Source: an uncultured Bacteroidales bacterium
Lineage (GTDB): Bacteria; Bacteroidota; Bacteroidia; Bacteroidales; UBA932
Direction of reading: 5' to 3'
Length of the DNA stretch: 64,000 bases
Assembly: GCA_900318565.1 (NCBI GenBank)
Contig: ONLD01000002.1
Span: 1,861 to 65,860, forward strand
Part shown: piece by piece, positions 1 through 64,000 of the stretch
How the letters are laid out: each line of letters begins with the position of its first letter
Numbering within the stretch: the first letter of the stretch is position 1
Position numbers and translations under genes: made by a program
Notes under the pieces: generated by a model
The model's database searches: none
The model's input: only the letters and a program-made list of their open reading frames with translations
Told to the model about the DNA's origin: nothing

Positions 1-1
1 A

Positions 2-3000
2 AAGACTGCCCCAAAGCGCATCAACTTCGCAACTTCGAAAATTCTGGAGTACCCGGACCTTCTGGAGGTGCAGCTCAAGAGTTTCAAGGATTTTTTCCAG
101 CTTGAGACCACCCCTGAAAACAGGAAAAATGAAGGCCTTTACCAGGTATTCCAGGAAATTTTTCCTATCGAGGACACGAGGAACAACTACAAGTTGGAAT
201 TTATCGACTATTTCGTCGATCCTCCCAAGTACTCGATTCAGGAGTGTCTGGAGCGCGGACTTACCTACAACGTCCCGCTGAAGGCAAAGCTCAGGCTGTC
301 CTGCACGGACCCCGAGCACGAAGACTTCGACACGAGGGTCCAGGACGTCTATCTTGGAGACATTCCCTATATGACTCCGGGCGGCACCTTCGTGATTAAC
401 GGCTCGGAGCGCATCGTCGTCTCCCAGCTGCACCGTTCTCCCGGCGTGTTCTTTGACCAGAATATGCACGCGAACGGAACCAAACTGTATTCCGCCCGTA
501 TCATCCCGTTCAAAGGTTCCTGGATTGAATTCGCCACGGACATCAACAACGTGATGTACGCCTACATCGACCGCAAGAAGAAGCTGCCTGTCACCACCCT
601 CCTCAGGGCTATCGGATACAATTCCGACAAGGACATCATCGACATCTTCGACCTGGCCGACGAAGTCTCCACGGAGCCCGAAGTGCTGCAGCAGTTCAGC
701 GCACGCACCGAAATCGGCGAAGACGGAGCGGAAAAGAGAATCCCCGGACGCAAGCTTGCAGCCAAAGTGCTCAAGACCTGGACCGAGGACTTCGAAGATG
801 AGGATACCGGAGAAATCATCCCCATCGAGCGTACGAAGGCCATCGTGGAAAGAGGCGAGGAGCTGAATGAAGACACCATCGCAGCCATCTGCGACACCGA
901 GTGCAAGTCCATCCTCCTCCAGAAAGACGAGGTTGGCTCCAACGAGTACGCCATCATCTTCAACACCCTCCAGAAGGATCCGACCAACACCGAAATCGAA
1001 GCTGTCAACTACATCTACAAGCAGCTCCGCAACTCGGAAGCACCGGATGAAAGCACCGCAAGAGACGTCATCGACAAGCTCTTCTTCTCCGAGAAGCGTT
1101 ACGATCTCGGCGCCGTGGGACGCTACCGTCTCAACAAGAAACTCGGCCTCACCATCGGCCCCGAAGTGCGCGTGCTTACCAACACCGACATCATCGAGAT
1201 CATCAAGTATCTCATCCAGCTGATCAACTCCAAGGCCACCGTCGATGATATCGACCACCTGAGCAACAGGCGTGTGCGCAGCGTCGGCGAGCAGCTTGCC
1301 AACCAGTTCAGCGTCGGTCTGAGCCGTATGGCCCGCACCATCAGGGAGCGTATGAACGTGCGCGACAGCGAGCAGTTCAACCCTATCGACCTGATCAACG
1401 CAAAGACCCTCTCGAGCGTCATCAACTCATTCTTCGGCACGAGCCAGCTGAGCCAGTTTATGGACCAGACGAACCCGCTCGCCGAAATTACGCACAAGAG
1501 GCGTCTCAGCGCACTCGGCCCCGGAGGTCTGAGCCGCGACCGCGCCGGATTCGAGGTACGAGACGTCCATTACACCCATTACGGCCGTCTCTGCCCTATC
1601 GAGTCTCCGGAAGGTCCTAACATCGGACTTATTTCGTCGCTCTGCGTGTACGCACGCATCGACGCTCTGGGATTCATCGAGACGCCCTACCGCGACGTCC
1701 ACGACGGAAAAGTGGACCTGAGCGCCGCCGGCTGCCATTATATGAGCGCCGAGGAGGAAGAGAACAAGCTCGTATCCCTTGCCAACGTGCATATGGACGA
1801 CGACGGCAACATCCTCGACGAGAGGCTCCAGTGCCGCTGCGAGGCCGACTTCCCCGTGGTCTCCAAGGAGGAGGTTGATTATATGGACGTGGCCCCGAAC
1901 CAGATGGCTTCCGTGGCTGCTTCCCTCATTCCGTTCCTGGAGCACGACGATGCGCACCGTGCCTTGATGGGCGCGAATATGATGCGTCAGGCAGTGCCGC
2001 TCCTCAGCCCCGAGTCCCCTATCGTGGGTACCGGCCTGGAAGAGAGAGTGTGTATCGACTCCCGCACCCAGTACATCGCCGAGCGCAAGGGTGAGGTCAC
2101 TTATGTGGACGCCAACGAAATCCGCATCAAGTACGACCGCACCGACGACGAGAAGTTCGTCAGCTTCGCTCCCGAAGAAGTCATCTACCGTATGCCCATC
2201 TACCGCAGGACCAACCAGAGCACCACTATCAACCTGAAGCCTATCGTGCGCAAGGGAGACAAGGTGGAGGCCGGCCAGGTGCTGACGGAAGGTTACGCGA
2301 CCCAGGGCGGCGAGCTCGCACTCGGACGCAACCTCAAGGTGGCGTTTATGCCTTGGAAGGGTTACAACTATGAGGACGCCATCGTGCTCAGCGAGGAGAT
2401 GGTCAAGTGGGACATCCTCACTTCCGTCCACGTGGACGAGTACCTCACCGAGGTGCGCGACACCAAGCGCGGAATGGAGGAACTGACCTCCGACATCCCC
2501 AACGTCAGCGAAGACGCGACCAAGGACCTGGACAAGAACGGCATCATCCGCATCGGCGCCCACATCGAGCCGGGCGACATAATGATCGGCAAGATTACAC
2601 CCAAGGGCGAAAGCGATCCGTCCCCGGAGGAGAAGCTCCTCAAGGCCATCTTCGGCGACAAGGCCGGCGACGTCAAGGACGCTTCCCTCAAGGCCAATCC
2701 TTCCCTGAGCGGCACCGTGGTGGGCACCGCCCTCTACACCAAGCTCGCTAAGGAAAGCGGCCGCAAGGGCGCAGGCAAGGCAGACCAGAAAGCCCGCCTG
2801 GAGCTCCGCCAGCAGGAATTCGACGCCAAGGCGACCAAGCTCCTGGAGGATCTCGTCAGCAGGCTTACCGTGCTGACCAAGAACCGCAAGAGCGCCGGCA
2901 TCAGCGACCTCTACAACGTCGAGATCGTGGCGAAGGACAAGAAGTTCACCCCCGAACTTCTCCGTTCCATCGACTACCAGAACGTCAATTCCGCCAAGTG

Positions 3001-3859
3001 GACCTCCGACAAGGACACCAACGCGATGATCCGCGACCTTATAAACAACTACTGCATCACCCTCAAGACTGAAGCCGCCGCTTTCAAGCGTGAAATCGAC
3101 AAGATGAAGGTCGGCGACGAACTGCCCAACGGCGTTATGCAGCTGGCCAAGGTCTATATCGCCAAGAAGCGCAAGATCACCGTCGGTGACAAGATGGCAG
3201 GCCGCCACGGCAACAAGGGTATCGTGGCTAAGATCGTCCGCAGGGAGGATATGCCTTTCCTGGAGGACGGCACTCCTGTCGATATCGTACTGAACCCTCT
3301 CGGCGTGCCTTCACGTATGAACCTGGGACAGATCTACGAGACCGTGCTCGGTTGGGCCGGCAAGCGTCTGGGCATCAAGTTCAGCACCCCTATTTTCGAC
3401 GGCGCAAGCATCGAAGAGATCTGCGACTACACCGACAAGGCCGGCGTGCCCCGCTTCGGCAAGACGCAACTCCGCGACGGCGGCACCGGTGACTTCTTCG
3501 ACCAGCCCGCAACGGTCGGCGTCATCTATATGATCAAGCTCGGCCATATGGTCGATGACAAGATGCACGCCCGTAGCATAGGTCCCTATTCCCTTATCAC
3601 CCAGCAGCCTCTCGGCGGTAAAGCCCAGTTCGGAGGCCAGCGTTTCGGAGAAATGGAAGTCTGGGCCCTCGAGGCTTTCGGCGCAGCAAATACACTGCAG
3701 GAGATTCTGACCGTCAAGTCCGACGACGTGACCGGCCGCAGCAAGACCTACGAGGCCATTGTCAAGGGCGATCCTATGCCGCCGGCAGGTATTCCCGAAT
3801 CCCTCAACGTGCTGCTCCACGAGCTTCGCGGCCTCGGTCTCAAAGTCACTTTGGAATAA
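2..3859 (+). CDS. rpoB: DNA-directed RNA polymerase subunit beta; 5' end lies upstream of the window
   Basis: Frame 2 is open from base 2 ([28 protein letters not shown]...), so the tracked start at 68 is internal. Canonical RpoB blocks are present: [82 protein letters not shown]. Confidence 0.97.
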
Positions 3860-3880
3860 TATCATTGAACGATACTAGTT

Positions 3881-8167
<4,287 letters not shown>

Positions 8168-8185
8168 CCGCTCACTCACTCCATA

Positions 8186-8220
8186 GAAAAAGCCTACACC
8201 CCCAGGTGCAGGCTTTTTTG
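8186..8220 (+). terminator. Rho-independent terminator candidate after rpoC
   Basis: Stem AGCCTACAC (8191-8199) pairs with GTGCAGGCT (8206-8214) at 8 of 9 positions, with loop CCCCAG. A T6 run follows and an A-run precedes. It lies 19 nt after the rpoC stop. Confidence 0.7.
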
Positions 8221-8233
8221 CTATATATCGCAA

Positions 8234-8480
8234 GACTCGCCCCTGCGGCCCCCCAATCGGCACCCTGCGGGCCCCAAATCTCACTTCTGCGGGACAGAAA
8301 ACAGCTAAATCGGGCCCGGACGCCGGAAAACTCACCTCTGCGGGACAGAAAACAGCTAAATCGGGCCCGGACGCCGGAAAACTCACCTCAGTTGGCCCGA
8401 AATCGGCATATTCGGGCCCAGAAGTCGGAAAAACCACCTCTGCGGGACCGAAAACTGCACAATCGGGCCCAGAAAGCCGG
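8234..8480. repeat. Tandem array of a ~51-bp unit (two near-identical plus about three degenerate copies)
   Basis: CTCACYTCTGCGGGACAGAAAACAGCTAAATCGGGCCCGGACGCCGGAAAA occurs at 8280-8330 and 8331-8381, differing at one base. Degenerate copies flank these, sharing the cores CTGCGGG and AATCGGGCCC. Confidence 0.85.
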
Positions 8481-8499
8481 CTGTTTTGTGTATGCGGGA

Positions 8500-8790
8500 G
8501 AAAGCAGTGGCTATGTGCCGGAATCGAGCAGCGGAATGGTGTGGGACGACGGGGCGGTATGCCGGAATTGGGCGGAAGGGCGGCAGTGGCAGAATTGGGC
8601 AGTAAGCAGGGATCGGGCGGCGGAACAGGAAGGGGCGGTAGTGCGCAGGGATTGGGTAACGGAACGGGAGGGACAGCAGTGGCGGAGAGCCGGAAACGGA
8701 CGGCGTGCCCGGGCGGCTTGGAGGCGGAGAGCCGGGAACGGACGGTATGCCGGGGTGGATGCCGGGAAGTCACTTGGGAGCTGGGGTGAG
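8500..8790. repeat. G-rich, strand-asymmetric degenerate repeat tract
   Basis: Recurring GCCGGAA / GGGCGG / GGCGGAGAGCCGG(A/G)AACGGACGG blocks, for example 8685-8713 versus 8726-8755. The plus strand is strongly G-rich with few C runs. ORFs on both strands here are low-complexity. Confidence 0.6.
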
Positions 8791-8856
8791 CGTGGTGTGG
8801 TGTTTTTGAGTACAATTAATTATATTTGCAATATGAGATAATTTTATATTGCTGTA

Positions 8857-9170
8857 ATGTGCTCTTTAACATTGGCTTCCTGCGCGCCGCAGATGCCGCA
8901 GACCAGAAAAGACCCGACCACTGACGAATACTTCGGCACTATGGTGCCCGACCCCTACCGCTGGCTGGAGGACGACCTCTCGCCCGAAACGGCGTCTCAA
9001 TCAATAAAGATGAGACTATGGCATTCCTCTCCGAGGGCGGCGCCGACGTGGGCAACAACCTGTACGTCAAGGACCTGAAGCGCGGAGGCGGCAAGCCAAT
9101 GGCCAAGGTGCTTGAAGAGCAGGCAGACATCTACTCGTTCATTATGTACAACCTGAAAATGAGCTACTGA
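8857..9170 (+). pseudogene. Decayed prolyl oligopeptidase (S9A) remnant with large internal deletion(s)
   Basis: The 8857 frame gives a lipoprotein-like start plus [31 protein letters not shown], the typical POP N-terminus. A different frame (9018-9170) gives [46 protein letters not shown], which resembles POP internal and C-terminal blocks. The expected AGHG catalytic-His context is replaced by KRGG. About 650 aa of a normal POP are missing. A TATATTTG -7 box sits at 8821-8828. Confidence 0.6.
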
Positions 9171-9180
9171 TTTCTGCACG

Positions 9181-11298
9181 ATGAACCGTAAACTACTATA
9201 CTTTATATGCTTTGCAGCTATAGTCCTGGGCTCCGCAGCGTGCTCCAGGGAGGACACTCCGGGAGCCGGATCCGGACAGGAAGGGCTCTATGCCATCATA
9301 TCCGAAGGGCTTGATTCCAAAGTATATATGGATGCCGACCGCAAAGTCTACTGGAATGCAGGCGACAAGGTATCAGTATTCAACGGCAGCACTGCCAACG
9401 AGGAATACGCCTTTGCCGGGCAGGACGGCGACAAGTCCGGAAAGATCGAGAAGGTCGCCGGCACTGCTGCGGGCACCGGAAGTCCCGCCGAGGGCGTCCG
9501 GGCCGTTTATCCCTACGGCGAGGATGTCACACTGTCCGGCGAAACACTGTCGCTGACGCTCCCCGCGCAGCAGGCCTTCGGCTCAGGGACCTTTGCCCCG
9601 GGAGCCAGCCCTATGGCAGCCTATTCCACAGACAACAACCTGTCGTTCAAGAACTTGTGCGGTCTTCTGATAGTCCGGCTATACGGCCCTTCGAGCATCT
9701 CTTCCATTACCCTGAAAGGCAACGGCGGCGAGTTCCTTGCCGGCCGCGCACAGGTGACCTTCAAGGACGGTATCCCGGAGTGCAAGATGCTGGCGGAAGG
9801 CGCTGCAAAGGAAATAACCATCCAGTGCGACAGCCCCGTCACGACCGGCGCTGACGAGTCCGGCGCAACGGAGTTCATCTTCGTGCTGCCCCCTGTTTCC
9901 TTCAGCCGCGGCATCTCCATCTCGGCCATTGACAACCAGGGCCGCAGCTATGAGGCCGGCACCGGCGGAGCAGTCGAAGTCAGGCGCTCGGCAATATCGA
10001 GAATGGCGCCTCTCCGGGCCAATCTCAGCAATCCCGTACAGGCCGAGAAAGGATCCCCCCTGCCTGCGTGGAAGCAGGGCTACCTGGACATACATTCCAT
10101 CAACGGCGGACGCGGCGAGGCCTTCTACTACATCTTGCCCGACGGCACCACGATGCTGGTAGACGCGGCCGGCGGCAACGACTTCGAGATCGAGGGCGAA
10201 GGCGGCTCGGGCATATACTCCCGCCCCTCCCGTCAGTACTCCAGCGGCAACGTCATCGTGAGGTACATACAGCATTTCGCTCCCTGGCAGGCCGGCGGCA
10301 AGATCGACTACTTTATGCTGTCGCACTACCACTCCGACCATATGGGCTCCTACACCAAGTACTTCTCCAACTACGGCTGGAAGGTCGTGGATAGCAACGG
10401 CACCATCACGCCCGCCATCAACCTTAACGCCGGAGGCTTCCTGCTCAACGGACTCCCCGAGGTGGGCTACTACCTGCCTATCGTAAAGCTCATAGACCGC
10501 GGCGAATGGAACGACCGGGCATCCAACGTCTGGGAAAGCGCCCCCGGAAGGCGCCAGAACTACTATAACTTCATCGACTGGACCACCCGCGCCAACGGCA
10601 CCGTGCGCGAGAAACTGGCTATCGGGCACACGGACCAGATAGTGCTCAAGCATGACGCGGCGCTATACCCCGGTTTCCAGATCCGGGGAATCGCCGCAGG
10701 CGGCGACATCTGGACCGGAAGCGGAACCTCGGTGAATACTACGTATCTTCCCACTGCCGAACAGTGCCTCGCAAACATCGACACCTACGACATCAACGAG
10801 AACATCCTGTCCTGCGTCTTCACGCTCAAGTACGGCAAGTTCGACTGGTTTTCCGGAGGCGACATCCAGTACAACGGCTACACCACCTACAGCTGGAAGG
10901 ACATAGAGAAACCCATCTCCAAGGTGGTGGGCAAGGTGGAAGCTATGAAGGCCAACCACCACAGCACCAAAAGCACCAACAGCACGACGCTGCTCTCCGT
11001 CCTCAAGCCCGACTGCTACATAGTGGGCGTATGGACCGAGAACCAGCCCAATCCCGCCACTATGAAAAGGGTGTACACGGCCAACAAGAACGTAAAGATA
11101 TTCGCCACCAACCTGGCCGACAGCATAGTAAGCGAACTCAAGGCGGCCGGCATCGACCCCGCCACCTTCTCCGCCACAAGCGGACATATAGTCCTGCGTG
11201 TGCTCCCCGGAGGCGGGTCCTACTACGTGTATGTACTTGACGACTCCGACTTCAACTACAGGGTAAAAGACATCTACGGTCCATTTACGGCTTCATAG
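9181..11298 (+). CDS. Surface lipoprotein: fimbrillin-like N-terminal module fused to a ComEC-like MBL-fold domain
   Basis: Lipobox signal MNRKLLYFICFAAIVLGSAACS. The N-terminal module carries KVYWNAGDKVSVF...AVYPY. The C-terminal domain from about 10048 carries LPAWKQGYLDIHSINGGRGEAFYYILPDGTTMLVDAAGG, the HxHxDH motif (LSHYHSDHMG), KANHHSTKSTNSTTLLSVLKP and the tail GHIVLRVLPGGGSYYVYVLDD. Confidence 0.85.
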   Translation: MNRKLLYFICFAAIVLGSAACSREDTPGAGSGQEGLYAIISEGLDSKVYMDADRKVYWNAGDKVSVFNGSTANEEYAFAGQDGDKSGKIEKVAGTAAGTGSPAEGVRAVYPYGEDVTLSGETLSLTLPAQQAFGSGTFAPGASPMAAYSTDNNLSFKNLCGLLIVRLYGPSSISSITLKGNGGEFLAGRAQVTFKDGIPECKMLAEGAAKEITIQCDSPVTTGADESGATEFIFVLPPVSFSRGISISAIDNQGRSYEAGTGGAVEVRRSAISRMAPLRANLSNPVQAEKGSPLPAWKQGYLDIHSINGGRGEAFYYILPDGTTMLVDAAGGNDFEIEGEGGSGIYSRPSRQYSSGNVIVRYIQHFAPWQAGGKIDYFMLSHYHSDHMGSYTKYFSNYGWKVVDSNGTITPAINLNAGGFLLNGLPEVGYYLPIVKLIDRGEWNDRASNVWESAPGRRQNYYNFIDWTTRANGTVREKLAIGHTDQIVLKHDAALYPGFQIRGIAAGGDIWTGSGTSVNTTYLPTAEQCLANIDTYDINENILSCVFTLKYGKFDWFSGGDIQYNGYTTYSWKDIEKPISKVVGKVEAMKANHHSTKSTNSTTLLSVLKPDCYIVGVWTENQPNPATMKRVYTANKNVKIFATNLADSIVSELKAAGIDPATFSATSGHIVLRVLPGGGSYYVYVLDDSDFNYRVKDIYGPFTAS

Positions 11299-11299
11299 G

Positions 11300-11476
11300 A
11301 TGATAAAAAAGACTATTCTCTGCATAAGCGCCATCGCCCTGGCCTGCTCCTGCACAATCGAGCCTGCAGCCATTTCAGGGCCAGGTTTCAGCGCCGCCAT
11401 AGAACAAGAAGGCAAGACATACGTCGACGCACAGTTCCACTTATGCTGGCACGCCGGCGACAGATTCAAGAATTGA
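11300..11476 (+). pseudogene. Truncated N-terminal fragment (58 aa) of a fimbrillin-like lipoprotein paralog
   Basis: MIKKTILCISAIALACSC lipobox followed by ...DAQFHLCWHAGDRFKN*. This matches the (K/G)VxWxxGDxI motif of the neighbouring lipoproteins but stops immediately. Its last 11 nt overlap the 3' end of the convergent sigma gene. Confidence 0.45.
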
Positions 11477-12005
11477 AGAAATCCGCGAGCGCTACACGCA
11501 AGTGCCTGAGCGCCTGCGAAATGCGATATTCGATAGTCTTGACGGACACTCCGCCGTCCTTGGCAATATCTTTATATTTGAGGCCGTCCGACCTGCTTTT
11601 CATAAAGGCCGCCCTCTGCTCCTCGGGAAGAGCGTCAAGGGCGTCTGAGAGCATCGTTCCCAGCTCCCGCACGCTAGAATAAGAACTGTCGGACACGGCA
11701 TCCAGCACTGACTGCCTGACGCTGGAATGATAACGCTCCCTGAGGTTCTTTCGGTCCAGGACGCTCAAGCACCTGTTGCGCACCGCAGAATAAAGATAGG
11801 CACCCACTTCGCCTCTGATATGCATCGAGGAGGCATTTTTCCACAAGTTGAAAAAGACATCCTGGACGACATCACGGGCGTCTTCCGCTTCAAGGTAATG
11901 TCCGGCATACGACTCAAGCACGGGATACCATTTCCGGAAAAGCTTTTCAAACGCTTCCCGGTCGCCGTTCGCGATAAGATATATGTTCCGCTTGTCGTCG
12001 TTCAT
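11466..12005 (-). CDS. ECF (sigma-70 family) RNA polymerase sigma factor
   Basis: 179 aa. Region 2 (FEKLFRKWYPVLESYAGHYL...DARDVVQDVFFNLW) and region 4 HTH (LPEEQRAAFMKSRSDGLKYKDIAKDGGVSVKTIEYRISQALRHLR) are both present. The gene is divergent from a FecR gene. Confidence 0.93.
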   Translation of the reverse strand: MNDDKRNIYLIANGDREAFEKLFRKWYPVLESYAGHYLEAEDARDVVQDVFFNLWKNASSMHIRGEVGAYLYSAVRNRCLSVLDRKNLRERYHSSVRQSVLDAVSDSSYSSVRELGTMLSDALDALPEEQRAAFMKSRSDGLKYKDIAKDGGVSVKTIEYRISQALRHLRVALADFFNS

Positions 12006-12024
12006 AGATATTTATCCGGATGTG

Positions 12025-12032
12025 CAAATATA
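12025..12032 (-). promoter_or_regulatory. Bacteroidetes -7 box (TATATTTG on minus strand) upstream of the ECF sigma gene
   Basis: The reverse complement of CAAATATA matches the TAnnTTTG consensus. It lies 19 nt upstream of the start codon at 12005. Confidence 0.45.
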
Positions 12033-12078
12033 AAAATTTTTTTTAGGGTGAATGCTTACTTGCCTGTCTATATAGTGT

Positions 12079-13098
12079 ATGAAAACCGATAAAGACATTG
12101 AGGACCTGCTGCCGGGATACGCTGCAGGTACCATTTCTGAAGAAGACGGAAAACTCGTGGATATGTGGATTTGCCGCAGCGAGGCAAACCGCGCAAAGGC
12201 GGAAGCTGTCTTCCGTGCCGAATATTTGCGCTCACAGGCCGACAGCATCGACAGCGCCGACACCGACAGTGCGCTGAAGTCCGTAAAGAAAAGAATCCGC
12301 AGGCACCAAGGACGCAGCACCGCCCGCGTGCTTGTGTACTGCGCCGCCGCTTTGAGCATACCCCTGATGGTCGCTACGGGCTGGCTGTCTTCGAAATTGA
12401 AGCAGGATGCCCGCTTAGCCCCTGTTGAAATCAGCTGTACCACCGGTATGGTGTCGCGCGCCACTCTTCCCGACGGAAGCCGCGTGTGGCTGAATTCCAA
12501 TTCGAAGCTCAGCTATCCGGCCGTTTTCGGACACGAACGCAGAGTCACCCTCGAAGGAGAAGGGTACTTTGAGGTGGCTAAAGACCACGGACGCAAATTC
12601 ATAGTTGAGACAAGCAGCCAGCAGGTTGAAGTCACAGGTACCGAATTCGACATTGAGGCATATCCGGACAGCGGCCCTGAAATCAGGACCACCCTGATCT
12701 CCGGAAGCATCCGTCTCCACTGCCCCGACGCCTCCGGCAGGGAGCACGTCTTCGAAGTCAGCCCGGGAGAGCAATACATCTACAACCGCGAATCCTGCAA
12801 GATACGGCGGGGAAGCGCCGAAGGCAATGAAGTCACCGCCTGGACCGAAGGCAAGACAATACTGAACAACACCAGCCTCGAGGACGCCCTGCGGGCCATC
12901 GGCAACCGCTTCAACGTGGAATTCCTGGTGCGCAACGAAAAACTGCTCTCAAACCGCTACACCGGTACTTTCAGCGGGCAGCGGCTCGAAGTCGTGCTTG
13001 AGCACTTCCGCCGCACCACAAACATTCATTTCGACACTTCCGTGAAAGGAATGGACACCTACAATATCTCTGGACGACAAATAATCATCGTATATTAG
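12079..13098 (+). CDS. FecR-family anti-sigma factor / transmembrane sensor
   Basis: 339 aa with a central TM segment (VLVYCAAALSIPLMVATGWL). The periplasmic FecR-type block is LPDGSRVWLNSNSKLSYP...VTLEGEGYFEV. The gene sits between the ECF sigma gene and an STN-bearing SusC gene. Confidence 0.9.
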   Translation: MKTDKDIEDLLPGYAAGTISEEDGKLVDMWICRSEANRAKAEAVFRAEYLRSQADSIDSADTDSALKSVKKRIRRHQGRSTARVLVYCAAALSIPLMVATGWLSSKLKQDARLAPVEISCTTGMVSRATLPDGSRVWLNSNSKLSYPAVFGHERRVTLEGEGYFEVAKDHGRKFIVETSSQQVEVTGTEFDIEAYPDSGPEIRTTLISGSIRLHCPDASGREHVFEVSPGEQYIYNRESCKIRRGSAEGNEVTAWTEGKTILNNTSLEDALRAIGNRFNVEFLVRNEKLLSNRYTGTFSGQRLEVVLEHFRRTTNIHFDTSVKGMDTYNISGRQIIIVY

Positions 13099-13106
13099 TA
13101 ACACTT

Positions 13107-16100
13107 ATGGGAAGAACAATTCATCTCTTGACCCGGATCACGTTGCTGTTGTGCACAATGTGTATATCTTTGCAACTGCTTGCCCAAACACGCACGGTCT
13201 CGGTCAAAGCCGACGGCCAGAAGGTCGCGGATGTGCTCAAAATCATTGAGCAGCAGAGCGGATTCACTTTCTTCTACAACGATGCGGCCTTCGACAAAAA
13301 CCGCCGCATCAGCATCGACGCGCAGAATAAAGACGTGCTCGCCGTGCTGGAAGAAGTTTTCCGCGGAACCGACGTAAGAGCCTCCATCATCGAAGGCAAT
13401 ATCGTGCTGAGCAACAAGCCTCAGGCAGGTCAGGACCAGCAGGGCCAGACCAATCCGCTTGTACAGGGCACCGTACTCGATTCCGAAGGACAGCCCTTAC
13501 CGGGCGCGTCCGTATTCGTTAAGGGCACGAAGACTGGCACTGTGACAAATAATGCAGGTGCTTTCTCCATTCCCGCAAAGGAAGGTGACGTGCTCACCGT
13601 ATCCTTCCTCGGCTTTAGGGACCTGGAAATCAACGTGGGCAAGAAAGCTCTATACACTGTTGCACTAGAGACCGACGCCGAATTCCTGGACGACGTCGTG
13701 GTGGTCGGCTACGGCACCCAGAAAAAGGTCAACCTGACTGGAGCCGTGGGCGCCATCTCCTCCGAAGTGCTTGACAACAAGCCAATTACGCAGACATCTA
13801 CTGCGCTTCAGGGTAGCATTCCCGGAGTCACCGTCACCACCAACGGCGGCGGTCCGGGCGCCGATACGGGCAACATCCGCATCCGCGGTATCGGCACCTT
13901 CGGCGGCAGCAGTGCGGCCCCGCTGGTGCTCATCGACGGCATCGAGGGCAGCATCAACTCGGTGGATGCCACGCAGATAGACAAGATCTCCGTGCTCAAG
14001 GACGCAGCCTCCTCGGCAATCTACGGCTCCCGTGCAGCCAACGGCGTCATCCTCATCACCACCAAACGTGCCGACAAGGGCAAGTCCAGCGTAAGCTACC
14101 GCGGTTACGTGGGCTGGCAGACCCCTACCACCACGCCCGACACCGTAGGCCCCATCGACTATATGATACTCAACCGCGAGGCCACTGAGAATGACGGCGG
14201 GACCTCCATCTACACAGATGAGTACATAAGCAACTACCTCAAGAACAACTGGCTGGATCCCGACAACTACCCCATCGTCAACTGGAAGCAGCACGCCCTG
14301 AACGGCAGCGGCCTGATGCATCAGCACAACCTGAGCCTTAGCGCCACTTCCGGCAAGATACGCACCCTCACCAGCCTCGGCTTCCTCGACCAGAGGGGCA
14401 TAGTCAAAAGCGCCGATTTCAAGCGCTACAACTTCCGCAACAATATGAACCTGGAAATCAACGACAAAGTCGGTATGCGCTTCGACCTTTCCGGAAGTTA
14501 CGGCCTGCGGCACTATCATCCCAACCAGAGCGGCTTCTTCAATATGATGAATGCCCGCGACCCTCTGTTCCTGGCAGAATGGTCAAACGGCACCTACGCC
14601 CCGTTCACCGGCGGTACAGTCAACCCCCTGCCTATGATGGACCTGGGCGTGGGCGGACAGGTAACCGGCGAGACCTTCCGACTGGCCGGAGCACTGGCCC
14701 TGAGCTACAAGCCTTGGAAATGGCTCACCCTTGAAGGTACCCTAGCCCCCCGAATCACTCAAAGCGAAACACATACATTCCACGACCTGGTTACCTATTA
14801 TTCAGATGCTTACGGAACTGTATCCCCCATCAAAAACAGGGAATACAACTCCCTGCGCGAGAGCATCAGCCGCACCATCTACGGCAACTACCTGTTCACC
14901 GCCAAGGCCCACCACAAGTTTGCACAGGCTCACGATGTGACGCTGCTTGCAGGTGCCTCCTACGAAGATATGGACAACCGCACTCTGGGAGCCTACAGGC
15001 GTGATTTCCAGTATCCTCAGTACCACACCATCAATGCAGGTGCCGACAACGAACTCAAGGAAAACAGCGGAGCCGAATACCAGTGGGCGCTGGCCTCCTT
15101 CTTCGGCAGGTTGAACTACAACTACAAGGAGCGCTACCTCTTCGAAGCCAATATCCGCTTCGACGGATCCTCCCGTTTCGCCAAAGGGCACAGGTGGGGC
15201 ATCTTCCCATCAGCATCCGCTGCCTGGCGAATCACAGAGGAGCCCTGGATGCAAGGAGTCAAGAAGAGCATCAACGAGCTTAAGATACGCGCATCCTACG
15301 GCCAGCTGGGAAACCAGAACCTCGGCGATGACTATTATCCGACAATCCAGAGGCTTACGATTTCCAGCATCTCGGCCAACGACATAATCTATCCCATCGT
15401 GGGCCTGAACAACCTGGCCAACGAGGAGATTACCTGGGAGACCTCCGAGATGTACGACGTGGGTATCGACGGAACCTTCTTCGACAAGCTTACCCTTACC
15501 GCCGACTGGTACTACAAGACCACCTACGGAATCTTGATGGAGCTTGACATCCCCGCCAGCATTGGCCTCAACGCGCCGTTCCAGAATGCCGGCACCGTCC
15601 GCAACGTAGGCTGGGAAGTAGGCGTGGGCTACCACGACCGCAAGGGCGACTGGAGTTGGGGCGTGGATGCCAACCTGAGCGACGTTGTCAACCAGATCAT
15701 AGATATGAAGGGCACCGCATCCGGCTCGCTGCTGCGCAACGAGGAGGGTTATGCCATCAACTCCATCTACGGCCTCAAGTGCATAGGTATGGCCCGCAGC
15801 CAGGAAGAGGCCGACCAGGTCAACGCCACTTGTCCGCAGTACGGTATGGAGACCAAGCCCGGCGACCTTATCTATGAAGACGTGGCCGGTGACTTCAAGG
15901 TTGACGAAAACGGTGAATACATCCTCGACGCCAAGGGCAACAAGATTCCCGCCCCTGACGGCAAGATCGACGACCAGGACCGTCAGATAATTGGCAGCAC
16001 CATCCCCCGCTACACTTTCGGGACCACTCTCAGCATAGGCTGGAAGGGCTTCAACCTAAGCGCCCAGTTCCAGGGCGTGGGCAAGTTGAACGCCTACCTC

Positions 16101-16505
16101 AACGGCTACTACACCCAGCCCTGCGTACAAGGAGGCACCTTCCGTACCGAGCATCTGGACCGCTGGACTCCCGACACTCCCGACGGGCACTTCCCCCGCT
16201 TGAGCTACGCCAGCGAGCTGAGCAAGAAGAATTCCAGCTTCTGGATGGCGGATGCCGCGTACTGCCGCCTCAAGAACCTGCAACTCAGCTACACCTTCCC
16301 CAAGAAGTTGATGAAGAAAGCCAGGATAAGTAACCTGACGCTCTTCGCCAACGCCACCAACCTCTTCACCCTCACCAACTACTGGCAGGGTTACGACCCG
16401 GAGAATATGTTCACGACCAGCGGCGACGGCGTACAGGCCGGAGCTACCGCCACGAACTACCCCCTGGTATCTACCTACACATTCGGAGTGGACATTAAAT
16501 TCTAA
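13107..16505 (+). CDS. SusC/RagA-family TonB-dependent transporter with N-terminal STN signalling domain
   Basis: 1132 aa. STN-like block: VSVKADGQKVADVLKIIEQQSGFTFFYND. Carboxypeptidase-regulatory-like block: GTVLDSEGQPLPGASVFVKGTKTGT. TonB-box/plug: DVVVVGYGTQKKVNLTGAV...IRIRG. The C-terminal barrel ends in F. Confidence 0.95.
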   Translation: MGRTIHLLTRITLLLCTMCISLQLLAQTRTVSVKADGQKVADVLKIIEQQSGFTFFYNDAAFDKNRRISIDAQNKDVLAVLEEVFRGTDVRASIIEGNIVLSNKPQAGQDQQGQTNPLVQGTVLDSEGQPLPGASVFVKGTKTGTVTNNAGAFSIPAKEGDVLTVSFLGFRDLEINVGKKALYTVALETDAEFLDDVVVVGYGTQKKVNLTGAVGAISSEVLDNKPITQTSTALQGSIPGVTVTTNGGGPGADTGNIRIRGIGTFGGSSAAPLVLIDGIEGSINSVDATQIDKISVLKDAASSAIYGSRAANGVILITTKRADKGKSSVSYRGYVGWQTPTTTPDTVGPIDYMILNREATENDGGTSIYTDEYISNYLKNNWLDPDNYPIVNWKQHALNGSGLMHQHNLSLSATSGKIRTLTSLGFLDQRGIVKSADFKRYNFRNNMNLEINDKVGMRFDLSGSYGLRHYHPNQSGFFNMMNARDPLFLAEWSNGTYAPFTGGTVNPLPMMDLGVGGQVTGETFRLAGALALSYKPWKWLTLEGTLAPRITQSETHTFHDLVTYYSDAYGTVSPIKNREYNSLRESISRTIYGNYLFTAKAHHKFAQAHDVTLLAGASYEDMDNRTLGAYRRDFQYPQYHTINAGADNELKENSGAEYQWALASFFGRLNYNYKERYLFEANIRFDGSSRFAKGHRWGIFPSASAAWRITEEPWMQGVKKSINELKIRASYGQLGNQNLGDDYYPTIQRLTISSISANDIIYPIVGLNNLANEEITWETSEMYDVGIDGTFFDKLTLTADWYYKTTYGILMELDIPASIGLNAPFQNAGTVRNVGWEVGVGYHDRKGDWSWGVDANLSDVVNQIIDMKGTASGSLLRNEEGYAINSIYGLKCIGMARSQEEADQVNATCPQYGMETKPGDLIYEDVAGDFKVDENGEYILDAKGNKIPAPDGKIDDQDRQIIGSTIPRYTFGTTLSIGWKGFNLSAQFQGVGKLNAYLNGYYTQPCVQGGTFRTEHLDRWTPDTPDGHFPRLSYASELSKKNSSFWMADAAYCRLKNLQLSYTFPKKLMKKARISNLTLFANATNLFTLTNYWQGYDPENMFTTSGDGVQAGATATNYPLVSTYTFGVDIKF

Positions 16506-16510
16506 GCGTT

Positions 16511-18313
16511 ATGAAAAAGTACATAATATTGATTCTTGCATCGGTACTTACGCTTGCATCCTGCGAAAAAGCCCTGGAGCGCTATCCGCTCAACGGTCCA
16601 TCCACCGGAACCTTCCCCGCCAGCGAGGAGGAAGCCCTGGCCGGTGTACTGGTAAGCTATAAGAACCTCGCAAACTCGGTGAGCCAATACAGCCCCTACC
16701 CCTGGCGCTTCGTGGACAACCTCACCGACATAGGAACCACCCGCATCGGCCTGAGCAGTTGGAACCTCCTCGTAACTTCCACGGCTACACAGACAACCAG
16801 CGCCGCCACCATACTTTACACCAGGATTTACAAGACCGCAGGCCGTATCCATCTGGTGCTTGACAATCTGGACAATATAAAGGACAAGATGTCGGAGGAG
16901 ACTTACAAGCAGTTTAAGGCCGAGTTGCTGTGCCTGAGGGCCTATGTCTATGATATGGGGTGCCAGTATTACGGCGACATTCCTTTCATCGACCACTGTC
17001 TCACCCTCACCGACTACGAGTACCCGCGTGTTCCCAGGGAGCAGGTCATCGACCGCATCCTCAAAGATATGGACGACGATCTTCTGAATTATCTTCCGGT
17101 CCGCTGGGACAAGAGCGTATGGGGTAGCGCCCGCCTGGGCAGGGCTGCCGCCTATACTCTCAAAGCACGAATCTGCCTCAACTGGGGACGTTTCGAGGAA
17201 GCGGCTAAATACTCCCGCATAGCAATGGAACTCGCTGAGGGAGTGTATAAGCTGGAGACCCTGGACTGCACCTATTATCCCAATGCAGCCACCGCAGGCG
17301 AACCTTCCGCCTCCAATCTGTTCGGCTTCGAAGGCGAGAAGAGCGACGAGTGGATGTGGGCCATACAGTTCAACAAACTGGCCGCAGCCAACACTCACGC
17401 AATGGTTTACACCTATTCTTCCCGAGTCCATAACGGCGCTGCCGGATGCGGCCCTTCCCAGGCCCTGATGGACACCTTCCAGTGTACCGACGGCAAGTCC
17501 ATCACGGAATCCCAGCTTTACAACTGGCAGGACCCGTGGAGCCACCGCGACCCTCGCCTTGACCTGTACTGCCTGCGGCCCGACACCCGCTACAACGGAG
17601 TGGAATACACCACCAACCCGAGTGCAAAGCAGGTCCGCGACTACAACACCGGTGCTATGGTAAACAACAACGATGTCTATGGCAACAAGAGCGAGTACGG
17701 TCCCAACGGCACCAAGGGACCAGGCGGCTACCTGTGGCGCAAATTCGGCGATCCGGCATACTACGGAGCCACCCTCACCAACACATACGAGGACGACCTT
17801 GACGTGTGCATAATGCGTTACGCCGAGTTGCTGCTCATCGACGCCGAGGCCAATATCGAGTGGAACGGCGGCGACCTCAAACGCGCCCAGAACGACATCA
17901 ATCAGGTGCGCCAGAGGGTAAAAATGCCGAAGATTACTACTGTGGACCGCGCCGAGCTCCGCAGCGCCCTGCGTTACGAGCGCACCGTTGAGCTGTGCGC
18001 CGAGGGCTTCCGCTGGTTCGACATACGCCGCTGGAAAATGTCCGACGGCCGCGCACTTGCGGAAAAGGTTATGAACGGTCCCCAATACGCTCCCGGCTTC
18101 AAGGACATCCTTTCCAACGCAAAGCCTACAATAGACGAGAACTGGACGGTCAGCTACAACACTTCCGACACCTGGGACGGCAAGGCTTTCAACCTCCGCA
18201 CCCTCATCAATCTGTACTATCAGCCCGGCAAAGACGAGCTCTGGCCGCTTCCCGACAGGGAAATCCGCACCAACGCAGCCATCGGCCAGGAGAACCAGAA
18301 TCCCGGTTATTAA
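16511..18313 (+). CDS. SusD/RagB-family nutrient-binding outer-membrane lipoprotein
   Basis: 600 aa with lipobox LTLASCE, starting 5 nt after susC. SusD-type blocks are present: RAYVYDMG, MRYAELLLIDAEA, ERTVELCAEGFRWFDIRRW. Confidence 0.93.
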   Translation: MKKYIILILASVLTLASCEKALERYPLNGPSTGTFPASEEEALAGVLVSYKNLANSVSQYSPYPWRFVDNLTDIGTTRIGLSSWNLLVTSTATQTTSAATILYTRIYKTAGRIHLVLDNLDNIKDKMSEETYKQFKAELLCLRAYVYDMGCQYYGDIPFIDHCLTLTDYEYPRVPREQVIDRILKDMDDDLLNYLPVRWDKSVWGSARLGRAAAYTLKARICLNWGRFEEAAKYSRIAMELAEGVYKLETLDCTYYPNAATAGEPSASNLFGFEGEKSDEWMWAIQFNKLAAANTHAMVYTYSSRVHNGAAGCGPSQALMDTFQCTDGKSITESQLYNWQDPWSHRDPRLDLYCLRPDTRYNGVEYTTNPSAKQVRDYNTGAMVNNNDVYGNKSEYGPNGTKGPGGYLWRKFGDPAYYGATLTNTYEDDLDVCIMRYAELLLIDAEANIEWNGGDLKRAQNDINQVRQRVKMPKITTVDRAELRSALRYERTVELCAEGFRWFDIRRWKMSDGRALAEKVMNGPQYAPGFKDILSNAKPTIDENWTVSYNTSDTWDGKAFNLRTLINLYYQPGKDELWPLPDREIRTNAAIGQENQNPGY

Positions 18314-18325
18314 TATCACTGAAGT

Positions 18326-20263
18326 ATGAAAAGAAGTATCATATTTATCGCTGCAGCAGCCTTGCTAATCGTCGGCTGCAAAGACTACAGCTACGAAACT
18401 TGGACTCCTGATCAGACCTTGTCCCGCACAGGCGAGGTGAGCCTCCTGGCCAACTTCGAGAACCTGCAGACCAAGGTATTTATGGACGAGAAGGGGCACG
18501 GAACCTGGGAGGGGGCCGACGAGATTGCGGTCGCCTGCACCGACGGCAGCCTCGTCACCTTCAAGCTGGACGGCACGGGCGACACCAAGCGCGCCGTGTT
18601 CAAGGGCACCATCCCTTCCGGCAAGCAATTGGGCCAGGTGGCCGTTTATCCCGCCTCCGCCGCTCTCAGCATTTCCGGTTCAGACCTCACCCTCAAGCTC
18701 AATGACGCCATTACCGCAGCCGTATCTTCGACATATCCCGGCGTACTCGTGGGAGCGATTGAAGATACCTGGGAGGTGAATTTCAAGCAGGCCGTAGGCT
18801 TCCTCAACCTGGCCATAGGGAACTTCCCCGCAGAGGCGGCCAAGATTATTCTTTCCAGCCCCGAGGGGGCCCTGAGCGGCACATTCAAGGCGCCCGTCGA
18901 GAGAATTCTGGACAGCGGCCTAAAACCCTCTGATGCCGTGAGCGGCGGCAACATTACCCTTAATGTAAAATCCTCTGGAAAAACGGTTTACGCCCTGGTT
19001 CCCGTGCCGGTGGCCGACTACGCCGCCATCAATGCCTCCCTACTGGACAACAAGGACAAGACCATAATGGAACAGCCCCTGAGCGACTATACCACCGGCA
19101 TATCCAGAGCCGAGATGCACTCAATAAGCACCGAGTGCGCCGATGTCGCCGCTCCTCCTTGCCGCATCAACATCCGTGGTGAGCGCACCGAAATGCAAGA
19201 GTCTTCCCCCGGCGTGTTCGAGGGTGAGTTCGAAGTCCCCGCCACGACCTCGTTCTATGTCGAGCTGGACGGCGAGGCTTACGGATTTGCCACATTCTCG
19301 GGAGCCGGCGGCCTTGGGACCATCACTTCCGACGCTTCCGCGCTTCCCGTGGCCAAAATCAAGGCGGCGGGAAAGAGCAAGCGAAGCTACTATGTTAAAA
19401 GAGCCATCGGCACTATGGTGAGCTCTTCCGTAGCGGACAATCCCTTCTCAATCAACCTGGAGAGTCCCGGCAAGATTCACGTATTTATCGACAACAGCAA
19501 CCCTTCGTCCCCCAAATACAGGATCAACCTTATACAGGAGGCCGACCCGGCTGTCATTTTCCACGAAGATTTCGACCTTTGCACACTCGGAGGCGACTAC
19601 ATTGCTCCTGTCGATGGAAACGGGCAGAAAGCGGATGCCTATGACGGATATCTTCCCTCAACCAGCACGGTAACCCAGAATAACGGTGCATTTACATTCG
19701 ACTACCCTGTTGACGTGTCTACGGCTCCCGAAGCCAAGCCTGAATATATGCAGGCCTATGGTTTCCAGGACTGGGTGTTCGAGTATGCGGCCGAGCGACC
19801 GGGCGGACTGCAGCTCTGCGCAGGAGCCATCGCCGGAGCTATGACCACCCCGGCGTTCAGCAGCATAGAGGGCAGCGCCGACGCGGTCATCGAAATTGAA
19901 ATCGCACGATTCTCGACTTCTTCCACCGACCCTGTGTTCTTCATACTCGAAAATGGCGGAAGCTTCAATTCAGGCACCATAACCCGCGATGCATACGTCG
20001 CAGCCAGCCAGGCCGGAACATCCTTCCCCGAAGCTACTACCGCGCTGAGCAGCTTTGAGGATGGCGGCACCACCCTGAGGCTCGAGGACAACGATTATTT
20101 CCCCCATCCCTGGAACAATGCCGACATTGACAAGCCCATATCGCACATCAGGCTTGAAGCAAGCGGATTAACCCCCGCTACCAAGCTCAAGATCGACTGC
20201 CCCAAGGGCGTAAAGAACGCCCCCCGTATATTTGTGTTCGACATCAAGGTTACCAAGAAATGA
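18326..20263 (+). CDS. Surface lipoprotein of unknown function (fimbrillin-like N-terminal module, unassigned C-terminus)
   Basis: 645 aa with lipobox AALLIVGCKD. The N-terminal module carries GTWEGADEIAVAC...VAVYPA, shared with the other locus lipoproteins. It lies directly downstream of susD. Confidence 0.8.
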   Translation: MKRSIIFIAAAALLIVGCKDYSYETWTPDQTLSRTGEVSLLANFENLQTKVFMDEKGHGTWEGADEIAVACTDGSLVTFKLDGTGDTKRAVFKGTIPSGKQLGQVAVYPASAALSISGSDLTLKLNDAITAAVSSTYPGVLVGAIEDTWEVNFKQAVGFLNLAIGNFPAEAAKIILSSPEGALSGTFKAPVERILDSGLKPSDAVSGGNITLNVKSSGKTVYALVPVPVADYAAINASLLDNKDKTIMEQPLSDYTTGISRAEMHSISTECADVAAPPCRINIRGERTEMQESSPGVFEGEFEVPATTSFYVELDGEAYGFATFSGAGGLGTITSDASALPVAKIKAAGKSKRSYYVKRAIGTMVSSSVADNPFSINLESPGKIHVFIDNSNPSSPKYRINLIQEADPAVIFHEDFDLCTLGGDYIAPVDGNGQKADAYDGYLPSTSTVTQNNGAFTFDYPVDVSTAPEAKPEYMQAYGFQDWVFEYAAERPGGLQLCAGAIAGAMTTPAFSSIEGSADAVIEIEIARFSTSSTDPVFFILENGGSFNSGTITRDAYVAASQAGTSFPEATTALSSFEDGGTTLRLEDNDYFPHPWNNADIDKPISHIRLEASGLTPATKLKIDCPKGVKNAPRIFVFDIKVTKK

Positions 20264-21438
20264 TGCACCTGCTGATTTCATTATTGGCATCCGCAATTGT
20301 CGCAGGCTCCCCCCTGCCGCCTTGGCAGGAGGGCTGCCTTGATATACACGCCATCAATTCCGGCCGCGGAGAATGCACATTCTTTATTCTGCCCGACGGC
20401 ACCACCCTCTTGGTGGACGCAGGAGAATGGATCAACTGGAAGTCCAAAAGATACCCCGGAGTGCCGCCCAAGCCTTCAGCCGATGTGCGTCCCTGCGAGG
20501 TGTACGCCCGTTACATACGTCATTTTATGCCCCGGAAGGCCAAGGGAGCATTGGACTATGCGCTCATAACCCACTATCATATGGACCATTTCGGCACAGA
20601 GGAGGAAGGTATGGAGGTCGACCCGCAGGGGGGATATGTCCTTACCGGCATAGCCGCACTTCAGAAAGAAATCCCCATCCGCACGCTGATCGACCGGTCT
20701 TATCCGAAGTACGAGAGCACGTGGCTTCCCTCCAGCTCGCAAAGCACCTTCTATCCTAAGTTCGTGCGCTGGGCATCAGCCCACGACGGAATGAAGGCCG
20801 AGAGTTTCAGAGTGGGTGACCGCAGACAACTGCGCCTGCGCCACCGGCCTTGCCGCTACCGCAATTTCAGCATTATGAACTACGCTGCAAACGGAATTGT
20901 TTGGGACGGTTCCAAAAAGGTAAATGCGTACGAGGGCAAGGACATCAAGGAGAACGGCGCATCCTGCTGTTTCCTCCTGAGTTACGGAGACTTTGACTAC
21001 TACACAGGAGGCGACGCCGGAGGCAATGGCGCCGTGGCGTATCCGGTGGCCAGGGCGATAGGCCGGCCAATCGAAGCTATGAAGGCTGACCATCACTTCT
21101 CCTACCATTGTATGAAAGACGAGACTATGGGCATATACAGGCCTCAGGTGGTTGTGACCCAGGTCTTCTCGGTCAGGGAAATACAACCGGACGTAGAGAC
21201 TCTCACCCACCTGTTGCTGGACAACCCGATGGGTCTTGACACAAAGTACTACTTTACCAACCTCGGAGAAGAACAGCGAAGCCTGCACAAAGACCTTTAC
21301 GACAAGGCCTCAGGCATAAACGGACACGTTGTGATAAGAGTTATGCCCGGAGGTTCTGAGTATTATGTATATTTATTGGATGACACTAATTTCGAGTACA
21401 ATATAATTCAAACTGACGGACCTTTCAAATGCAGATGA
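20260..21438 (+). CDS. Secreted ComEC-like MBL-fold hydrolase (stand-alone paralog 1)
   Basis: 392 aa with an ATGA start/stop overlap with the upstream gene. Motifs: LPPWQEGCLDIHAINSGRGECTFFILPDGTTLLVDAGE, ITHYHMDHFG, YGDFDYYTGGD, EAMKADHH, GHVVIRVMPGGSEYYVYLLDD. Confidence 0.85.
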   Translation: MMHLLISLLASAIVAGSPLPPWQEGCLDIHAINSGRGECTFFILPDGTTLLVDAGEWINWKSKRYPGVPPKPSADVRPCEVYARYIRHFMPRKAKGALDYALITHYHMDHFGTEEEGMEVDPQGGYVLTGIAALQKEIPIRTLIDRSYPKYESTWLPSSSQSTFYPKFVRWASAHDGMKAESFRVGDRRQLRLRHRPCRYRNFSIMNYAANGIVWDGSKKVNAYEGKDIKENGASCCFLLSYGDFDYYTGGDAGGNGAVAYPVARAIGRPIEAMKADHHFSYHCMKDETMGIYRPQVVVTQVFSVREIQPDVETLTHLLLDNPMGLDTKYYFTNLGEEQRSLHKDLYDKASGINGHVVIRVMPGGSEYYVYLLDDTNFEYNIIQTDGPFKCR

Positions 21439-22703
21439 GAAAGAATTTTACATTTTTTATTACTTTTCTGATGCTCGCCGCCTGCGGACAGAAGCCCGAT
21501 GAGGACCAGGGCGGGGAGCAGCCGTCAAAGGCACCGAACGAGGCCGCGATCGGCGACGTCCTGCCCTTATGGCAAGAAGGATGGCTTGATATTCACGCAA
21601 TAAGCACGGGACGCGGCGAGTGCACCTTCTTTATGATGCCCGACGGCACCTCTATGATCATTGATGCCGGAGAAGTAGTGACATCCACAACTTCACCTGT
21701 ATCCGTGACCCAGAGGCCCAACAGCAACACAAGGGCGTACTTTACGCAATCACGCTATATTAAGCACTTCCTGGAGGCTTCCGGACACGATTATCTGGAC
21801 TATGCCGTAATGAGCCACTTCCACATCGACCACTTCGGCACACCCAAAGGCAAGGGATTCATAGTTAGTTCGGAGGGCTATACCCAAACCGGCTTGATGG
21901 CCCTGTACACGACACTGCCCTACAAAAAATTGATAGACCGCGCCTGGAGCGCCGACGATCCTGAATATGAGTTCGTCAAGACAAGCGCAACCAGCTACAG
22001 TGCCGGTCTGCACGGGGATTACACCAACTTTGTCAAGTATGCCACTTCAAAGAAAGGGCTTGTTATGGAGCGCTTCCAGGCCGGCACCGACAAGCAGCTC
22101 ACGCTCTGCTACAATGCGGCCAAATACCCTTCTTTCAAGATTTTCAACTACGGCGTCAACGGTGAATACTGGAACGGCACTTCGATGGTGGATGCTTACG
22201 GTTCCGCCATCCCGTACGAGAACGGTGCCTGCTGCATTTCGCTCATAAGCTACGGCAAGTTCGACTACTACACTGCCGGAGATGCGGGCGGAAACACCAA
22301 GATGGCAGTCCCTGTGGCCAAGGTTATCGGACGCCCGATTGAGGCTATGAAGGCCGACCATCATATGTCGGTAAACTGTCTGCCCAAGGACCAGATGAGC
22401 ATACTCAAGCCCAAGGTGATAGTGACCCAGAGTTTTGCACGCCGCACCGACCAGCCTATGCTTGAAACCATAAAGGACCTGCTGGACGGCGCCTACTACG
22501 ACACCGGGGTGTCGCTTTACTTTACTGGAGTTGACGACGTCATAACCACGCCCAACAAAGACCTTTACGGTCACTGCCACGTCAACGGCCACGTGGTTAT
22601 CCGCGTAGCCCCGGGCGGGGACCGCTTCTGGGTTTTCCAGCTTGATGACACCAACAATATCTATAGAATAAAATCGGTCGAAGGACCTTTTGAATGCGAA
22701 TGA
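21429..22703 (+). CDS. ComEC-like MBL-fold lipoprotein (stand-alone paralog 2)
   Basis: 424 aa with lipobox FLMLAACG, overlapping the upstream gene by 10 nt. Motifs: LPLWQEGWLDIHAISTGRGECTFFMMPDGTSMIIDAGE, MSHFHIDHFG, YGKFDYYTAGD, EAMKADHH, GHVVIRVAPGGDRFWVFQLDD. Confidence 0.85.
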   Translation: MQMRKNFTFFITFLMLAACGQKPDEDQGGEQPSKAPNEAAIGDVLPLWQEGWLDIHAISTGRGECTFFMMPDGTSMIIDAGEVVTSTTSPVSVTQRPNSNTRAYFTQSRYIKHFLEASGHDYLDYAVMSHFHIDHFGTPKGKGFIVSSEGYTQTGLMALYTTLPYKKLIDRAWSADDPEYEFVKTSATSYSAGLHGDYTNFVKYATSKKGLVMERFQAGTDKQLTLCYNAAKYPSFKIFNYGVNGEYWNGTSMVDAYGSAIPYENGACCISLISYGKFDYYTAGDAGGNTKMAVPVAKVIGRPIEAMKADHHMSVNCLPKDQMSILKPKVIVTQSFARRTDQPMLETIKDLLDGAYYDTGVSLYFTGVDDVITTPNKDLYGHCHVNGHVVIRVAPGGDRFWVFQLDDTNNIYRIKSVEGPFECE

Positions 22704-22816
22704 AAGAGTACATTGCGCCTTCCCTCGAAGCCGTACAGCGGCTTCCCCTTTTTCTTCTGTGCCAGTCGGACACGGAAGATATGACTTGGCGCGACGGTGA
22801 ATGGGATAACTATTAA
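22700..22816 (+). CDS. Small ORF, 38 aa (candidate peptide A)
   Basis: Its ATG overlaps the stop of the MBL gene (ATGA). Translation: MKEYIAPSLEAVQRLPLFLLCQSDTEDMTWRDGEWDNY. It shares a spaced motif with the next small ORF. It is below the ORF-track length cut-off and I found it by reading the frame. Confidence 0.35.
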   Translation: MKEYIAPSLEAVQRLPLFLLCQSDTEDMTWRDGEWDNY

Positions 22817-22827
22817 TCACATATATT

Positions 22828-22965
22828 ATGAATAAACATCTATTGGCTTACAACCCTCCGCAGGTTTACGCGGAACCTTTTGACTGCGCCCTTGGCCTGT
22901 GTCAGGCCAGCGGCGGCGAATTCCAGGAACCCACAACGGTTGACGACCTCATCTGGGGCGACTAG
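22828..22965 (+). CDS. Small ORF, 45 aa (candidate peptide B, paralog of peptide A)
   Basis: Translation: MNKHLLAYNPPQVYAEPFDCALGLCQASGGEFQEPTTVDDLIWGD. The spacing Y-x2-P-x3-A-x8-LCQ is the same as in peptide A, and there is a similar acidic Trp-containing tail. Confidence 0.35.
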   Translation: MNKHLLAYNPPQVYAEPFDCALGLCQASGGEFQEPTTVDDLIWGD

Positions 22966-22984
22966 TGTTTAACATCTAAAATCA

Positions 22985-25450
22985 ATGACAATGAAAAAGT
23001 TAGTTAAAACCATACTGGTCGCAGCGGCCGTTCTTGCCGCTTTCGCTTGCAGTAAGGAAGTCCGCACTGAGACTCCTGCCGCCACCCCCGGGGCCATCCG
23101 TTTTACCGCCACTTTGGACCAGCCTGTCAAGGCAACCCTCGACGCTTACAAGGTATGCTGGGAAGAAGGCGACGTCATCGCAGTTTACAACGGCTCAGTT
23201 TGGGCCAACTCTACAGCAATCTCAGATGCCGACATCGAAGATGGTGGCCGCACCGCATCCTTTACCGTTTCTATCGGTGAGGCAGACTCGTACACTCTGG
23301 TCTATCCGGCATCTGCCATCTCTTCCGCCGCCCTGCCCGACGGCGCCCCCGCTGGCTCCATAATGCTCACCCTGCCCTCCGCACAGGTGATTCCCGCGGG
23401 CGGAACCATCGACCCCGCCTCACTCGTGCAGGTAGGCACAAGTACCGAGCCCACCAAGGTTACATTCAAGAATGCAGTATCGCTGGTGGAGTTCAAGGTT
23501 CCCGAAAACGGCATCTCTTCCGTATATCTTGAGGGCTTCACTCCAGAAGGTGGTGCCATCAGGATGTCAGGTGACGCACCTGTCGCCGTCGAACCCGGCG
23601 TCGCTGCCGGAACCGATCCTATCCTAAGCGTGAGCGGATCATTCACCGCCGGCCAGAACTATTTTGCCGCGGTATGGCCCCAAGCCGCAGTAGGGACTCT
23701 CCGTTTCTGCTTCTCCAAGGGCTCGCAGAAGGCCGTCCGCTCCGGGACATCGGCAGCAGGCTTCGACCTGCCCGTCAGCGGCGGGCGCAAGTTCGAAGAC
23801 TTCGGAACGCTTTCCTGGCTAGACAAGATACGCACCAAGGCTGACCTTGACCTTTGGGCCTCCATAGCCAACTTCTACGCCGCAGGCGAGGTGGCGGAAC
23901 TCGCAGCCGACATCAACTACGGCGGCGAGACCTGGAAGCCCGTCAACGGAAACGCCAATTCCGGTCATTTTGCCGGTATCTTCGACGGAGCCGGACACAA
24001 CATCTACAATATCGTGATTTCCGACGACGATCAGTTCCCCGGCTTCTTCTCCACACTTGCATCCAACGACAAGATGCTCCGCGTCAGGAACCTTACTCTG
24101 GGCCGTGACGGCGACCAGAGTTCCCTTGTAGTTTCGTCCTCGAGCAACGAGAATGCCGGCGCCCTTGCCGGCCGCATCAAGAATACCATCATCCAGAATG
24201 TTACGAACAACATTCCCGTCACCTACACAGGAGTCATTTCCAGCGGCACTCCAGTATTCGGAGGTCTGGTAGGCCGCTCTATGAACAATTCAGAGATCAG
24301 CTCCTGTACCAACAACGGCAATGTCGTAAGTACAAGCACTGGCGCGGGAATGTACTTCGGCGGAATCGTTGGCACGATCTACGACAATACAATAATCAGC
24401 AACTGTACCAACACCGGCCGCGTGGCCCGTGACATAGCTTCTACCAACAAGGGAGTTGTCGTATATGGAGGCATACTTGGACGTACCGGCAACGAAACCG
24501 ACGGATGCGTCATCACCGGATGTTCCAACACCGGCATAATTGAAAACACTGTCAATATCAAGGCCGGCCAGATATACTTCGGAGGTATTGTGGGTATGGA
24601 CGGAAGCGTTGCCACGGAATCCACCAAAATAAATCTCCAGGTTCTCAACTGTACCAACGAGGGCGCCATCAAAGGATTCAACCAAAGCCAGGCGTCTTAT
24701 GTTGCTGCCGGTGGCATAATGGGCCGTATGTCCAATGCCAACCTTGTTCAGGAGTGCGTCAACCTCGGCCCCGTAACAAAGTTAGGCAACCACTCAATTG
24801 AGGGCTGCTACGGCGGAATAATAGGTATGACTTCCGACGAGAACGGCCTTGTCAAAGACTGCATCAACGGCAAGAGCGGCGACCCAACCAAGGGCGCAGT
24901 ATCAGACATCCTGCAAACCGCTGGCAAGAATGAGCGTCTGGGCGGTATTTCGGGTTTCGCCCAGAGGGGCAATTACGAAGGATGCACCAACTATGCCATC
25001 GTTTCCTCTGCTGACGGCGCCAAACAGACCTATGTGGGCGGACTTACCGGCAACAGCACCGTAGGCAAGTTCAAGAACTGCTCAAACTTCGGCGATGTGG
25101 TTGTAGAAGCCCAGGCTGTTGATGGTATGATCCGCAGCGCCGGCGGCCTCATCGGCCTCCAGAATGGCAGCGCCAACGACAACCTCACCGGAGAGGGATG
25201 CGTCGTACAGTGCCGCGTCAGCTGCGGCGACGCCGTCAACGCCGGAATAGTTGTGGGACGCTTCTCCAACTCGGTCACCGCCGTGTGGGGCACATCTGCT
25301 TCGCCTATCAAGGTCAAATCCGGCTGCTCCGTCAACGACACCAATGTAACCGCATCCAACTACGGCTCTCTTCTCGCCGGTTCCGCCTACGGCATCACCG
25401 CCTCCGGCGTCGCCAGCGGCAACAACACTATTTGGGCAATATTTGAATAA
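22985..25450 (+). CDS. Surface lipoprotein: fimbrillin-like N-terminal module plus about 10 GLUG-type repeats
   Basis: 821 aa with lipobox LAAFACSK. The N-terminal module carries KVCWEEGDVIAVYN...LVYPA. The C-terminal half has periodic GG(L/I)xG motifs: FGGLVGRS, FGGIVGTI, YGGILGRT, FGGIVGMD, AGGIMGRM, YGGIIGMT, LGGISGFA, VGGLTGNS, AGGLIGLQ. Confidence 0.8.
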   Translation: MTMKKLVKTILVAAAVLAAFACSKEVRTETPAATPGAIRFTATLDQPVKATLDAYKVCWEEGDVIAVYNGSVWANSTAISDADIEDGGRTASFTVSIGEADSYTLVYPASAISSAALPDGAPAGSIMLTLPSAQVIPAGGTIDPASLVQVGTSTEPTKVTFKNAVSLVEFKVPENGISSVYLEGFTPEGGAIRMSGDAPVAVEPGVAAGTDPILSVSGSFTAGQNYFAAVWPQAAVGTLRFCFSKGSQKAVRSGTSAAGFDLPVSGGRKFEDFGTLSWLDKIRTKADLDLWASIANFYAAGEVAELAADINYGGETWKPVNGNANSGHFAGIFDGAGHNIYNIVISDDDQFPGFFSTLASNDKMLRVRNLTLGRDGDQSSLVVSSSSNENAGALAGRIKNTIIQNVTNNIPVTYTGVISSGTPVFGGLVGRSMNNSEISSCTNNGNVVSTSTGAGMYFGGIVGTIYDNTIISNCTNTGRVARDIASTNKGVVVYGGILGRTGNETDGCVITGCSNTGIIENTVNIKAGQIYFGGIVGMDGSVATESTKINLQVLNCTNEGAIKGFNQSQASYVAAGGIMGRMSNANLVQECVNLGPVTKLGNHSIEGCYGGIIGMTSDENGLVKDCINGKSGDPTKGAVSDILQTAGKNERLGGISGFAQRGNYEGCTNYAIVSSADGAKQTYVGGLTGNSTVGKFKNCSNFGDVVVEAQAVDGMIRSAGGLIGLQNGSANDNLTGEGCVVQCRVSCGDAVNAGIVVGRFSNSVTAVWGTSASPIKVKSGCSVNDTNVTASNYGSLLAGSAYGITASGVASGNNTIWAIFE

Positions 25451-25604
25451 ATTAATACGCAATATTATGATAATCAACAACTTATATACCCCCCCCAGAT
25501 CACAATCCGCCTAATTGAAAGTACTGGCATACTATGCGAAAGCAACATCCAGTCCAGAAGAGTCATCTCTGGTAATTGGGATGAAGAATAACACAATTCC
25601 TGCT

Positions 25605-27413
25605 ATGAAAAAGTATTTTGCTATCATTTGCCTGGCGATGGCAGCCATTGCCTGCAGCAAGGAGTCTGTTACCGAGACCCATCCCGAAGCCGAGGGCGTG
25701 CGCACCGTTACTCTGACTGCAACTCTTCCGTCAACTAAAGTCAACGTTGACCTTGAAAACAATGGCAAGGTCACTTGGAGCAGTGATGACAAGATTGCCG
25801 TCTACAATACCTACGGAGACAAATTTGAATTCACCGTGAAAGAAGGCGCGGGTACTGACAATGCTACTTTTGAGTGTTCTAGCTTCACGGGAACAATTGC
25901 TGACATTGCGGTGTTCCCTTATGACTGGGCCGGAGACACTATGGGCGAAATCACCATCCCTGAGTATAGGGAGAGAACTGATGACATTCCTGCCGTGATG
26001 GCCTCAAAAATTGAGGGCGGAGACGGCTCTGAAGTAAGTCCCCTGTATTTTAACAGCCTTATGGCCATTATTGAATTCACAATCAAGGATGTTCCTGCCT
26101 ACGCTTGCGCCTTCAAATTATGGTCCCAGAGTGGAGCACAATTAAACGGAACATACACAATAAACGCTTCAAGAGATGCCTTGGAATCAGTGCCTGTAAG
26201 GAATTCCGGTCAAATTATTTATTTCCCGTATAAGACTGCATATGGCTCTGATGCAACAGTTAAAGTATATGCTGCCATTCCGGCTTATGAATACAAAGAC
26301 CTTCGCATAAGAGTATTGGACGGTGATGAAGATGTAATAGAAGGCACAAGCAAACTTATTCCTGAAAGCAACTTCAAAGGACAAAGTGCTGATGCCTACA
26401 TTACTATGCCGGAGCTGAACATACGTTCTATGGTAGGCAGCGCCCGCGACAACTTCGTGAAGGTTGAGGGCATCAAGTGGGCAAAGGGAAATTTGAGGGC
26501 CTGGAAGGATGGCGGAGATGATGGCACTGGTGACGGCTGGGTAACGGGCTGGAATATTTACGGACACCAATGGGATACTCAATATGCCTTGATAAATGAG
26601 AGCGTTGATGGTTCTTCTGTTTCATATACTATCAATAATAGCAATTATAAGGAAGGCAATATTTATACCCATTGGGATCATTTTAGTTGGGGAACGTTAG
26701 GAAGAGCTTCAAGGGTTCACAACTGCCCGATTATATGTGACGCTAAAGAATTTGATCTTTGGGGTAAAGTTTTTGACTTAGAAGGAAGTACATCCGGTAC
26801 AGTTTCTTCTGCGACAACCGTATTAACCGGAGATAGTCAGTGGATTGAGAATGAAACTTTCGGAACTGTAAATCCTACCTATGCCGGAGATGTTGCATAT
26901 TGGGCCAGCAAAGGCCAGTACCGTATGCCAAAAAGTAGCGAGATTATCAAATTGTATAGCAAAAAGGGAGAAGTCAGTGAAAGAGCAAATATGCTAGTCG
27001 GTTATTATAAAGATGGCGAAAAAATTATTAATGGCCACCTGTTTACGTCTACACCTATCCATTGGAATTCCACGCCCAGTTACAATACAGAAGCTTGCGA
27101 ATTCACGTTAGCGGATATTGAGTCTGGTCTATTCCTTCCATCAAATGGGATACGCGGAAATATCGGAACTTCTCCAGGGACCTTCTCAGCAACAGGCGTT
27201 AATGGGTACAATGCATGGGGTGGTTATTGGTGTGGCAATTTCGGAGGAGATATAGAAACTGATATATACAAGAATAACGCAAGATGCATTTGTTGGAAAA
27301 CCGACAACGAACTAATGTATGGTTACACAGTTTCTATCAGTAATTCTAGCGGGATTCTGTACACTGGCAATACAAAAGTCGGCAACTGTATCCGCCCGGT
27401 ATATATCCCGTAA
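25605..27413 (+). CDS. Surface lipoprotein: fimbrillin-like N-terminal module plus divergent FISUMP/DUF1566-like C-terminal domain
   Basis: Likely start MKKYFAIICLAMAAIACSK at 25605; the tracked ORF begins at an upstream TTG at 25515. The N-terminal module carries GKVTWSSDDKIAVYN...AVFPY. The C-terminus carries KWAKGNL, GDVAYWASKGQYRMPKSSEI, GLFLPSNGIRG, GGYWCGN and CIRPVY. It is a paralog of 27705-30599. Confidence 0.85.
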   Translation: MKKYFAIICLAMAAIACSKESVTETHPEAEGVRTVTLTATLPSTKVNVDLENNGKVTWSSDDKIAVYNTYGDKFEFTVKEGAGTDNATFECSSFTGTIADIAVFPYDWAGDTMGEITIPEYRERTDDIPAVMASKIEGGDGSEVSPLYFNSLMAIIEFTIKDVPAYACAFKLWSQSGAQLNGTYTINASRDALESVPVRNSGQIIYFPYKTAYGSDATVKVYAAIPAYEYKDLRIRVLDGDEDVIEGTSKLIPESNFKGQSADAYITMPELNIRSMVGSARDNFVKVEGIKWAKGNLRAWKDGGDDGTGDGWVTGWNIYGHQWDTQYALINESVDGSSVSYTINNSNYKEGNIYTHWDHFSWGTLGRASRVHNCPIICDAKEFDLWGKVFDLEGSTSGTVSSATTVLTGDSQWIENETFGTVNPTYAGDVAYWASKGQYRMPKSSEIIKLYSKKGEVSERANMLVGYYKDGEKIINGHLFTSTPIHWNSTPSYNTEACEFTLADIESGLFLPSNGIRGNIGTSPGTFSATGVNGYNAWGGYWCGNFGGDIETDIYKNNARCICWKTDNELMYGYTVSISNSSGILYTGNTKVGNCIRPVYIP

Positions 27414-27540
27414 GATGAACGACAGTAATCAACACATTAGGTAAAGATGAAGACAGTAGCTCTGATGTTTTTGTCTGTATGTGTACTGGGGCCTACAACA
27501 CCATCTAGGCAACTTTTGCCGCAGAGTAATGGCATCTGGT

Positions 27541-27577
27541 CGGGCAAGGTCCTGTTTTAGGACGGGGACCTTGCCCG
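27541..27577 (+). promoter_or_regulatory. Strong hairpin in the intergenic region between the two paralogous lipoprotein genes
   Basis: CGGGCAAGGTCC (27541-27552) is a perfect inverted repeat of GGACCTTGCCCG (27566-27577), with a 13-nt loop. No clear T-run follows. Confidence 0.45.
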
Positions 27578-27632
27578 GCGATATGCCGCAGAGAGCAATG
27601 AGAGAGTGATTGGCGGGCAAGGTGTTGTCCTG

Positions 27633-27666
27633 CCGGCCGTCCTCAAATAGGGCCGGTTTTGAGGAC
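27633..27666 (+). promoter_or_regulatory. Second nested hairpin in the same intergenic region
   Basis: GTCCTCAAA (27639-27647) pairs with TTTGAGGAC (27658-27666). An alternative overlapping stem pairs CCGGCC (27633-27638) with GGCCGG (27651-27656). It lies 39 nt upstream of the ATG at 27705. Confidence 0.45.
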
Positions 27667-27704
27667 AAACGGAGGAAAAACGGAGCAATAATTAAGGAAT
27701 TGAT

Positions 27705-30599
27705 ATGAAGAGAGTCTTTTTGATATTGTTAGCCACCGGGCTGATGGCTGCCGGATGCAGCAGGGAGCCTGCGGGTCCTGAGGTACCTGCTGAGGCGACC
27801 GACGGCCGCACCCTTGTCTTGACGGCCTATGCCCCGGCCACCAAAGTATCCGTGGCCACCAGCGGTAAAGTTTCCTGGACTGCCGGTGACGAGATTGCCC
27901 TGTACAACAGTTCGGGGCAGAAATTCAAGGCCATCCTGACCGCGGGCGCGGGCACTTCCCAGGGCACCTTCACCTGCACTTCCTTCAGCGGGGCTCCCGG
28001 CCCGGCGGCAGTCTATCCTTACGCCCTCGCAGGTGACTCACCCGGTACCGTCACCATCCCCCACATAAGTGAGCGTAGTGATAGCACTCCCGCCCTTATG
28101 GCCTCCAGATTCAGTATGGAGGGCAGCCAGCCCGGCAGCCTGTATTTCAAGCACATAGCCCCAGTCATCGACATAACGCTCCACGATATCCCTGCATACG
28201 CCAGGGCGCTGGTGCTCAACGCAGAAGGGAAACGGATTAGCGGCGAATTCAACTTTGATACCTCCATCCCAGGCCCCATAACGACCGACGGTATTAATTC
28301 TACACAAATAATCACATTCCCCGGCGGGGCTGGCTATGGTTCTGACTTGCACTTCCGGCTCGCCATCCCGGCCGGGGAGTATTCTTCCTTGTACATCACA
28401 ATGCTTGATGGTGATGAGACCCCCATCGAAGGCCTTGAAAAGCTTAAGTTCAGCAGCACCTCTGCAACCCTCTCACCAGCAGACTACCTTGCGATGCCCA
28501 CTCTCAACGTACGCTCAAAGTGCACCCGCAGCAGCGCCGTGCGCAAAGTGGAAGGCACCTGGTGGGCGGCCGGCAACTTGATTGCTGACGGGAAGACCTC
28601 CGAGGGCTTCCAGAGCGGCTGGCGCCTGGGCTCGAAGCAGTACGAATTCCTGGGCTGCGACCAGGTGGGCACAAGCGGCACGGGCGTCACCATCACCCAG
28701 TCATCCTCCGCCTTCGACCGCTTCAACTGGGGCGGAATAGCAGGAGACGCCTGGAAGCCGGACGCTGGCTATATGCTCCCCAACGATGCAAAATTCAGCA
28801 TCGCCGGACGCTTATTCAGAGCCTCCAAAGGCAGCGGCGAGGACATTGAGGCTTCCGAGATCAGCGGAGAGGACTGCTTTGCAGTTCCTTCCGGCGGCTC
28901 GTTCGCTACCGGCAGCGAGCTTCACGGCGACGTGGCCTTCTGGGCCAGCAAAGGGCAGTACCGTATGCCCACGGCGGCCGAAATCTCGGTCCTGCGTGCA
29001 GGCAGTTCTTCTACCAACGCCAGCGGCAAGGCTGGATACGTCAATGTCGGCGGCAACCGCATCTACGGCATACTGCTGACTTCCACCCCGTCCTGGGAAA
29101 GCTCCACCCTCGAAACCGATGCCGTGGAACTCACTCCCGCCGACCTGGAAAGCGGACTGTTCCTGCCCAAGGCCGGCCGCGGCCGTTACATCAGCGGCAG
29201 CAACACCAACAAAATCTACTACGTCAACGCCCAGGGATATTACCGCAGCGGCACCTTCTCGGGGCTTGACCTGAGCAAGTATCCCGACTCCGACCACGCC
29301 ACCACCGTGCTCGGATTCCGCGCCGGGAACTCCTGCGACTATGGCTACACTGTGCATCTTAACAGCGATGCCGCCTACGGTGTAGGCCACGTGCAGAAGT
29401 GCCTTCCGATACGCCCCGTACTGTGCTCAAATGGCACTGAACCCGTCCCCGACCCGCTGCCGCAACCTGATGCCAGCAGTCTCTCCCCCTGGCAGAAGGG
29501 CTATCTGGACATACACGCCATCAACTCCGGCCGCGGCGAATGCACGCTGGTCATTATGCCCGACGGCACTTCCCTGATGATAGACGCCGGCGAATACTAC
29601 ACGTCCTCGGCCAAGGCCGTGGACCAGAAGCCCAACTCCGGCGTCCGTCCCTTCAAGGTATATACGACGTACGCAAAATACTTCCTGCAGGCCACCGGGC
29701 ACGAGTATCTGGACTACTTCCTGCTGTCCCACTACCACATCGACCATATGGGCCAGAGGCGCGACTCCTTCGGCAAGAGCGGCGACGGCTACTGCCGCAG
29801 CGGCGTTATGGCCGTGTATGACGACCTGCCCATCAAGAAGCTGGTGGACCGTTGCGGGCCCACCGCCACCCCCACTACAAGCGACTACAGCACAGATATT
29901 TACGAAGACTTCCGCCAGTTTGCCGAGTACCGGGAATCCCGGGATGGTATGGCCTGGTATGCCTTCAATTTGAACGCTAACGGCAACTACAAGAAGCAGT
30001 TCATCCCCAAATACGACAATTCCTACGACCTGACCGTGTATAACCTCGGAGCCAACGGCAAGTACTGGAACGGCAGCGGCTTCGGTACTTACAGCGGGTC
30101 GCTGACCGAAAACGGAGAATGCGCCACAGTGCTCATCTCTTACGGAGATTTCGACTACTACAGCGGCGGCGACTGCGCCTGCCAGACCGGTATGATGCAG
30201 CGGATTGTCAACGGTTGGGGAAACAAAGTGGAGGCAATGAAAGCCAACCACCATATGTACCACGACACTCTTAACGAGTCTGCAGCTGCAATCCTGCAAC
30301 CAAAGGTGACCGTAGCGCAGGTCTTCGATTCCGACAAGCCCGGCGATCCGGCTTTCAGCCTGCACAGACAATACGGGGACGTGTTCATTACCAACATCCA
30401 CTCCGGACGTCTTGACAACACCGCCTCCATCAAGGCAGGCACTCCGGTAGATGACCTGGGTTCAAAAGTCAAAGACTACGGCGGGCATTTCGTGATACGA
30501 GTGTCTCCGGGCGGACAAGAGTTCTACGTGTACAAACTGCGCGACACCGACTTCTCCTTCTCTGTAGAAGCAACATACGGACCATACACTTGCTACTGA
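27705..30599 (+). CDS. Three-module surface lipoprotein: fimbrillin-like N-terminus, FISUMP/DUF1566-like domain, and C-terminal ComEC-like MBL domain
   Basis: 964 aa with lipobox LMAAGCS. N-terminus: GKVSWTAGDEIALYN...AVYPY. Middle: WWAAGNL, GDVAFWASKGQYRMPTAAEI, GLFLPKAGRG, LPIRPV. From about 29480: LSPWQKGYLDIHAINSGRGECTLVIMPDGTSLMIDAGE, LSHYHIDHMG, YGDFDYYSGGD, EAMKANHH, GHFVIRVSPGGQEFYVYKL. Confidence 0.9.
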   Translation: MKRVFLILLATGLMAAGCSREPAGPEVPAEATDGRTLVLTAYAPATKVSVATSGKVSWTAGDEIALYNSSGQKFKAILTAGAGTSQGTFTCTSFSGAPGPAAVYPYALAGDSPGTVTIPHISERSDSTPALMASRFSMEGSQPGSLYFKHIAPVIDITLHDIPAYARALVLNAEGKRISGEFNFDTSIPGPITTDGINSTQIITFPGGAGYGSDLHFRLAIPAGEYSSLYITMLDGDETPIEGLEKLKFSSTSATLSPADYLAMPTLNVRSKCTRSSAVRKVEGTWWAAGNLIADGKTSEGFQSGWRLGSKQYEFLGCDQVGTSGTGVTITQSSSAFDRFNWGGIAGDAWKPDAGYMLPNDAKFSIAGRLFRASKGSGEDIEASEISGEDCFAVPSGGSFATGSELHGDVAFWASKGQYRMPTAAEISVLRAGSSSTNASGKAGYVNVGGNRIYGILLTSTPSWESSTLETDAVELTPADLESGLFLPKAGRGRYISGSNTNKIYYVNAQGYYRSGTFSGLDLSKYPDSDHATTVLGFRAGNSCDYGYTVHLNSDAAYGVGHVQKCLPIRPVLCSNGTEPVPDPLPQPDASSLSPWQKGYLDIHAINSGRGECTLVIMPDGTSLMIDAGEYYTSSAKAVDQKPNSGVRPFKVYTTYAKYFLQATGHEYLDYFLLSHYHIDHMGQRRDSFGKSGDGYCRSGVMAVYDDLPIKKLVDRCGPTATPTTSDYSTDIYEDFRQFAEYRESRDGMAWYAFNLNANGNYKKQFIPKYDNSYDLTVYNLGANGKYWNGSGFGTYSGSLTENGECATVLISYGDFDYYSGGDCACQTGMMQRIVNGWGNKVEAMKANHHMYHDTLNESAAAILQPKVTVAQVFDSDKPGDPAFSLHRQYGDVFITNIHSGRLDNTASIKAGTPVDDLGSKVKDYGGHFVIRVSPGGQEFYVYKLRDTDFSFSVEATYGPYTCY

Positions 30600-30601
30600 T
30601 T

Positions 30602-31420
30602 ATGAATGACTTGTTCGACCTTAAGGGAAAGGTAGTGGTGGTGACCGGAGCCTGCGGAGTGCTGGGCTCGGCCATCGTCAGCTACTTCGGGCGCCTGGGC
30701 TGCAAAGTGGCGCTCCTGGGCCTGGAAAGGGCCAGGGAAAGGAGTGAGAAGCTGATTGCCGGGCTCGAAGGAACGCCCGGCGAGGCTCATTTCTTCGCCT
30801 CGGACGTGCTGCGGGAAGATACGCTGCAGCAGAGCCGGGAGGAAATCCTGCAGCGTTTCGGCACCATAGACGTGCTCATCAATGCCGCAGGAGGCAACCT
30901 GTCAAGCGCCAACGTTGGCCCGGAGCAGACGCTCTTCGATATGGACATCGAGGCTATGAAGCAGGTTTGCGAGCTGAACATCTTCGGCACCGTCATCCCC
31001 ACAAAGGTCTTCCTCAAGCCTATGACGGACAAAGGCAGGGGGTCGATTATCAACTTCTGCTCTATGTCCTCGTTCCGGCCCCTTACCAGGGTGGCCGGAT
31101 ACGGAATAGCCAAGGCCGGGATAGCCAGCTGGACGCAGTGGCTCGCGGGCGAGCTTGCCGCCAAGTTCGGCGAGGGACTCAGGGTGAACGCAATCGCCCC
31201 GGGATTCATCCTCACAGGCCAGAACCACTCGCTGCTCGTCAATCCCGACGGATCCCTTACGGACCGCTCGCAGAGCATCATCGCCCATACGCCCATCGGA
31301 AGGTTCCTCAAGCCCGACGAGATACTGGGCGCCATACACTACCTCGCTTCTGACGCATCAGCCGCCGTCACCGGTACAATATCGGTTGTGGACGGAGGCT
31401 TCAACAGCTTCTCTATATGA
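30602..31420 (+). CDS. Short-chain dehydrogenase/reductase, likely UxuB-type D-mannonate oxidoreductase
   Basis: The [24 protein letters not shown] Rossmann motif (TGxxxxxG) and YGIAKAG (YxxxK) are present. The gene lies immediately upstream of and overlapping uxuA. Start is taken at 30602, 2 nt after the upstream stop. Confidence 0.8.
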
Positions 31421-32589
31421 TACTTATGCGCGAAAGCTGGCGCTGGTTCGGGCCCTCCGACCCGGTGCCCCTGGAGCATATCCGGCAAACGGGCGTGACG
31501 GATATCGTACACGCCCTGCACCACATTCCCAACGGGGAGGTATGGCCCGTGGAAGAAATACGCCGCCGCCGGGCGGACATTGCGGCCCAAGGCCTCGAGT
31601 GGAGCGTGGTGGAAAGCGTTCCGGTGCACGAACACATCAAAACCCGAAGCGGGGACTTCCGGCGCTATATTGACAACTACAAGCAGACTCTACGCAACCT
31701 GGCCTGCTGCGGCATAAGCTGCGTAACCTACAACTTTATGCCCGTGCTGGACTGGACGCGGACCGACCTCGCCTGGAAGCTGCCCGACGGCTCGCAGTGC
31801 CTGCGCTTCGAGCGTGCCGCACTGCTGGCCTTCGACCTTTTCATCCTCGGCCGCAAGGCTGCGTTCCAGGAATACACGCCTGCAGAGACAGAAGCGGCGC
31901 GGGAGCGGTATTCCCGTATGAACCCCGCTGAAATACAGGCACTTACACACACAATACTGGCAGGTCTGCCGGGAAGCGAAGAGAGCTTCACCCTGGAGCA
32001 GTTCCGCTCCGAGCTGGAGCGCTACAGCAGCATAGGACCGGAAGAACTGCGGTACAACCTGACTGAATTCCTTAAGGAAGTATGCCCTGTGGCCGAGGAG
32101 GCCGGAGTACGGCTGGTCATCCATCCCGACGACCCTCCGTTTCCCATCCTGGGCCTGCCCCGCATTATGAGCACCGCGGATGACTTCCGCAGGATCGTCG
32201 CCGCCGTGCCATCCCCTTCCAACGGACTGTGCTTCTGCACGGGATCGCTGGGAATACGCCCCGACAACGACCTGCCGGCAATGCTTCGGGAGTTCGGGGA
32301 CAGGGTGGACTTCGTGCATCTGCGCAGTGTCAGGCGCGATGCCGCCGGGGGATACCTTGAGGACAATCACCTCGAAGGGGACGTCCCTATGGCGGATGTA
32401 ATGAGGGTCCTGCTGGAGGTGATGCAGGAGCGCGGTTTCCGTATCTTCTGCCGCCCCGACCACGGTCACCGAATGTGCGACGACCTTGCCCGTTCTTCCA
32501 ATCCGGGATACTCGCTTTACGGCCGTATGAGAGGCATAGCCGAACTGCGCGGCCTGCAGATGGGAATAGCTAATTCAATGAAACAATGA
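31417..32589 (+). CDS. uxuA: Mannonate dehydratase
   Basis: The N-terminus (M)[39 protein letters not shown] closely parallels E. coli UxuA (MEQTWRWYGPNDPVSL...HHIPNGEVW). About 390 aa. An alternative start is at 31426. Confidence 0.92.
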
Positions 32590-32882
32590 GAAATACAGTC
32601 GCCACGCTACTGCTCCTGCTGCTTGCCGCAGAAAGGAATGCTCTGCGAGTCATTCGAGCCAATCCGGAGCGTGAGGCCACCACCGAGCGCGTCGCTATGC
32701 CGCCTATGATGGCCCGGGGGTTCCGAATGGATTTGAGGGTGGGCGGCAAATGGCAGACCGTCTATGAAGATACGGAGAATTTCCTCCGGCTTCGGAAGGT
32801 CTCCTTCGCTCCCGTCAAGGCAGATGATGTCTTCTTTAGTTTTCCAAGCCTCCTAATGAAAACAGTATGCGATCTTTGTTAA
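32586..32882 (+). CDS. Hypothetical 98-aa ORF bridging uxuA and the GH2 gene; possibly a gene remnant
   Basis: ATGA overlap with the uxuA stop and a 16-nt overlap with the GH2 start. There is no clear signal peptide or family motif. The C-terminal part ([32 protein letters not shown]) vaguely resembles the tail of a glycosidase accessory beta-sandwich. Confidence 0.3.
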
Positions 32883-34954
32883 GAACTTATTTTAGAGCCG
32901 CATTGCTCATAGCGTGTATCCTGGGTCCTGTACTTCTGCAAGCACAGGATGCCGGTGTCCGCAGGCAAGTGCCACACACTGCCGCCCAAAAAGCCCTCGT
33001 GGGATGGGAATTCTCCACAGACGGAGAGTCCTGGTCGCAGGTCAGCGTGCCCCACTCGTGGAACGCCATCGACGGCCACAGCGATTCCTACTACCGCGGG
33101 AAGGGCCGCTACCGCACTTCAATTGACATACGCGAGGCCGGCAAGCCCGCCTACCTCATCTTCGAAGGCGCCGCGCAGGCCGCCTCCGTGCTGGTCAACG
33201 GCAGCCTCGCAGGCAGCCACAAAGGTGGCTACACGGCCTTCCCGGTGGACATCAGCGCGCTTACCGCCAAGGGACGCAACCGCATAGAAGTAATTTGCGA
33301 CAACACCGAAGACCTCGAACTGATTCCCGTCAGCTCCGACTTCAACAAGAACGGCGGCCTGCACAATCCCGTGTGGCTCTTCCAGCCGCGCGGAGCCCAT
33401 TTCAGCCCGCAGGAATACGGGCTCTACCGCCTCCACGTGGAGCAGACGCAGGTGTGCGACAGCCTTGCCTGCGCCCGCGTCAGGGCATTCGTAGTCGGTT
33501 CGGGGAAAGTTACGCTGCGGGTGCGGGACGCGTCCGGGAAGACCGTGTTCAAGGAGACCAGGCCCGCCTGCGGAGAGTACGAAAGCAGCTTCAGCATCGG
33601 GCGTCCGCACCTGTGGAACGGGCTTGCCGACCCCTATCTCTACACGGTCGAGCTCAGCATCGGCTCAGACAAGGCGGCGGCGGAAATGGGATTCCGCTAC
33701 TTCAGCCTCAGCCGGGACGGCGGCTTCTTCCTCAACGGACGGAGCTACCCGCTGCGGGGCGTCTGTATGCATCAGGACCTCGACGGCAAAGCATCCGCGC
33801 TCACCTATGAGGACTACGAGGCCGACTACCGGACGATCCGCGAACTGGGATGCAATTTCCTGCGCCTCGCGCACTATCCCCACAACGACTACGCCTTCCG
33901 CCTCTGCGACAGGCTGGGCATCATAGTACAGACTGAGATTCCCTGGGTCAACATCTGCGGCAGGAGGGCTACGGAGGCATATTTCGACAACATCCACTCG
34001 CAGATGCGGGAGATGATAGGCAATCTCTACAACCACCCGAGCATAGTGTTCTGGGGAATGTGGAACGAGTTGGACAAATGGGGCAACAAAGAGAAGTTCC
34101 AGGGGCAGCTGGATGAAGCCAGGGTGGTCTCCGAGACGGCCCGTCTCTACGCTTACGCCAAGTCGCTCGACCCCGGCAGGCTTGTCGGGCTGACCGACGA
34201 CTCGCTATTCAAGCGTGAGGGCTACACTTCGCTGACCGGCGATTTCTATTCAGAGAACCGCTACTATGGCTGGTACTACGACTACGGCGACTTCTCCGGC
34301 CTCACATCAGGTATGACCAAGGTGCGGGAAATGATGGGCCAGGCCAACCTGTCGGAATACGGCGTCGGCATCAACCCGTTCTGCCACACCTGGAAGGAGG
34401 AAGACATACGCCGCTACCGTGACGACTCGCGCCACGTGGAGGAATACGGCAACCGCTTCCACGAGTCCTACGCTCGCCAGATAGCCGCTATGCCCTGGCT
34501 GGGCTTCACTTCGATCTGGGTTATGTTCGACTTCCCCGTGGCGAGCCGCCGGGAGGGTTATCTCGACAGCAGCGACGGGGTGGAATACATCGATAATCCT
34601 TCCCGTCTCTACCTCAACGACAAGGGCCTCGTCACCCGCGACCGCAAGACCCGCAAGGACGTTTTCTACCTCTACAAGTCCTGGTGGAACCATTCCGAGG
34701 AGACCGTTTATATCACCGGCAGAAGGCTGCTCAGGCGCCCTTCCGGCCCGGAATTCACCCTCACTGTCTATTCCAATGCCCCTTCGCTGAGGCTTCTGCA
34801 GGACGGCGTGGAGATTGCCCGTATGGAGTCGAGCGGAGAAGAGACCGGCGTGGTCTGGAAGTTCCCGGGGCTCAGCATAGGCCCGGGCGGGTCCGTCTTC
34901 ACGGCGGTCTCTCCTTCCGGCCTTAGCGACAGCGTCCGCTTCGAAGCGCTATGA
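32867..34954 (+). CDS. Glycoside hydrolase family 2 (beta-galactosidase/beta-glucuronidase-type), secreted
   Basis: 695 aa with a signal peptide. GH2 hallmarks: WEFS...VSVPHSWN, LIFEGAAQAASVLVNG, CMHQD, NFLRLAHYPHNDYAFRLCDRLGIIVQTEIPW, NHPSIVFWGMWNE. Confidence 0.9.
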   Translation: MRSLLRTYFRAALLIACILGPVLLQAQDAGVRRQVPHTAAQKALVGWEFSTDGESWSQVSVPHSWNAIDGHSDSYYRGKGRYRTSIDIREAGKPAYLIFEGAAQAASVLVNGSLAGSHKGGYTAFPVDISALTAKGRNRIEVICDNTEDLELIPVSSDFNKNGGLHNPVWLFQPRGAHFSPQEYGLYRLHVEQTQVCDSLACARVRAFVVGSGKVTLRVRDASGKTVFKETRPACGEYESSFSIGRPHLWNGLADPYLYTVELSIGSDKAAAEMGFRYFSLSRDGGFFLNGRSYPLRGVCMHQDLDGKASALTYEDYEADYRTIRELGCNFLRLAHYPHNDYAFRLCDRLGIIVQTEIPWVNICGRRATEAYFDNIHSQMREMIGNLYNHPSIVFWGMWNELDKWGNKEKFQGQLDEARVVSETARLYAYAKSLDPGRLVGLTDDSLFKREGYTSLTGDFYSENRYYGWYYDYGDFSGLTSGMTKVREMMGQANLSEYGVGINPFCHTWKEEDIRRYRDDSRHVEEYGNRFHESYARQIAAMPWLGFTSIWVMFDFPVASRREGYLDSSDGVEYIDNPSRLYLNDKGLVTRDRKTRKDVFYLYKSWWNHSEETVYITGRRLLRRPSGPEFTLTVYSNAPSLRLLQDGVEIARMESSGEETGVVWKFPGLSIGPGGSVFTAVSPSGLSDSVRFEAL

Positions 34955-34972
34955 TATTTTCCCTTTTTTACA

Positions 34973-34980
34973 TATATTTG
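34973..34980 (+). promoter_or_regulatory. -7 box TATATTTG upstream of the SPFH gene
   Basis: Matches the Bacteroides TAnnTTTG consensus. It lies 22 nt upstream of the ATG at 35003. Confidence 0.45.
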
Positions 34981-35002
34981 GGGGATAAATAGTGTTTGCC
35001 TT

Positions 35003-35845
35003 ATGAAAAAGAACAAGACCGTTTCTATCATCGGCCTCATCGTTGCGGCCTTTATCGTGCTGATTTTCAGTTGCACCAAGATGGTTGACAACTCCGAAAT
35101 CGGCATCAAGTTCAAAAAGTTTTCCCTGACCGACCAGGGGCAGCTTATCGCTACCGAGGTCACGGGACTTATATTCTACAACCCCATAACGACTCGCGTG
35201 TTCACCTACCCGGTATATATCCAGAGGGTTGACTACCAGCCTTTTACCGTGACCACCAAAGACGCGGCCGAGTTCACTATGGATCCTATGCTCGCCTACC
35301 AGCTGGAACGGGACAAGGCCTCCTACGTGTTCAACAAATACCGCCGCGACCTCCGCGAAATCGAGAACGGCTATATGCGCACCTGCATCTATGACGCATA
35401 CCGCATCTCGGCCAACAACTACACCTCCGACGAGTTGATGGCCAACCGCGCCAAGTTCGAGCAGGAAGTGCGCCAGATGCTGATTCATTCGCTTGGCAGC
35501 GAGGGATTCGACGTGCAGGAGTTCACTTCCCGCATCACTCCTCCAAAGTCGCTCAGCGCCGCCATCGAAGCCAAGAACCAGGCCATCCAGGAAGCCCTGA
35601 AGGCCGAGAACCTCGTCAAGCAGGCTGAGGCCAACGCCCAAATCGCCATTGCAAAGGCAAAGGGCGAGGCCGAGGCCACGAAGGTCAAGGCCGATGCCGA
35701 AGCCTACTACAACCGCACCATCTCGGCCTCCCTGAGCCCGCTTATCGTCCAGGAAGACTGGATCGAGAAGTGGGACGGCAAACTCCCCGAGGTGATGAGC
35801 CAGGGCAACGGCCTGATGATGAATCTGCCTGCACTCAACAAGTAA
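35003..35845 (+). CDS. SPFH/Band-7 (prohibitin-like) domain membrane protein
   Basis: 280 aa with an N-terminal TM segment (VSIIGLIVAAFIVLIF), an SPFH-type core, and a C-terminal Ala/Glu/Lys-rich coiled coil (AEANAQIAIAKAKGEAEATKVKADAEAYYN). Confidence 0.85.
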   Translation: MKKNKTVSIIGLIVAAFIVLIFSCTKMVDNSEIGIKFKKFSLTDQGQLIATEVTGLIFYNPITTRVFTYPVYIQRVDYQPFTVTTKDAAEFTMDPMLAYQLERDKASYVFNKYRRDLREIENGYMRTCIYDAYRISANNYTSDELMANRAKFEQEVRQMLIHSLGSEGFDVQEFTSRITPPKSLSAAIEAKNQAIQEALKAENLVKQAEANAQIAIAKAKGEAEATKVKADAEAYYNRTISASLSPLIVQEDWIEKWDGKLPEVMSQGNGLMMNLPALNK

Positions 35846-35975
35846 TCCTACATTAGACCGTAGCCGCCGGCAGCAGCTAAATATCGGCCACGGCCGCACG
35901 GGAGGAAAAGAGCATCTGCCGACATATAAGGCCGAAAGCGGCATTGGAGATATTGTCAAGATACTGAATTTATCG

Positions 35976-35983
35976 TATCTTTG
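35976..35983 (+). promoter_or_regulatory. -7 box TATCTTTG upstream of the metallophosphoesterase gene
   Basis: Matches TAnnTTTG. It ends 4 nt before the ATG at 35988, which implies a very short or absent leader. Confidence 0.4.
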
Positions 35984-35987
35984 AACT

Positions 35988-37103
35988 ATGAGACATTTTG
36001 CATACACATTACTTGCTGCGCTGCTGCTTTGCTTGCAGGCCGGCGCACAGGACCGCCCCGACAGGCAGGAACTCAGCGTGCCGGGCGGCTCAACGATGAT
36101 TCTTCTGGGCGATCCCCAGGGCTACGAAAAGTATGACATCAACCAGGGCATTTTCGAGATATGCACGGCCTGGATACGCGACAATGTGGAACACCTGGGC
36201 ATCAAGGCAGTGCTCTGCACCGGCGACCTTGTGGAGCAGAACGACAACAACGCCCTTGACCGCCGTATGCTCAACCAGACCTCGCGCCAGATGTGGGAAT
36301 CCGTATCCCGCGCATTCGAGCGGCTGGACGGTGTGGTGCCCTACATCACGTCTCCCGGCAACCACGACTACGGTTTCAAGGCTTCGGAAGACATCCACAC
36401 ATACTTCCCTGACTACTTCCCTGCCGAGCGTCAGGGCCGTGCGCTGCTGGACGTGCTCGTCAGCGAGCATCCCAACCGCGAAGGCCGGGCATCCATCGAA
36501 AACAGCGCCACGCGCTACTCCCTGCCGGGATGGAAGCACAAGATACTGGTCATCAGCTCCGAATTCAGCCCGTCAGACGCCGTGCTTGGCTGGGCCAAGA
36601 AGCTATGCGAGAAGTATTCCGACGACTACGTAATCTTCCTCACCCATTCCTATATGAAGTGCGCCGGCCGCTGCGGCAACGAACGTTACACGAGGCCCGA
36701 GAAGTACCCTCTCTGCCAAGACCCTTCCAACAACTACGGACAGCAGATATGGGACAAGCTGGTGGATGAAGTGCCCAACCTGAGGCTCGTGCTATGCGGG
36801 CACCACGGCCACAGCGACTTCCGCAAGACGCACGTGGACGACTACGCTGCCAATATGGGCTGGCGCGTCGATAAGAACAAGGCTGGCAAGGACGTGGGGC
36901 AGATGATGTTCAACGTGCAGACGCTCGGAGGCGGCTGGGAAGGCAACGGCGGCGACGGATGGCTGCGCATCCTGGAGTTCCTGCCCGACGGCAAGACCCT
37001 GAAGGTCCACACCTACTCCCCCCTCTTCGGCATCTCCCCCCTCACCAAGCAGTTCTCGCACCTTACCGACCCTCTCAACGAATTCGAGTTCGTGTTTGAA
37101 TAA
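35988..37103 (+). CDS. Calcineurin-like metallophosphoesterase, secreted
   Basis: 371 aa with a signal peptide. Metallophosphoesterase motifs appear in order: LLGDPQG, CTGDLVEQND, PGNHDY, FLTHSY, LCGHHGH. Confidence 0.8.
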   Translation: MRHFAYTLLAALLLCLQAGAQDRPDRQELSVPGGSTMILLGDPQGYEKYDINQGIFEICTAWIRDNVEHLGIKAVLCTGDLVEQNDNNALDRRMLNQTSRQMWESVSRAFERLDGVVPYITSPGNHDYGFKASEDIHTYFPDYFPAERQGRALLDVLVSEHPNREGRASIENSATRYSLPGWKHKILVISSEFSPSDAVLGWAKKLCEKYSDDYVIFLTHSYMKCAGRCGNERYTRPEKYPLCQDPSNNYGQQIWDKLVDEVPNLRLVLCGHHGHSDFRKTHVDDYAANMGWRVDKNKAGKDVGQMMFNVQTLGGGWEGNGGDGWLRILEFLPDGKTLKVHTYSPLFGISPLTKQFSHLTDPLNEFEFVFE

Positions 37104-37544
37104 TTACCCGCGGGCGGAGGGGTCGATGGATTCAGCCTCGGCGAGGGTTTCGGTGCAGAGGTTGTCGCAGTGCTCCTGCCAGGGGGCGCCGCCGTGGCTG
37201 CGGACCCACTGGAATTCAATCATCAGTTTCTTGCGCTTGACCAATTGCTTGAAGCTCAGCAGAAGGTCCGCGTCCGGCTGGTGCTTGCGCCGGGGCGGAC
37301 GGCCGAGCGAGAGAGTGGCGGCAAGGCAGTCGGTGCACACACGCGCCCGGCAACGGTCGGGCAGGGCGTCGATTGCGGCCAGGATGGCCTTGAGCTCGGC
37401 TCTCTGGCTGGTCTCATTGCGCAGCACGAAAGAATTCTGTCTCAACACGGTTGCTTCGTCGGATTTTAGAATGACATAAGCCGCCGACCCGACATTGCTG
37501 CTGCTGGAATAACCGCCGTCAGTGTATATTATGTAGTCAACCAT
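37104..37544 (-). CDS. rnhA: Ribonuclease H (type 1)
   Basis: 146 aa. DEDD catalytic residues are in the expected contexts: IYTDGG, SQRAELKAILAAI, VCTDC, HCDNLC. Confidence 0.8.
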   Translation of the reverse strand: MVDYIIYTDGGYSSSSNVGSAAYVILKSDEATVLRQNSFVLRNETSQRAELKAILAAIDALPDRCRARVCTDCLAATLSLGRPPRRKHQPDADLLLSFKQLVKRKKLMIEFQWVRSHGGAPWQEHCDNLCTETLAEAESIDPSARG

Positions 37545-37607
37545 TTGGCCCTTAAATATACAAAATTTTTCTTAACTTAGCAGGTTGGAAACTAATAATA
37601 TAACCAT

Positions 37608-39026
37608 ATGAAACGAATCGGCTTTATCTTCGCCGCGGCAGCCTCCCTGCTGGTCAGCGCCTGCGACAATCCCAATCAAGTGACTCTCCCCGTGACCCGC
37701 AGCTTCGACTGTGACGTACTCGTAATCGGCGGCGGTCCTGCAGGCATCGGTGCAGCGGTCTGTGCAGCCCGCCACGGCGCCAGCACCATCCTCGCGGAGC
37801 GCAGCGGCTATCTTGGCGGAATGGCCACGAACGGCCTCGTGGCCCCGTTTATGTCTTCCACCACCCCCGACGGCAACACGCTTCTCATCCGGGGCTTCTA
37901 CGAAGAGCTCGTGGACAGGATGGTGGAGCAGGGCGGCGCAATCCACCCCCTCAAGGCTGAAATCGGATCCTTCTCCGCCTACCGCGACAAAGGCCACCAC
38001 GGCCTCACCACCTTCGACTTCGAATGCCTCAAGCGCACCACCGAGCAGATGTGCAAGGAAGCCGGAGTGAAACTCCTCTACCACACCCTTTTCATCAAAG
38101 CCGACACCAAGGGAGGCAAAATCACAGCCGCCTACTTCGCCACCAAGGACGGCATCTGGAAAATCACCGCCAAGAACTATATCGACTGCACCGGCGACGG
38201 TGACGTGGCCGCCCAGGCCGGAGCGCCCTTCATCTACGGCGACGGCGAGGGCGGCGTGCAGGCCACTTCCCTGTTCATAGTGCTCCGTAATATCGACTGG
38301 AAGGCGATGGACGCCCACAACGAGGCCTGCAAGAAGGCCGGCGACTTCGAGGGGCAGTTCTATATGCGCGAAATACTTGCCGCACGCGAGGCCGGCGAGT
38401 TCCCTATGTGGCGCCAGAAGATTGCTCTCTTCCAGAACCTCGACGGCACGGCCACCGTCAATATGACCCAGACCGACGACGTCAACGGCCTTGACCCCGA
38501 GCAGGTCACGGATGCTGAAATCACAGGCCGCGAGCAGGCCGACTACGTGGTCAAGTTCCTGCGCAAGTATGTCAAGGGCTGCGAGAAATGCGAACTTGCC
38601 CAGTCTGCCGAAAACCTAGGCGTACGCGAGACCCGCCGCATCGTGGGCGAGTACACCGTCACGACCGAAGACGCAAAGAACTCCGTCAAGTACCCAGACC
38701 CGGTGTTCTGCTGCGCCAACCATATGGACATCCACCGCAAGGGATACGTCGAGTACGTGGCCCGCAACACCGACGACCCGTACTACTTCCCCTATCGTGC
38801 ACTCCTTCCCCAGAATGTTGACAACCTGCTGTGCGCAGGCCGCTGTGCCGCAGCCGAGCGCCCCGTGATGGCCGCCATCCGCGTAATCCCTCCGTGCTTC
38901 GCAATGGGACAGGCGGCCGGCACCGCAGCGGCCCTCGCCGCCAAGAACGGCCAGAGCCCCAAGCAGTTGGATCCCGCAGTGCTCGTCTCGACGCTCAAGT
39001 CGGACGGAGTCTATCTGCCTGAATAG
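37608..39026 (+). CDS. FAD-dependent oxidoreductase (lipoprotein)
   Basis: 472 aa with lipobox LLVSACD. Dinucleotide-binding motif: CDVLVIGGGPAGIGAAVCAARHGASTILAERSGYLGGMATNG. Confidence 0.85.
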   Translation: MKRIGFIFAAAASLLVSACDNPNQVTLPVTRSFDCDVLVIGGGPAGIGAAVCAARHGASTILAERSGYLGGMATNGLVAPFMSSTTPDGNTLLIRGFYEELVDRMVEQGGAIHPLKAEIGSFSAYRDKGHHGLTTFDFECLKRTTEQMCKEAGVKLLYHTLFIKADTKGGKITAAYFATKDGIWKITAKNYIDCTGDGDVAAQAGAPFIYGDGEGGVQATSLFIVLRNIDWKAMDAHNEACKKAGDFEGQFYMREILAAREAGEFPMWRQKIALFQNLDGTATVNMTQTDDVNGLDPEQVTDAEITGREQADYVVKFLRKYVKGCEKCELAQSAENLGVRETRRIVGEYTVTTEDAKNSVKYPDPVFCCANHMDIHRKGYVEYVARNTDDPYYFPYRALLPQNVDNLLCAGRCAAAERPVMAAIRVIPPCFAMGQAAGTAAALAAKNGQSPKQLDPAVLVSTLKSDGVYLPE

Positions 39027-39043
39027 CAGACTATACCATAAGA

Positions 39044-39241
39044 GTGTCCAAGACCCCGGTCTTCGAAAGGCTCAAGCGCCTCGAAAAGGAGGGATTCATC
39101 AAAAAGTACATAGCTGTGCTGGACGCCGAGAAACTGGGGCGCGGTTTCACCGTGTTCTGCTCCGTGAAGCTGAAGCAGATGAGCAGGGACGTGGCCAAGC
39201 ACTTCACCACGGTATACCAGAGCAATCTACCTTTGATATGA
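39044..39241 (+). pseudogene. Lrp/AsnC-family regulator fragment lacking both the N-terminal HTH helices and the C-terminal ligand-domain end
   Basis: SKTPVFERLKRLEKEGFIKKYIAVLDAEKLGRGFTVFCSVKLKQMSRDVAKHFTTV is the HTH recognition helix, linker and first RAM-domain strands of Lrp/AsnC proteins. An in-frame stop lies just upstream (39038-39040). The frame ends in the ATGA start of the next gene. Confidence 0.6.
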
Positions 39242-40668
39242 AAAGATTATTTGCAATCCTCCTTTTGGCAGCAGCCCTGCAGACCGGCCTTTCAGCCAAA
39301 GTGACCCTCCCTTCGTTCTTCTCCGACAATATGGTCCTGCAGCAGAAGCAGGACGTGGCCGTGTGGGGATGGACCGACAAGGGCCGCTCCGTCACCATAC
39401 GCCCCTCCTGGACCAGGGCAAAATACACGGCGGCGCCGGACAGCGACGGCAAATGGATGACCCGCCTCCCCACTCCTGCCGCCGGAGGCCCCTACAGCAT
39501 CAGCTTCAGCGACGGCGAGAAGACCACCATCGGCAACGTGCTCATCGGCGAGGTGTGGTTCTGCTCCGGCCAGTCCAATATGGAGATGCCGGTGCGCGGT
39601 TTCCACGGGCAGCCGGTAGAAGGCTCGGCGGAAGTGATTCTGGGCGCGAAGCCGTCCGTGCCGATACGTATGTGCACGATAGGCAAGCAGTACTCGCCGA
39701 CGCCGCTGGAAAGCTGCACCGGCGCCTGGGAAGAGCACACACCGCAGGCCGTGGGAGACGCGAGCGCAGTGGCGTACTTCTTCGCCCGGGAGCTCTACGA
39801 GGTGCTGGACATCCCCGTGGGACTGCTGATCACCGACTGGGGCGGCACACCGATAGAGGCCTGGATGGACGAGCCCACGCTGCGGGAAGGCTTCGGCAGC
39901 GAATTCGTGTTTGCGCACCTCGAGGGCGGCACGTCGCCGGAGAAGTATCCCAACTGCTCGCCGTGTATGCTGTGGAACGGGCAGGTGGCGCCGCTGGTGC
40001 CGTTCACCTTCAAGGGAATGCTGTGGTACCAGGGCGAGAGCAACCGCGACCGCGCGGAGCAGTACACGCGCCTGCAGACGGCCTACGTGCGTATGATGCG
40101 GGAGCGCTTCCAGAACCCAGGCGCGCCGTTCTACTTCGTGCAGATTGCGCCCTACGACTACTCTATGGATGCGCCCACGCTGTGCGGCTACTTTTTCGAG
40201 GCACAGGAGAAGACGCTCGACCTGATTCCTGGCAGCGGAATGGCCGGCACCCTTGACCTCGGGCAGCAGTACTGCATCCACCCGGCGAAGAAGCGCGAGG
40301 TGGGCCGGCGGCTTGCCTATATGGCCCTTGCAGACCAGTACGGGGTGCGCGGCATCGAAGAGCGCAGCCCGCGCTTCAAGAAAGCGGAGTTCAAGAACGG
40401 CGAGGCCGTCGTGAGCTTCACCGTGGGCGAGCGAGGGATGGCGCCGCTGGGCGAAGAACTGGAAGGATTCGAGCTCGCCGGGGCGGACCGGGTGTTCAAG
40501 CCGGCCACGGCCCGCGTCCGCGGCGGAACAGTGGTCGTACGCTCGCCGCAGGTCCCCGAGCCCGTGGCCGTGCGCTACTGCTTCCGCAACTGGTGCCGCG
40601 GCACCCTGTTCAACAGCTACGGCATCCCTGCCCTCCCCTTCCGTTCCGACGACTGGCCACTGAATTAG
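39238..40668 (+). CDS. Sialate O-acetylesterase (SASA family)
   Basis: 476 aa with a signal peptide. Characteristic blocks: LPSFFSDNMVLQQ...VWGW, GEVWFCSGQSNME and GMLWYQGESN (a GDS-like catalytic Ser context). Confidence 0.85.
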   Translation: MKRLFAILLLAAALQTGLSAKVTLPSFFSDNMVLQQKQDVAVWGWTDKGRSVTIRPSWTRAKYTAAPDSDGKWMTRLPTPAAGGPYSISFSDGEKTTIGNVLIGEVWFCSGQSNMEMPVRGFHGQPVEGSAEVILGAKPSVPIRMCTIGKQYSPTPLESCTGAWEEHTPQAVGDASAVAYFFARELYEVLDIPVGLLITDWGGTPIEAWMDEPTLREGFGSEFVFAHLEGGTSPEKYPNCSPCMLWNGQVAPLVPFTFKGMLWYQGESNRDRAEQYTRLQTAYVRMMRERFQNPGAPFYFVQIAPYDYSMDAPTLCGYFFEAQEKTLDLIPGSGMAGTLDLGQQYCIHPAKKREVGRRLAYMALADQYGVRGIEERSPRFKKAEFKNGEAVVSFTVGERGMAPLGEELEGFELAGADRVFKPATARVRGGTVVVRSPQVPEPVAVRYCFRNWCRGTLFNSYGIPALPFRSDDWPLN

Positions 40669-40671
40669 CGT

Positions 40672-42051
40672 ATGAAAAAGTTTTTACTGTTTGTTTCCCT
40701 GCTGGCAATTGCCGGCGCCTGCGGACCGAGCGTCGAACCCGACCCGCACGAGGTACCGTCCCCGAAGCCAAAGCCGGAACCCGAACCCGAGCCCGAACCC
40801 GAGCCGGAGCCGCAGAAGGAACTCACCCTGTCTTTCACGGCCCCCTATTTGGACCTGTATCCCGGAGAGACTGCCCAGCTGGACTGCAGGCCCGGCGGCA
40901 GCGCGTACGACCCTGCCAAGGAGTACAAGATTCAGTACAAGTCCTCCAATTCCGCCGTGGCATCGGTTGACGGCAGCGGGAAAGTCACTGCGAAAGAGGC
41001 CGGCTGCGCCATAATCACGGCGACCGAAGCGGATTCCGGAGTCACCGCCGAGCGCAAGATCTGGGTGGTGAATCTGTCCCAAATCAAGCGCGCCTACAGT
41101 GCCTCGCTGCAGTTCACCTGCGGCCACACCCTCTATTACAAATCCGTAGTGCAGTCCTGGGACTTTTTCGACGACTACCTGTACGCCTGCCAGGTGTGCG
41201 GCAGCCCGCATACCCTGACATACACCCGCAAGCCCGTCCACGACCAGGATCCGCAGGCCTATATGCACCTCAAGTACTTCGGCCACGGCGACAATATGTT
41301 CGTGGAGCGCTGCCCCGACGGCGACTGGCTGTGGACTTCCAACTACGGCACGCTCGAAGCCGGGCAGACCAACCGCTACACGGATTCGCAGGTGCTCTCG
41401 CGGGTACGTTTCAGCGCGGGCGTGACCTTGATTCCATCCCAGGCCACGGACAACTACGTTATGCCGGGAATGAAGCGCCTTATCGCAGCCTATGACCCCG
41501 ACAACGGCACCGTAGGCATCTGGTGCCGGGAGTCCAACGGCACGGCGCGGTTCTACGTGTATGACATCGAGACGCTCAAGGCGGCTCCCAAGGAAGTCAT
41601 AACGCTCTCCTACACAATTTCTTATGGCAGTCCTGTCGTCAATGAAAGGCCGACCGTGCGCGCCTGCAACCTCGCAAAGCTGGCTCCGCTCTACAGTTTC
41701 AAAATGCCGTTCAACAACGTGCCGCAGGGCTATGACTGGCACCACGGCAAAATCTGGTTCCTGCGGGGCGCTGCGGCCGAGGCGGAAGACGTGGCGGCCG
41801 GTACAGGCAAGAACTGGGCGACGGCCTACCTCATAGACTGCACGGGCAAGAAACTCACCACCGCCTCGGTGCCGTGGGTGGAGGACCTCGGACTGCTTGC
41901 CGCCCAGGGACTTACGGACCTCGGCTACTTCGAGACCGAAGGCATCAAGATCAAAGACGGCGTGCTGTATCTCGGCTTTGCCAGCAGGGATGCGGGTAGT
42001 TCCCCGGCGCGGCGTGTAAACATTTTCCAGTATTCCCTCGATGAAAAGTAA
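40672..42051 (+). CDS. Lipoprotein with (PE)n linker, Big_2 domain and an unassigned beta-rich C-terminal domain
   Basis: 459 aa with lipobox LAIAGACG and linker PKPKPEPEPEPEPEPEPQ. The Big_2-like block is YKSSNSAVASVDGSGKVTAKEAGCAIITA. The C-terminal roughly 330 aa are unassigned. Confidence 0.8.
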   Translation: MKKFLLFVSLLAIAGACGPSVEPDPHEVPSPKPKPEPEPEPEPEPEPQKELTLSFTAPYLDLYPGETAQLDCRPGGSAYDPAKEYKIQYKSSNSAVASVDGSGKVTAKEAGCAIITATEADSGVTAERKIWVVNLSQIKRAYSASLQFTCGHTLYYKSVVQSWDFFDDYLYACQVCGSPHTLTYTRKPVHDQDPQAYMHLKYFGHGDNMFVERCPDGDWLWTSNYGTLEAGQTNRYTDSQVLSRVRFSAGVTLIPSQATDNYVMPGMKRLIAAYDPDNGTVGIWCRESNGTARFYVYDIETLKAAPKEVITLSYTISYGSPVVNERPTVRACNLAKLAPLYSFKMPFNNVPQGYDWHHGKIWFLRGAAAEAEDVAAGTGKNWATAYLIDCTGKKLTTASVPWVEDLGLLAAQGLTDLGYFETEGIKIKDGVLYLGFASRDAGSSPARRVNIFQYSLDEK

Positions 42052-42592
42052 AGTCTCACTGTTTCAGCTATTTGCCGTATTCGCAAAGATAGGCGCATTC
42101 ACCATAGGAGGGGGCTACGCGATGATTCCCATCATCCAGCGGGAGATGTCGCGCAGGGGCTGGATTCCGGACGACGAGCTGCCGGACATCGTGGCCCTGT
42201 CTCAAAGCGCACCGGGGGTTATGGCCGTCAACATTTCCATTTTCGCCGGCTACCGGCTGCGGGGAGTCCCCGGCAGCATCGCGGCGACCCTCGGCACCGT
42301 GATGCCCTCGTTCGTAATCATCCTTGCGATAGCGATGTTCTTCTCCGCCTTCAAGGACAATCCCTTCGTGGAACGGGCGTTCAAGGGCATACGCCCCGTA
42401 GTGATTTCGCTCATCGCCGTGCCTATGATAAATATGGCTCGAAAGTCCTGCACGACGTGGTGGAAGTGGCTCATAGCCATTGCCTCGCTCCTGCTGGTGG
42501 CGTTTCTGAACGTATCGCCGATTTATATCTTGCTTGTGGTCATCGTGCTGGGATTCAGCACCACTTATTTTTCGCAGCGATGGAAGAGTTAA
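42041..42592 (+). CDS. Chromate transporter (CHR) family protein, first half-size gene
   Basis: 183 aa. The FAKIGAFTIGGGYAMIPIIQ motif is typical of ChrA-family half proteins, and there are multiple TM segments. Confidence 0.85.
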   Translation: MKSKVSLFQLFAVFAKIGAFTIGGGYAMIPIIQREMSRRGWIPDDELPDIVALSQSAPGVMAVNISIFAGYRLRGVPGSIAATLGTVMPSFVIILAIAMFFSAFKDNPFVERAFKGIRPVVISLIAVPMINMARKSCTTWWKWLIAIASLLLVAFLNVSPIYILLVVIVLGFSTTYFSQRWKS

Positions 42593-43182
42593 GCCTGTTT
42601 CTGCAACTTGCCTGGACCTTCTTCCTGGTCGGGGCTTTCACTTTTGGCGGCGGCTACGCGATGCTGTCGCTGATTCAGGGGCAGGTCGTCGTCGCGCATC
42701 AGTGGATTTCCGAAAGCACATTCACGGATATCGTGGCCATCTCGCAGATGACGCCCGGGCCGATAGGCATCAACAGCGCCACCTACGTGGGCTACAGCGT
42801 GCTGTATGAAGCCACCGGGGTGCACCTGCTCGGCGTGCTGGGCTCCGCCGTCGCCACGCTCTCCCTCATCCTGCCTTCGTTCCTTGTGGTGCTCGCGCTC
42901 GTGAAGGTCTATACCAAATTCAGCCGCAGCACCCTCTTCGAGGGCACTATGGGCTGGCTGCGGCCGGCAGTCGTGGGACTCATTGGAGCCGCTGCGGTGA
43001 TTCTGGTGGTGCGCGTGGCCTGGGCAGGATGCGTGCCCTCGCTGTCCGTGGTGCGGGAAAACTTCACCGACTGGAAGAGCTGGGCGCTGCTCGGCGCCGC
43101 CTTCGCCGCCTCCTACTGGGGCAAAGTCAACCCGATTCTCGTGATTCTCTGCGGCGCGGTGCTCGGCCTGGTGCTGTATTAA
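42580..43182 (+). CDS. Chromate transporter (CHR) family protein, second half-size gene
   Basis: Start MEELSLFLQLAWTFFLVGAFTFGGGYAMLSLIQ at 42580, overlapping the upstream gene by 13 nt. The tracked ORF start at 42457 lies inside the upstream gene. Confidence 0.85.
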   Translation: MEELSLFLQLAWTFFLVGAFTFGGGYAMLSLIQGQVVVAHQWISESTFTDIVAISQMTPGPIGINSATYVGYSVLYEATGVHLLGVLGSAVATLSLILPSFLVVLALVKVYTKFSRSTLFEGTMGWLRPAVVGLIGAAAVILVVRVAWAGCVPSLSVVRENFTDWKSWALLGAAFAASYWGKVNPILVILCGAVLGLVLY

Positions 43183-43186
43183 GCGG

Positions 43187-43936
43187 TTATTCCAGCACAA
43201 GCTCGACCGGGCAGTGGTCGGAGCCGTAGATTTCATTGTGGATGACGGTCGATACGATGCGCCCGCGCAGGCTTTCGGACACCAGGAAATAGTCGATGCG
43301 CCACCCCACGTTCCTCTCGCGGGCGGCCATACGGTAGGACCACCAGGAGTATTTCGCCTCGCCGGGATGCTGGAAGCGCCAGCTGTCGGTGAATCCTGAA
43401 GCAAGGAGCTGCGTCATCTTTGCGCGCTCCTCGTCGGAAAAACCGGCGTTGAAGTGGTTGGTGTCGGGGTTCTTTAGGTCTATCTCCTCGTGGGCCACGT
43501 TCATATCGCCGCACACGACGACGCCTTTCCGGGCCGCCAGGCCGCAGAGGTAATCCCTGAACGCATCTTCCCATTCCATCCTGTAGCCAAGCCGCCTCAG
43601 GCCGTCCTGGGAGTTGGGCGTATAGACGTTGACAAGGAAGAAATCCGGCATCTCGAGGGTCACGACGCGCCCTTCGGTGTCGTGCTCGGGAATGCCGAGG
43701 CCCGTGCGTACGCTGAGCGGCTCGTGCTTGGTGTAGATGCACGTGCCGGAGTAGCCCTTCTTCTCGGCATAGTCCCAGAACGAACGGTATCCGGGGAATT
43801 CCAGGTCTATCTGCCCAGCCTGGAGTTTAGTCTCCTGCAGGCAGAAAAAGTCAGCGTCCAGTCCGGTGAAAATATCGGCAAATCCCTTGCCCGCCACGGC
43901 CCGAAGGCCGTTTACGTTCCAACTGATGAATTTCAT
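43187..43936 (-). CDS. xth: Exodeoxyribonuclease III
   Basis: 249 aa with blocks [32 protein letters not shown] and SDHCPV, typical of the Xth/APE1 EEP nuclease family. Confidence 0.92.
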
Positions 43937-43941
43937 ATTCG

Positions 43942-43949
43942 CAAATATA
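43942..43949 (-). promoter_or_regulatory. -7 box (TATATTTG on minus strand) for xth
   Basis: The reverse complement of CAAATATA matches TAnnTTTG. It lies 5 nt upstream of the xth ATG within a 39-bp divergent intergenic region. Confidence 0.4.
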
Positions 43950-43961
43950 GCGATTATTTTC

Positions 43962-43969
43962 TATCTTTG
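43962..43969 (+). promoter_or_regulatory. -7 box TATCTTTG for cysS
   Basis: Matches TAnnTTTG. It lies 6 nt upstream of the cysS ATG at 43976. Confidence 0.4.
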
Positions 43970-43975
43970 CGTGTT

Positions 43976-45505
43976 ATGAGACAACTGCGAATTACCAACA
44001 CGCTCACAAGGAGCAAGGAAATATTCAAGCCCATCAATCCCGGGCACGTCGGAATGTATGTATGCGGCCCGACCGTCTATGGCGACGCCCACCTCGGCCA
44101 CGCCCGTCCCGGCGTGACCTATGACGTGCTGAGCAAGCTGCTGCGGCACCTGGGCTACAAAGTACGCTACGTGCGCAACATAACCGATGTCGGCCATCTC
44201 GAGCACGACGCCGACGAAGGCGAGGACAAGATAGCGAAGAAAGCCCGGCTGGAGCAGCTGGAGCCTATGGAAGTGGTGCAGACCTACACCCTCCGCTACC
44301 ACGAGGCGATGCGCCTCCTCAACTGCGCCCCGCCTTCCATCGAGCCGCGCGCCAGCGGACATATCGTGGAGCAGATAGAGGCCGTCAAGAAGATTCTGGA
44401 GGCCGGCTACGCCTACGAGGCCGGCGGCAGCATCTACTTCGACGTGGAGAAGTACAACCGCGACCACCGCTACGGCATCCTCAGCGGACGCAGCCTGGAC
44501 AACACCCTGGAAGGCACCCGCAGCCTCGACGGGCAGGCGGAGAAGCGCGCTCCCTACGACTTCGCGCTTTGGAAAAAGGCTGAGCCCGAGCACATTATGC
44601 GCTGGCCGTCCCCCTGGGGCGAAGGCTTCCCGGGCTGGCACCTGGAGTGCTCCGTGATGGGAGAAAAGTACCTCGGAGCCGAATTCGACATCCACGGCGG
44701 CGGTATGGACCTGATGTTCCCGCACCACGAATGCGAAATAGCCCAGAACGTCGCCTGCCGGCACACCCAGGGCGTCCACTACTGGGTCCACAACAACCTG
44801 ATTACCATCGGCGGACAGAAGATGGGCAAGAGCCTCGGCAACTTCATCACCCTCCCGCAGCTCTTTTCCGGCGACCATCCCAAGCTCGAGCGCGCATACT
44901 CCCCTATGACCGTGCGCTTCTTCATACTCCAGGCGCACTACCGCGGCACCCTCGACTTCTCCAACGAAGCCCTGCTTGCCGCAGAGAAGGGCCTTGCACG
45001 CGTGCTTCAGGCAGCCCGTGACCTCTATGCAATGGCAGGCCGCAAGGCTCCCGAGTGGCCGTACGGCGAGGAAGCGTTCGGCGTGGCTCCCGACAGCTGC
45101 GCGGCCGAGTCCGACGCCGTGCGCGCCGTGTTCGAAGGCATCTACGACGCCCTGTGCGACGATATGAACACCCCGGTGGCCCTTGCGCACATCGCCGACG
45201 CCGTGCGTATCATCAACTCCGCGAAAGCCGGCCAGATCAAGCTCGGGAAGGGGGACATCGAGACCCTCTGCCAGCTGTTCGACGACATCGTGTTCGGAGT
45301 GCTGGGTCTCAAGGACGAGGAGACCGGCTCTGAAGGCGCCCGCAAGGTCATTGACGGCCTGATGGGTATGGTGCTCGAGCAGCGCGCCGCAGCCAAGGCC
45401 GCCAAGGACTGGGCCACCTCCGACCACATCCGCGACTCGCTCAAGGCCCTCGGCATCCAGGTCAAAGACACCAAGGACGGCGCCGAATGGACTCTGGAGA
45501 ACTAA
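43976..45505 (+). CDS. cysS: Cysteine--tRNA ligase
   Basis: Start [17 protein letters not shown] at 43976; the tracked ORF 43490-45505 is an in-frame read-through across xth antisense sequence. HIGH-type motif: [21 protein letters not shown]-type motif: KMGKSLGN. About 509 aa. Confidence 0.95.
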
Positions 45506-45506
45506 A

Positions 45507-46481
45507 ATGAAAAAGAATATAATCAAATATACCGTATCGTTCCTGCTTGCAGGAGTGCTGGTCTATTTCGCTTTCAAGGGAGTGGACTGGGGCGCCTTCT
45601 GGGAAGGCCTCAAGCAGACGCGCTGGGGCTATGTCGCCCTTTTCGTAGCGTTTTCGACTATGGCCCTCGTGCTGAGGGAGGAACGGTGGACGGCCCTCAT
45701 ACGCCCCTTCGACCCTGCGGTGCGCCGTATGGACGTGTGGGATTCGGTCAACGTCGGCAACCTCGTCAACGTGGTGCTGCCCGGCGCGGGCGAGTTCGTA
45801 CGCTGCGGCTACGTGTCCCGCCGCGGCATCAGCTATGACAAGGCTTTAGGCACCATCGTGTGCGAAAGGACCTGCGACCTCGTGGCCATAGCGCTGCTCT
45901 TCGCGGGGGCGCTCATAGGCAGCCGCGACAAGTTCGGCAGCTTCTTCGTGGAGCAGATATGGGCTCCGGCAGCCGGCGGGCTCAATTTCTCCCTCTGGTG
46001 GATAATCGCCGGGGTGGTAATTCTGGTCGGCGGCGGGCTCTGGGCCGTATTCCACTGGAGCGGCTCCAACAAGGTCTGCGGCAAGATAGCAGGCTGGATA
46101 CGGGGGCTCGGCGCGGGCTTTGCGAGCATCGCCAAGATGGATAAGAAGTGGCCCTTCATCCTGCACACGATAGGCATCTGGACGATGTACGTGCTTATGA
46201 GCTGGGCCGGTTTCAAGGCCGTGCCGATGCTGGATTCGCTCAATATCGTGGATGCGCTCTTCATCTCCGCCGTCGGCAACATCGCCTCCGTGATACCTGT
46301 GCCCGGCGGCATAGGCGCCTACCACTATCTGGTGGCCCTGTCGCTGCAGAGCATCTACGCCGCGAGCTGGGACACTGGCATACTGTACGCCACGCTCTGC
46401 CACGAGACGCACGCCATCTTGATTCTGGTGCTGGGTATTATCTCCTACGCAGGCATCACGCTCCGGAAGAAGCGCAGCTAA
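45507..46481 (+). CDS. Lysylphosphatidylglycerol-synthase-TM-like (UPF0104 family) membrane protein
   Basis: 324 aa with about 8 TM segments. The conserved tail SVIPVPGGIGAYHYL is typical of UPF0104/LPG_synthase_TM proteins. Confidence 0.7.
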   Translation: MKKNIIKYTVSFLLAGVLVYFAFKGVDWGAFWEGLKQTRWGYVALFVAFSTMALVLREERWTALIRPFDPAVRRMDVWDSVNVGNLVNVVLPGAGEFVRCGYVSRRGISYDKALGTIVCERTCDLVAIALLFAGALIGSRDKFGSFFVEQIWAPAAGGLNFSLWWIIAGVVILVGGGLWAVFHWSGSNKVCGKIAGWIRGLGAGFASIAKMDKKWPFILHTIGIWTMYVLMSWAGFKAVPMLDSLNIVDALFISAVGNIASVIPVPGGIGAYHYLVALSLQSIYAASWDTGILYATLCHETHAILILVLGIISYAGITLRKKRS

Positions 46482-47728
46482 TCGCCGCAGCGGGACAAAA
46501 TGTGCGCCCGAAGGTCCGTCCAGAGGTAGAACGGCCCCTTGCCCAGGGCCGGCACGTCCGCATCCCGTTCGTTCTGCAGCACCCGCACCAGCACGTCCCC
46601 GCCGGCATTGCGGTAGAATATCAGCTGCAGGTTGGAGCCCATACACATACGCTTGAAGTTCTGCCAGCGGTCGGTCTGCGAAGCAGAGAGGCGCTCGTCA
46701 AAGCCCTCGACGCCTATCAGGCACTCCAGGGCGGTCAGGGCGCTGTCGTGGCCGAAACGGAGATCTGCCGCACGGGCTTTTTTGCCGGCGGCTACAGCCT
46801 TGTCGGCCTTCGAGACGATATCTTCCGCGAGCGGCCGGGACGCGGGAATGCGAAGGTCGCCGTACTCGATGCTGTTGCCGTGGTACAGATACTGCTGCTT
46901 ATTCTTCAGCGACCACAGCTTGCATCCCTCTTCATAAGGAATAAACGACAGGAGGCCGGCGCTGAACGGGATGCACTGGTCTATCGCCACGCAGTCGTAG
47001 AGGGCACGCTCGAAGCGCACCGGGTGGCGGAGCAGCGCCATTGCCGCCTTGCTGTCAGTAACCAGCGGAGCAATCACGTCCAGCGGGCGCAGAGTCGCGT
47101 TCTGCAGCGAATCCAGAAGATCGCGGACGGCCTGCTTGTGGGGCATTTTGCCGTGGTTGCTGATATATGCCATATTCTCCTGGGAGGCGTCGGTGCTTAA
47201 ATCCAGGGAGGATTCATAGCGGAGCAACGACCCGAGGAAGGCGGTCATACTCGCCTTGCAGCGACGGGAAGTGCTGCTGACGGCGCGGACCGAGGCGCCG
47301 GGACCGAAGACCTCAGGGAAGCGGGTGTACATACGGGCGGCTATGCCTTCGTGCTCCTGCACGCCCTTCGGCGCCAGGCGCCCCAGCCGGGGCTCCATCT
47401 GCGACCAGCAGAAGGAAAGAGACGACAGGAGCTCATCCCCCCACTCATTCAGAAGGCCCGCATCCCGCAGCTGCTTAAGGTGAGAAATCACGTACTCGTG
47501 GGAGCTGTCAAAAGTTATGTAGCGCGAGCCGTGGCGCCCGTAATGAGACACATAAAAGGGCTCGAAACCCTCCGGCGCTGCCGCCAAAGGCTCCGTCGGA
47601 GCTTCATAACAATGATAATTCGCCCCCATTCTGCTGTAATCAGCCCGCAGGAGGGAATCAACATTCTGCGAATACAAGCTAAGGGCCGCCGCCGTCAATC
47701 CGGCAAGGACAAGCAAGAGTTTTCTCAT
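46478..47728 (-). CDS. Histidine acid phosphatase (branch 2; MINPP/phytase-like), secreted
   Basis: 416 aa with a signal peptide. The catalytic RHGxRxP-type motif appears as YGRHGSRYI, and there is a downstream HD (FGHDSAL). Confidence 0.8.
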   Translation of the reverse strand: MRKLLLVLAGLTAAALSLYSQNVDSLLRADYSRMGANYHCYEAPTEPLAAAPEGFEPFYVSHYGRHGSRYITFDSSHEYVISHLKQLRDAGLLNEWGDELLSSLSFCWSQMEPRLGRLAPKGVQEHEGIAARMYTRFPEVFGPGASVRAVSSTSRRCKASMTAFLGSLLRYESSLDLSTDASQENMAYISNHGKMPHKQAVRDLLDSLQNATLRPLDVIAPLVTDSKAAMALLRHPVRFERALYDCVAIDQCIPFSAGLLSFIPYEEGCKLWSLKNKQQYLYHGNSIEYGDLRIPASRPLAEDIVSKADKAVAAGKKARAADLRFGHDSALTALECLIGVEGFDERLSASQTDRWQNFKRMCMGSNLQLIFYRNAGGDVLVRVLQNERDADVPALGKGPFYLWTDLRAHILSRCGD

Positions 47729-47799
47729 AACTGCAAACCTTAGATTTGCAGCGTAGTTCTCTGCAATCAGGTTTGTATGGCAATAATAGTAAATTTATG

Positions 47800-49140
47800 C
47801 CGATAAAGAAAGTTTAACAAAGGACAATGGAGCCGGGCGGTTCTCAATTTTCTGCAATGGGTAAGACCCGCGTATATTTTTTGCCCCGCCCGGCCCGTTG
47901 ATCCAGGACCTGAATAAGAATATCCTTAGTAGCAATAAGGTTTGTAGGTGAAGGATCGACGGCCCACTGTCCGCTAAAAAAAGCAGTGCAAGTTATGAAA
48001 AAAATCTATGTCGGCATCGACATCAGCAAAGAAAAGTGTAATCTTTGCTTCCGCAGTGGTCTTGAGATTGTCCGTGAGGAGGAGTGCTCTAATGACGTAA
48101 AGGCCCTCAAGAAGGCCTTTAAAGCCGTGTTAAAGGCGCTTGGTGCGTCCTTGGAGGAAGTCCTTGTCTGCGCCGAGTACACAGGCAGATACATTTACCC
48201 TCTGACCGTGGCCTGCCAGGAACTGGACATCTTCCTATGGATGGATGATCCCACCCGCATCAAGAACTCAATGGGACTTACCCGTGGAAAGAATGACGCC
48301 ATTGACGCCGCCAGAATCGCAGAATATGCCTTCCGGTATAGCGACAAAGCCGTCCGCTATTCCATTCCTGATGCGGCACTGGCCTCAATGAAGAACCTCC
48401 TCGCAGACCGCGAGTTCCTCCTTATCGACCGAAAAAGGTATCAGTCTCAACTCACCGACCAGAAGAAGTATATGGCTCCTGGCGACTTCAAACATAAGAA
48501 CAGCCGATGGAAGAAGGTCATCAAGTCCATTGACGAGCAGATTGCAGCTATTGATGCCGAGATTGATGCTCTCATTTCTGCCGATCCGGTATTGGTCCGC
48601 CAGAAGGAACTGCTTGTGAGTATTGACGGCATTGGCCCCCGCATTGCAATCAACATGATTGCCATAACCGGTGGCTTCACACGCTTCCAGAACGCACGGC
48701 AGTTCTGCAGCTTCGCCGGACTCACGCCGTACAAGTACGACTCCGGGACCTCAGTCCGCTCAAAGGCCAAGATATCCAAGCGCGCTAATCAGACTATGAA
48801 AGCACTGCTGCATATGAGCGCAGTAAACGTGGCCACGCGCATGAAATCTGGAGAATATAAGGACTACTATGAACGTAAACTCAAAGAAGGGAAACATGTC
48901 ATGTGTATCCTAAATGTGCTTCGGGCAAAGCTCGTTCACAGAATGTTCTCAGTCATCAGACGGGACACCGAATACTCAAAGAAATACAAAACAGTATGTT
49001 AATCCACTATGTATGAAATACTTCCCAGGGGTAGCCGCGCGGCCAGGGGCGGGACGCCCCTATGAGCGCAATAAATATCCACAAACTACACCGCTAAATC
49101 GAAGTGATGAACTATATCCTAACTTCTTTCCAAATCATTT
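47800..49140 (+). mobile_element. IS110-family insertion sequence (boundaries approximate)
   Basis: Contains a DEDD-type IS110 transposase gene with about 190 bp of 5' and about 140 bp of 3' non-coding sequence, and is lower in GC than its flanks. IS110 elements lack classical terminal inverted repeats, so the ends cannot be fixed by eye. Confidence 0.55.
47995..49002 (+). CDS. IS110-family transposase (DEDD recombinase)
   Basis: MKKIYVGIDISKEK (first Asp), VCAEYTGRY (Glu), NDAIDAARIAEYA (Asp-Asp region), and a C-terminal Transposase_20-type block LVSIDGIGPRIAINMI...FAGLTPYKYDSGTS. Confidence 0.9.
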   Translation: MKKIYVGIDISKEKCNLCFRSGLEIVREEECSNDVKALKKAFKAVLKALGASLEEVLVCAEYTGRYIYPLTVACQELDIFLWMDDPTRIKNSMGLTRGKNDAIDAARIAEYAFRYSDKAVRYSIPDAALASMKNLLADREFLLIDRKRYQSQLTDQKKYMAPGDFKHKNSRWKKVIKSIDEQIAAIDAEIDALISADPVLVRQKELLVSIDGIGPRIAINMIAITGGFTRFQNARQFCSFAGLTPYKYDSGTSVRSKAKISKRANQTMKALLHMSAVNVATRMKSGEYKDYYERKLKEGKHVMCILNVLRAKLVHRMFSVIRRDTEYSKKYKTVC

Positions 49141-49175
49141 GGAAAATCCATAAGAATATATACTCAAAAAATTAC

Positions 49176-49183
49176 TATCTTTG
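49176..49183 (+). promoter_or_regulatory. -7 box TATCTTTG upstream of tRNA-Arg
   Basis: Matches TAnnTTTG. It ends 11 nt before the first tRNA base. Confidence 0.5.
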
Positions 49184-49194
49184 CAGTCCGCTTT

Positions 49195-49268
49195 GGTTCC
49201 GTAGCTCAGTTGGATAGAGCAACAGCCTTCTAAGCTGTGGGTCTTGGGTTCGAGTCCCAACGGAATCA
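49195..49268 (+). tRNA. tRNA-Arg (anticodon UCU)
   Basis: 74-nt cloverleaf folded by hand. Acceptor GGTTCCG/CGGAATC (one G-U pair); D-arm GCTC-AGTTGGATA-GAGC; anticodon arm ACAGC-CTTCTAA-GCTGT (anticodon TCT); T-arm TTGGG-TTCGAGT-CCCAA; discriminator A. No encoded CCA. Confidence 0.93.
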
Positions 49269-49292
49269 CTTCCAGGGCATCAACACCGTCCG

Positions 49293-49316
49293 CGCCCGGC
49301 TTCGGCCGGGCGTTTT
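49293..49316 (+). terminator. Rho-independent terminator after the tRNA
   Basis: CGCCCGGC-TTCG-GCCGGGCG is a perfect 8-bp GC-rich stem with a tetraloop, followed by TTTT. Confidence 0.75.
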
Positions 49317-49387
49317 AAAATAGTACGCTTCATATTTGCACTCAATAGTGCAAGATTAAGGCATAATGTGTGTTTAACTAATAAAAA

Positions 49388-50614
49388 ATGCATAAAACCA
49401 TTATTCTGTTAGCGGCGTCCGCGCTGCTCCTTACAAGTTGCGACTTGTCGAGTCTCGGGATTGACACCAATCCCCGTAAGGATATGGTGCTCAGCACAAA
49501 AGCCGCCGAATACATTGAGAGCGGGAATGATTTTTCTCTCAATTTCCTGGAGAAAACCATAGAGAGTTCGGAAAAGAGCTTCGTCATTTCTCCCCTCAGC
49601 CTGCAGTTCCTCCTCGGAATGATTCTCGACGGCGCGCAAGGCAGGACGGCCGACGAGATCTGCGAAGTCCTCGGCTACGGAGCTGGCGAGGTCAATTCCG
49701 TCAACGAATATTGCCGGTCTATGCTCACCCAACTCCCGAAACTCGACAGCAAGACAACTCTAAAAATAGCCAATGCCATCCTGGTCGACAAGCAGGGAGA
49801 ACTGCTGAGCGGCTATAAGACAGCCGTCGCGAACTACTATGAGGCGTATGTCGAGAGTGTCGATTTCAGCAACGGCCCGGCCGCGGTCAGCAAAGTCAAC
49901 TCTTGGTGTAACCGCAACACCAACGGCCTGATAACCAAGATTATAGACAGAATCCCCGCCGACACCTACGCCATCTTGATGAATGCCCTGTACTTCAAGA
50001 GCAAGTGGTCCAGCCCCTTCAAGAAATCCGCCACGGCAGAAGAGTATTTCACCAATGAGGCCGGAGTCAAGTCCAAACTGATGATGATGAAACAGGAGAA
50101 GTCTTTTGCATACACCTGGAACGACGTATGCCACGCCGTCAGGCTGCCCTACGGCAACGGCGCCTTCTCGATGACGGTCGTCCTGCCCTGCGGCAAATAT
50201 ACCGTCACCGATGCTGCGGCTTACCTGAAGAAGGCGGGCTGGTATGCCTTCTCGCATTCGATGTCATCCCACCGTGTCGATCTCTGGCTGCCCCGGTTCG
50301 AGACACAGTACGAAGCCGAGCTCAACGATATGCTCGGAAAGCTCGGTATGCCCACAGCATTCACCCCGGCTGCCGACTTCAGTGCTATGACTAAGCAGCC
50401 CGTCCACATCGACTTCATCAAGCAGAAGGCCATCATCAAGGTCGATGAAGAAGGTTCCGAAGCGGCGGCGGTTTCAATCGGAGGGATGAAAAAAACCGAT
50501 GCTGGCCCCGGTCCTGGCGACCTCGTAGTGTTCCACGCCGACCGTCCGTTCCTCTACTTCATCACGGAGAACAGCTCCGGAGCCATTCTTTTCTCGGGCC
50601 GCTTCAACGGATAA
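49388..50614 (+). CDS. Serpin-family protease inhibitor, lipoprotein
   Basis: 408 aa with lipobox LLLTSCD. Serpin blocks: FVISPLSLQFLLGMILDGAQGRT, NALYFKSKW, hinge/RCL EEGSEAAAVSIGGMKKTDAG, and C-terminal FHADRPFLYFI. Confidence 0.9.
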   Translation: MHKTIILLAASALLLTSCDLSSLGIDTNPRKDMVLSTKAAEYIESGNDFSLNFLEKTIESSEKSFVISPLSLQFLLGMILDGAQGRTADEICEVLGYGAGEVNSVNEYCRSMLTQLPKLDSKTTLKIANAILVDKQGELLSGYKTAVANYYEAYVESVDFSNGPAAVSKVNSWCNRNTNGLITKIIDRIPADTYAILMNALYFKSKWSSPFKKSATAEEYFTNEAGVKSKLMMMKQEKSFAYTWNDVCHAVRLPYGNGAFSMTVVLPCGKYTVTDAAAYLKKAGWYAFSHSMSSHRVDLWLPRFETQYEAELNDMLGKLGMPTAFTPAADFSAMTKQPVHIDFIKQKAIIKVDEEGSEAAAVSIGGMKKTDAGPGPGDLVVFHADRPFLYFITENSSGAILFSGRFNG

Positions 50615-50621
50615 CAAATAC

Positions 50622-50972
50622 TCAACTGGTCATTTTTGAGGCGGCCGCCCCCACCGGGACCGTCACCGCTTTCCCCTGTTTCTGCATAGCCTCAATAGCC
50701 TCGCGGAACGATTTTGACAGGATTTTTGTCTGCTCGTCAAGCATCTTTATCATCTCCCTCCTGTTGACGGAGATGGCAAGGTCGGCGGCGATAAGGGCCC
50801 TGATGACGGCAAAAATGTTGATTTCATTATGCCCGAGCAGGGTTGAGGACATAGAGAACATAAGCTTGGGCAGCAGATCCAATACCAACTGAGGGTTGCG
50901 GGCGACATCCAGATCCGTTTTGAACCTGATATCCTGGTCCGCGTATTCAACTACTTTGATAATCTTTTTCAT
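50622..50972 (-). CDS. Hypothetical protein (116 aa)
   Basis: ORF lying 6 nt downstream of the preceding minus-strand ORF (50979-51359), consistent with an operon. No family recognised. Confidence 0.55.
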   Translation of the reverse strand: MKKIIKVVEYADQDIRFKTDLDVARNPQLVLDLLPKLMFSMSSTLLGHNEINIFAVIRALIAADLAISVNRREMIKMLDEQTKILSKSFREAIEAMQKQGKAVTVPVGAAASKMTS

Positions 50973-50978
50973 AGCGTT

Positions 50979-51359
50979 TTAGTTATTAAACAGTTTGACT
51001 CTTAAAAGGACGAGACGCGAAACGACGACGCCGACCGAGCGGCCGAACTCAGTGGCGATTTCTTCAAACGGGACGTCATCGTTGTACAACTGTATCAGCC
51101 TTGCTTCGTCATCAGGGCTCCAGGGCTTGGGCTGCGGCCTGGGCGTGTAAAGCCCTAGCGAGCGCATTTTCATCTTGACTGAATTCGGCGTGCGCTGCAG
51201 TTGGGTCGCAATGTCTCCCAGCGGGACGCCGTCCGCCGCCATAGATTCAAGTTCTTCTACTTCAGATGATTGCCAAGGCTCATTGAATTTTGAATACCGG
51301 CTTTTGATCTTGTTGTACTCTTCCATTGGAAGAAAGCACGTTGTCCTGTTAGGTGTCAT
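50979..51359 (-). CDS. Hypothetical protein with two SANT/Myb-like or sigma-region-4-like helix-turn-helix repeats
   Basis: 126 aa with an internal repeat: WQSSEVEELESMAADGVPLGDIATQLQRTPNSVKMKM versus WSPDDEARLIQLYNDDVPFEEIATEFGRSVGVVVSRL. Confidence 0.55.
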   Translation of the reverse strand: MTPNRTTCFLPMEEYNKIKSRYSKFNEPWQSSEVEELESMAADGVPLGDIATQLQRTPNSVKMKMRSLGLYTPRPQPKPWSPDDEARLIQLYNDDVPFEEIATEFGRSVGVVVSRLVLLRVKLFNN

Positions 51360-51598
51360 AGTCGTTTGGGTTAAATGTTAATATTGGCCGCAAGGTAGTC
51401 ATTATTACCCGTTTCAATTCCGTTTGCAACACTTAAATTAAAAAACGCCCTCCCGCCCGCGCGAGAAGGCCCTTTCCGCTTCAAAGAGTCCAAAAAATCT
51501 GTGATTTTTCCAACGCTGCGCGGCAGCAATGGTCCTACATAGGCTTCGCAGGCGGTTCCCGCAGCACTTTCGCCCCCAGCATCTCGCCACGGAGGTAT

Positions 51599-51681
51599 TT
51601 GTCCTTGAATCAACGCGATTTCAAGGACAACTGCCGTTTTTCCACTACTTTGTCCTTAAAATACCGCGTTTTCAAGGACAA
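51599..51681. repeat. Two tandem copies (51-bp period) of a 32-bp palindrome TTGTCCTTGAA-N10-TTCAAGGACAA
   Basis: Copy 1 pairs 51599-51609 with 51620-51630 as a perfect 11-bp inverted repeat. Copy 2 pairs 51650-51660 (TTGTCCTTAAA, one mismatch) with 51671-51681. Confidence 0.8.
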
Positions 51682-51858
51682 CTCTCCGTATGGAATCACG
51701 GCCGTGAACTGCCCGTCGGCGCCGCAGCCGATGTGGTATGGGTGATAGTAAATGATCAGCCCTTCGCGGATGAGAGCACAGCCGTCCGCATCGCCTAGGA
51801 GCTTGACCGGGTCCTCCGAGGCGTGCTCCGGCAGCAGTAATGTGAGACTTTTGTGCAT
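51610..51858 (-). pseudogene. Possible C-terminal fragment of a DUF3298-like protein
   Basis: REGLIIYYHPYHIGCGADGQFTAVIPYGEL resembles the DUF3298 C-terminal motif (F-x-PY-x-I-A-x-G...IPY). Only about 80 codons are present with no upstream domain, and the 3' part runs into the palindromic repeats. Confidence 0.35.
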
Positions 51859-51919
51859 TCATAAACATTGAACTATAAGATATCCACAAAACAAAGTTGG
51901 ATAATTAGAATTAATATCA

Positions 51920-51927
51920 TACCTTTG
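51920..51927 (+). promoter_or_regulatory. -7 box TACCTTTG upstream of the DUF3990-like gene
   Basis: Matches TAnnTTTG. It lies 24 nt upstream of the ATG at 51952. Confidence 0.45.
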
Positions 51928-51951
51928 TGGTAATACTATAGTCTTACTTTT

Positions 51952-52623
51952 ATGGACACCTTATATCACGGCTCAAAACTGATCATCAAGCGTCCTGTTT
52001 ATGGAAAAGGAAATCCTGAGAACGACTACGGGCTAGGATTCTATTGCACGCGCGAGCAGGAACTTGCCAAAGAATGGGCCTGCGCAGAAGAGGATGACGG
52101 ATTTGCGAACCGATATCAACTCAAGACCGACGGCCTGTCCTGCCTCCACCTCAACAACGACGGATACCATATACTTAACTGGCTCGCCGTTTTGCTAGAG
52201 AACAGAAGGTTCGATCTCTCGTCCCCTGTCGCAGTCAGGGCGCGTCAATACATCCTGGACACATTCCTTCCCGACTACAAAGGATATGACCTGATTGAAG
52301 GATATCGGGCAGATGACTCCTACTTCTCCTTTTCCAGGGCCTTCCTTGCCAACGGAATCACTCTGGAGCAGCTCCGGCGGGCTATGCGCCTGGGGAAGCT
52401 TGGAGAGCAGGTCGTACTGCGTACCCCCGCCGCCTTCGAAGCCGTTTCATTTGTCGAAGCCGTCCCCGTCGATGCATCCATCTATCACGTCCGGCGGCTG
52501 TCGCGTGACAGGAACGCCAGGGAAGACTACCGGAAGATGCTGACCGAGACGTCGGCCGGTACAGAAACATACATATCAACAATCATCAACGAAAAATGGA
52601 ACAACGATGACCCGCGCCTATGA
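51952..52623 (+). CDS. DUF3990-like protein
   Basis: 223 aa. The N-terminus MDTLYHGSKLIIKRPVYGKGNPENDYGLGFYCTREQELAKEWA matches my memory of the DUF3990 signature (LYHGS...DFGxGFYxT...A..WA). Confidence 0.7.
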   Translation: MDTLYHGSKLIIKRPVYGKGNPENDYGLGFYCTREQELAKEWACAEEDDGFANRYQLKTDGLSCLHLNNDGYHILNWLAVLLENRRFDLSSPVAVRARQYILDTFLPDYKGYDLIEGYRADDSYFSFSRAFLANGITLEQLRRAMRLGKLGEQVVLRTPAAFEAVSFVEAVPVDASIYHVRRLSRDRNAREDYRKMLTETSAGTETYISTIINEKWNNDDPRL

Positions 52624-53248
52624 CATCGCCTATCTGGACGACGCAATGACCTCTCTGGGGGCTATGCTGGACTACGCAGTCAATTCCTGCGGCGAGGACC
52701 TCGCCCTTTTCTACGCGCGATTTCTCGCCAGCGGAGTTGCGGACGCATTCTCCAGGGCCAATCCTAAATACCTCGGAGGTATGTCAGGAGTCGAACTGGC
52801 TGCGCTGGTAGCTTCCCGCACAGGCAGCGTGCTTCCGAAAGGAGACGGGCTTATCGACATCGGCAGCCCAGAATACTGGACCGGATGGACGTTGGCATAC
52901 CTGTCCTGGCATCTGGACTTGGACTTCGGGACAATCCAGGCCCGGGGCCTGACAATTCAGTCTCTCCGCGAACGGTATCCCGTCCTGCACGAGGCGGATC
53001 TGTCGAAATCCGTACAATTCGCAGTGATACGGCTTAACGAGACTTCCGGTGGGGAACTGCTCAAACGGGCCCGCAAGAACGCGCGGATGACACAGCTGCA
53101 ACTGTCCGAAATCACGGGAATTCCACTCTCGGTCATCCGCTCCTACGAACAGGACAAGCGCTCCCTGAAAAGCGCCGAGACCGAAAATGTCCGGCGCATC
53201 TGCCGTACCCTGGGCTGCCGGATAGAAGACATCCTATCAATTACCTAG
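52607..53248 (+). CDS. Hypothetical protein with C-terminal XRE-family HTH
   Basis: 213 aa, overlapping the upstream gene by 17 nt. C-terminus: LLKRARKNARMTQLQLSEITGIPLSVIRSYEQDKRSLKSAETENVRRICRTLGC. Confidence 0.7.
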   Translation: MTRAYDIAYLDDAMTSLGAMLDYAVNSCGEDLALFYARFLASGVADAFSRANPKYLGGMSGVELAALVASRTGSVLPKGDGLIDIGSPEYWTGWTLAYLSWHLDLDFGTIQARGLTIQSLRERYPVLHEADLSKSVQFAVIRLNETSGGELLKRARKNARMTQLQLSEITGIPLSVIRSYEQDKRSLKSAETENVRRICRTLGCRIEDILSIT

Positions 53249-53557
53249 TCTCTTAAAAGTTAATACAATATTCTGGAACTGGGCGTTGTAGCTGTTGGTC
53301 ACGACAAACCGGTATGCCGCTCCGGGCTCGCCGGAAACCGCCCACTCATACCTGGTACCCTTCTTGAGTTTATCCGTGTTGATGCCGAGGAGAGTGCCGT
53401 AGGCCTTGGCGATGTCAGCGAATCTACAGTAAAGAGGTTGAAGAAGGAATTCGGTATTTAGCCGAAAAGGGGAGGATGAGATCTCTTCGAAAGGTAAAGT
53501 GCTTTTGGGGTCTGCGTCTCGAAAAAGCAAAAAAATTGCTTTTCTCTCAAATTTCAC
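53237..53557 (-). CDS. Hypothetical 106-aa ORF, possibly a gene fragment
   Basis: Open frame only, with no recognised motif. Composition shifts within it, from a GC-rich 3' half to an AT-rich 5' half. Confidence 0.3.
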   Translation of the reverse strand: MKFERKAIFLLFRDADPKSTLPFEEISSSPFRLNTEFLLQPLYCRFADIAKAYGTLLGINTDKLKKGTRYEWAVSGEPGAAYRFVVTNSYNAQFQNIVLTFKRLGN

Positions 53558-53627
53558 GTAAATTTGTGACCGTGCTCCATAATTTTATGAAAAAATCCGG
53601 AGTGTAATTAAGAAATTTTGAGGTGTT

Positions 53628-54767
53628 ATGTATAAGCGACTATTTGATGTTGAGAGTAAGTTAGACGAAGCTATGTTCCTGTTTGGAGCACGTCAGACGG
53701 GGAAATCCACCCTTTTGAAAGAACGGTTCAAAGGCAAGATCTACTACGATTTGCTTGATCCGGAACTGAGGAAATTCTTCAAAAGGAATCCGAATGCACT
53801 TAAGGAGGCACTTGGGGACAAACCGGCCGGAACGTTGGTAATCATAGATGAGATTCAGAAAGTTCCGGAACTACTGGATATAGTCCACTCCCTGATGGTT
53901 GACAAGGGGTTGTGGTTCATTCTCAGTGGTTCAAGTGCCAGGAAACTCAAAAAATCCGGTGCGAACACCCTTGGAGGACGAGCAATCCCTGAAACGTTAT
54001 ACCCCCTTGTATGGCCGGAGGTCACGGACTTTCAGTTAGACCGTGCGGTCCAGAATGGGATGATTCCTCGTCACTATATGGTACCGGACGCTACGAAGCG
54101 CCTCAAAGGTTATGTGGAAGTGTATCTGAACGAGGAAATACGAGAAGAAGGTGAAGTCCGTGAACTGGACGCCTTTGAGCGTTTTATGGAGGTTGCCGCC
54201 ATTTCCGACGGCGAAATGCTGAATTATACGAACATCGCTTCCGATTGTGGAGTCTCAGCCAAAACCGTCCAATCGTATTTCCAGATTCTGTATGATACAC
54301 TGATTGGTTACGAAGTCCCTGCATATAGAAAAGAGGTGAAGCGTAAAATCGTTCAGGCCCCCAGGTTCTACTATTTTGACGTCGGACTGGCCAATTATCT
54401 GATGGGGCGCCATTCTCTGAAACGTGGCACTGACGATTATGGCCACGCTTTTGAGCACCTTGTAATGCAGGAGATAATTGCCTACAAAGGATACAACGAC
54501 AAGAAGGAGGTCATTTCATACTGGCGCACTTACGACAAGAAGGAGGTCGATGCCGTTATCGGAGATGCCCGTGTTGCCATTGAAATAAAATCCGCCGAGG
54601 AGGTCAAGACACGTCATAAAAAAGGATTGAAGGCCTTCCACGAAGAGCATCCGGATTGCCGGCTGATCCTTGTTTCGCTTGAGCCGGTAACGAGGAAAGT
54701 TGAAGACATCGAGTTAATCTATGTACTTGACTTCTTGAAGATGCTGTGGGGCGGTGAGATATTCTGA
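53628..54767 (+). CDS. AAA-family ATPase (AAA_14 N-terminus with DUF4143-type C-terminus)
   Basis: 379 aa with Walker A (LFGARQTGKSTLL) and Walker B (LVIIDEIQ). The C-terminal part (WRTYDKKEVDAVI...IEIK) is typical of the DUF4143 nuclease-like module. Confidence 0.85.
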   Translation: MYKRLFDVESKLDEAMFLFGARQTGKSTLLKERFKGKIYYDLLDPELRKFFKRNPNALKEALGDKPAGTLVIIDEIQKVPELLDIVHSLMVDKGLWFILSGSSARKLKKSGANTLGGRAIPETLYPLVWPEVTDFQLDRAVQNGMIPRHYMVPDATKRLKGYVEVYLNEEIREEGEVRELDAFERFMEVAAISDGEMLNYTNIASDCGVSAKTVQSYFQILYDTLIGYEVPAYRKEVKRKIVQAPRFYYFDVGLANYLMGRHSLKRGTDDYGHAFEHLVMQEIIAYKGYNDKKEVISYWRTYDKKEVDAVIGDARVAIEIKSAEEVKTRHKKGLKAFHEEHPDCRLILVSLEPVTRKVEDIELIYVLDFLKMLWGGEIF

Positions 54768-54790
54768 TGGGGGTGTAAAGGTTAAACGAT

Positions 54791-54937
54791 ATGAAGATCG
54801 TTATAGCTCCTGATTCCTACAAAGAATGCCTTTCGTCGAGAGAGGTTGCGGCCGCTATGGCCGATGCTGTGCTACAGTCGTGCCCTTCTGCCGAGGTGGT
54901 GCAGATCCCCCTTGCTGCCAGGTCGGCCCAAGACTGA
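54791..54937 (+). pseudogene. Glycerate kinase N-terminal fragment (about 42 aa of homology)
   Basis: MKIVIAPDSYKECLSSREVAAAMADAVLQSCPSAEVVQIPLA matches the glycerate kinase N-terminus up to the point where the conserved DGGEGT should follow. The frame then diverges and stops at 54935-54937. Confidence 0.7.
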
Positions 54938-55061
54938 CCCCAAAGTTGTCGAGAAAGCCATAAAACTATATGAGTCGAAGACTATGTCTGTCTCCGAGAT
55001 TCTGGAAATAACCGGAATCAAGAAAACTACACTCTATGACTATATAAAGAAAAAGAATTAA
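54921..55061 (+). pseudogene. Serine-recombinase (resolvase/invertase) C-terminal HTH fragment
   Basis: GRPKTDPKVVEKAIKLYESKTMSVSEILEITGIKKTTLYDYIKKKN* is the GRPK linker plus HTH_7 tail of resolvases. No catalytic N-terminal domain precedes it. Confidence 0.6.
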
Positions 55062-55163
55062 CAGTCAATGGCCGTATTTCTTCGGGCTTCGCATGACTGG
55101 AAGGTTTGATGCCGGACGCATTCGCATCCGGCTGGCAGTCCGGGCAAAGCCCAAGACTGCCTT

Positions 55164-58118
55164 TTATTCTGTGACGGGACGGACGGATTGCCCGTAGCAG
55201 CGGTCGCAGTAGTAGTCCCTGCCCACATCGCCTGAATAGAAGTACACGCTCCACGCGTCGTACGGATTGCCCGTATTGAGGGACGAAGACCAGTAGTAGC
55301 CGAAGGACCCCGCATCGTTGAGATACGTGCCGCCCCGGTTGCCTGCGGCGGGAAGGAAGATACTGTTGCCGTTAGGACCCGTTACCTTTCTTCCTTTTAC
55401 ACCATTCTGAGTTGTCCAGGTCCATGTACATTTGGTCCTTAACTCTGTCCATTCTGCATCCGTGGGCATTCGCCAACTGCCGCCCCATTTCTCGTGGGCT
55501 GCATCGTCCCCGGGGTCGAGGACTGTCTTATTATCAACCATACCGTAACTGGATTTGGTTACGTACTTAGAGAATGGACCTTTGTAATCAGTTCCTAACT
55601 CAAGCTTGTAGGTTGACCAATTATTAGTAGTCTTGGGCTTCGTCTCGCCCCAGGCGAAGTAATCTCCATACTCCTCCGGTTTGGTGGCTCCGACATTGAA
55701 TGTCGCCCATTTGACGCTCAAGCCAAGGTCTACAGCTAATGGCTCAGTCTCTTGATGCTCAACGCCAAAGAGTTCGGAACGGATGATCTGGCTGCCTTCT
55801 ATACCGTCAGCCTTCTCAAGATTGTTGTCAAGCATATACTTGAAGAAGTGGGCGTAGGTAATCAAGGCGCGCATCGCACTGAAGCATCCCTTGTAGTCGG
55901 TGATGTTGTGGTCGGCGCGGGGATAGGTGCACATATTGGTAATGGCCTGGCCGTGCTGGAAGTTGACGGAACGCTGAGCCCAGTTGTCCAGGATGCGGAC
56001 CTCGACCTGACGGTAGATTTCCTTATCGCCATCGACCTTGCAAAGATATCCACCGTTGGAAGGCTCTGCGTAAGGAAAGTTTCCGAAGTAATAATTGTGG
56101 GTCTCGGGAACTGGGGCGCTCATAGGGAGAGGATTAAACTTAGGGATGTTGCCGAAGCCGTTCTTCTCGGTCTCGTTGCCGTCGTAGCCGCGGAGAAGCA
56201 GGAAGCTGCGGAGTGCAAGCTCGAGCATATCGGCCGTATTGTAAGTCTTGCCGCCCACGGTGATGGTGGTGGCCATAGGCACATAGTGTGCATTCTCGAC
56301 CAGAGTCTGGGAAGTAGGATTGATGCTCTCGGCGTCGCTCTTCATCACATAATCCACGGTGCCGGTGGTTTTCTCCCAAATATCCAGAATCTTAACATAT
56401 TCCTTTGCGAAGTCCTCAATAGTCTCGATTGTATTAGACACTGTAACCTCACAGCTTGTGCTCACTCCACTGGAGGCATAAGCCGTAATAGTAGCAGAGC
56501 CGACGGCTACGGCGGCGACAATGCCATCCTTATCCACATTTGCAACAGATGTATCACTTGACTCCCAGTGAACATCCTTTGCTGTAGCATTCGCAGGGAT
56601 GATTGAGGTCGTCAGCTGCTCCGAGTCACCAGGACACAGATCCAGCGAGGTTTTGTCTAAAGAGATTGATGATACTATGACAAATTCGCCATAGACGGGA
56701 CGGACAGATTGCCCGTAGCAACGGTACAGGTCGTACATGCCCACATCGTCTGAATAGAAGTCCACGTACCACGCGCGGTACGGATTGCCCGTATTGAGGG
56801 ACGAAGACCAGAAGAGGCCGTAGGACCCCGCAAAGAAGAGACTCGAGACGCCCCGGCGGCCTGCGGCGGGAAGGAAGATACTGTTGCCGTTAGGGCCGGT
56901 TACCTTTCTACCGTTTACTCCATTCTGAGTTGTCCAGGTCCAGGTACATTTGGTCCTTAACTCTGTCCATTCTGCATCCGTAGGCATTCGCCAACTGCCG
57001 CCCCAATTCACGTGGGCTGCATCGTCCTCGGGGTCGAGGACTGTCTTATTATCAACCGTACCGTAACTGGAGTTGGTTACGTACTTAGAGAATGGACCTT
57101 TGTAATCAGTTCCTAACTCAAACTTGTAGGTTGACCAATTATTAGTAGTCTTGGGCTTCGTCTCGCCCCAGGCGAAGTAATCGCCGTACTCCTCGAGCTT
57201 GGTAGCTCCGACATTCATTGTCGCCCATTTGACGCTCAGACCAAGGTCAACCCACTCCGGTTCAACCACAGTACTTTCCCAGTTGGACACTTTTGAATCT
57301 ACATTCTTCAGCACGCCGAATGTCGATCGTTTAATAGTTTGAGCCTTATCGCTGACAAGTTCACCTTTCTCCTTTTCCGTGGAGAACGTTATCGTGAATC
57401 CGCTATCAAGAGCCTTGGGCAACAGGGTGACATAGTAGTACTTGCCGGGCTTGAAGGCACCCCCTTCAGGCGCAACGAGAGTCACTTCCGCTTTGGCATC
57501 AATCACCTCTTGCACGACTGGAGTTCCATCTATACCAAATGATACCCTAACTTTACCGGCCAGGGGCTCATTGTTGTTCCCCTTGAATGTCACTGATTTA
57601 ATATCACTTCTGGACACGAAGAACTTGACACCTCCACAAATATTCCAAAATGCAAGACTAAGTGAACTCGATTTAGCGACCGTTGGGAAAGCATCATTTG
57701 AAAAATTTCCTTCGACGCCCGTTTGCTGGTCCGGGATTACTGTTGTTATAGAGTTCCCATCGCAGGAGTTTTCTTCCGAATAAGGGTACACGGCCCAAAA
57801 GTCCTTGCCTGAACCGGCCATCTGAACGGAACCCTGTAATTCTACGGTCTCGGCTATTGCCGTATTCATTGACACAAATTTACTTCCTCCGCTGCTTCCG
57901 CTGCCGTAGAAAACACTGACTTCCTCAGCAGGGCTCCACCATACAGAGCCGTCATCAAGACGGAAAGACTTTGTACCGGGATTCACTCCTTCCCGTGTCG
58001 CAGTCAACACAATCTCTTTCTCGGGGATAGAAATGGCTTCTGTTGACTCGATTATATCATTGCAGGCTCCGAAGACAGCCACTGACACTAAAGGGATAAG
58101 TTTGAATATAGTTTTCAT
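55164..58118 (-). CDS. Large surface lipoprotein: fimbrillin-like N-terminus, FISUMP/DUF1566-like domain, Big_2, unassigned central domain, second FISUMP/DUF1566-like domain
   Basis: 984 aa with lipobox VAVFGACN. The module LGLSVKWATxNVGA...GDYFAWGE...WRMPTDAEWTEL...IFLPAAG...YWSSS...GQSVRPV occurs twice. The Big_2 block is LDLCPGDSEQLTTSIIPANATAKDVHWESSDTSVANVDKDGIVAAVAVGSATITA. Confidence 0.9.
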   Translation of the reverse strand: MKTIFKLIPLVSVAVFGACNDIIESTEAISIPEKEIVLTATREGVNPGTKSFRLDDGSVWWSPAEEVSVFYGSGSSGGSKFVSMNTAIAETVELQGSVQMAGSGKDFWAVYPYSEENSCDGNSITTVIPDQQTGVEGNFSNDAFPTVAKSSSLSLAFWNICGGVKFFVSRSDIKSVTFKGNNNEPLAGKVRVSFGIDGTPVVQEVIDAKAEVTLVAPEGGAFKPGKYYYVTLLPKALDSGFTITFSTEKEKGELVSDKAQTIKRSTFGVLKNVDSKVSNWESTVVEPEWVDLGLSVKWATMNVGATKLEEYGDYFAWGETKPKTTNNWSTYKFELGTDYKGPFSKYVTNSSYGTVDNKTVLDPEDDAAHVNWGGSWRMPTDAEWTELRTKCTWTWTTQNGVNGRKVTGPNGNSIFLPAAGRRGVSSLFFAGSYGLFWSSSLNTGNPYRAWYVDFYSDDVGMYDLYRCYGQSVRPVYGEFVIVSSISLDKTSLDLCPGDSEQLTTSIIPANATAKDVHWESSDTSVANVDKDGIVAAVAVGSATITAYASSGVSTSCEVTVSNTIETIEDFAKEYVKILDIWEKTTGTVDYVMKSDAESINPTSQTLVENAHYVPMATTITVGGKTYNTADMLELALRSFLLLRGYDGNETEKNGFGNIPKFNPLPMSAPVPETHNYYFGNFPYAEPSNGGYLCKVDGDKEIYRQVEVRILDNWAQRSVNFQHGQAITNMCTYPRADHNITDYKGCFSAMRALITYAHFFKYMLDNNLEKADGIEGSQIIRSELFGVEHQETEPLAVDLGLSVKWATFNVGATKPEEYGDYFAWGETKPKTTNNWSTYKLELGTDYKGPFSKYVTKSSYGMVDNKTVLDPGDDAAHEKWGGSWRMPTDAEWTELRTKCTWTWTTQNGVKGRKVTGPNGNSIFLPAAGNRGGTYLNDAGSFGYYWSSSLNTGNPYDAWSVYFYSGDVGRDYYCDRCYGQSVRPVTE
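55173..55730. repeat. Intragenic direct repeat, copy A (encodes the C-terminal lectin-like domain)
   Basis: Aligns base-for-base with 56694-57248 over about 555 bp. It is near-identical across the central ~400 bp and much more diverged, with a 3-bp indel, in the ~130 bp encoding the domain's C-terminal end. Confidence 0.9.
56694..57248. repeat. Intragenic direct repeat, copy B (encodes the first lectin-like domain)
   Basis: See copy A; long identical runs include GGAAGGAAGATACTGTTGCCGTTAGG and TTGACCAATTATTAGTAGTCTTGGGCTTCGTCTCGCCCCAGGCGAAGTAATC. Confidence 0.9.
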
Positions 58119-58384
58119 AAGGCCGTTTCGTTATATTACCCAATCTTCGTCTGTGGTCCCTTCCAGCCCCCCTTCTACTGGGCTCTGGCAAACTAATACC
58201 GATAAACCATAATTCGGCTCAAAATCGCACTCTGGCCGCAAATAAAGTCTTTTATCAATCATAGTGTTTTCTCAACTCCTGACGTTATATATTATATTCA
58301 GTACTAACAATACAAAGTGTGTTCATTTTTTCGTTTTCGCCTGTACGGGAGTAAAACGTCCGAGAAAGCAGAAGTAGGTTTATA

Positions 58385-58933
58385 TTACAAAACTTTCCAA
58401 GTATAAATGACGAAAGCCTGTCTATCCATAACAGAATAAGCTTTGCAAGCAATAATATCGTCTACAATTGTTATTTGAGTGCCGACATTTTGGTCGGGAT
58501 AGTTGTAAATAAAACTCATCTGTTTCAAAATACGACTAGCATTGTTTATGGGTCTTTCGTCTAGTTTGTCTCGGCGGCAGACTAAAACAAAATATCGATC
58601 CTCATTGCCCCTCTGGTCGTGAAGTTTGCGAAAATCATTCAAAATAGAACTGATCCCATAATGGAGCGTTTCTGAATCTTTGATGTATGTTTTTAACTCA
58701 TACCTAATTCTTAATGAATTATCAGTTTTATTCCTAATAACTAAATCGGTCCTATTTTCTTGCTCCTTTTGAAATAGAATAGTTCTTGGAGCAATATCAG
58801 ATTTCAAAAGAATCGTTCTAATATCTTCTTCGCTAACGGAATTTGTCTGCTCGCTCATAAGTGATTCTATCTTCTCAACGGAAGATTTTATTAATAGTCT
58901 ATGGATAGTGCTGTTTCTCATATAAAAACACAA
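58385..58933 (-). CDS. Orphan protein with PD-(D/E)xK-like motif (third gene of the AT-rich operon)
   Basis: 182 aa; an alternative start at M5 is 58921. The segment TDLVIRNKTDNSLRIRYELKT gives D-x15-E-x-K in a predicted beta-beta context, preceded by an acidic helix (SEEDIRTIL). No other family motif recognised. Confidence 0.65.
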   Translation of the reverse strand: MCFYMRNSTIHRLLIKSSVEKIESLMSEQTNSVSEEDIRTILLKSDIAPRTILFQKEQENRTDLVIRNKTDNSLRIRYELKTYIKDSETLHYGISSILNDFRKLHDQRGNEDRYFVLVCRRDKLDERPINNASRILKQMSFIYNYPDQNVGTQITIVDDIIACKAYSVMDRQAFVIYTWKVL

Positions 58934-58939
58934 GAATTG

Positions 58940-59476
58940 CTATTTTAGATAGTCAAGAACGGGAACAACAGACACTGTGCGGATACCGGTTCTCTCACCA
59001 GTATCTGTGAATTGAAATGTTTCAATCTGCACTCGGTTCGTAACTATCAGTATTTTGCTTTTGAACGCATTATAAAACTCAACAACATTAGCATTATCTG
59101 GAATGTCTTTAGATATAGGACTAATGTATGGACAACCCTCTTTGCAATAATCTCGACGAGTAAAAGTGCCCAAACCAATAAAACGATTCTTGTCATTTAC
59201 ACGACACAAGATACTGTAGTTTTTTGGGGCGTCGTCTCTATCAGATGCGTGACGTTTCTGCGCTTTAACAATCAGTTTATCAAGGAATTCAATCTTTGCT
59301 CCTACAGGAAGAAGAGTCGCGTAATTACGCATTTCAACAGAATAAAGATGCTCTTCTGTCAGGACCACAGCTGTACGTCCTTGTGATTCACCAATTAAGG
59401 CAGGAATATTTTCGTCATTAAAATTTTTCATTTTCTTAGGAACGTCGAAGAACCGTCGACTATTTTGATGAGGCAT
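58940..59476 (-). CDS. Orphan protein, 178 aa (second gene of the AT-rich operon)
   Basis: The ORF abuts the upstream gene (stop of 59477-59800 is directly followed by this ATG) and ends 6 nt before the next gene. No recognisable family motif. Confidence 0.65.
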   Translation of the reverse strand: MPHQNSRRFFDVPKKMKNFNDENIPALIGESQGRTAVVLTEEHLYSVEMRNYATLLPVGAKIEFLDKLIVKAQKRHASDRDDAPKNYSILCRVNDKNRFIGLGTFTRRDYCKEGCPYISPISKDIPDNANVVEFYNAFKSKILIVTNRVQIETFQFTDTGERTGIRTVSVVPVLDYLK

Positions 59477-59800
59477 TCATTTCTCGTTCAATTTTTCAGC
59501 CTTCTCTAAAATCATTTCTTTGCTTGTTCTGTTTGAATTATTATAGCAAGAGAGCTCGGCTTCAATTTTGCTAAGTGCATCACAAATAATATTGATTAAA
59601 CTATCGCCTTTCACGTCTTGTGCCCAACAGAGACCTAGCTGTTTAAGATCAACACCAAGGTAGTCGTTGAACACTTGAGCGGCAGCGTTAATTAATGTGT
59701 CGTGTGAGTATTCAATCCTGCTGTTATTCGCGATTGGTAGGTATCGCCACATAACGAGATACTTTTTAATCTCTTCTTTAGGGTCAATTACTTTGCTCAT
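59477..59800 (-). CDS. Orphan small protein, 107 aa, probably all-helical (first gene of the AT-rich operon)
   Basis: First ORF of a tightly packed three-gene minus-strand unit. No recognisable family motif. Confidence 0.6.
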   Translation of the reverse strand: MSKVIDPKEEIKKYLVMWRYLPIANNSRIEYSHDTLINAAAQVFNDYLGVDLKQLGLCWAQDVKGDSLINIICDALSKIEAELSCYNNSNRTSKEMILEKAEKLNEK

Positions 59801-59801
59801 T

Positions 59802-59818
59802 TGTGATAGTGTATCACA
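59802..59818. promoter_or_regulatory. Perfect palindrome TGTGATA-GTG-TATCACA abutting the start codon of the AT-rich operon (operator candidate)
   Basis: 7-bp inverted repeat arms with a 3-bp spacer, lying 1 nt upstream of the ATG at 59800 on the minus strand. Confidence 0.35.
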
Positions 59819-60149
59819 TCCCTGCCCCCTCGGGATCTATTAAACAAAAAAAGTGTGGAGCAATTCGTTTATCTGGATAGAGGCTCTGGTAAGCCCACGA
59901 ACAAATAAACGATACTCCACACCAATTATGGCGATGTGCAGATAGCACAAAGCACCACGACAGGTGATGGGAGTGATCAGCTTATCCTCGTTCTTGTTGA
60001 AATTTACCAGATTTCTATCCAAGGATAAAAGCGAAAACACTTTCATCAGTATGTAATGTCCCGAAGGACAACTACAAATATAAGAAATGTTTTTGACAAT
60101 TAAACCGTAACCCCGTCCACTTTCCGCATTGGATTCCGCCTAAGATAGG

Positions 60150-60284
60150 GACCTTTGCCTCAAAGAAAGGGATACGACAACGCCCCCTCAAGACCCGGTC
60201 AAGGGTCAGTCCGCAGCGGCAGCCGCTGCCCATAGGTGAGCATCCGCCAGATCCATTCGACGGGCCCGAAGCGGAAATGACGCA
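60150..60284. repeat. 135-bp direct repeat, copy 1 (orphan duplicate of the 3' end of the DUF418 gene plus 48 bp downstream)
   Basis: Identical to 62184-62318 except for 4 mismatches, counted by eye. Confidence 0.9.
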
Positions 60285-60405
60285 GAAGGACCTTGCCCGC
60301 AAGATGGGGCGGTCGGAAACTGCAATATCGCGGTGGATATCGGGCTTTCCCAACCTCACGCTGAAATCCATTGCCGAGATTTCCACTGCCCTTGGCGAAC
60401 CCCTA
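60277..60405 (+). pseudogene. XRE-family HTH fragment (N-terminally truncated)
   Basis: MTQKDLARKMGRSETAISRWISGFPNLTLKSIAEISTALGEPL covers helices 2-5 of an XRE HTH. The first helix is missing and the M-T-Q codons lie inside repeat copy 1. The remainder of the ORF is Arg-rich nonsense. Confidence 0.5.
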
Positions 60406-60510
60406 AGGCGGCGCCGGATTCTATTCCGACGCCGCCTTTGCTTTTTGGCTCTAGATCTTAAAATGGATCTTGAAAATGTAGTCTTTCTGGAGCCGTTCAA
60501 GGTTCGCAGG

Positions 60511-61818
60511 TCACATATTTCTCATAGATAACCCCACAAATGATATCGTCCAGTTCTTGTGGTGGTTGACGATGGAGGCTGCCTTTTCTTTGAGTTGTTG
60601 AAGGTTTATCTTTTCCGGATTGCGTTTGACCTCTCCAATGACAATCTCTTTTTCGGCTTCGTCTACGGCAATAAGGTCGATTTCATCCTTCCCGTCTTTC
60701 TTCCAGTAATTAGTGACCAGATTATACCGGCCTGTCTCAGAATACTTTTGGCGGAAATACCGCTCAAGGATGTCCCCTGAATATGTCTCATAGTCGCCAA
60801 GGACTTTCCCTTGCACCCATTCCAGATTGCCTACTTCTACTGCGCTCCTGTATCGATAGATGAAGCGGAACCAGAAATTCAGGAAATTGTCTGAGATGAC
60901 GTATTCCACACTTTTCGTATTCTCGCCAGCCAAATAGGGACGGCGACGGCTGATAATGTCAAAGTCGTTTTCCAACTTGTCCAGGTACCCGCCTGCTTCA
61001 ACACCGGTATAGCTTTTTATTTCGCCCCTCGAAGTCTCTCCCGTGGCGATGGCAGACAAGATGGAGAAATAGTTTCCGTAATCCTTGCCAAACTCATCTC
61101 GCAGCATTTCCTGTCCTTCGTCCAGGAAAAATGAACCGACAGAAAGAGCATCCTTGACGATCTCGTCTTTTGAGAATGCCCCGCGGGTCATGAGCAACTC
61201 CACGTATTTTGCCACGCCTCCGGTAATCATATAAAGTGCAAGAAGGTCCTCTTCTGAGTTTTGAGGGTTGAAATCATTCAGGATGATCTTCAGCGTTGCA
61301 AGGTTAAACGGCCGGATCTTAAGGCGGGCAGTCGCCCTGCCGTACAGAGGCTCGTCCTTGTCATCGAAGATCTTTTTCATCTTGGAGTAGATGGAGCCGC
61401 AGACAACGAAATTTATCCGGCTCTCTTCTTTATTGGCATCCCAAACGCTTTGAATATCCGAGAAAATGGAGTCCCTGGTATGAGTGAGGTTCTGGAATTC
61501 ATCCATCACCAAAGTGAAATTGCGGCGTTTTGATATGCTGAGAATTGCCCCCAACAGCCGGGGGAATGAAGTGAAACTGCCAAGATCTTCTCCCAGTTCT
61601 TCCCGAATGATATCTGAAAGTTCCTCGCACAAAAGAGCCTCGCTTTTCTTGCCGACAAAGAAATAGACAAAAGGAATCTTTGTGAAAGCTCTTTTGATGA
61701 GAGTGGTTTTGCCGATACGCCTTCGTCCGGTGATAACCGTCATTTGCGCATCGTGAGAGGAAATTTCTTCAACTTTCCGGAGCGCTTCCAGCTCCTGTTC
61801 TCTGTCGTAAAACTTCAT
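60511..61818 (-). CDS. AAA ATPase of the archaeal-ATPase/DUF234 type
   Basis: 435 aa. N-terminus: MKFYDREQELEALRKV. Walker A: ITGRRRIGKTTLI. Walker B: LVMDEFQ. The C-terminal DUF234-like region is DEIDLIAVDEAEKEIVIGEVK. Confidence 0.85.
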   Translation of the reverse strand: MKFYDREQELEALRKVEEISSHDAQMTVITGRRRIGKTTLIKRAFTKIPFVYFFVGKKSEALLCEELSDIIREELGEDLGSFTSFPRLLGAILSISKRRNFTLVMDEFQNLTHTRDSIFSDIQSVWDANKEESRINFVVCGSIYSKMKKIFDDKDEPLYGRATARLKIRPFNLATLKIILNDFNPQNSEEDLLALYMITGGVAKYVELLMTRGAFSKDEIVKDALSVGSFFLDEGQEMLRDEFGKDYGNYFSILSAIATGETSRGEIKSYTGVEAGGYLDKLENDFDIISRRRPYLAGENTKSVEYVISDNFLNFWFRFIYRYRSAVEVGNLEWVQGKVLGDYETYSGDILERYFRQKYSETGRYNLVTNYWKKDGKDEIDLIAVDEAEKEIVIGEVKRNPEKINLQQLKEKAASIVNHHKNWTISFVGLSMRNM

Positions 61819-61959
61819 AATTCTTTATTGTTTTGTAACAACTGTTACTGTAACACCGGTTACAATTTTTCGCAAATCTAAGAAATTTTTCTGAATAAAA
61901 AAGGTGCGGACGAGCATTGCTGCCGGACCGCACCTGGTGTTGATGATGGATATCGAATT

Positions 61960-62183
61960 TTACCAGTCCCAGATGGTGTTTGTCGTCCGTCCTTCTACGA
62001 TCTCCTCGCACTGCGCCGCAATGTCGAGGTTATCCTGAATGGTCGTGTAGCCGAGGACGGTCTTGAAATAATCGAACATCGCCTGCTCGCTTTTCCTGGC
62101 CCAGTGTTCGCCGTATTTGTCCTTTACCCTGTGTACCTGCTCCGGCTGGTCGATTCCGTACCAGAGGGCGACGCCGTATCTAT
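61960..62183 (-). pseudogene. C-terminal fragment of an unidentified gene, truncated at repeat copy 2
   Basis: The open frame ...YGVALWYGIDQPEQVHRVKDKYGEHWARKSEQAMFDYFKTVLGYTTIQDNLDIAAQCEEIVEGRTTNTIWDW* has no plausible start. Its upstream end runs into the 135-bp repeat. Confidence 0.35.
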
Positions 62184-62318
62184 ACCTTTGCCTCAAAGAA
62201 AGGGATACAACAACGCCCCCTCAAGACCCGGTCAAGGGTCAATCCGCAGCGGCAGCCGCTGCCCATAGGTGAGCATCCGCCAGACCCATTCGACGGGGCC
62301 GAAGCGGAAATGACGCAG
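62184..62318. repeat. 135-bp direct repeat, copy 2 (native 3' end of the DUF418 gene)
   Basis: See copy 1. Positions 62232-62318 encode the C-terminus ...LRHFRFGPVEWVWRMLTYGQRLPLRIDP*. Confidence 0.9.
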
Positions 62319-63398
62319 CCAAAGGAAGCTGAAGGCTACCTGAAGGGCATAGACTGCGAGGGCAATCAGTTCCGTCCCCAGAAGGCCCACCTGGTTTCCG
62401 AGACTGAAGCCGATGCCGTAGAAGAGGATAAATCCTATGACCGACTGAGAGAGGTAATTGGTGCAGGCCATCCTGCCGGGTCTTGACAGCAGCTTCCAGC
62501 CGGGTGCCTCCCCGCTACGTTCAAAAAGAAGGGCGAATCCGGCGGCGTAGGCAAAGCCCATCGGATAGACACTCAGAAGGTAGAAGGTCTCGTGTGCGAC
62601 TCTTCCCAAGGGGTGCCCTGACATCGAGCTCCAGGTGTAGACGGCACTCAGGGGAATCCCGAGAAGGAGTCCGTATGTAAAGATTCGCTTAAGAAGGAGA
62701 GCGTGTCCCTTGATATCAGCATATAGCCTTTCCCTCCCGGCGGCAAAGCCTATGAGAAAGAGTCCGAGGACCTTGAAGAAGCGGTGTCCTATGACAAACT
62801 CCCACATCCTTTCGACGCCTCCCTGGTGCAGGAACTGAAGCACCTCCCTGTAGCTTCCGGCATCGGAGAGCCAGGTGCCGAAGTTCGCCTGCGTGATGCC
62901 GTAGAGGGCACAGATACGCCACTGCTCCCTCTCGAGCGGATCTGCCGGAGCGGTCCCGAAAAGGGCGTCAAGAAAGATTGGAAGCAGGAGCAGCCCGCCT
63001 GCGCAAAGAAGGATTTTCTTTGTCGGAAGATTTCTGAAAAGCGGGAGCAGCATCCCGCAGACGGCATAGAGCATAAGGATATCCCCGCTCCAGAGAAGGC
63101 AAAGGTGCAGAAGGCCGATGACAAAAAGGACGGCCATCCTCCGGTAGAAGACGCAAAGCCGCCCGTCGGCACCCGCGAGCTGGATGCTGAACCCGATTCC
63201 GAAAAGAATGGAAAAAAGGGTATAGAACTTTCCGTCCACGAGGAACGTCTGCACAGCGCGGGTCACCTTGTCGGTAGCCGTCCAGGTGGCCGGGTCGGAG
63301 AAAGTCCACAGGGAGAACTCCGGGAAGTTCGCAAGGATGATTCCGAGGATGGCGAACCCACGTAGAGCGTCCAGTATGACATAGCGTGTTTTCTGCAT
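62232..63398 (-). CDS. DUF418-family (YeiB-like) membrane protein
   Basis: 388 aa. N-terminus: RYVILDALRGFAILGIILAN. About 9-10 TM segments. The C-terminal GPVEWVWR motif is typical of DUF418. Confidence 0.8.
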   Translation of the reverse strand: MQKTRYVILDALRGFAILGIILANFPEFSLWTFSDPATWTATDKVTRAVQTFLVDGKFYTLFSILFGIGFSIQLAGADGRLCVFYRRMAVLFVIGLLHLCLLWSGDILMLYAVCGMLLPLFRNLPTKKILLCAGGLLLLPIFLDALFGTAPADPLEREQWRICALYGITQANFGTWLSDAGSYREVLQFLHQGGVERMWEFVIGHRFFKVLGLFLIGFAAGRERLYADIKGHALLLKRIFTYGLLLGIPLSAVYTWSSMSGHPLGRVAHETFYLLSVYPMGFAYAAGFALLFERSGEAPGWKLLSRPGRMACTNYLSQSVIGFILFYGIGFSLGNQVGLLGTELIALAVYALQVAFSFLWLRHFRFGPVEWVWRMLTYGQRLPLRIDP

Positions 63399-63449
63399 TC
63401 AGAACGGATTAGGTATGCTGTACAGCCCACAGTTTTCTGCTGCTAATCG

Positions 63450-63457
63450 CAAATATA
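63450..63457 (-). promoter_or_regulatory. -7 box (TATATTTG on minus strand) upstream of the DUF418 gene
   Basis: The reverse complement of CAAATATA matches TAnnTTTG. It lies about 52 nt upstream of the ATG at 63398. Confidence 0.45.
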
Positions 63458-63717
63458 GCGTCTGTTTTTGAGTTGTGCAAGTGTACAAATCAATCAGGTA
63501 ACGCCGCCGGACTGTCCCCTGCCCTTGTCCCGAAAGATTACCAGATTCCTATCCAGGGACAGGGAATCCGATGCTCCGGCGGTGCGTTGCCTGCCACGGT
63601 CTGCCCGCTCTCCCATCAACGCACAAAGCGAGCCAGGCACGATATAACCTAACTCGCTTTGTGGGCTCCGAGCTCCACGGTACTCAGACTTGGCGTCCCT
63701 AAAGACAGTAGAGGAGT

Positions 63718-63990
63718 TCAGATTCTCACCGAACTGAGATCTTTCCCCATCGTCTCAATAGCTTTCATAATCTTGCGGGTGGTCTTCTCTCCGGGATAAG
63801 CAATCCCGCTTTTGTAGGCCCGCATCCGGCTTTCATTGATTCCGGCAAATTCAGCAAATTTGCTGATATTGATGTAATCAAAGAAATTGAAGAATGAGGG
63901 GATATCATATTTGAACGTGACATCTATCCCCTCCGTAGTTGCTGTCCCATCCGCCGCGGCTCCCTCCAAGGATTCTTTGACGCTTGACAT
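63718..63990 (-). CDS. Small HTH-containing protein (90 aa)
   Basis: The C-terminal half FAEFAGINESRMRAYKSGIAYPGEKTTRKIMKAIETMGKDL looks like a helix-turn-helix. The start codon is 10 nt from the window edge, so the upstream context is unseen. Confidence 0.5.
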   Translation of the reverse strand: MSSVKESLEGAAADGTATTEGIDVTFKYDIPSFFNFFDYINISKFAEFAGINESRMRAYKSGIAYPGEKTTRKIMKAIETMGKDLSSVRI

Positions 63991-64000
63991 AAAATCTTCC

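Follow-up and report, generated by a model that had tools for sequence, protein, structure and literature searches.

A SusCD locus of rumen Bacteroidales in which four predicted teichoic-acid-esterase/ComEC-like metal phosphodiesterases appear to replace sugar-cutting enzymes

Gene content of the locus

The window, the whole stretch of 64,000 nucleotides that was analysed, carries a Sus-like locus (Table 1) whose regulatory and transport genes had been named in a preliminary description. Domain scans recovered all four of them: an ECF sigma factor, a FecR-type anti-sigma factor, a SusC with an STN domain and a SusD. The susC and susD genes are adjacent and 5 nt apart, as expected for the gene pair of a Sus-like PUL, and the presence of STN, FecR and ECF sigma in one locus corresponds to a trans-envelope signalling system, with the sigma gene on the opposite strand. 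This gene is divergent from fecR and convergent with the gene of protein A. It was inverted likewise in two related loci (L004 and L005) and forward in a third (L001), and a TAnnTTTG motif is located immediately upstream of it (12025-12032, minus strand).

Eight same-strand ORFs had been counted between 18326 and 30599; we found six, and eight are obtained only if uxuB and uxuA, up to 32589, are included. The gaps of this region contained only ORFs of at most 79 aa, none of them with gene evidence. The reported range of junctions was reproduced, from a 10-nt overlap (21429-21438) to a gap of 291 nt (27414-27704). A terminator-like hairpin is present downstream of the gene of protein D (22727-22745), the overall terminator count being at chance level. 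For the ORF 25515-27413, the most likely start as judged from the sequence is the ATG at 25605, which would give protein F the signal peptide MKKYFAIICLAMAAIAC. Among the seven cargo proteins, all but C (A, B, D, E, F and G) have a lipobox, in agreement with the earlier view of the cargo as mostly lipoproteins. The absence of recognisable CAZymes was upheld as well: Pfam and NCBIfam scans of every ORF in 9181-30599 detected no GH, PL or CE, the enzymes that are expected in a PUL.

Table 1. Features of the locus and of the genes downstream of it
Feature	Position	Strand	Evidence
Protein A, lipoprotein: fimbrillin-like N-domain and predicted C-terminal Pce/ComEC-type MBL (aa ~286-705)	9181-11298	+	lipobox LGSAAC|S
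ECF sigma factor	11466-12005	-	Sigma70_r2, Sigma70_r4_2, Sigma70_ECF
FecR-type anti-sigma factor	12079-13098	+	FecR E 1.3e-14, FecR_C E 1e-13
SusC-type TonB-dependent transporter	13107-16505	+	N-terminal STN (E 5.5e-10), CarbopepD_reg_2, Plug
SusD-type surface substrate-binding lipoprotein	16511-18313	+	SusD_RagB E 4e-46, SusD-like_3, lipobox
Protein B, lipoprotein: fimbrillin-like N-domain and C-domain (aa ~395-645)	18326-20263	+	lipobox
Protein C, predicted stand-alone MBL phosphodiesterase	20260-21438	+	hydrophobic N-terminus without Cys, no lipobox
Protein D, predicted lipoprotein MBL phosphodiesterase	21429-22703	+	lipobox LMLAAC|G; invariant residues retained
Protein E, lipoprotein: fimbrillin-like N-domain and GLUG-repeat region	22985-25450	+	PF07581, lipobox
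Protein F, lipoprotein: Mfa/FimA-like N-domain and aromatic-rich C-domain	25605-27413	+	lipobox, AF2 model
Protein G, lipoprotein: F-type N- and C-domains fused to C-terminal MBL	27705-30599	+	lipobox
uxuB (D-mannonate oxidoreductase) and uxuA (mannonate dehydratase)	30603-32589	+	NF006132 318 bits; UxuA E 6.5e-125
GH2 glycosidase, SPI-type non-lipoprotein signal	32867-34954	+	Glyco_hydro_2_C, Glyco_hydro_2_N
Calcineurin-like phosphoesterase, SPI-type non-lipoprotein signal	35988-37103	+	Metallophos E 2.2e-8
FAD_oxidored (PF12831) lipoprotein	37608-39026	+	E 6.7e-112; lipobox LLVSAC|D
SASA esterase	39238-40668		

MBL domains of the Pce/ComEC type

The four ComEC-like MBL domains of the preliminary description, in proteins A, C, D and G, were confirmed by motifs, structure model and profile search. 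All four contain the set HxHxDH, E-N, D, HH and a C-terminal H, and the residues H105, H107, D109, H110, E231, N232, D252, H278, H279 and H356 were invariant in the four paralogues and 27 homologues. The relationship between the upstream gene of protein A and the rest of the cargo, suggested earlier, was also recovered, its C-terminal 420 aa being 27-34% identical to the other MBL domains (34% to C) with all invariant metal-site residues retained; the same upstream position is taken by an MBL gene in L004-L006. Protein D is 45% identical to C, and residues 577-963 of G are 36-39% identical to C and D. The G-type fusion was also found in L001, L004, L005, L008, L014, L028 and L068. Protein C is probably periplasmic, judging from its N-terminus.

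The AF2 model of protein C (pLDDT 90.9) matched best, in Foldseek, the MBL domain of ComEC (9ic4, E 1.3e-14, TMt 0.81, 20% identity), followed by Pce/CbpE (2bib/1wra, E 2.4e-14), with a probability of 1.0 for all three structures. The beta-CASP nucleases CPSF73 and RNase J were the next fold neighbours, and an MBL-fold arylsulfatase (8gyg, E 6e-8) came at rank 8. A profile of the family retrieved Pce at E 2.3e-10 and ComEC at 1.2e-3. The motif and the downstream metal ligands on a predicted MBL fold are those of the Pce/ComEC type (COG2333-like), and we thus predict that the four domains are binuclear-metal phosphodiesterases of this type. This assignment is based on motifs, structure model and profile search and not on the Pfam Lactamase_B scores (PF00753), which reached 18.2 and 20.0 bits in two of the four domains, both below the gathering score of 22.7, with no match in the other two; NCBIfam ComEC_Rec2 (TIGR00361) gave 17.5 bits for a cut-off of 190. 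One source (JGI) labels a homologue "beta-lactamase superfamily II metal-dependent hydrolase".

These fold relationships bear on two alternative readings. In the first, which is possible but doubtful, the locus would serve the utilisation of nucleic acids: protein B and the surface MBL domains would be nucleases, SusCD would import oligonucleotides and the periplasmic MBL and Metallophos enzymes would convert them into nucleotides and nucleosides. The top rank of ComEC, followed by the beta-CASP nucleases, is in favour of this reading, the C-terminal domain of ComEC being a demonstrated nuclease according to the account in PMC8579336; the sequence profile, however, favours Pce over ComEC by seven orders of magnitude.

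In the second, which we consider improbable, the locus would be an ordinary glycan PUL with unrecognised enzymes, either the MBL domains as a new glycan-active class or the B, E, F and G domains. The arylsulfatase match would fit this possibility. So would the presence of the MBL family in Wenyingzhuangia, Niabella, Opitutaceae and Planctomycetaceae, all typical polysaccharide degraders. Against it, the metal-site pattern and the closest homologues are those of phosphodiesterases.

Stalks and candidate binding domains

The non-MBL parts of the cargo share a fimbrillin-like N-domain. In the AF2 model of protein F (pLDDT 86.6), this domain retrieved with Foldseek the "cell adhesion" folds of Bacteroides (4k4k, 3ufi), Mfa4 (5dhm) and Mfa2 (5nfi), with E values from 7e-6 to 5e-4, which places it in the type V pilin/fimbrillin-like (FimA/Mfa) group at the level of fold, not of pilus polymerisation; one homologue carries PF13149 (fimbrillin-like fold). 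Between the N-domain of A and its counterparts in B, E, F and G, the identity is 25-30%; for the N-domains of A, B, E and G taken together, compared among themselves or with F, the range is 24-42%.

The single GLUG-repeat protein announced earlier is protein E, with PF07581 at 29.6 bits (cut-off 20.5) in two stretches; its homologues were found in eight loci of the rumen clade. Two lectin-like domains had also been announced. Proteins F and G are indeed a paralogous pair (37% identity over ~570 aa, aa 1-572), but the FISUMP/DUF1566 label (PF09603/TIGR02145, PF07603) received no support from HMM searches: the C-domains of F and G had no match in Pfam even at E<=10 and none in NCBIfam. PF07603 is precomputed on just two remote homologues (28% identity) and was faint on the one looked up. 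The C-domain of F is conserved in the post-SusD protein of Alistipes loci, and the F gene has a GC content of 44%, compared with ~57% in its neighbours. We presume that F is a substrate-binding protein. The putative binding domains combine an acidic character (pI 4.4-5.6) with a high content of aromatic residues, a composition that hints at lectins rather than DNA binders. This would be compatible with a glycan substrate, and the strongly acidic character of all these domains, including the C-domain of B (pI 4.4, net charge -16), speaks against nucleic acids.

The C-domain of B shares homology with the effector domain found in the Riemerella AS87_RS02955 endonuclease family (NF052644). B itself scored 15.9 bits and all 12 of its diverged homologues matched, with 35.4 bits at best (E 6.9e-9) for a cut-off of 260; B and the 12 homologues align to profile positions ~38-169, in the non-CTD part, and bridging proteins reached 56 bits over positions 40-234. 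Assignment to the T9SS-dependent surface endonucleases would call for a whole-protein score at this cut-off or above and a T9SS C-terminal sorting domain; B has a lipobox and no CTD match, and the kinship is limited to the effector domain. The nucleic-acid reading gains from it, since AS87_RS02955 was reported to cut DNA and RNA in one study, as relayed by a review (PMC12398890). Relatives of the B domain are, in addition, fused to Metallophos enzymes with cyclic-nucleotide-phosphodiesterase-like matches, and the SusCD loci that contain them also encode an S1-P1 nuclease and DUF5689 (DdbD family). The same reading loses from the distance between 16-35 bits and 260, and from the critical residues published for AS87_RS02955, which are hydrophobic and not catalytic as given in that review (PMC12398890). 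A homologous B-type lipoprotein follows SusD in rumen-clade loci, to which this domain is confined, whereas the SusCD-MBL core is far wider, a further point against this reading.

Conservation of the core and variation around it

A core of SusC, SusD, lipoprotein and two to three MBL proteins recurred in 23 loci with an orthologous SusD (54-95% identical; SusC 57-92%) from rumen MAGs, Alistipes (including A. timonensis) and Dysgonomonadaceae. The SusD identity to MBL-bearing loci of Alistipes and Dysgonomonadaceae was 59-66%, and the cultured Alistipes timonensis DSM 25383 has an orthologous locus with a SusD 63% identical. The synteny of related genomes, a check proposed with the preliminary description, thus supported a CAZyme-free core: no CAZyme occurred among the recurrent neighbour families of the 23 loci, the annotation covering recurrent clusters only, so that single-copy CAZymes may have escaped notice in some loci. 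This counts against an ordinary glycan PUL.

In a broader set of 78 related loci, the recurrent neighbours, given as raw counts, included GDPD (18), Metallophos, His_Phos_2, alkaline phosphatase and type I phosphodiesterase. Others were glycerol-3-phosphate-dehydrogenase-like proteins, Zn-ADH, mannitol dehydrogenase, a GlpT-like carrier and ribokinase. GH92, GH3 and GH20 were occasionally found beside relatives, and SASA and a sulfatase-like gene near some of them. The GH92, GH3, SASA and sulfatase-like genes would suit a glycan substrate, but an extra phosphoesterase was present in 30 of the 78 loci versus a CAZyme-like gene in 11. GDPD lies on the same strand after the MBL genes in Alistipes timonensis and in the Alistipes MAG Zagget8. 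In L009, three more genes form a tight same-strand run, encoding a glycerol-1-phosphate-dehydrogenase-like protein (149 bits), an OPA/GlpT-like carrier (291 and 255 bits), all of these scores being below the NCBIfam cut-offs, and a phosphatase of the HAD-IIA family, which includes E. coli NagD. The orthologous locus L056 has a ribokinase equivalog next to SusC (340 bits, above the cut-off). This ribokinase and the HAD-IIA gene of L009 would be at home in nucleic-acid utilisation; GDPD, the glycerol-1-phosphate-dehydrogenase-like and GlpT-like proteins, the polyol dehydrogenases and the neighbouring GH92, GH20 and GH2 genes play no part in degrading nucleic acids. The glycerol-phosphate and polyol genes come from relatives with MBL proteins 39-57% identical, and none was found in the window's own locus.

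Downstream of G, the gap to uxuB is only 3 nt, and 2.3 kb past the locus starts a GH2 gene whose product has a secretory signal. From its SPI-type N-terminal signal, this GH2 is probably periplasmic; its closest named family is the beta-glucuronidase LacZ4 (NF050095, 397 bits, below the cut-off of 950). The glycan reading, which we consider improbable, takes in this arrangement: GH2 and uxuBA would process a glucuronide-containing glycan, and the MBL domains, if they are the enzymes, would be for example a sulfatase, esterase or lyase. The uxu genes had likewise led to the earlier proposal of an uronate-containing polymer. Both suggestions conflict with the distribution of these genes. An uxuB or uxuA adjoins the locus solely in the two closest relatives; uxuBA follows G in L004 and L014 and is absent in L001, as is GH2. 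A relative with 76% identity has Band_7 and Metallophos immediately after the last cargo gene, with no uxuB, uxuA or GH2 between them, and both uxuBA and GH2 are absent from every Alistipes locus, the GH2 genes near other loci being family-level relatives only (25-28% identity). We therefore rejected the uronate polymer as a substrate. From these comparisons, uxuBA appears to be a lineage-specific add-on and GH2 a peripheral gene, both outside the conserved locus.

The calcineurin-like phosphoesterase has its own promoter-like motif (TAnnTTTG at 35976), and a Metallophos counterpart 90-92% identical is found just past the last MBL gene in L001 and L016 (after Band_7) and in L068. Next to MBL genes of this type in other loci, FAD_oxidored is the commonest family, being present in 25 of 78 related loci.

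Substrate, proposed mechanism and significance

SusCD loci are commonly interpreted as machinery for glycans, and predicted CAZyme-free PULs are usually left unexplained. Here, four predicted metal phosphodiesterases take the place of sugar-cutting enzymes, which makes the harvest of a phosphate-linked polymer probable. The earlier suggestion of a SusCD system aimed at a non-glycosidic substrate thus gained support from the CAZyme-free core, the Pce/ComEC-type MBL domains and the extra phosphoesterases of relatives. Its central idea of a phosphodiester-linked substrate was strengthened, with nucleic acid and teichoic-acid-like material retained as candidates and the uronate polymer lost. In our opinion, this is quite probably a phosphodiester-polymer utilisation locus.

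The likeliest substrate, named tentatively from sequence and models, would be a teichoic-acid-like polyol- or glycosyl-phosphate cell-wall polymer. The hints of this type are GDPD, the glycerol-phosphate and polyol genes and the phosphoesterases in orthologous loci and relatives, together with the lectin-like composition of the binding domains. Against it, Pce strips phosphocholine from teichoic acid and leaves the backbone uncut, and the MBL fold is promiscuous. Extracellular nucleic acid comes as a close second, a possibility to which the C-domain of B, the ribokinase of L056 and the S1-P1 nuclease and DUF5689 beside B-domain relatives point.

A last reading, the scavenging of phosphorus from small organophosphates (phospholipid head groups, glycerophosphodiesters, phosphocholine esters, inositol phosphates) in the manner of PusCD, seems to us very unlikely. 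Five stalked binding lipoproteins and three surface-anchored enzymes suit a polymer or particle-bound substrate better, the regulation appears to be by ECF sigma/FecR/STN substrate sensing rather than by a Pho system, and phosphate limitation is not obvious in the rumen or gut. In favour of this reading count the additional hydrolysis of small phosphocholine esters by Pce and the GDPD, alkaline phosphatase, His_Phos_2 and Metallophos genes recurrent beside the MBL genes. PusCD loci similarly join SusCD with phosphodiesterases and phosphomonoesterases, not with CAZymes (PMC8115612).

Under the preferred reading of phosphodiester-polymer utilisation, the fimbrillin-stalked lipoproteins A, B, E, F and G would capture at the cell surface an anionic phosphodiester polymer released from other microbes, where the MBL domains of A, D and G would cleave its phosphodiester bonds, possibly with a contribution of B. 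The fragments would be imported by SusD and SusC, and the periplasmic MBL (C) and the neighbouring Metallophos esterase would complete the breakdown. Substrate contact at the STN of SusC would free the ECF sigma from FecR and induce the operon. Apart from the domain assignments, we infer all these steps.

More speculatively, this could be the first recognised type of teichoic-acid utilisation locus, with stalked surface Pce-like MBL "teichoicases". Rumen and gut Bacteroidota might then strip wall or lipoteichoic acid from Gram-positive neighbours or their debris and take it up; related TonB-dependent versions would conceivably exist in Verrucomicrobiota, and the glycerol-phosphate and polyol products could perhaps feed the GDPD, GlpT-like and glycerol-1-phosphate-dehydrogenase-like steps. 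This reading as a whole is doubtful. If the teichoic reading were true, it would reveal a new cross-phylum route of cell-wall recycling and a new activity of MBL-fold enzymes.

The gene-cluster type appears to be widespread. The MBL family, which is represented in over 500 species representatives and over 1100 protein clusters at 90% identity (over 1151 homologous clusters in the case of protein C), is set in SusCD or TonB-dependent-transporter loci, with phosphoesterases and glycerol-phosphate/polyol genes. A literature search found no published characterisation of either the MBL family or the cluster type. If our interpretation is correct, the MBL family would be a new marker for PUL annotation, and enzymes acting on teichoic or nucleic acids would explain the recycling of necromass phosphorus and carbon by abundant rumen and gut Bacteroidales and Alistipes.

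Comparison with known systems

The locus resembles the ECF/anti-sigma PULs of Bacteroidota in its adjacent SusC and SusD, its STN, FecR and ECF sigma, the lipoproteins downstream of SusD and the division of enzymes between surface lipoproteins and periplasm, but its conserved core is without GH, PL or CE and its enzymes are predicted MBL phosphodiesterases. The Flavobacterium PUSI and PUSII (Lidbury et al., PMC8115612) also co-localise SusCD-like pairs with phosphodiesterases or phosphomonoesterases, putative in our case. They are induced by phosphate depletion, with enzymes of the Metallophos, PhoA or GDPD type and no MBL reported (PMC8115612), whereas the present locus has an ECF/FecR/STN substrate sensor and stalked surface enzymes.

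The ddbABCDEF loci of gut Bacteroidales (bioRxiv 10.1101/2025.03.18.642099) apply a similar PUL-like logic to a phosphodiester polymer, with outer lipoprotein nucleases, a TonB-dependent transporter and a periplasmic nuclease. Their transporter DdbC partners the DNA-binding DUF5689 protein DdbD instead of SusD, and the preprint mentions no MBL or ComEC; here the partner is SusD, and domain scans of the window's proteins detected no DUF5689. The C-domain of B matches the non-CTD part of the small AS87_RS02955 protein of Riemerella anatipestifer (NF052644), B being a lipoprotein and not a T9SS substrate. The MBL domain at the C-terminus of ComEC (9ic4) has the same COG2333-type metal site and is the top Foldseek match, but the MBL domains described here are not fused to a DNA channel and their profile is closer to Pce.

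Among solved structures, Pce/CbpE of S. pneumoniae (1wra, 2bib) is the best match of the sequence profile. HxHxDH, the Asn and Asp ligands and HH align, and a long insert before HxHxDH is common to both. The identity is only ~16%, and the present proteins are Gram-negative lipoproteins associated with SusCD; Pfam scans of the locus detected no choline-binding repeat family, indicating that the attachment module of Pce is absent. Compared with Pce, the family described here has, in addition, a conserved N-terminal PLPxWxEG and a C-terminal GHVVIRV...GPF.

Organisation of the locus

We recovered in the window a SusCD pair together with a complete STN/FecR/ECF signalling set and stalked surface lipoproteins (see table). 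Pfam agreed with the preliminary description on the ECF sigma factor, the FecR anti-sigma factor, the STN-bearing SusC and SusD; the listed genes were present, whereas the strand of the sigma gene and the number of ORFs had to be corrected. The sigma gene is read away from fecR and towards the upstream gene A, and six same-strand ORFs (B to G) instead of eight were found between SusD and position 30599, eight being reached only if uxuB and uxuA are counted. The gaps between these ORFs contained only ORFs of at most 79 aa, with no sign that any of them is a gene. The junctions were as previously described (a 10-nt overlap between C and D, a 291-nt gap between F and G), and the reported lack of CAZymes in the cargo held, as no glycoside hydrolase, lyase or carbohydrate esterase family was detected in 9181-30599 with Pfam and NCBIfam.

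Features of the locus and of its downstream genes (window positions)
Feature	Position	Strand	Annotation
A	9181-11298		upstream MBL lipoprotein
ECF sigma factor	11466-12005	minus	Pfam
FecR/FecR_C anti-sigma factor	12079-13098		Pfam
SusC-type transporter	13107-16505		STN, CarbopepD_reg_2, Plug (Pfam)
SusD protein	16511-18313		Pfam
B	18326-20263	plus	ORF after SusD
C	20260-21438	plus	ORF after SusD
D	21429-22703	plus	ORF after SusD
Terminator-like hairpin	22727-22745		8 pairs, then T-rich tail
E	22985-25450	plus	ORF after SusD
F	ORF 25515-27413, probable start 25605	plus	ORF after SusD
G	27705-30599	plus	ORF after SusD
uxuB + uxuA	30603-32589		just outside the cargo
Putative gene remnant	32673-32822		uxuA-GH2 gap
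GH2 gene	32867-34954		nearest named family: beta-glucuronidase LacZ4, 397 bits versus cut-off 950
IS110-family transposase	47986-49002		
tRNA	49195-49268		
Serpin	49388-50614		full-length

The sigma gene is inverted compared to its orientation in the related locus L001. Among relatives, the identity of the sigma factor (48-62%) is far below those of SusC (88-92%) and SusD (92-95%). The Rfam scan retrieved a single tRNA, with no riboswitch in the locus, and sigma-70 promoter predictions do not apply to Bacteroidota. TAnnTTTG, the housekeeping -7 motif of Bacteroidota, was located directly upstream of the sigma gene and of the downstream Band_7, Metallophos and SASA genes and was not found upstream of fecR-susC, E, F, G, uxuB and GH2, a distribution compatible, as weak evidence, with ECF-dependent read-through. 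The terminator-like hairpin 24 nt past the stop of D may set E, F and G apart from SusC-SusD-B-C-D, although terminators were in total no more numerous than expected by chance. From its probable start, F exhibited 44% GC and 43% GC3, the cargo genes on either side having about 57% GC and 64-77% GC3, and the gap upstream of F 39% GC; this composition suggests that F was recently acquired, or recombined, from a relative with lower GC.

The metallo-beta-lactamase-fold domains

The four metallo-beta-lactamase-fold (MBL) domains previously announced were all recovered by all-against-all BLAST among the cargo proteins; they correspond to the C-terminus of A, the whole of C and D and the C-terminus of G, with 27-45% mutual identity. 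Pfam Lactamase_B matched them below threshold (18-20 bits). In an alignment of the four window paralogues with 27 homologues, H105, H107, D109 and H110 (HxHxDH), E231-N232, D252, H278-H279 and H356 were invariant, and the N-terminal residues D28, H30, R36 and D53 were conserved. All four copies thus look catalytically competent, judging from the invariance of the metal-site residues.

The AlphaFold2 model of C (pLDDT 90.9) matched in Foldseek the ComEC MBL domain (9ic4; E 1.3e-14, TMt 0.81) and Pce/CbpE, the pneumococcal teichoic-acid phosphorylcholine esterase (E 2.4e-14 to 5e-12), the beta-CASP nucleases being about six orders of magnitude weaker. At the sequence level, the family profile retrieved Pce from the PDB with an E-value of 2.3e-10 and ComEC with only 1.2e-3, the Pce alignment covering HxHxDH together with the long insert that precedes it, the Asn and Asp ligands and the HH motif. 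The name "ComEC-like" proposed earlier was thus right at the fold level, where 9ic4 comes first, whereas Pce is closer by sequence. The two relatives, Pce and ComEC, are both phosphodiesterases. The locus encodes a metal phosphodiesterase domain of the Pce/ComEC type in four copies, three on lipoproteins and one not, each with an intact metal site. The ComEC and beta-CASP fold neighbours argue for nucleic acid as the substrate, a possibility that we hold to be somewhat less likely than a teichoic-acid-like polymer.

We rejected an identity as MBL-type sulfatase, since MBL arylsulfatase came no higher than rank 8 in the fold search, and as MBL-type phytase, which belongs to a different, Lactamase_B_2/ZipD-like branch (PMC6584368). 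In the BFVD fold search, two unnamed viral proteins, F8UBN2 (E 5e-15) and B6CXF5 (E 4.5e-14), were on a par with ComEC and Pce as matches to the MBL model.

Modular cargo lipoproteins

All-against-all BLAST also revealed an N-terminal domain of about 250 aa common to A, B, E, F and G (24-42% identity), and about 570 aa shared by F and G at 37% identity. In Bacteroides, acidic residues after the lipobox form a lipoprotein export signal that leads to surface exposure; because A, B, D, E, F, G and SusD all exhibit a lipobox followed by acidic residues resembling this signal, we read them as surface-exposed. The N-terminus of C is hydrophobic and without cysteine, and C is probably periplasmic.

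In the AlphaFold2 model of F (pLDDT 86.6), the N-domain adopts the FimA/Mfa "cell adhesion protein" fold (4k4k, 3ufi, Mfa4, Mfa2), and one homologue is annotated PF13149. Whole-chain Foldseek with this model matched the N-domain alone, not the C-domain. The lectin-like FISUMP/DUF1566 domains suggested for F and G were not recovered: their C-domain matched no HMM family in Pfam even at E<=10 and none in NCBIfam, DUF1566 going back only to a precomputed PF07603 annotation on two 28%-identical homologues ("faint" on the one looked up). The GLUG-repeat protein is real, E having a genuine GLUG match. PDB sequence searches with B, E and F gave no meaningful match. The putative binding domains are acidic, with pI values of 4.4-5.6, and contain many aromatic residues.

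B exhibited a weak NCBIfam match (E 0.006) to NF052644, the "T9SS-dependent surface endonuclease, AS87_RS02955 family", and 12 of 12 diverged B homologues scanned singly matched this model as well (best E 6.9e-9). With every score falling far short of the 260-bit family cut-off, B counts as remotely related to the family and not as a member. With the profile of the B C-domain, a word-indexed search retrieved three close relatives only and an index-free search 57 representatives. One of these 57, P0222, matches NF052644 profile positions 40-234 at 56 bits, and in short T9SS-tailed forms the last ~70 profile positions correspond to the sorting domain; by profile coverage, the B C-domain thus corresponds to the entire effector part of the AS87_RS02955 protein. 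The latter is reported, in a review, to cleave DNA and RNA (PMC12398890). In B, this domain might serve in binding instead of catalysis.

In two relatives, P0204 and P0207, the B-type domain is fused to a MetallophosN/Metallophos/MetallophosC enzyme with cyclic-nucleotide-phosphodiesterase-like matches. Both are encoded in other SusCD loci with DUF5689-like proteins and GH2, to which the P0204 locus adds an S1-P1 nuclease, GH20 and Zn-ADH. The endonuclease-like domain of B, together with its S1-P1 and DUF5689 company in relatives, is a second argument for nucleic acid. The loci L082 (1-18342) and L085 (2306-13956) represent a second, distinct SusCD class, with a B-like/Metallophos fusion, DUF5689-like proteins and GH2 and with no MBL gene in those stretches; L082 also contains an S1-P1 nuclease, GH20 and Zn-ADH.

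Downstream genes

Beyond uxuB, uxuA and GH2 come genes for Band_7, for a Metallophos esterase carrying a secretory signal, for a lipoprotein of the PF12831 FAD oxidoreductase family and for a SASA esterase; a His_Phos_2 phosphatase gene lies still further downstream. In L001, a 76% relative, Band_7 and Metallophos directly follow the last MBL gene, so that uxuB, uxuA and GH2 are a lineage-specific insertion (window 30603-34954 versus L001 19522-21176). Beside the locus, uxuB or uxuA occurred only in the two closest relatives, with uxuB after G in both. The uronate polymer previously proposed in view of the uxu genes was thus rejected, as was a glucuronide, as a property of the locus, uxuBA and GH2 being missing from L001 and from every Alistipes locus; GH2 genes located close to other related loci share only 25-28% identity with that of the window.

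In the two closest MAGs, uxuB is 96-98% identical and the cargo genes are lower (84-90% where measured). Within the uxuA-GH2 gap, a 50-aa stretch is 70% identical to part of a long-type (614 aa) PF12831 FAD oxidoreductase of locus L020; we interpret this stretch as what is left of a gene, the trace of an earlier rearrangement at the site where uxuBA and GH2 were inserted. The genes at 37608-42051 and 46478-47728 (FAD oxidoreductase lipoprotein, SASA esterase, His_Phos_2 phosphatase, with a Big_2 lipoprotein gene among them) include families recurring beside this MBL family elsewhere and may be part of a wider functional neighbourhood. Near 48 kb, where the transposase, tRNA and serpin are grouped (47986-50614), the GC content drops from some 59% to some 50%; it falls to 38% in 58001-60000, versus 47-63% in the rest of the window.

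Distribution and neighbourhood of the MBL family

The MBL family comprises more than 1151 clusters at 90% identity, named "MBL fold metallo-hydrolase" or "hypothetical", with relatives in more than 508 GTDB species representatives. The nearest relatives of the window are the rumen MAGs RUG13810 and RUG12551 (90% identity). Numerous Alistipes carry the family, including the cultured A. timonensis JC136, and it also occurs in Dysgonomonadaceae, Muribaculaceae, Prolixibacteraceae, Niabella, Albibacterium, Wenyingzhuangia, Opitutaceae/Lacunisphaera, a Planctomycetaceae MAG and Pseudoxanthomonas.

We called and clustered the ORFs of 80 loci (78 non-redundant), annotating representatives of recurrent clusters only. 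SusC or SusD was present in 41 loci, many contigs being truncated. In 23 loci SusD was 54-95% identical to that of the window, an unusually high conservation across families that suggests a shared ligand. The order in this group is SusC, SusD, one or two stalked lipoproteins and one to four MBL genes (mostly two or three), and none of the recurrent neighbour families in these 23 orthologous loci is a CAZyme; the SusCD-MBL core is thus conserved without CAZymes. Across the 78 loci, the recurrent clusters provided an extra phosphoesterase in 30 and a CAZyme-like gene in 11. That the cargo acts on a glycan by some unrecognised chemistry seems improbable to us.

The relatives repeatedly recruit phosphoesterase, glycerol-phosphate, polyol and sugar-kinase genes. 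As raw counts, the recurrent neighbours were PF12831 FAD oxidoreductase (25 loci), GDPD (18), Metallophos of two types (12), sodium:solute symporter (9), DUF6772 (8), Zn-ADH, MFS and GH92 (7 each), PfkB (6) and His_Phos_2 (5); alkaline phosphatase, type I phosphodiesterase, glycerol-3-phosphate-dehydrogenase-like, Fe-ADH_2, mannitol dehydrogenase, FGGY, SASA and GH3 were also recurrent. Some loci of the orthologous group are informative. That of the Alistipes MAG Zagget8 reads His_Phos_2-SusC-SusD-lipoprotein-MBL-MBL-GDPD, and its core of SusC, SusD, lipoprotein, MBL and GDPD recurs in A. timonensis. In L009, the MBL locus extends as a same-strand run with overlapping or tight spacing (8013-14563) that encodes a FAD oxidoreductase, a glycerol-1-phosphate-dehydrogenase-like protein (NF002022, 149 bits, below the curated cut-off), an OPA carrier nearest to PgtP/GlpT (291 and 255 bits, below the NCBIfam cut-offs) and a HAD-IIA phosphatase. 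The MBL locus of a rumen MAG, L008, likewise runs on into this gene set. L056 contains a ribokinase equivalog (340 bits, above cut-off), a symporter and Zn-ADH; ribokinase and Metallophos again favour nucleic acid.

Possible function

The substrate is probably a phosphodiester compound of some kind. We tentatively favour a teichoic-acid-like polyol- or glycosyl-phosphate polymer, because Pce is the better match of the profile, the binding domains combine an acidic pI with many aromatic residues, and the neighbours include GDPD, G1PDH-like, GlpT-like, HAD, polyol dehydrogenases and occasional exo-glycosidases. The surface enzymes would cut phosphodiester bonds in an anionic polymer, the fragments would be taken up by SusCD, and C with the neighbouring Metallophos would finish hydrolysis in the periplasm, the operon being induced on substrate contact via the sigma factor.

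Comparison with known systems

Flavobacterium PusCD loci carry phosphoesterases instead of CAZymes in phosphate-starvation regulons, with no MBL enzymes reported there (PMC8115612); small-organophosphate scavenging in the style of PUS loci appears very improbable. The ddbABCDEF loci of gut Bacteroidales are PUL-like and serve DNA utilisation with a DUF5689 partner and other nucleases, the paper making no mention of MBL, ComEC or SusD (bioRxiv 10.1101/2025.03.18.642099). We rejected membership in the ddb loci, the window being without DUF5689 and its transporter partner being SusD. Literature searches retrieved nothing joining this MBL family, or teichoic-acid use, to SusCD loci, and nothing relevant on teichoic-acid utilisation by Bacteroidota or on DUF6772. 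The architecture is that of Sus-like PULs with trans-envelope signalling, although the defining CAZyme cargo is missing. Since the PUL architecture is kept, CAZymes are absent and no paper links the MBL family with SusCD, we rate the locus as a variant of known SusCD systems with new cargo: a substrate-sensing SusCD system whose catalytic cargo would be a previously uncharacterised Pce/ComEC-like phosphodiesterase family.

Follow-up and report, generated by a model that had tools for sequence, protein, structure and literature searches.

Poly(glycerol phosphate) and glycerophosphodiesters are broken down by extracytoplasmic phosphodiesterases of the GDPD family and by PhoD, teichoicases and glycerophosphodiesterases exemplified by B. 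subtilis GlpQ and PhoD. GDPD is a TIM barrel and PhoD has a different fold again, both unrelated to the MBL fold, and we know of no MBL-fold teichoicase. In Streptococcus pneumoniae, an MBL fold with a binuclear site is present in the exported teichoic-acid phosphorylcholine esterase Pce/CbpE (PDB 2bib, 1wra), whose deep pocket is where terminal phosphocholine is removed (PMC4929436). The MBL fold is also that of the C-terminal nuclease domain of ComEC/Rec2 (PDB 9ic4; cryo-EM 30bt), a proven Mn-dependent endo- and 5'-exonuclease with an HxDxDH motif in the crystallised domain (PMC12455585). The ComEC site has been described as strongly positive and that of Pce as not (PMC5031224). PusCD of Flavobacterium johnsoniae shows that organophosphates are taken up by a SusCD-like complex controlled by an ECF/anti-sigma pair (bioRxiv 10.64898/2026.09.03.749221). 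Its substrates include GroPI and IP1, and it has phosphodiesterases and phosphatases co-localised instead of CAZymes; the Pus loci employ PI-PLC, calcineurin-like and PhoA/GDPD enzymes, and neither of the two Pus papers mentions an MBL enzyme.

We analysed a window of 64,000 nucleotides from an uncultured Bacteroidales bacterium (Table 1). Like PusCD, its locus combines a SusC/SusD-like pair with an ECF sigma factor and an anti-sigma factor, and organophosphate import by PusCD is thus a precedent for the SusCD role proposed below. In contrast to the Pus loci, the only predicted catalysts of this locus are four MBL domains, the host is a rumen anaerobe, and we found no link to phosphate starvation in the window.

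Table 1 Features of the window (positions count from its first nucleotide).
Feature	Position	Strand	Basis or remarks
705-aa lipoprotein	9181..11298	+	N-terminal module (aa ~1-280) and C-terminal MBL domain; predicted surface enzyme
MBL-family domain 1	10048-11298	+	C-terminal part of 705-aa ORF
ECF sigma factor	11466..12005	-	Pfam Sigma70_r2, Sigma70_r4_2, Sigma70_ECF; divergent from anti-sigma gene
FecR-type anti-sigma factor	12079..13098	+	Pfam FecR, FecR_C
SusC-like TonB-dependent transporter with N-terminal STN signalling domain	13107..16505	+	Pfam STN, CarboxypepD_reg, Plug
SusD-like surface lipoprotein	16511..18313	+	Pfam SusD_RagB, SusD-like_3
645-aa lipoprotein	18326..20263	+	Fimbrillin-fold N-module, Ig-like middle, CBM-like beta-sandwich C-terminus
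392-aa free-standing MBL enzyme (MBL-family domain 2)	20260..21438	+	Plain signal peptide; predicted periplasmic
424-aa MBL lipoprotein with acidic linker (MBL-family domain 3)	21429..22703	+	Translation, alignment
821-aa lipoprotein	22985..25450	+	Shared N-module, then GLUG repeats (Pfam Glug)
Lectin-like lipoprotein, 632 aa (602 aa from internal Met)	25515..27413	+	Low-GC cassette
964-aa lipoprotein	27705..30599	+	Shared N-module, lectin-like module, C-terminal MBL; predicted surface enzyme
MBL-family domain 4	29480-30599	+	C-terminal part of 964-aa ORF
Metallophos calcineurin-like phosphoesterase	35988..37103	+	Pfam; conserved downstream neighbour
FAD-dependent oxidoreductase PF12831	37608..39026	+	Pfam, 375 bits
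His_Phos_2	46478-47728

Four exported MBL paralogues

An ORF check of the window placed all four MBL stretches inside real long plus-strand ORFs, and a family HMM found exactly four copies. The earlier note had described the domains as exported, either free-standing or fused to adhesin- or lectin-like modules, and the translations agree: lipoprotein signals head the 705-aa (…LGSAAC), 424-aa (…MLAAC) and 964-aa (…MAAGC) proteins and a short one of the plain type the 392-aa protein, with the 392- and 424-aa proteins free and the other two fused. The signal-peptide pattern of the 392-aa protein is kept in its orthologues, and the orthologues of the 424-aa protein are lipoproteins throughout; the 424-aa protein itself may sit either at the surface or on the periplasmic face. 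Family-wide, we counted 67 lipoproteins, 55 plain N-terminal signals and 15 fusions.

The stop codon of the 645-aa gene overlaps the start of the 392-aa gene (ATGA), which in turn overlaps the 424-aa gene by 10 nt. An N-module of ~250 aa, modelled in the 645-aa protein only, is common to five lipoproteins of the locus; that of the 705-aa protein is homologous to those of the 645-, 821- and 964-aa proteins. In the 645-aa model (AF2 pLDDT 83; Foldseek 3ufi, 3sy6, 4h40; CBM22/CBM16 weak) it has the Bacteroides fimbrillin or 'cell adhesion' fold, and two of the fimbrillin-fold lipoproteins (705 and 964 aa) bear MBL domains. Judged from its model, the 645-aa protein is probably a non-catalytic surface binding protein, and a counterpart follows SusD in most SusCD-type loci. 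The 632-aa protein, encoded in a cassette of GC 0.42-0.48, is paralogous to the N-terminal ~570 aa of the 964-aa protein (BLASTP E=6e-92, 37% identity).

The four collinear domains share 72 invariant columns in a MAFFT alignment, with 31-38% identity to the first sequence. Since even the weakest pair (705- versus 964-aa domain) gave a BLASTP E of 7e-48, their similarity is far above chance, and on sequence grounds they are paralogues. All blocks of the signature proposed earlier were found in all four, namely PxW(Q/K)xGxLDIHxIxxGRGE...PDGTxxx(V/I)DA, (S/T)H(Y/F)HxDH(M/F)G, YG(K/D)FD(Y/W)(Y/F)(T/S)(G/A)GD, EAMKA(N/D)HH and the C-terminal GHxVxRVxPGG...GP(F/Y); only the spacer between GRGE and PDGT had to be corrected, from five residues to six. 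The HxHxDH motif is intact in 4/4 copies, as claimed. Across 50 family members H105, H107, D109, H110, N232, D252 and H279 (392-aa numbering) are invariant and align in the profile alignment to Pce positions 84/86/88/89, 182, 202 and 228 (chain numbering), which we take to be the Pce metal ligands, in agreement with the numbering in the Pce alignment. Many aromatic residues (W22, Y85, F168, W215, Y242, F245) are likewise invariant in these 50 members. The domains are acidic, with pI values of 5.5-6.5 in the window and a family median of 5.96.

Clustering at 50% identity divides the family into at least 432 groups, the majority from Bacteroidota. Each window copy has orthologues in other genomes at 58-94% identity (from 55% for the 705-aa protein), whereas the paralogues are 30-45% identical to one another. 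Hence the four-fold expansion is neither recent nor lineage-specific; these identities point to an old duplication whose copies are orthologous across genomes. Orthologues of the 964-aa protein occur at 69-94% identity in loci L015, L005, L001, L065 and L006, and those of the 705-aa protein, a distinct subfamily with extra inserts, at 55-64% in L005, L006, L071, L069, L072 and L077. The gene order of the window locus is repeated in L001, L005, L006, L007 and L015, and more distant genomes retain a SusC-SusD-lipoprotein-MBL-MBL core.

Placement between Pce and ComEC

The AF2 model of the 392-aa protein (pLDDT 93.1, pTM 0.93) upheld the MBL-fold reading. Its top Foldseek match was the ComEC MBL domain 9ic4 (E=7e-14, target-normalised TM 0.79), so the structural nearness to ComEC that had been noted stands. 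ComEC is not uniquely closest, however: Pce ties with it by fold (E=8e-14) and wins by seven orders of magnitude in a profile search of PDB sequences (1.3e-10 versus 1.1e-3), where it is the best match and where the alignment also covers the long insertion that separates DxGE from HxHxDH. With ComEC the domains share the opening strand LD[IV]xxGxG[DE], the N..S motif-3 region, the HH[GS]S block and an extracytoplasmic-side orientation, and with Pce an exported location and the aligned HxHxDH, motif-3 Asn, bridging Asp in GGD and HH block. Unlike ComEC, they have the HxHxDH of Pce, are acidic, lack an OB fold and occur in a context of nutrient uptake, not competence. The four proteins are not ComEC proteins: a Pfam search found the Competence/DUF4131 (channel) domains in none, and 0/4 passed the TIGR00361 ComEC test (17.5 bits; cutoff 190).

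Membership of the Pce family was likewise rejected, at 16-17% identity and without the C-terminal choline-binding repeats of the Gram-positive protein. The window proteins further differ from Pce by ~130 extra residues (query-normalised TM 0.49-0.51), the conserved C-terminal GHxVxRVxPGG...GPF hairpin and a family setting in SusCD loci with up to four copies. The possibility that a characterised non-ComEC subfamily would claim the domains was therefore borne out in part: they lie nearer Pce but are not members of its family. Identity to Pce and ComEC together spans 16-19%. Most likely, the four domains are members of a widespread family of uncharacterised, exported binuclear-metal hydrolases in the Pce/ComEC branch of the MBL superfamily.

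These matches bear on whether the proteins are ComEC-like nucleases that degrade extracellular DNA/RNA at the surface and in the periplasm, with SusCD importing oligonucleotides for phosphorus, carbon and nitrogen. This scheme would suit a rumen rich in nucleic acids, the first place of the ComEC domain in the Foldseek list and its proven nuclease activity (PMC12455585), as well as the next nucleases there (RNase J, CPSF73 and IntS11, about 1e-7) and the ComEC-type HxDxDH of one family member, P0184. We nevertheless consider it unlikely, given the profile preference for Pce and the acidic domains, unlike the ComEC site. Moreover, nucleic-acid-binding modules (OB, beta-CASP or KH) are absent and the partners are fimbrillin-, CBM- and lectin-like; a T9SS-DNase match of the 645-aa protein was weak (E=0.006) and had no support from its fold.

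Both best PDB folds belong to phosphodiester-cleaving enzymes; MBL-fold members also serve as sulfatases, lactonases and thioesterases. Weaker Foldseek matches to 2wyl/2wym (2e-8), presumably UlaG, and to the Pseudoalteromonas MBL arylsulfatase 8gyg (6e-7) would fit an aryl/alkyl sulfatase with sulfated glycans as substrates, or else a UlaG-type lactonase/esterase, but lie 5-7 orders of magnitude below Pce and ComEC. Hexuronate genes (SDR, UxuA, GH2; Pfam) downstream of the window locus are in keeping with such an enzyme, yet are missing from the otherwise syntenic L001. S1 sulfatases occur in 4/81 and SASA esterases in 5/81 family loci; phosphoesterases, however, dominate among the neighbours and account for both informative fusions, and we regard this non-phosphoryl chemistry as very improbable.

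Neighbouring genes and a proposed role

Based on raw neighbour counts at the 81 MBL-family loci, several from related MAGs and with no formal background control, SusC/SusD lay within 10 kb in 40-41, GDPD (three unrelated clusters, several phyla) in 16 and Metallophos in 12; 27 loci had one or more further phosphoesterases. The PF12831 oxidoreductase was the commonest non-transport neighbour (25/81). Histidine acid and alkaline phosphatases also recur, as do organophosphate antiporters (one of GlpT/PgtP/UhpC type, 291 bits) and enzymes for polyols or glycerol phosphate; individual neighbours include a protein resembling glycerol-1-phosphate dehydrogenase, an NAD glycerol-3-phosphate dehydrogenase, a HAD phosphatase, an IolC-like PfkB, an SSF symporter, GH92 and a ribulokinase (511 bits, above cutoff). 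No nucleotidase, nucleoside phosphorylase or nucleoside transporter was among the annotated recurrent neighbours, which again argues against nucleases. GDPD genes, the commonest enzymatic partners of the family, are even fused to MBL (P0121, P0165), as is His_Phos_2 (P0184); all three frames are continuous with intact HRG and RHGSR catalytic motifs. Other fusions join AXE1 and PF00144 esterases. Context and fusions thus indicate polyol- or sugar-phosphate diesters, not DNA, as the target, although the neighbours suggest several substrates (glycerol phosphate, ribitol, inositol, mannose) and the family may be heterogeneous. The core operon of the window itself has no GDPD, phosphatase or organophosphate transporter; its nearest phosphoesterases, Metallophos and His_Phos_2, are 5-16 kb off and may be unrelated to the locus. 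In L001, L017 and L065, too, the locus is followed by this Metallophos gene, a possible accessory phosphoesterase.

A reasonably likely explanation, and the one we favour, is that surface and periplasmic phosphodiesterases supply the SusCD importer with fragments of a phosphodiester-linked glycopolymer or glycolipid head group; we infer the chemistry, enzyme locations, order of steps and substrate. On the cell surface, SusD, together with the lipoproteins of fimbrillin-fold, CBM-like and lectin-like type, would capture a phosphate-linked polymer or head group; candidates are wall/lipoteichoic acid and glycans linked through inositol phosphate or glycerol phosphate, such as a GIPC, GPI or phosphomannan fragment. 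The lipoprotein MBL enzymes (705 aa, 964 aa and possibly 424 aa) would cut the phosphodiester bonds of this material there, the fragments would enter through SusC, and the soluble 392-aa enzyme would complete cleavage in the periplasm, yielding phosphomonoesters for phosphatases and organophosphate/polyol transporters. Trans-envelope control is predicted: substrate on the STN domain of SusC would cause FecR to release the ECF sigma factor, inducing the operon.

The enzymes might instead be Pce-type head-group esterases, which would strip phosphocholine, phosphoethanolamine or glycerol phosphate from glycans or lipids, leave the backbone uncut and clear the way for other enzymes. Pce is nearest by sequence, also across the insert that precedes HxHxDH, and is a precedent for terminal phosphocholine removal (PMC4929436); the invariant aromatics could form a cage or sugar platform, and the AXE1 and PF00144 fusions suit removal of decorations. 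This is rather unlikely in our view, as no glycoside hydrolase that could attack a stripped glycan is encoded in the core operon, the presence of four MBL copies across two compartments is more suggestive of depolymerisation, and choline-binding repeats are absent.

Our literature search found no paper on this MBL family, which is an uncharacterised variant within the known superfamily. If phosphodiesterases do feed SusCD as we propose, the locus would represent a nutrient route not yet described, in a rumen Bacteroidales bacterium.

Four paralogous MBL-fold domains and their family

Four exported metallo-beta-lactamase-fold (MBL) domains with a common signature had been proposed for the window by the earlier note, and alignment, BLASTP and a family HMM bore out their presence on plus-strand ORFs of 705, 392, 424 and 964 aa. 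The aligned domains had 72 invariant columns and 31–38% identity to the first sequence, the most divergent pair matched with a BLASTP E-value of 7e-48, and the HMM returned exactly 4 copies over the window. All motifs of the signature were present in the alignment, but the spacer between GRGE and PDGT comprised 6 residues rather than the 5 originally counted. The HxHxDH motif was intact in every copy, as the note had read it. Residues H105, H107, D109, H110, N232, D252 and H279 (numbering of the 392-aa protein), which include this motif, were invariant in the four copies and in 50 family members.

Pfam and NCBIfam do not capture this family. In the Pfam scan, Lactamase_B (PF00753) scored 18.2 and 20.0 bits in two of the window proteins, below the gathering threshold of 22.7 bits, and did not match the other two; some homologues carry a precomputed PF00753 match. 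Matches to LptM, NMB1110_3rd, blaAHM and anti-phage 6A-MBL in Pfam and NCBIfam lay far below the cutoffs and were regarded as noise. The 1151 relatives found by word-indexed search were named only 'MBL fold metallo-hydrolase', 'beta-lactamase superfamily II metal-dependent hydrolase' or 'hypothetical protein', and our literature search found no publications on the family. An exhaustive profile search gave 432 clusters (50% identity) at E ≤ 1e-30 and 1675 at E ≤ 1e-10.

A genome scan located the family at more than 522 loci. The hosts are rumen Bacteroidales MAGs, of which RUG13810 and RUG12551 are about 90% identical to the window, together with Alistipes, Bacteroides, Muribaculaceae, Prolixibacteraceae, Niabella, Albibacterium and Wenyingzhuangia; a few loci lie in Planctomycetaceae, Opitutaceae and Acidobacteriota. 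Among the carriers are the cultured strains Alistipes timonensis DSM 25383 (L013) and Niabella aurantiaca DSM 17617 (L036). The window paralogues share 58–94% identity with orthologues in other genomes and 30–45% among themselves. Each thus has closer orthologues elsewhere than its sister copies, and the 'expansion' consists of old orthologous groups. A lineage-specific burst is also ruled out by the conservation of tandem SPI-plus-lipoprotein pairs from rumen Bacteroidales to Alistipes.

The AlphaFold2 model of the 392-aa protein (50 homologues as input; pLDDT 93.1, pTM 0.93) has the predicted alpha-beta/beta-alpha sandwich fold with HxHxDH. Foldseek returned 94 PDB matches at E ≤ 1e-3, and the best 50 of these 94 were all MBL-fold. 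The joint best matches were the ComEC MBL domain of Moorella glycerini (9ic4; E = 7e-14, 19% identity, TM 0.79 normalised on the target but only 0.56 on the query) and the pneumococcal teichoic-acid phosphorylcholine esterase Pce/CbpE (2bib and 1wra; 8e-14 to 3e-12). Matches to UlaG-like structures, CPSF73/IntS11, RNase J and an MBL arylsulfatase were 5–7 orders of magnitude weaker. At the level of PDB sequences, the family profile favoured Pce (1.3e-10; ComEC, 1.1e-3), and the Pce alignment included the insert of unusual length that separates the DxGE strand from HxHxDH. Pce has this same motif (THTHSDH), and the seven invariant residues align in the profile alignment with the Pce motif residues (HxHxDH, Asn, Asp, His). 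We take these Pce positions to be its metal ligands, the numbering agreeing with an offset of +1. In the crystallised ComEC domain, which depends on Mn, the motif reads HxDxDH (PMC12455585). One metagenomic representative of the MBL family (P0184, 830 aa) has H-L-D-G-D-H in place of HxHxDH, a variant of this ComEC type. Since the ComEC MBL domain has its closest structural relative in Pce (PMC12455585; PMC5031224), the three form one superfamily branch, in which the MBL family adds ~130 residues to a ComEC-sized core and conserves a C-terminal hairpin, GHxVxRVxPGG...GPF.

The likeness to ComEC pointed out in the earlier note holds for structure, the MBL domain resembling the ComEC C-terminal domain, but does not extend to ComEC/Rec2 membership. 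Neither the Competence channel (PF03772) nor the OB-fold DUF4131 was found in any of the four proteins by Pfam scan, and the best ComEC_Rec2 score (TIGR00361), reached in one window protein only, was 17.5 bits against a curated NCBIfam cutoff of 190. At their N-termini the four proteins have signal peptides or a module that takes a fimbrillin fold in the model of the 645-aa protein. Membership of Pce fails as well, as the Pfam scan found no choline-binding repeats (CW_binding_1) in any of the four and identity is 16–17%. The window domains are acidic (pI 5.5–6.5; family median 5.96), unlike the ComEC site, which has been described as positively charged (PMC5031224). The acidic pI, the lack of a nucleic-acid-binding module and the gene neighbours argue against DNA nuclease activity.

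Organisation of the SusCD locus and its predicted surface proteins

The window is GC-rich (~0.55–0.6) and has rpoB and rpoC at its start. The MBL genes belong to a SusCD locus, in which a SusC-like TBDT and a SusD-like lipoprotein are adjacent (Pfam Plug, STN, SusD_RagB) and the enzyme genes are co-oriented.

Gene order and positions of features in the window
Order	Feature	Position	Strand	MBL domain	Shared N-terminal module (BLASTP)
1	705-aa MBL fusion	9181–11298	+	10048–11298	9181–10050
2	ECF sigma factor		-
3	FecR anti-sigma factor
4	SusC with STN domain
5	SusD
6	645-aa lipoprotein				18326–19100
7	392-aa MBL protein	20260–21438	+	20260–21438
8	424-aa MBL protein	21429–22703	+	21429–22703
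9	821-aa GLUG protein				22985–23800
10	632-aa lectin-like lipoprotein	25515–27413			25605–26400
11	964-aa MBL fusion	27705–30599	+	29480–30599	27705–28500
	SDR (UxuB-like?), UxuA, GH2	30590–34954
	GH2	32867–34954 (within the block above)
	Metallophos	35988–37103
	PF12831 FAD-dependent oxidoreductase	37608–39026
	His_Phos_2	46478–47728
	IS110-family transposase	47986–49002
	Bacterial serpin	49388–50614
	983-aa lectin-like protein	55164–58118	-
	Low-GC stretch	58000–60000
	Antisense ORF	9679–10653	-
	Antisense ORF	16502–18319	-
	Antisense ORF	29427–30401	-

The 645-aa and 392-aa genes overlap by 4 nt and the 392-aa and 424-aa genes by 10 nt, which suggests translational coupling. No GH, PL or CE Pfam domain was found at 9181–30599, so that the locus is not a classical PUL, and the MBL domains are its only predicted catalysts. 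The core operon in the window is also without GDPD and phosphatase genes, and the nearest phosphoesterases in the window are a Metallophos and a His_Phos_2 protein. The same architecture recurs in five related loci of other genomes (L001, L005, L006, L007 and L015), and a reduced SusC-SusD-lipoprotein(s)-MBL-MBL(-MBL) core is kept in more distant Alistipes and Bacteroidales genomes.

An SDR, a UxuA mannonate dehydratase and a GH2 separate the 964-aa gene from the Band_7/Metallophos genes. The GH2 falls outside the block syntenic with L001, and as L001 lacks the three genes they were set aside from the system; they may form a hexuronate module with no link to it, or hint that the substrate contains glucuronic acid. 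Three long minus-strand ORFs (up to 605 aa) opposite real genes are artefacts of GC-rich codon usage. The IS110-family transposase with the serpin that follows it, and the stretch at 58–60 kb where GC falls to 0.38, are probably mobile or acquired DNA. A 983-aa Big_2 protein has a Lcl_C/Fib_succ_major lectin-like C-terminus that, by motif inspection only, resembles the lectin-like domain of the 632-aa and 964-aa proteins.

An N-terminal module of ~250 aa is common to the five lipoproteins of 705, 645, 821, 632 and 964 aa (BLASTP 1e-6 to 1e-10). In the AlphaFold2 model of the 645-aa protein (pLDDT 83) it adopts the Bacteroides fimbrillin or 'cell adhesion protein' fold and is followed by CBM-like beta-sandwiches; the module seems to be a general-purpose stalk that displays enzymes and binding domains at the surface. 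A weak NCBIfam match of the 645-aa protein to T9SS_DNase (E = 0.006) was rejected, as its model contains these folds and no nuclease fold. What lies between the 424-aa and 964-aa genes varies among close relatives, with proteins of 593 and 612 aa in L001, two GLUG proteins in L005 and three proteins of ~600 aa in L006, and looks like a swappable surface-lipoprotein cassette. The 632-aa gene lies in a GC trough (0.42–0.48 vs 0.55–0.63 around it).

In tandem sets, one MBL copy always has a plain signal peptide and the copies beside it are lipoproteins whose linkers are long and acidic. The lipoprotein MBLs of Alistipes/Rikenellaceae loci (L003, L025–L030) have a lipobox, then the conserved acidic motif C-G-G-[DE]-D-x-K-M-P-W-E-D-D-L and a Pro/Glu-rich linker, and the adjoining paralogue has a plain signal peptide. 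Acidic residues that follow the lipobox Cys serve Bacteroidota as a signal for export to the surface. Together, linkers and signal peptides point to surface lipoprotein enzymes plus one soluble periplasmic enzyme, and the sequences suggest that this division between surface and periplasm is conserved.

Gene neighbourhoods, fusions and candidate substrates

For a census of neighbours, ORFs were called in 81 non-redundant loci and clustered, and recurrent clusters were annotated; the counts include related MAGs and have no background model. SusC and SusD were found in 40 and 41 of the 81 loci, respectively, and at least one second phosphoesterase in 27/81. Phosphoesterase neighbours were GDPD (16/81; three unrelated clusters, in several phyla), Metallophos (12/81), His_Phos_2 (3/81) and alkaline phosphatase (2/81). 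Further neighbours were an SSF symporter (9/81), a GlpT/PgtP/UhpC-type organophosphate antiporter (291 bits), a glycerol-1-phosphate-dehydrogenase-like protein, NAD glycerol-3-phosphate dehydrogenase, a HAD-IIA phosphatase, ribulokinase (511 bits, above cutoff), an IolC-like PfkB, Zn-ADH, mannitol-dehydrogenase-family proteins, DUF6772, DUF6385 and GH92, the last forming a GDPD-MBL-GH92 triad in Prolixibacteraceae. The annotated recurrent clusters of the 81 loci included no nucleotidase, nucleoside phosphorylase or nucleoside transporter.

A PF12831 FAD-dependent oxidoreductase, also encoded in the window, was the commonest non-transport neighbour (25/81), often directly adjacent and frequently together with SSF, DUF6772 and DUF6385; our literature search found nothing on it.

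Gene fusions join the MBL domain to GDPD in two family members (P0121 and P0165) and to a histidine acid phosphatase in P0184, with continuous reading frames and intact catalytic HRG and RHGSR motifs. Other fusion partners are AXE1, a PF00144 esterase, beta-helix and CBM-like modules with a T9SS tail. Neighbours, fusions and acidic pI support a phosphodiesterase role, with polyol- or sugar-phosphate diesters as substrates in preference to nucleic acids. Two substrate classes are supported. Teichoic acids are backed by glycerol-phosphate metabolism, ribulokinase and the relationship to Pce, and inositol- or glycerol-phosphate-linked glycolipid head groups (GIPC, GPI, phosphomannan) by the neighbouring His_Phos_2, IolC- and IolM-like genes, SSF and GH92. 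For the latter class PusCD of Flavobacterium johnsoniae is a precedent, a SusCD-like system that imports GroPI and IP1 and is controlled by ECF and anti-sigma factors (bioRxiv 10.64898/2026.09.03.749221).

A proposed uptake pathway and a possible phosphodiester-polymer utilisation system

Starting from the observed architecture, fold and conservation, we propose a pathway whose chemistry, topology and order of steps are inferred. SusD and the fimbrillin-, CBM- and lectin-type lipoproteins would capture substrate at the cell surface, where the MBL enzymes with a lipid anchor (705 aa, 964 aa and perhaps 424 aa) would cleave it. The fragments would be imported through SusC and trimmed in the periplasm by the 392-aa enzyme, and phosphatases and transporters, with genes near the locus or in other places, would take over the products. 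Induction by substrate would run through the STN domain, FecR and the ECF sigma factor. It is possible, though on balance doubtful, that the locus is a dedicated utilisation system for phosphodiester-linked polymers, either teichoic acids of Gram-positive neighbours or plant/fungal inositol-phosphoglycan (GIPC-type) head groups. MBL-fold phosphodiesterases would then replace glycoside hydrolases in the two roles that these have in a classical PUL, surface endo-enzyme and periplasmic exo-enzyme.

By analogy with Pce and ComEC, which act at the outer face of the cell as MBL phosphodiesterases with a binuclear site, the window proteins are predicted to do the same. In its organisation the locus resembles the Pus system more closely than a classical PUL, but differs from Pus loci in the enzyme family used, and neither of the two Pus papers mentions an MBL enzyme.

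Teichoic acids, inositol-phosphoceramide glycolipids and other phosphodiester-linked glycoconjugates make up a large pool of gut and rumen biomass. Except for the recent PusCD work on phosphatidylinositol, we know of no characterised Bacteroidota uptake locus for such glycoconjugates. Being small and free-standing, the proteins of 392 and 424 aa would be directly testable candidates. If the locus is indeed a dedicated system of this kind, it would represent a new enzyme family and an unrecognised flux of carbon and phosphorus in rumen and gut Bacteroidota. A phosphodiesterase role, if assigned, would re-annotate hundreds of SusCD loci without a CAZyme and add a third functional branch beside Pce and ComEC to their part of the MBL superfamily.

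Follow-up and report, generated by a model that had tools for sequence, protein, structure and literature searches.

Does the AT-rich block of three small open reading frames (ORFs) described here form a self-contained defence or toxin module, or does it belong to a larger genetic unit? The block lies in a stretch of 64,000 nucleotides from an uncultured Bacteroidales bacterium, referred to below as the window. The initial annotation regarded it as a horizontally acquired, nuclease-based operon of undescribed architecture. The ORFs are designated A, B and C in minus-strand order, and the features of the locus are collected in Table 1.

Table 1. Features of the locus in window coordinates, and gene content of leader-headed operons at other loci
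Feature	Position	Strand	Description
Candidate Bacteroides-type -7 promoter box	60075..60082	minus	TATATTTG
Structured leader RNA	59843..60073	minus	231 nt; 5' hairpin, then ~200-nt rod
Small hairpin, G-rich loop	59818..59836	minus	AUCCC-GAGGGGGCA-GGGAU; between U-run and ORF A start codon
ORF A	59477..59800	minus	107 aa; 38% GC; no family match; longest-ORF call the same
ORF B	58940..59431	minus	163 aa; longest ORF extends to 59476
ORF B, longest-ORF call	58940..59476	minus	178 aa
ORF C	58385..58921	minus	178 aa; 34.5% GC; start MRNST as in relatives and database copy
ORF C, longest-ORF call	58385..58933	minus	182 aa; TTG start
Segment absent from syntenic L019	58263..59526	minus	3' tip of A, B, C, C-to-s43 spacer
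Conserved 43-aa ORF (s43)	58131..58262	minus	directly upstream of lipoprotein gene
Predicted surface lipoprotein	55164..58118	minus	984 aa; Big_2 and two Lcl_C/FISUMP-like domains (Pfam, NCBIfam)
Flanking ATPase (AAA_14)	53628..54767		AAA_14 and DUF4143
Flanking ATPase (ATPase_2)	60511..61818		ATPase_2 and DUF234
Resolvase fragment	54846..55061		HTH_7
L019 leader operon			A-s43-lipoprotein
L022 leader operon			1224-aa Big_2/LRR_5 lipoprotein
L017/L018 leader operons			C-LytTR-FHA
L020 leader operon			243aa-LytTR-FHA-caspase-FHA-PP2C
L023 leader operon			C-330aa-Big_2-LRR_5
L026 leader operon			Big_2-82aa-C
L034 leader operon			BACON-C
L037 leader operon			zinc-ribbon membrane protein and others
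L038 leader operon			REase-ARP, then predicted lipoprotein and further ORFs; element with integrase, excisionase, primase

Composition and coding content of the block

The three minus-strand ORFs of 107, 178 and 182 aa that had been proposed are all present and intact. The 0-nt and 6-nt spacers given for them are obtained with the longest-ORF calls but not with the starts that homologues support. Because the homologues shift the starts of B and C (B begins at Met16 of the longest ORF, as do all 37 aligned relatives), the A-B and B-C spacers are really about 45 nt and 18 nt. The sharp AT-rich discontinuity that had been noticed by hand counting is borne out, the GC content of the block (58385-59800) being 36.7% versus 55.4% for the whole window, with a GC3 of 34%. 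Among equal-sized segments across the whole window, the 5th percentile is 44.8% GC, and all segments below 42% GC overlap the block or the adjoining AT-rich spacer; the low GC of the block is far beyond chance variation. The foreign origin that had been suggested is therefore supported by composition, and relatives of ORF B on phage contigs point in the same direction. Likewise, none of the three proteins falls into a recognised family: searches of Pfam and NCBIfam gave nothing for A, B or C, PADLOC-DB 2.0 held no family for them at E values up to 1, no tblastn match was found among GenBank phages, and the best PHROGs v4 E values (0.011, 0.36 and 0.0038) all belonged to families of unknown function. 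The word orphan suits ORF A, for which one homologue was found, and roughly suits ORF C as regards close relatives, but it does not suit ORF B, for which 45 clusters of homologues were found (48-72% identity).

Exact database copies of ORF A come only from this same locus. Its single homologue, of equal length with 59% identity and 85% positives, is encoded in a rumen metagenome-assembled genome of the Bacteroidia (L019), where it occupies the same position behind the leader RNA described below, without B or C. The family of ORF B is otherwise seen only on contigs of phages in which TGA is a sense codon; in the homologue contigs checked for coding, the only in-frame stop is TGA. The four homologues looked up (P0012, P0022, P0024 and P0038) lie on contigs of 35-44% GC, and the neighbours of the homologues on L001 and L031 gave strong PHROG matches. 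At the sensitivity of the searches, PHROGs, IMG/VR and the GenBank phages yielded no member of the family, and IMG/VR gave no copy of the leader either. The AF2 model of ORF B is confident (pLDDT 91.4) and had no PDB match by Foldseek (best E 0.3), the best BFVD match being an uncharacterised viral protein (E 1.7e-4, TM 0.62); a search of its sequence profile against the PDB returned nothing. Paralogy of ORF B with a 154-aa gene upstream on the phage contigs was considered and is unsupported (hhalign probability 5.6%).

ORF C is the protein in which a D-x15-E-x-K arrangement had been pointed out, and the arrangement is present (TDLVIRNKTDNSLRIRYELK; D59, E75 and K77 in the 178-aa numbering). 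Its reading as the core of a PD-(D/E)xK nuclease gains from the relatives, of which an exhaustive HMMER search yielded 34 representatives. Alignment A6, with 33 family members, shows E75 and K77 without exception and D59 and E31 with at least 90% conservation; E53, K81, D96 and K99 are further invariant residues specific to the family. Six relatives matched HSDR_N, one of them above the Pfam curated cutoff (P0090 with 26.4 bits, cutoff 25.1; P0072 reached 20.6 bits), five members matched DUF7149, and there were single weak matches to HSDR_N_2, Mrr_cat and NOV_C. For the ORF C of the window, no Pfam, PDB or Foldseek match reached significance, and its assignment to the superfamily is transitive, via these relatives. 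The AF2 model of ORF C is poor (pLDDT 51, from only 3 sequences), Foldseek against the PDB giving nothing significant, and at this confidence its secondary-structure order, alpha-beta-beta-beta-alpha-beta (H31-39, E48-54, E57-64, E70-76, H83-104, E109-116), agrees with the core of the superfamily. ORF C is probably a small HsdR-N-like PD-(D/E)xK protein; its catalytic signature is intact, and it may act as a nuclease.

Structured leader RNA and proposed operon layout

Between the promoter box and ORF A lies a leader whose rod is closed by the stem GAAAGUGU/ACACUUUC. This stem overlaps a terminator-like stem, GUGUGGAG/CUCCACAC, which is followed by a U-run, and the fold has a z-score of -7.3. 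The covariance model R1 scored 252 bits on the sense strand versus at most 34 bits antisense among the matches listed, and this strand asymmetry, together with many G·U pairs, indicates an RNA encoded on the minus strand. Across 10 distinct copies from the loci sampled, 96.1% of cells are paired, slid controls giving 40-46%. Compensatory changes on both sides occur in 51 of 80 base pairs as counted from alignments fitted to the model's structure, and none of 500 shuffles reached the observed values. The effective diversity of the copies is modest because 5 of the 10 are more than 85% identical; the divergent copies, folded independently by minimum energy, adopt the same architecture. Inspection of the copies shows covariation of the terminator stem in L023, and in L034 the ACAC/ACGC 3' strand common to the two helices changes in step with each of its candidate partners. 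Rfam 15 gave no gathering-score match in the window and none on the leader at E values up to 5, save for a chance-level miRNA model (E 3.8). A sequence search for the leader in Fremin & Bhatt 2021 (PMC8040213), covering the first 200 files of its supplement, found nothing; the unnamed candidates of that study could include the motif. The comparative sequence evidence strongly supports a conserved, strand-specific structured RNA that is apparently undescribed.

Several other readings of the leader were discarded. An ORF of 68 aa (orf68, 59840-60046) is regarded as spurious, since its supposed homologues, including the L017 and L018 copies, are frameshifted and the region shows covariation of the RNA type. 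A retron would call for a reverse transcriptase, and none is present, an integron attC site or MITE does not agree with a single copy per locus that has its own promoter, and 6S RNA was rejected as no Rfam 6S match was obtained. A metagenome match to the leader (L021) proved to be a chance 20-mer.

A TAnnTTTG box, which we take to be the promoter from the established Bacteroides consensus, precedes the leader in 8 of 8 copies checked. The leader, A, B, C, s43 and the lipoprotein gene are all on the minus strand, and they would be co-transcribed if the terminator-like hairpin permits read-through. The frame and peptide of s43 (…CQSPV[ED]GGLEG…E[ED]DWVI*) are conserved in L019. The lipoprotein, read from its translation, begins with a signal and a lipobox-like sequence (…AVFGAC), and its gene is presumably the last of the operon. 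As for the surroundings, the flanking ATPases and resolvase fragment that the initial annotation listed were identified by their domains (Table 1), and its long direct repeats correspond to two features: a 300-nt duplication internal to the lipoprotein gene, and a repeat of 135 nt on either side of the ATPase gene. The region also holds a DUF3990 and HTH pair, an IS110 transposase, and resolvase and HTH fragments.

The leader might instead be an independent, terminated small RNA that acts in trans, the downstream ORFs being expressed by leakage or from unrecognised promoters and the AT-rich genes being unrelated neighbours that came to lie at a permissive site. A long hairpin with a U-run closes the conserved core in 10 of 10 copies, the rod shape recalls 6S-like RNAs, and the genes downstream vary widely, all of which would suit this explanation. 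It is nevertheless unlikely. Sequence conservation passes the U-run into the small hairpin that abuts the first start codon, and the stem of this hairpin varies while its pairing is kept in L017, L018, L019, L020, L026 and L034, as the sequences show on inspection; L022 lacks the hairpin. The first ORF begins ~40-70 nt from the U-run in all 10 copies, and no other TAnnTTTG box occurs on the minus strand between 58000 and 60200, a span that includes the 2 kb preceding the lipoprotein gene. The downstream genes, moreover, share a theme, namely surface proteins and nuclease folds.

Synteny, proposed shuffling and alternative explanations

Comparison with L019 by blastn aligned window 60093-59527 with L019 4451-5016 and window 58265-57159 with L019 5155-6258, and by this synteny B and C constitute an indel relative to L019. 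The frame of leader plus lipoprotein is syntenic there, a lipoprotein homologue following directly after ORF A (with s43). The trio of A, B and C was not found outside this locus among the loci sampled in sequence collections, which amount to a handful; the 22 gut-metagenome contigs read with identical B share the same gene order, and identical copies of the proteins are present on 23-28 metagenome contigs. C-family genes without A or B occur in L017, L018, L023, L026 and L034. Counting the window and taking L017/18 as one, the family thus appears, at 30-60% identity, in leader-headed operons at five diverged independent loci. A remote relative in L028 has a different context and no leader, the context of another (L029) is too short to judge, and plasmids gave no match for ORF C or the leader. 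The genes that directly follow the leader are also richer in AT than their surroundings in the other genomes checked.

The explanation we prefer is that the AT-rich block is mosaic cargo in a leader-headed lipoprotein operon and not an autonomous module. For the architecture, the chances appear to be about even; the functional part is much less certain. A single Bacteroides-type promoter would give rise to the rod-shaped leader of 231 nt that ends in a terminator-like hairpin and U-run, and read-through would lead to transcription of A, B, C, the 43-aa ORF and the 984-aa lipoprotein gene. The leader is the conserved element of this arrangement. Copies of it head analogous accessory operons in other Bacteroidales genomes, both chromosomal and, in at least one case, carried by an integrative element; the products of these operons are membrane signalling proteins or large surface proteins (Big_2, LRR_5, BACON, FISUMP), very often together with a PD-(D/E)xK protein. 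A, B and C would have been assembled piecemeal and shuffled independently: A and the lipoprotein, the combination seen in L019, look like a simpler frame that may be ancestral, B would derive from the family carried by TGA-as-sense phages, and C belongs to a family found repeatedly in leader-headed surface-protein operons. The leader may gate expression through mutually exclusive pairings (the full rod versus the terminator stem), or it may make transcription of the long operon processive. With the leader on, a nuclease-fold protein and a phage-derived protein would be co-expressed with the surface lipoprotein, most plausibly to serve in surface variation or in conflicts with phages or mobile elements.

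The C-family nuclease and the leader RNA might also be functional partners, C processing the ~80-bp rod and so controlling the operon, or using the RNA as a cofactor, with A and B as incidental passengers. The recurrence of C-family genes in leader-headed operons at five independent loci is consistent with this, as are REase-ARP, another PD-(D/E)xK protein, directly behind the leader in L038 and, for L019, L020 and the window, the nuclease-fold genes (CdiA_C-like, DUF234) that lie close upstream of the leader. However, the leader occurs without a nuclease gene behind it in L019, L020, L022 and L037, C lies 3-4 kb from the leader behind a large surface-protein gene in L026 and L034, the remote C relative of L028 is leaderless, and no variable guide-like segment was identified in the leader beyond the apical hairpin. 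Such a partnership is improbable, and it is somewhat more doubtful still that the rod-shaped RNA and the accompanying PD-(D/E)xK proteins make up an undescribed Bacteroidales accessory system in which the RNA would sense, gate or guide the nuclease or be processed by it.

It is similarly rather doubtful that B, C and perhaps A are what remains of an inserted phage or mobile element, decaying and of no use to the host. The block has the lowest GC in the window, B has relatives on phages, L019 lacks the segment with B and C, and resolvase and HTH gene fragments and an IS110 transposase lie nearby. Decay is, however, at odds with ORFs that are intact, full-length relative to their homologues and retain every family-invariant residue, with the identical proteins on 23-28 metagenome contigs, and with the repeated retention of the C family in the same kind of operon.

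The initial proposal, a self-contained A-B-C module for defence, abortive infection or toxin-antitoxin action with the PD-(D/E)xK nuclease as effector, could draw on the co-orientation and tight packing of the ORFs, a composition that appears foreign, the conserved nuclease signature, flanking ATPases that match the PADLOC candidates PDC-S01 and PDC-S27, and the L038 leader copy that precedes the conflict-associated REase-ARP nuclease on a mobile element, but it is very unlikely: its central inference is not supported, the trio not being conserved as a unit but being seen only on contigs that carry this same locus, while A, B and C are each found elsewhere apart from the other two, and it is further opposed by the missing matches in PADLOC, Pfam, NCBIfam and PHROGs and by a block that has no promoter box of its own and lies between the conserved leader and the lipoprotein gene. 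No conserved toxin-antitoxin-type gene pair was seen, nor, by eye, cassette-type repeats after each ORF.

Significance and comparison with known systems

The three genes would therefore be patchwork cargo, not a new three-gene defence architecture, and the leader, a structured RNA outside every curated family, is the more important feature of the locus. ORF C appears to belong to a new small family of stand-alone HsdR-N-like PD-(D/E)xK proteins that recur in giant-surface-protein operons of gut and rumen Bacteroidales. In Bacteroidales, susceptibility to phages, adhesion and recognition by the immune system are shaped by surface lipoproteins and by BspA, Big_2 and BACON proteins; an RNA switch placed before such proteins would therefore be a directly testable regulatory layer. 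If the RNA and the nuclease did act together, they would represent a new RNA-linked system of phage defence or surface variation in dominant gut bacteria, in which the co-expressed giant surface proteins would alter the cell envelope.

ORF B recalls phage morons and gene flow from phage to host, although here it lies in a bacterial chromosome, within a host operon that is not accompanied by further prophage genes. Phages recoded in this way have been described from gut Bacteroidetes and Firmicutes (bioRxiv 10.1101/2021.08.26.457843). The ORF B family lies on TGA-as-sense phage contigs of 35-37% GC, beside replication-initiator and lytic-tail genes. Among defence candidates, PDC-S01 and PDC-S27 are the best PADLOC matches of the flanking AAA_14 and ATPase_2 ATPases, respectively; both candidates are themselves predicted rather than tested systems, and A, B and C match no PADLOC model. 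With the HsdR N-terminal domain (HSDR_N, PF04313) and the PD-(D/E)xK superfamily, the ORF C family shares the helix-borne E, the D and the ExK at the expected places. Unlike HsdR, ORF C is free-standing (~175 aa), without a helicase or motor domain or HsdM and HsdS partners, and its genomic setting differs, being behind a leader RNA alongside surface-protein genes.

The leader resembles attenuators and riboswitch expression platforms in its terminator-like hairpin with a U-run and in a 3' strand that has two candidate alternative partners, whereas its ~80-bp near-continuous rod is unlike known riboswitch aptamers. With terminator/antiterminator leaders it has in common a long structured 5' RNA that heads long surface-structure operons, and we presume a resemblance to the EAR and put processive-antitermination RNAs. 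A leader and locus-specific regulators also stand at the start of the UpxY-controlled capsule operons of Bacteroides (PMC11685472). The leader-headed operons described here contain no NusG-like gene.

Structured leader RNA and the genes behind it

The AT-rich minus-strand open reading frames (ORFs) A, B and C lie downstream of a 231-nt leader with a fold z-score of -7.3. At least 10 distinct copies were gathered via exact-word scans, contexts of ORF C relatives and BLAST of GenBank phages (the window and the database contigs L018, L019, L020, L022, L023, L026, L034, L037 and L038), with an additional partial copy in L017, and a TAnnTTTG box, the Bacteroides-type -7 element, precedes the leader in all eight copies checked. 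A covariance model built from five close copies retrieves the divergent copies at full length with 50-121 bits, the reported antisense matches reaching at most 34 bits. When 10 sequences were aligned by fitting to this model, 96.1% of cells were paired and compensatory double changes occurred in 51 of the 80 pairs (102 cells); none of 500 shuffles reached these levels of pairing and covariation, and slid controls gave 40-46% pairing with 10-15 such pairs. Minimum-energy folds computed independently for eight copies, the divergent L023, L026 and L034 among them, agree on a 5' hairpin and a rod of ~200 nt. The leader is a well-supported structured RNA, of which we could not find a prior description. 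An overlapping 68-aa frame (orf68) matches L017 and L018 piecewise in differing frames and was therefore rejected as a protein-coding gene and assigned to a non-coding element. In the window and in same-locus contigs, nhmmer also gives a weak match (E 0.002) to leader-profile positions 68-108, which is probably due to chance.

The rod-closing stem GAAAGUGU/ACACUUUC has its 3' strand in common with a terminator-like stem, GUGUGGAG/CUCCACAC, which is followed by a U-run. As read from the sequences, the shared strand of L034 is ACGC with a matching GCGU in both partners, and the terminator stem of L023 is GUGUGAGG/CCUCACAC, a pattern consistent with mutually exclusive pairings. Conservation does not stop at the U-run: a short hairpin whose loop is G-rich, adjoining the first start codon, is kept as well.

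Features of the window and of the compared contigs
Feature	Location	Strand	Description
Leader	59843-60073	-	231-nt RNA
-7 box	60075-60082	-	TAnnTTTG
Hairpin	59818-59836	-	G-rich loop
orf68	59840-60046		68-aa frame
ORF A	59477-59800	-	107 aa, intact
ORF B, longest	58940-59476	-	178 aa, intact
ORF B, from Met16	58940-59431	-	163 aa
ORF C, from TTG	58385-58933	-	182 aa, intact
ORF C, from MRNST	58385-58921	-	178 aa
43-aa ORF	58131-58262; L019 5157-5288	- (window)	directly upstream of lipoprotein gene
Lipoprotein gene	55164-58118	-	984 aa; Big_2, two Lcl_C/FISUMP-like domains
Leader-profile match	63517-63561	-	weak
135-nt repeat	60151-60285; 62184-62318		97% identical, 2033 nt apart
300-nt repeat	55212-55511; 56730-57029		89% identical, within lipoprotein gene
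35-nt repeat	51598-51632; 51649-51683		86% identical, tandem
DUF3990/HTH_3 pair	51952-53248		223 aa and 213 aa, overlapping
IS110-family transposase to serpin gene	47986-50614		
tRNA-Arg(TCT)	49195-49269		
Serpin gene	49388-50614		
Upstream ~178-aa protein	L019 3788-4321	+	28.5 bits to CdiA C-terminal toxin domain
Upstream ~178-aa protein	L020 5428-5967	-	21.6 bits to CdiA C-terminal toxin domain
L020 cluster	399-4995	-	243-aa unknown, LytTR, FHA bearing a transmembrane segment and a zinc ribbon, 93-aa acidic protein, caspase-like lipoprotein, FHA with zinc ribbon, PP2C phosphatase

Since the minus strand of 58000-60200 holds a single TAnnTTTG box, we infer one transcript comprising the leader, A, B, C, the 43-aa ORF and the gene for the 984-aa predicted surface lipoprotein. 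The 43-aa ORF, whose peptide (…CQSPVEGGLEG…EDWVI, then stop) is kept between the window and the rumen Bacteroidia MAG L019, may specify either a short leader peptide or a small product that is coupled to the lipoprotein. The genes behind the leader vary among loci within a shared theme, and the small genes next after it stand out from their surroundings by a higher AT content in other genomes too. The leader marks a family of Bacteroidales surface-protein operons. The source of the window is itself probably a Bacteroidales member, to judge from its promoter type, its domain content and the homologous loci in 'uncultured Bacteroidia' MAGs.

Genes found behind the leader at other loci
Locus	Genes
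L022	Big_2/LRR_5 lipoprotein, 1224 aa
L023	C, 330 aa, Big_2, LRR_5
L026	Big_2 (987 aa), 82 aa, C
L034	BACON (1271 aa), C
L017/L018	C homologue as small variable gene, LytTR, FHA
L020	243-aa unknown, LytTR, FHA, then caspase, FHA, PP2C
L038	REase-ARP PD-(D/E)xK protein, predicted lipoprotein, further unknowns
L037	zinc-ribbon membrane protein, unknowns; behind a WYL regulator

A functional partnership between the leader RNA and the nuclease would suit the loci where a C homologue follows the leader, and is unlikely in view of L019, L020, L022 and L037, where no nuclease gene does. That the leader is an independent small RNA, its neighbours having nothing to do with it, as this variety of cargo might suggest, is just as improbable, the single box placing the leader on a predicted common transcript with the genes behind it.

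The leader-headed cluster of L020 resembles a system for conflict or signalling, and L017 shows the same LytTR-FHA start behind its C homologue. Directly upstream of the leader, the rumen MAGs L019 and L020 each encode on the same strand a free-standing protein matching a CdiA C-terminal toxin domain. L038 (MT836914.1) and L037 (MT838511.1) are both deposited as 'UNVERIFIED Bacteriophage sp.'; L038 carries a tyrosine integrase (Arm-DNA-bind_5), an HTH_17 excisionase and a BT4734/PriCT primase, and from this gene content looks like a Bacteroidales integrative element instead of a phage.

ORFs A, B and C

The initial annotation described three packed ORFs with 0-nt and 6-nt spacers, no recognised family, a sharp GC discontinuity and a D…ExK nuclease motif in the last protein, and these observations hold. 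The spacers are those of the longest ORFs; two starts were shifted because all aligned relatives of B (37/37) start at its Met16, and the relatives and a database copy of C start at MRNST. The block has 36.7% GC (GC3 34%) against 55.4% for the window, and all equal-sized windows below 42% in a scan of the window overlap the block or the AT-rich spacer beside it; the shift in composition is thus genuine, and it is extreme. Searches of Pfam, NCBIfam and PADLOC gave no match for the three proteins, and PHROGs no meaningful one.

ORF C has two close relatives, and HMMER, run exhaustively on 1.84 billion representatives, yielded 34 relatives. In a 33-sequence alignment, which keeps the helix-E…D…ExK signature, E53, E75, K77, K81, D96 and K99 are invariant and E31, D59, Y74, E84, L100 and F111 are at least 90% conserved. 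Six family members match Pfam HSDR_N (P0090 with 26.4 bits against a cutoff of 25.1, over the motif region), five match DUF7149, and HSDR_N_2, Mrr_cat and NOV_C are matched by single members. The AF2 model of C is poor (pLDDT 51, three input sequences) and was uninformative in Foldseek; its secondary-structure order is alpha-beta-beta-beta-alpha-beta, where D59 stands at the start of strand 2 and ExK falls within strand 3. ORF C is probably a PD-(D/E)xK protein, an assignment that is transitive via its relatives. Two remote members are fusions: P0090 (377 aa) joins the C-like nuclease domain to an N-terminal SAM-like domain of the phage-integrase type, and P0088 (299 aa) joins it to a DUF433 domain.

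Exact database copies of ORF A come solely from the same locus as the window, and tblastn with ORF inspection gave one homologue of equal length (59% identity) in a rumen Bacteroidia MAG. ORF B has 45 homologue clusters of ~163 aa; its confident AF2 model (pLDDT 91.4) has no structural match in the PDB, and in BFVD it matches a single viral protein, itself uncharacterised (E 1.7e-4, TM 0.62). Four homologues were looked up (P0012, P0022, P0024 and P0038; 51-69% identity), and the contigs that carry them have a GC content of 35-44%. On the four B-homologue contigs checked (L001, L005, L007 and L031; 35-37% GC), called genes contain only TGA in frame and end with TAA or TAG, and neighbours of B in L001 and L031 match PHROGs at E 1e-37 to 1e-57, as well as replication initiators and lytic tail or endolysin proteins. 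These contigs are therefore assigned to phages reading TGA as sense, as described before from the gut (bioRxiv 10.1101/2021.08.26.457843). Because some of these codons sit in glycine-rich runs, TGA may encode Gly (code 25) instead of Trp (code 4). A gene of 141-154 aa, similar in size to B, precedes the B homologue on phage contigs, some with at least 10 kb of flanking sequence; hhalign did not support the two as paralogues. Decaying phage debris, which the phage homologues of B might suggest for the block, is a rather improbable reading of three intact ORFs with a conserved nuclease signature.

The 22 contigs examined with the exact B protein all represent the same locus with identical gene order. 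L019 runs leader-A-43-aa ORF-lipoprotein without B and C, and since it matches only both sides (window 60093-59527 and 58265-57159), the ~1.26 kb between them (the 3' tip of A plus the whole of B and C and a spacer) is an indel. C-family genes occur without A or B at L017/L018, L023/24, L025-27 and L034-36, and B elsewhere, among the homologue contigs looked up, occurs only in phages. A, B and C are thus separate elsewhere, and the lack of a conserved trio is what the initial annotation had itself named as speaking against its self-contained nuclease-based defence or toxin module. That module is very unlikely. The initial interpretation is supported in part: the AT-rich intact ORFs and the nuclease signature stand, and the three-gene system as such, judged by these comparisons, is not real. 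Its value was as a pointer to a new putative PD-(D/E)xK family and a structured leader RNA.

Surrounding accessory region

The long direct repeats reported near the block are present. The 135-nt repeat brackets an ATPase_2/DUF234 gene, one copy comprising the 3' end of a DUF418 gene plus downstream sequence and the other lying ~70 nt upstream of the putative leader promoter. This arrangement suggests that an insertion or a duplication placed the ATPase segment between the DUF418 gene and the leader. The 300-nt repeat, also among those reported, corresponds to the two Lcl_C/FISUMP-like domains of the lipoprotein. Both 35-nt copies are internally palindromic (TTTGTCCTTGAA…TTCAAGGACAA) and sit a short distance upstream of the DUF3990 gene. 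This gene and the one that follows it, whose product has a C-terminal HTH_3-type domain, resemble a pair of the toxin-antitoxin kind, likewise within the accessory region. The IS110-family transposase, tRNA-Arg(TCT) and serpin gene are clustered at an edge of the variable region, which may serve as an integration hotspot.

Possible role and relation to known systems

Starting from the established anatomy, RNA structure, cargo shuffling and nuclease signature, we propose that the leader would gate or sustain transcription of a long accessory operon. Read-through would then yield a surface lipoprotein together with two cargo proteins, one of nuclease fold and one of phage derivation. Biologically, this may serve to vary the cell surface or to counter phages or mobile elements in conflict with them.

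Among known proteins, ORF C comes nearest to the N-terminal nuclease domain of HsdR, from which it differs in being free-standing, and ORF B parallels phage morons. The ATPase genes flanking the block match the PADLOC candidates PDC-S01 and PDC-S27. The leader, which differs in matching no curated RNA family (Rfam), in its proposed action most resembles terminator/antiterminator or processive-antitermination leaders, and it is reminiscent of Bacteroides capsule operons, in which a leader is combined with regulators (PMC11685472).
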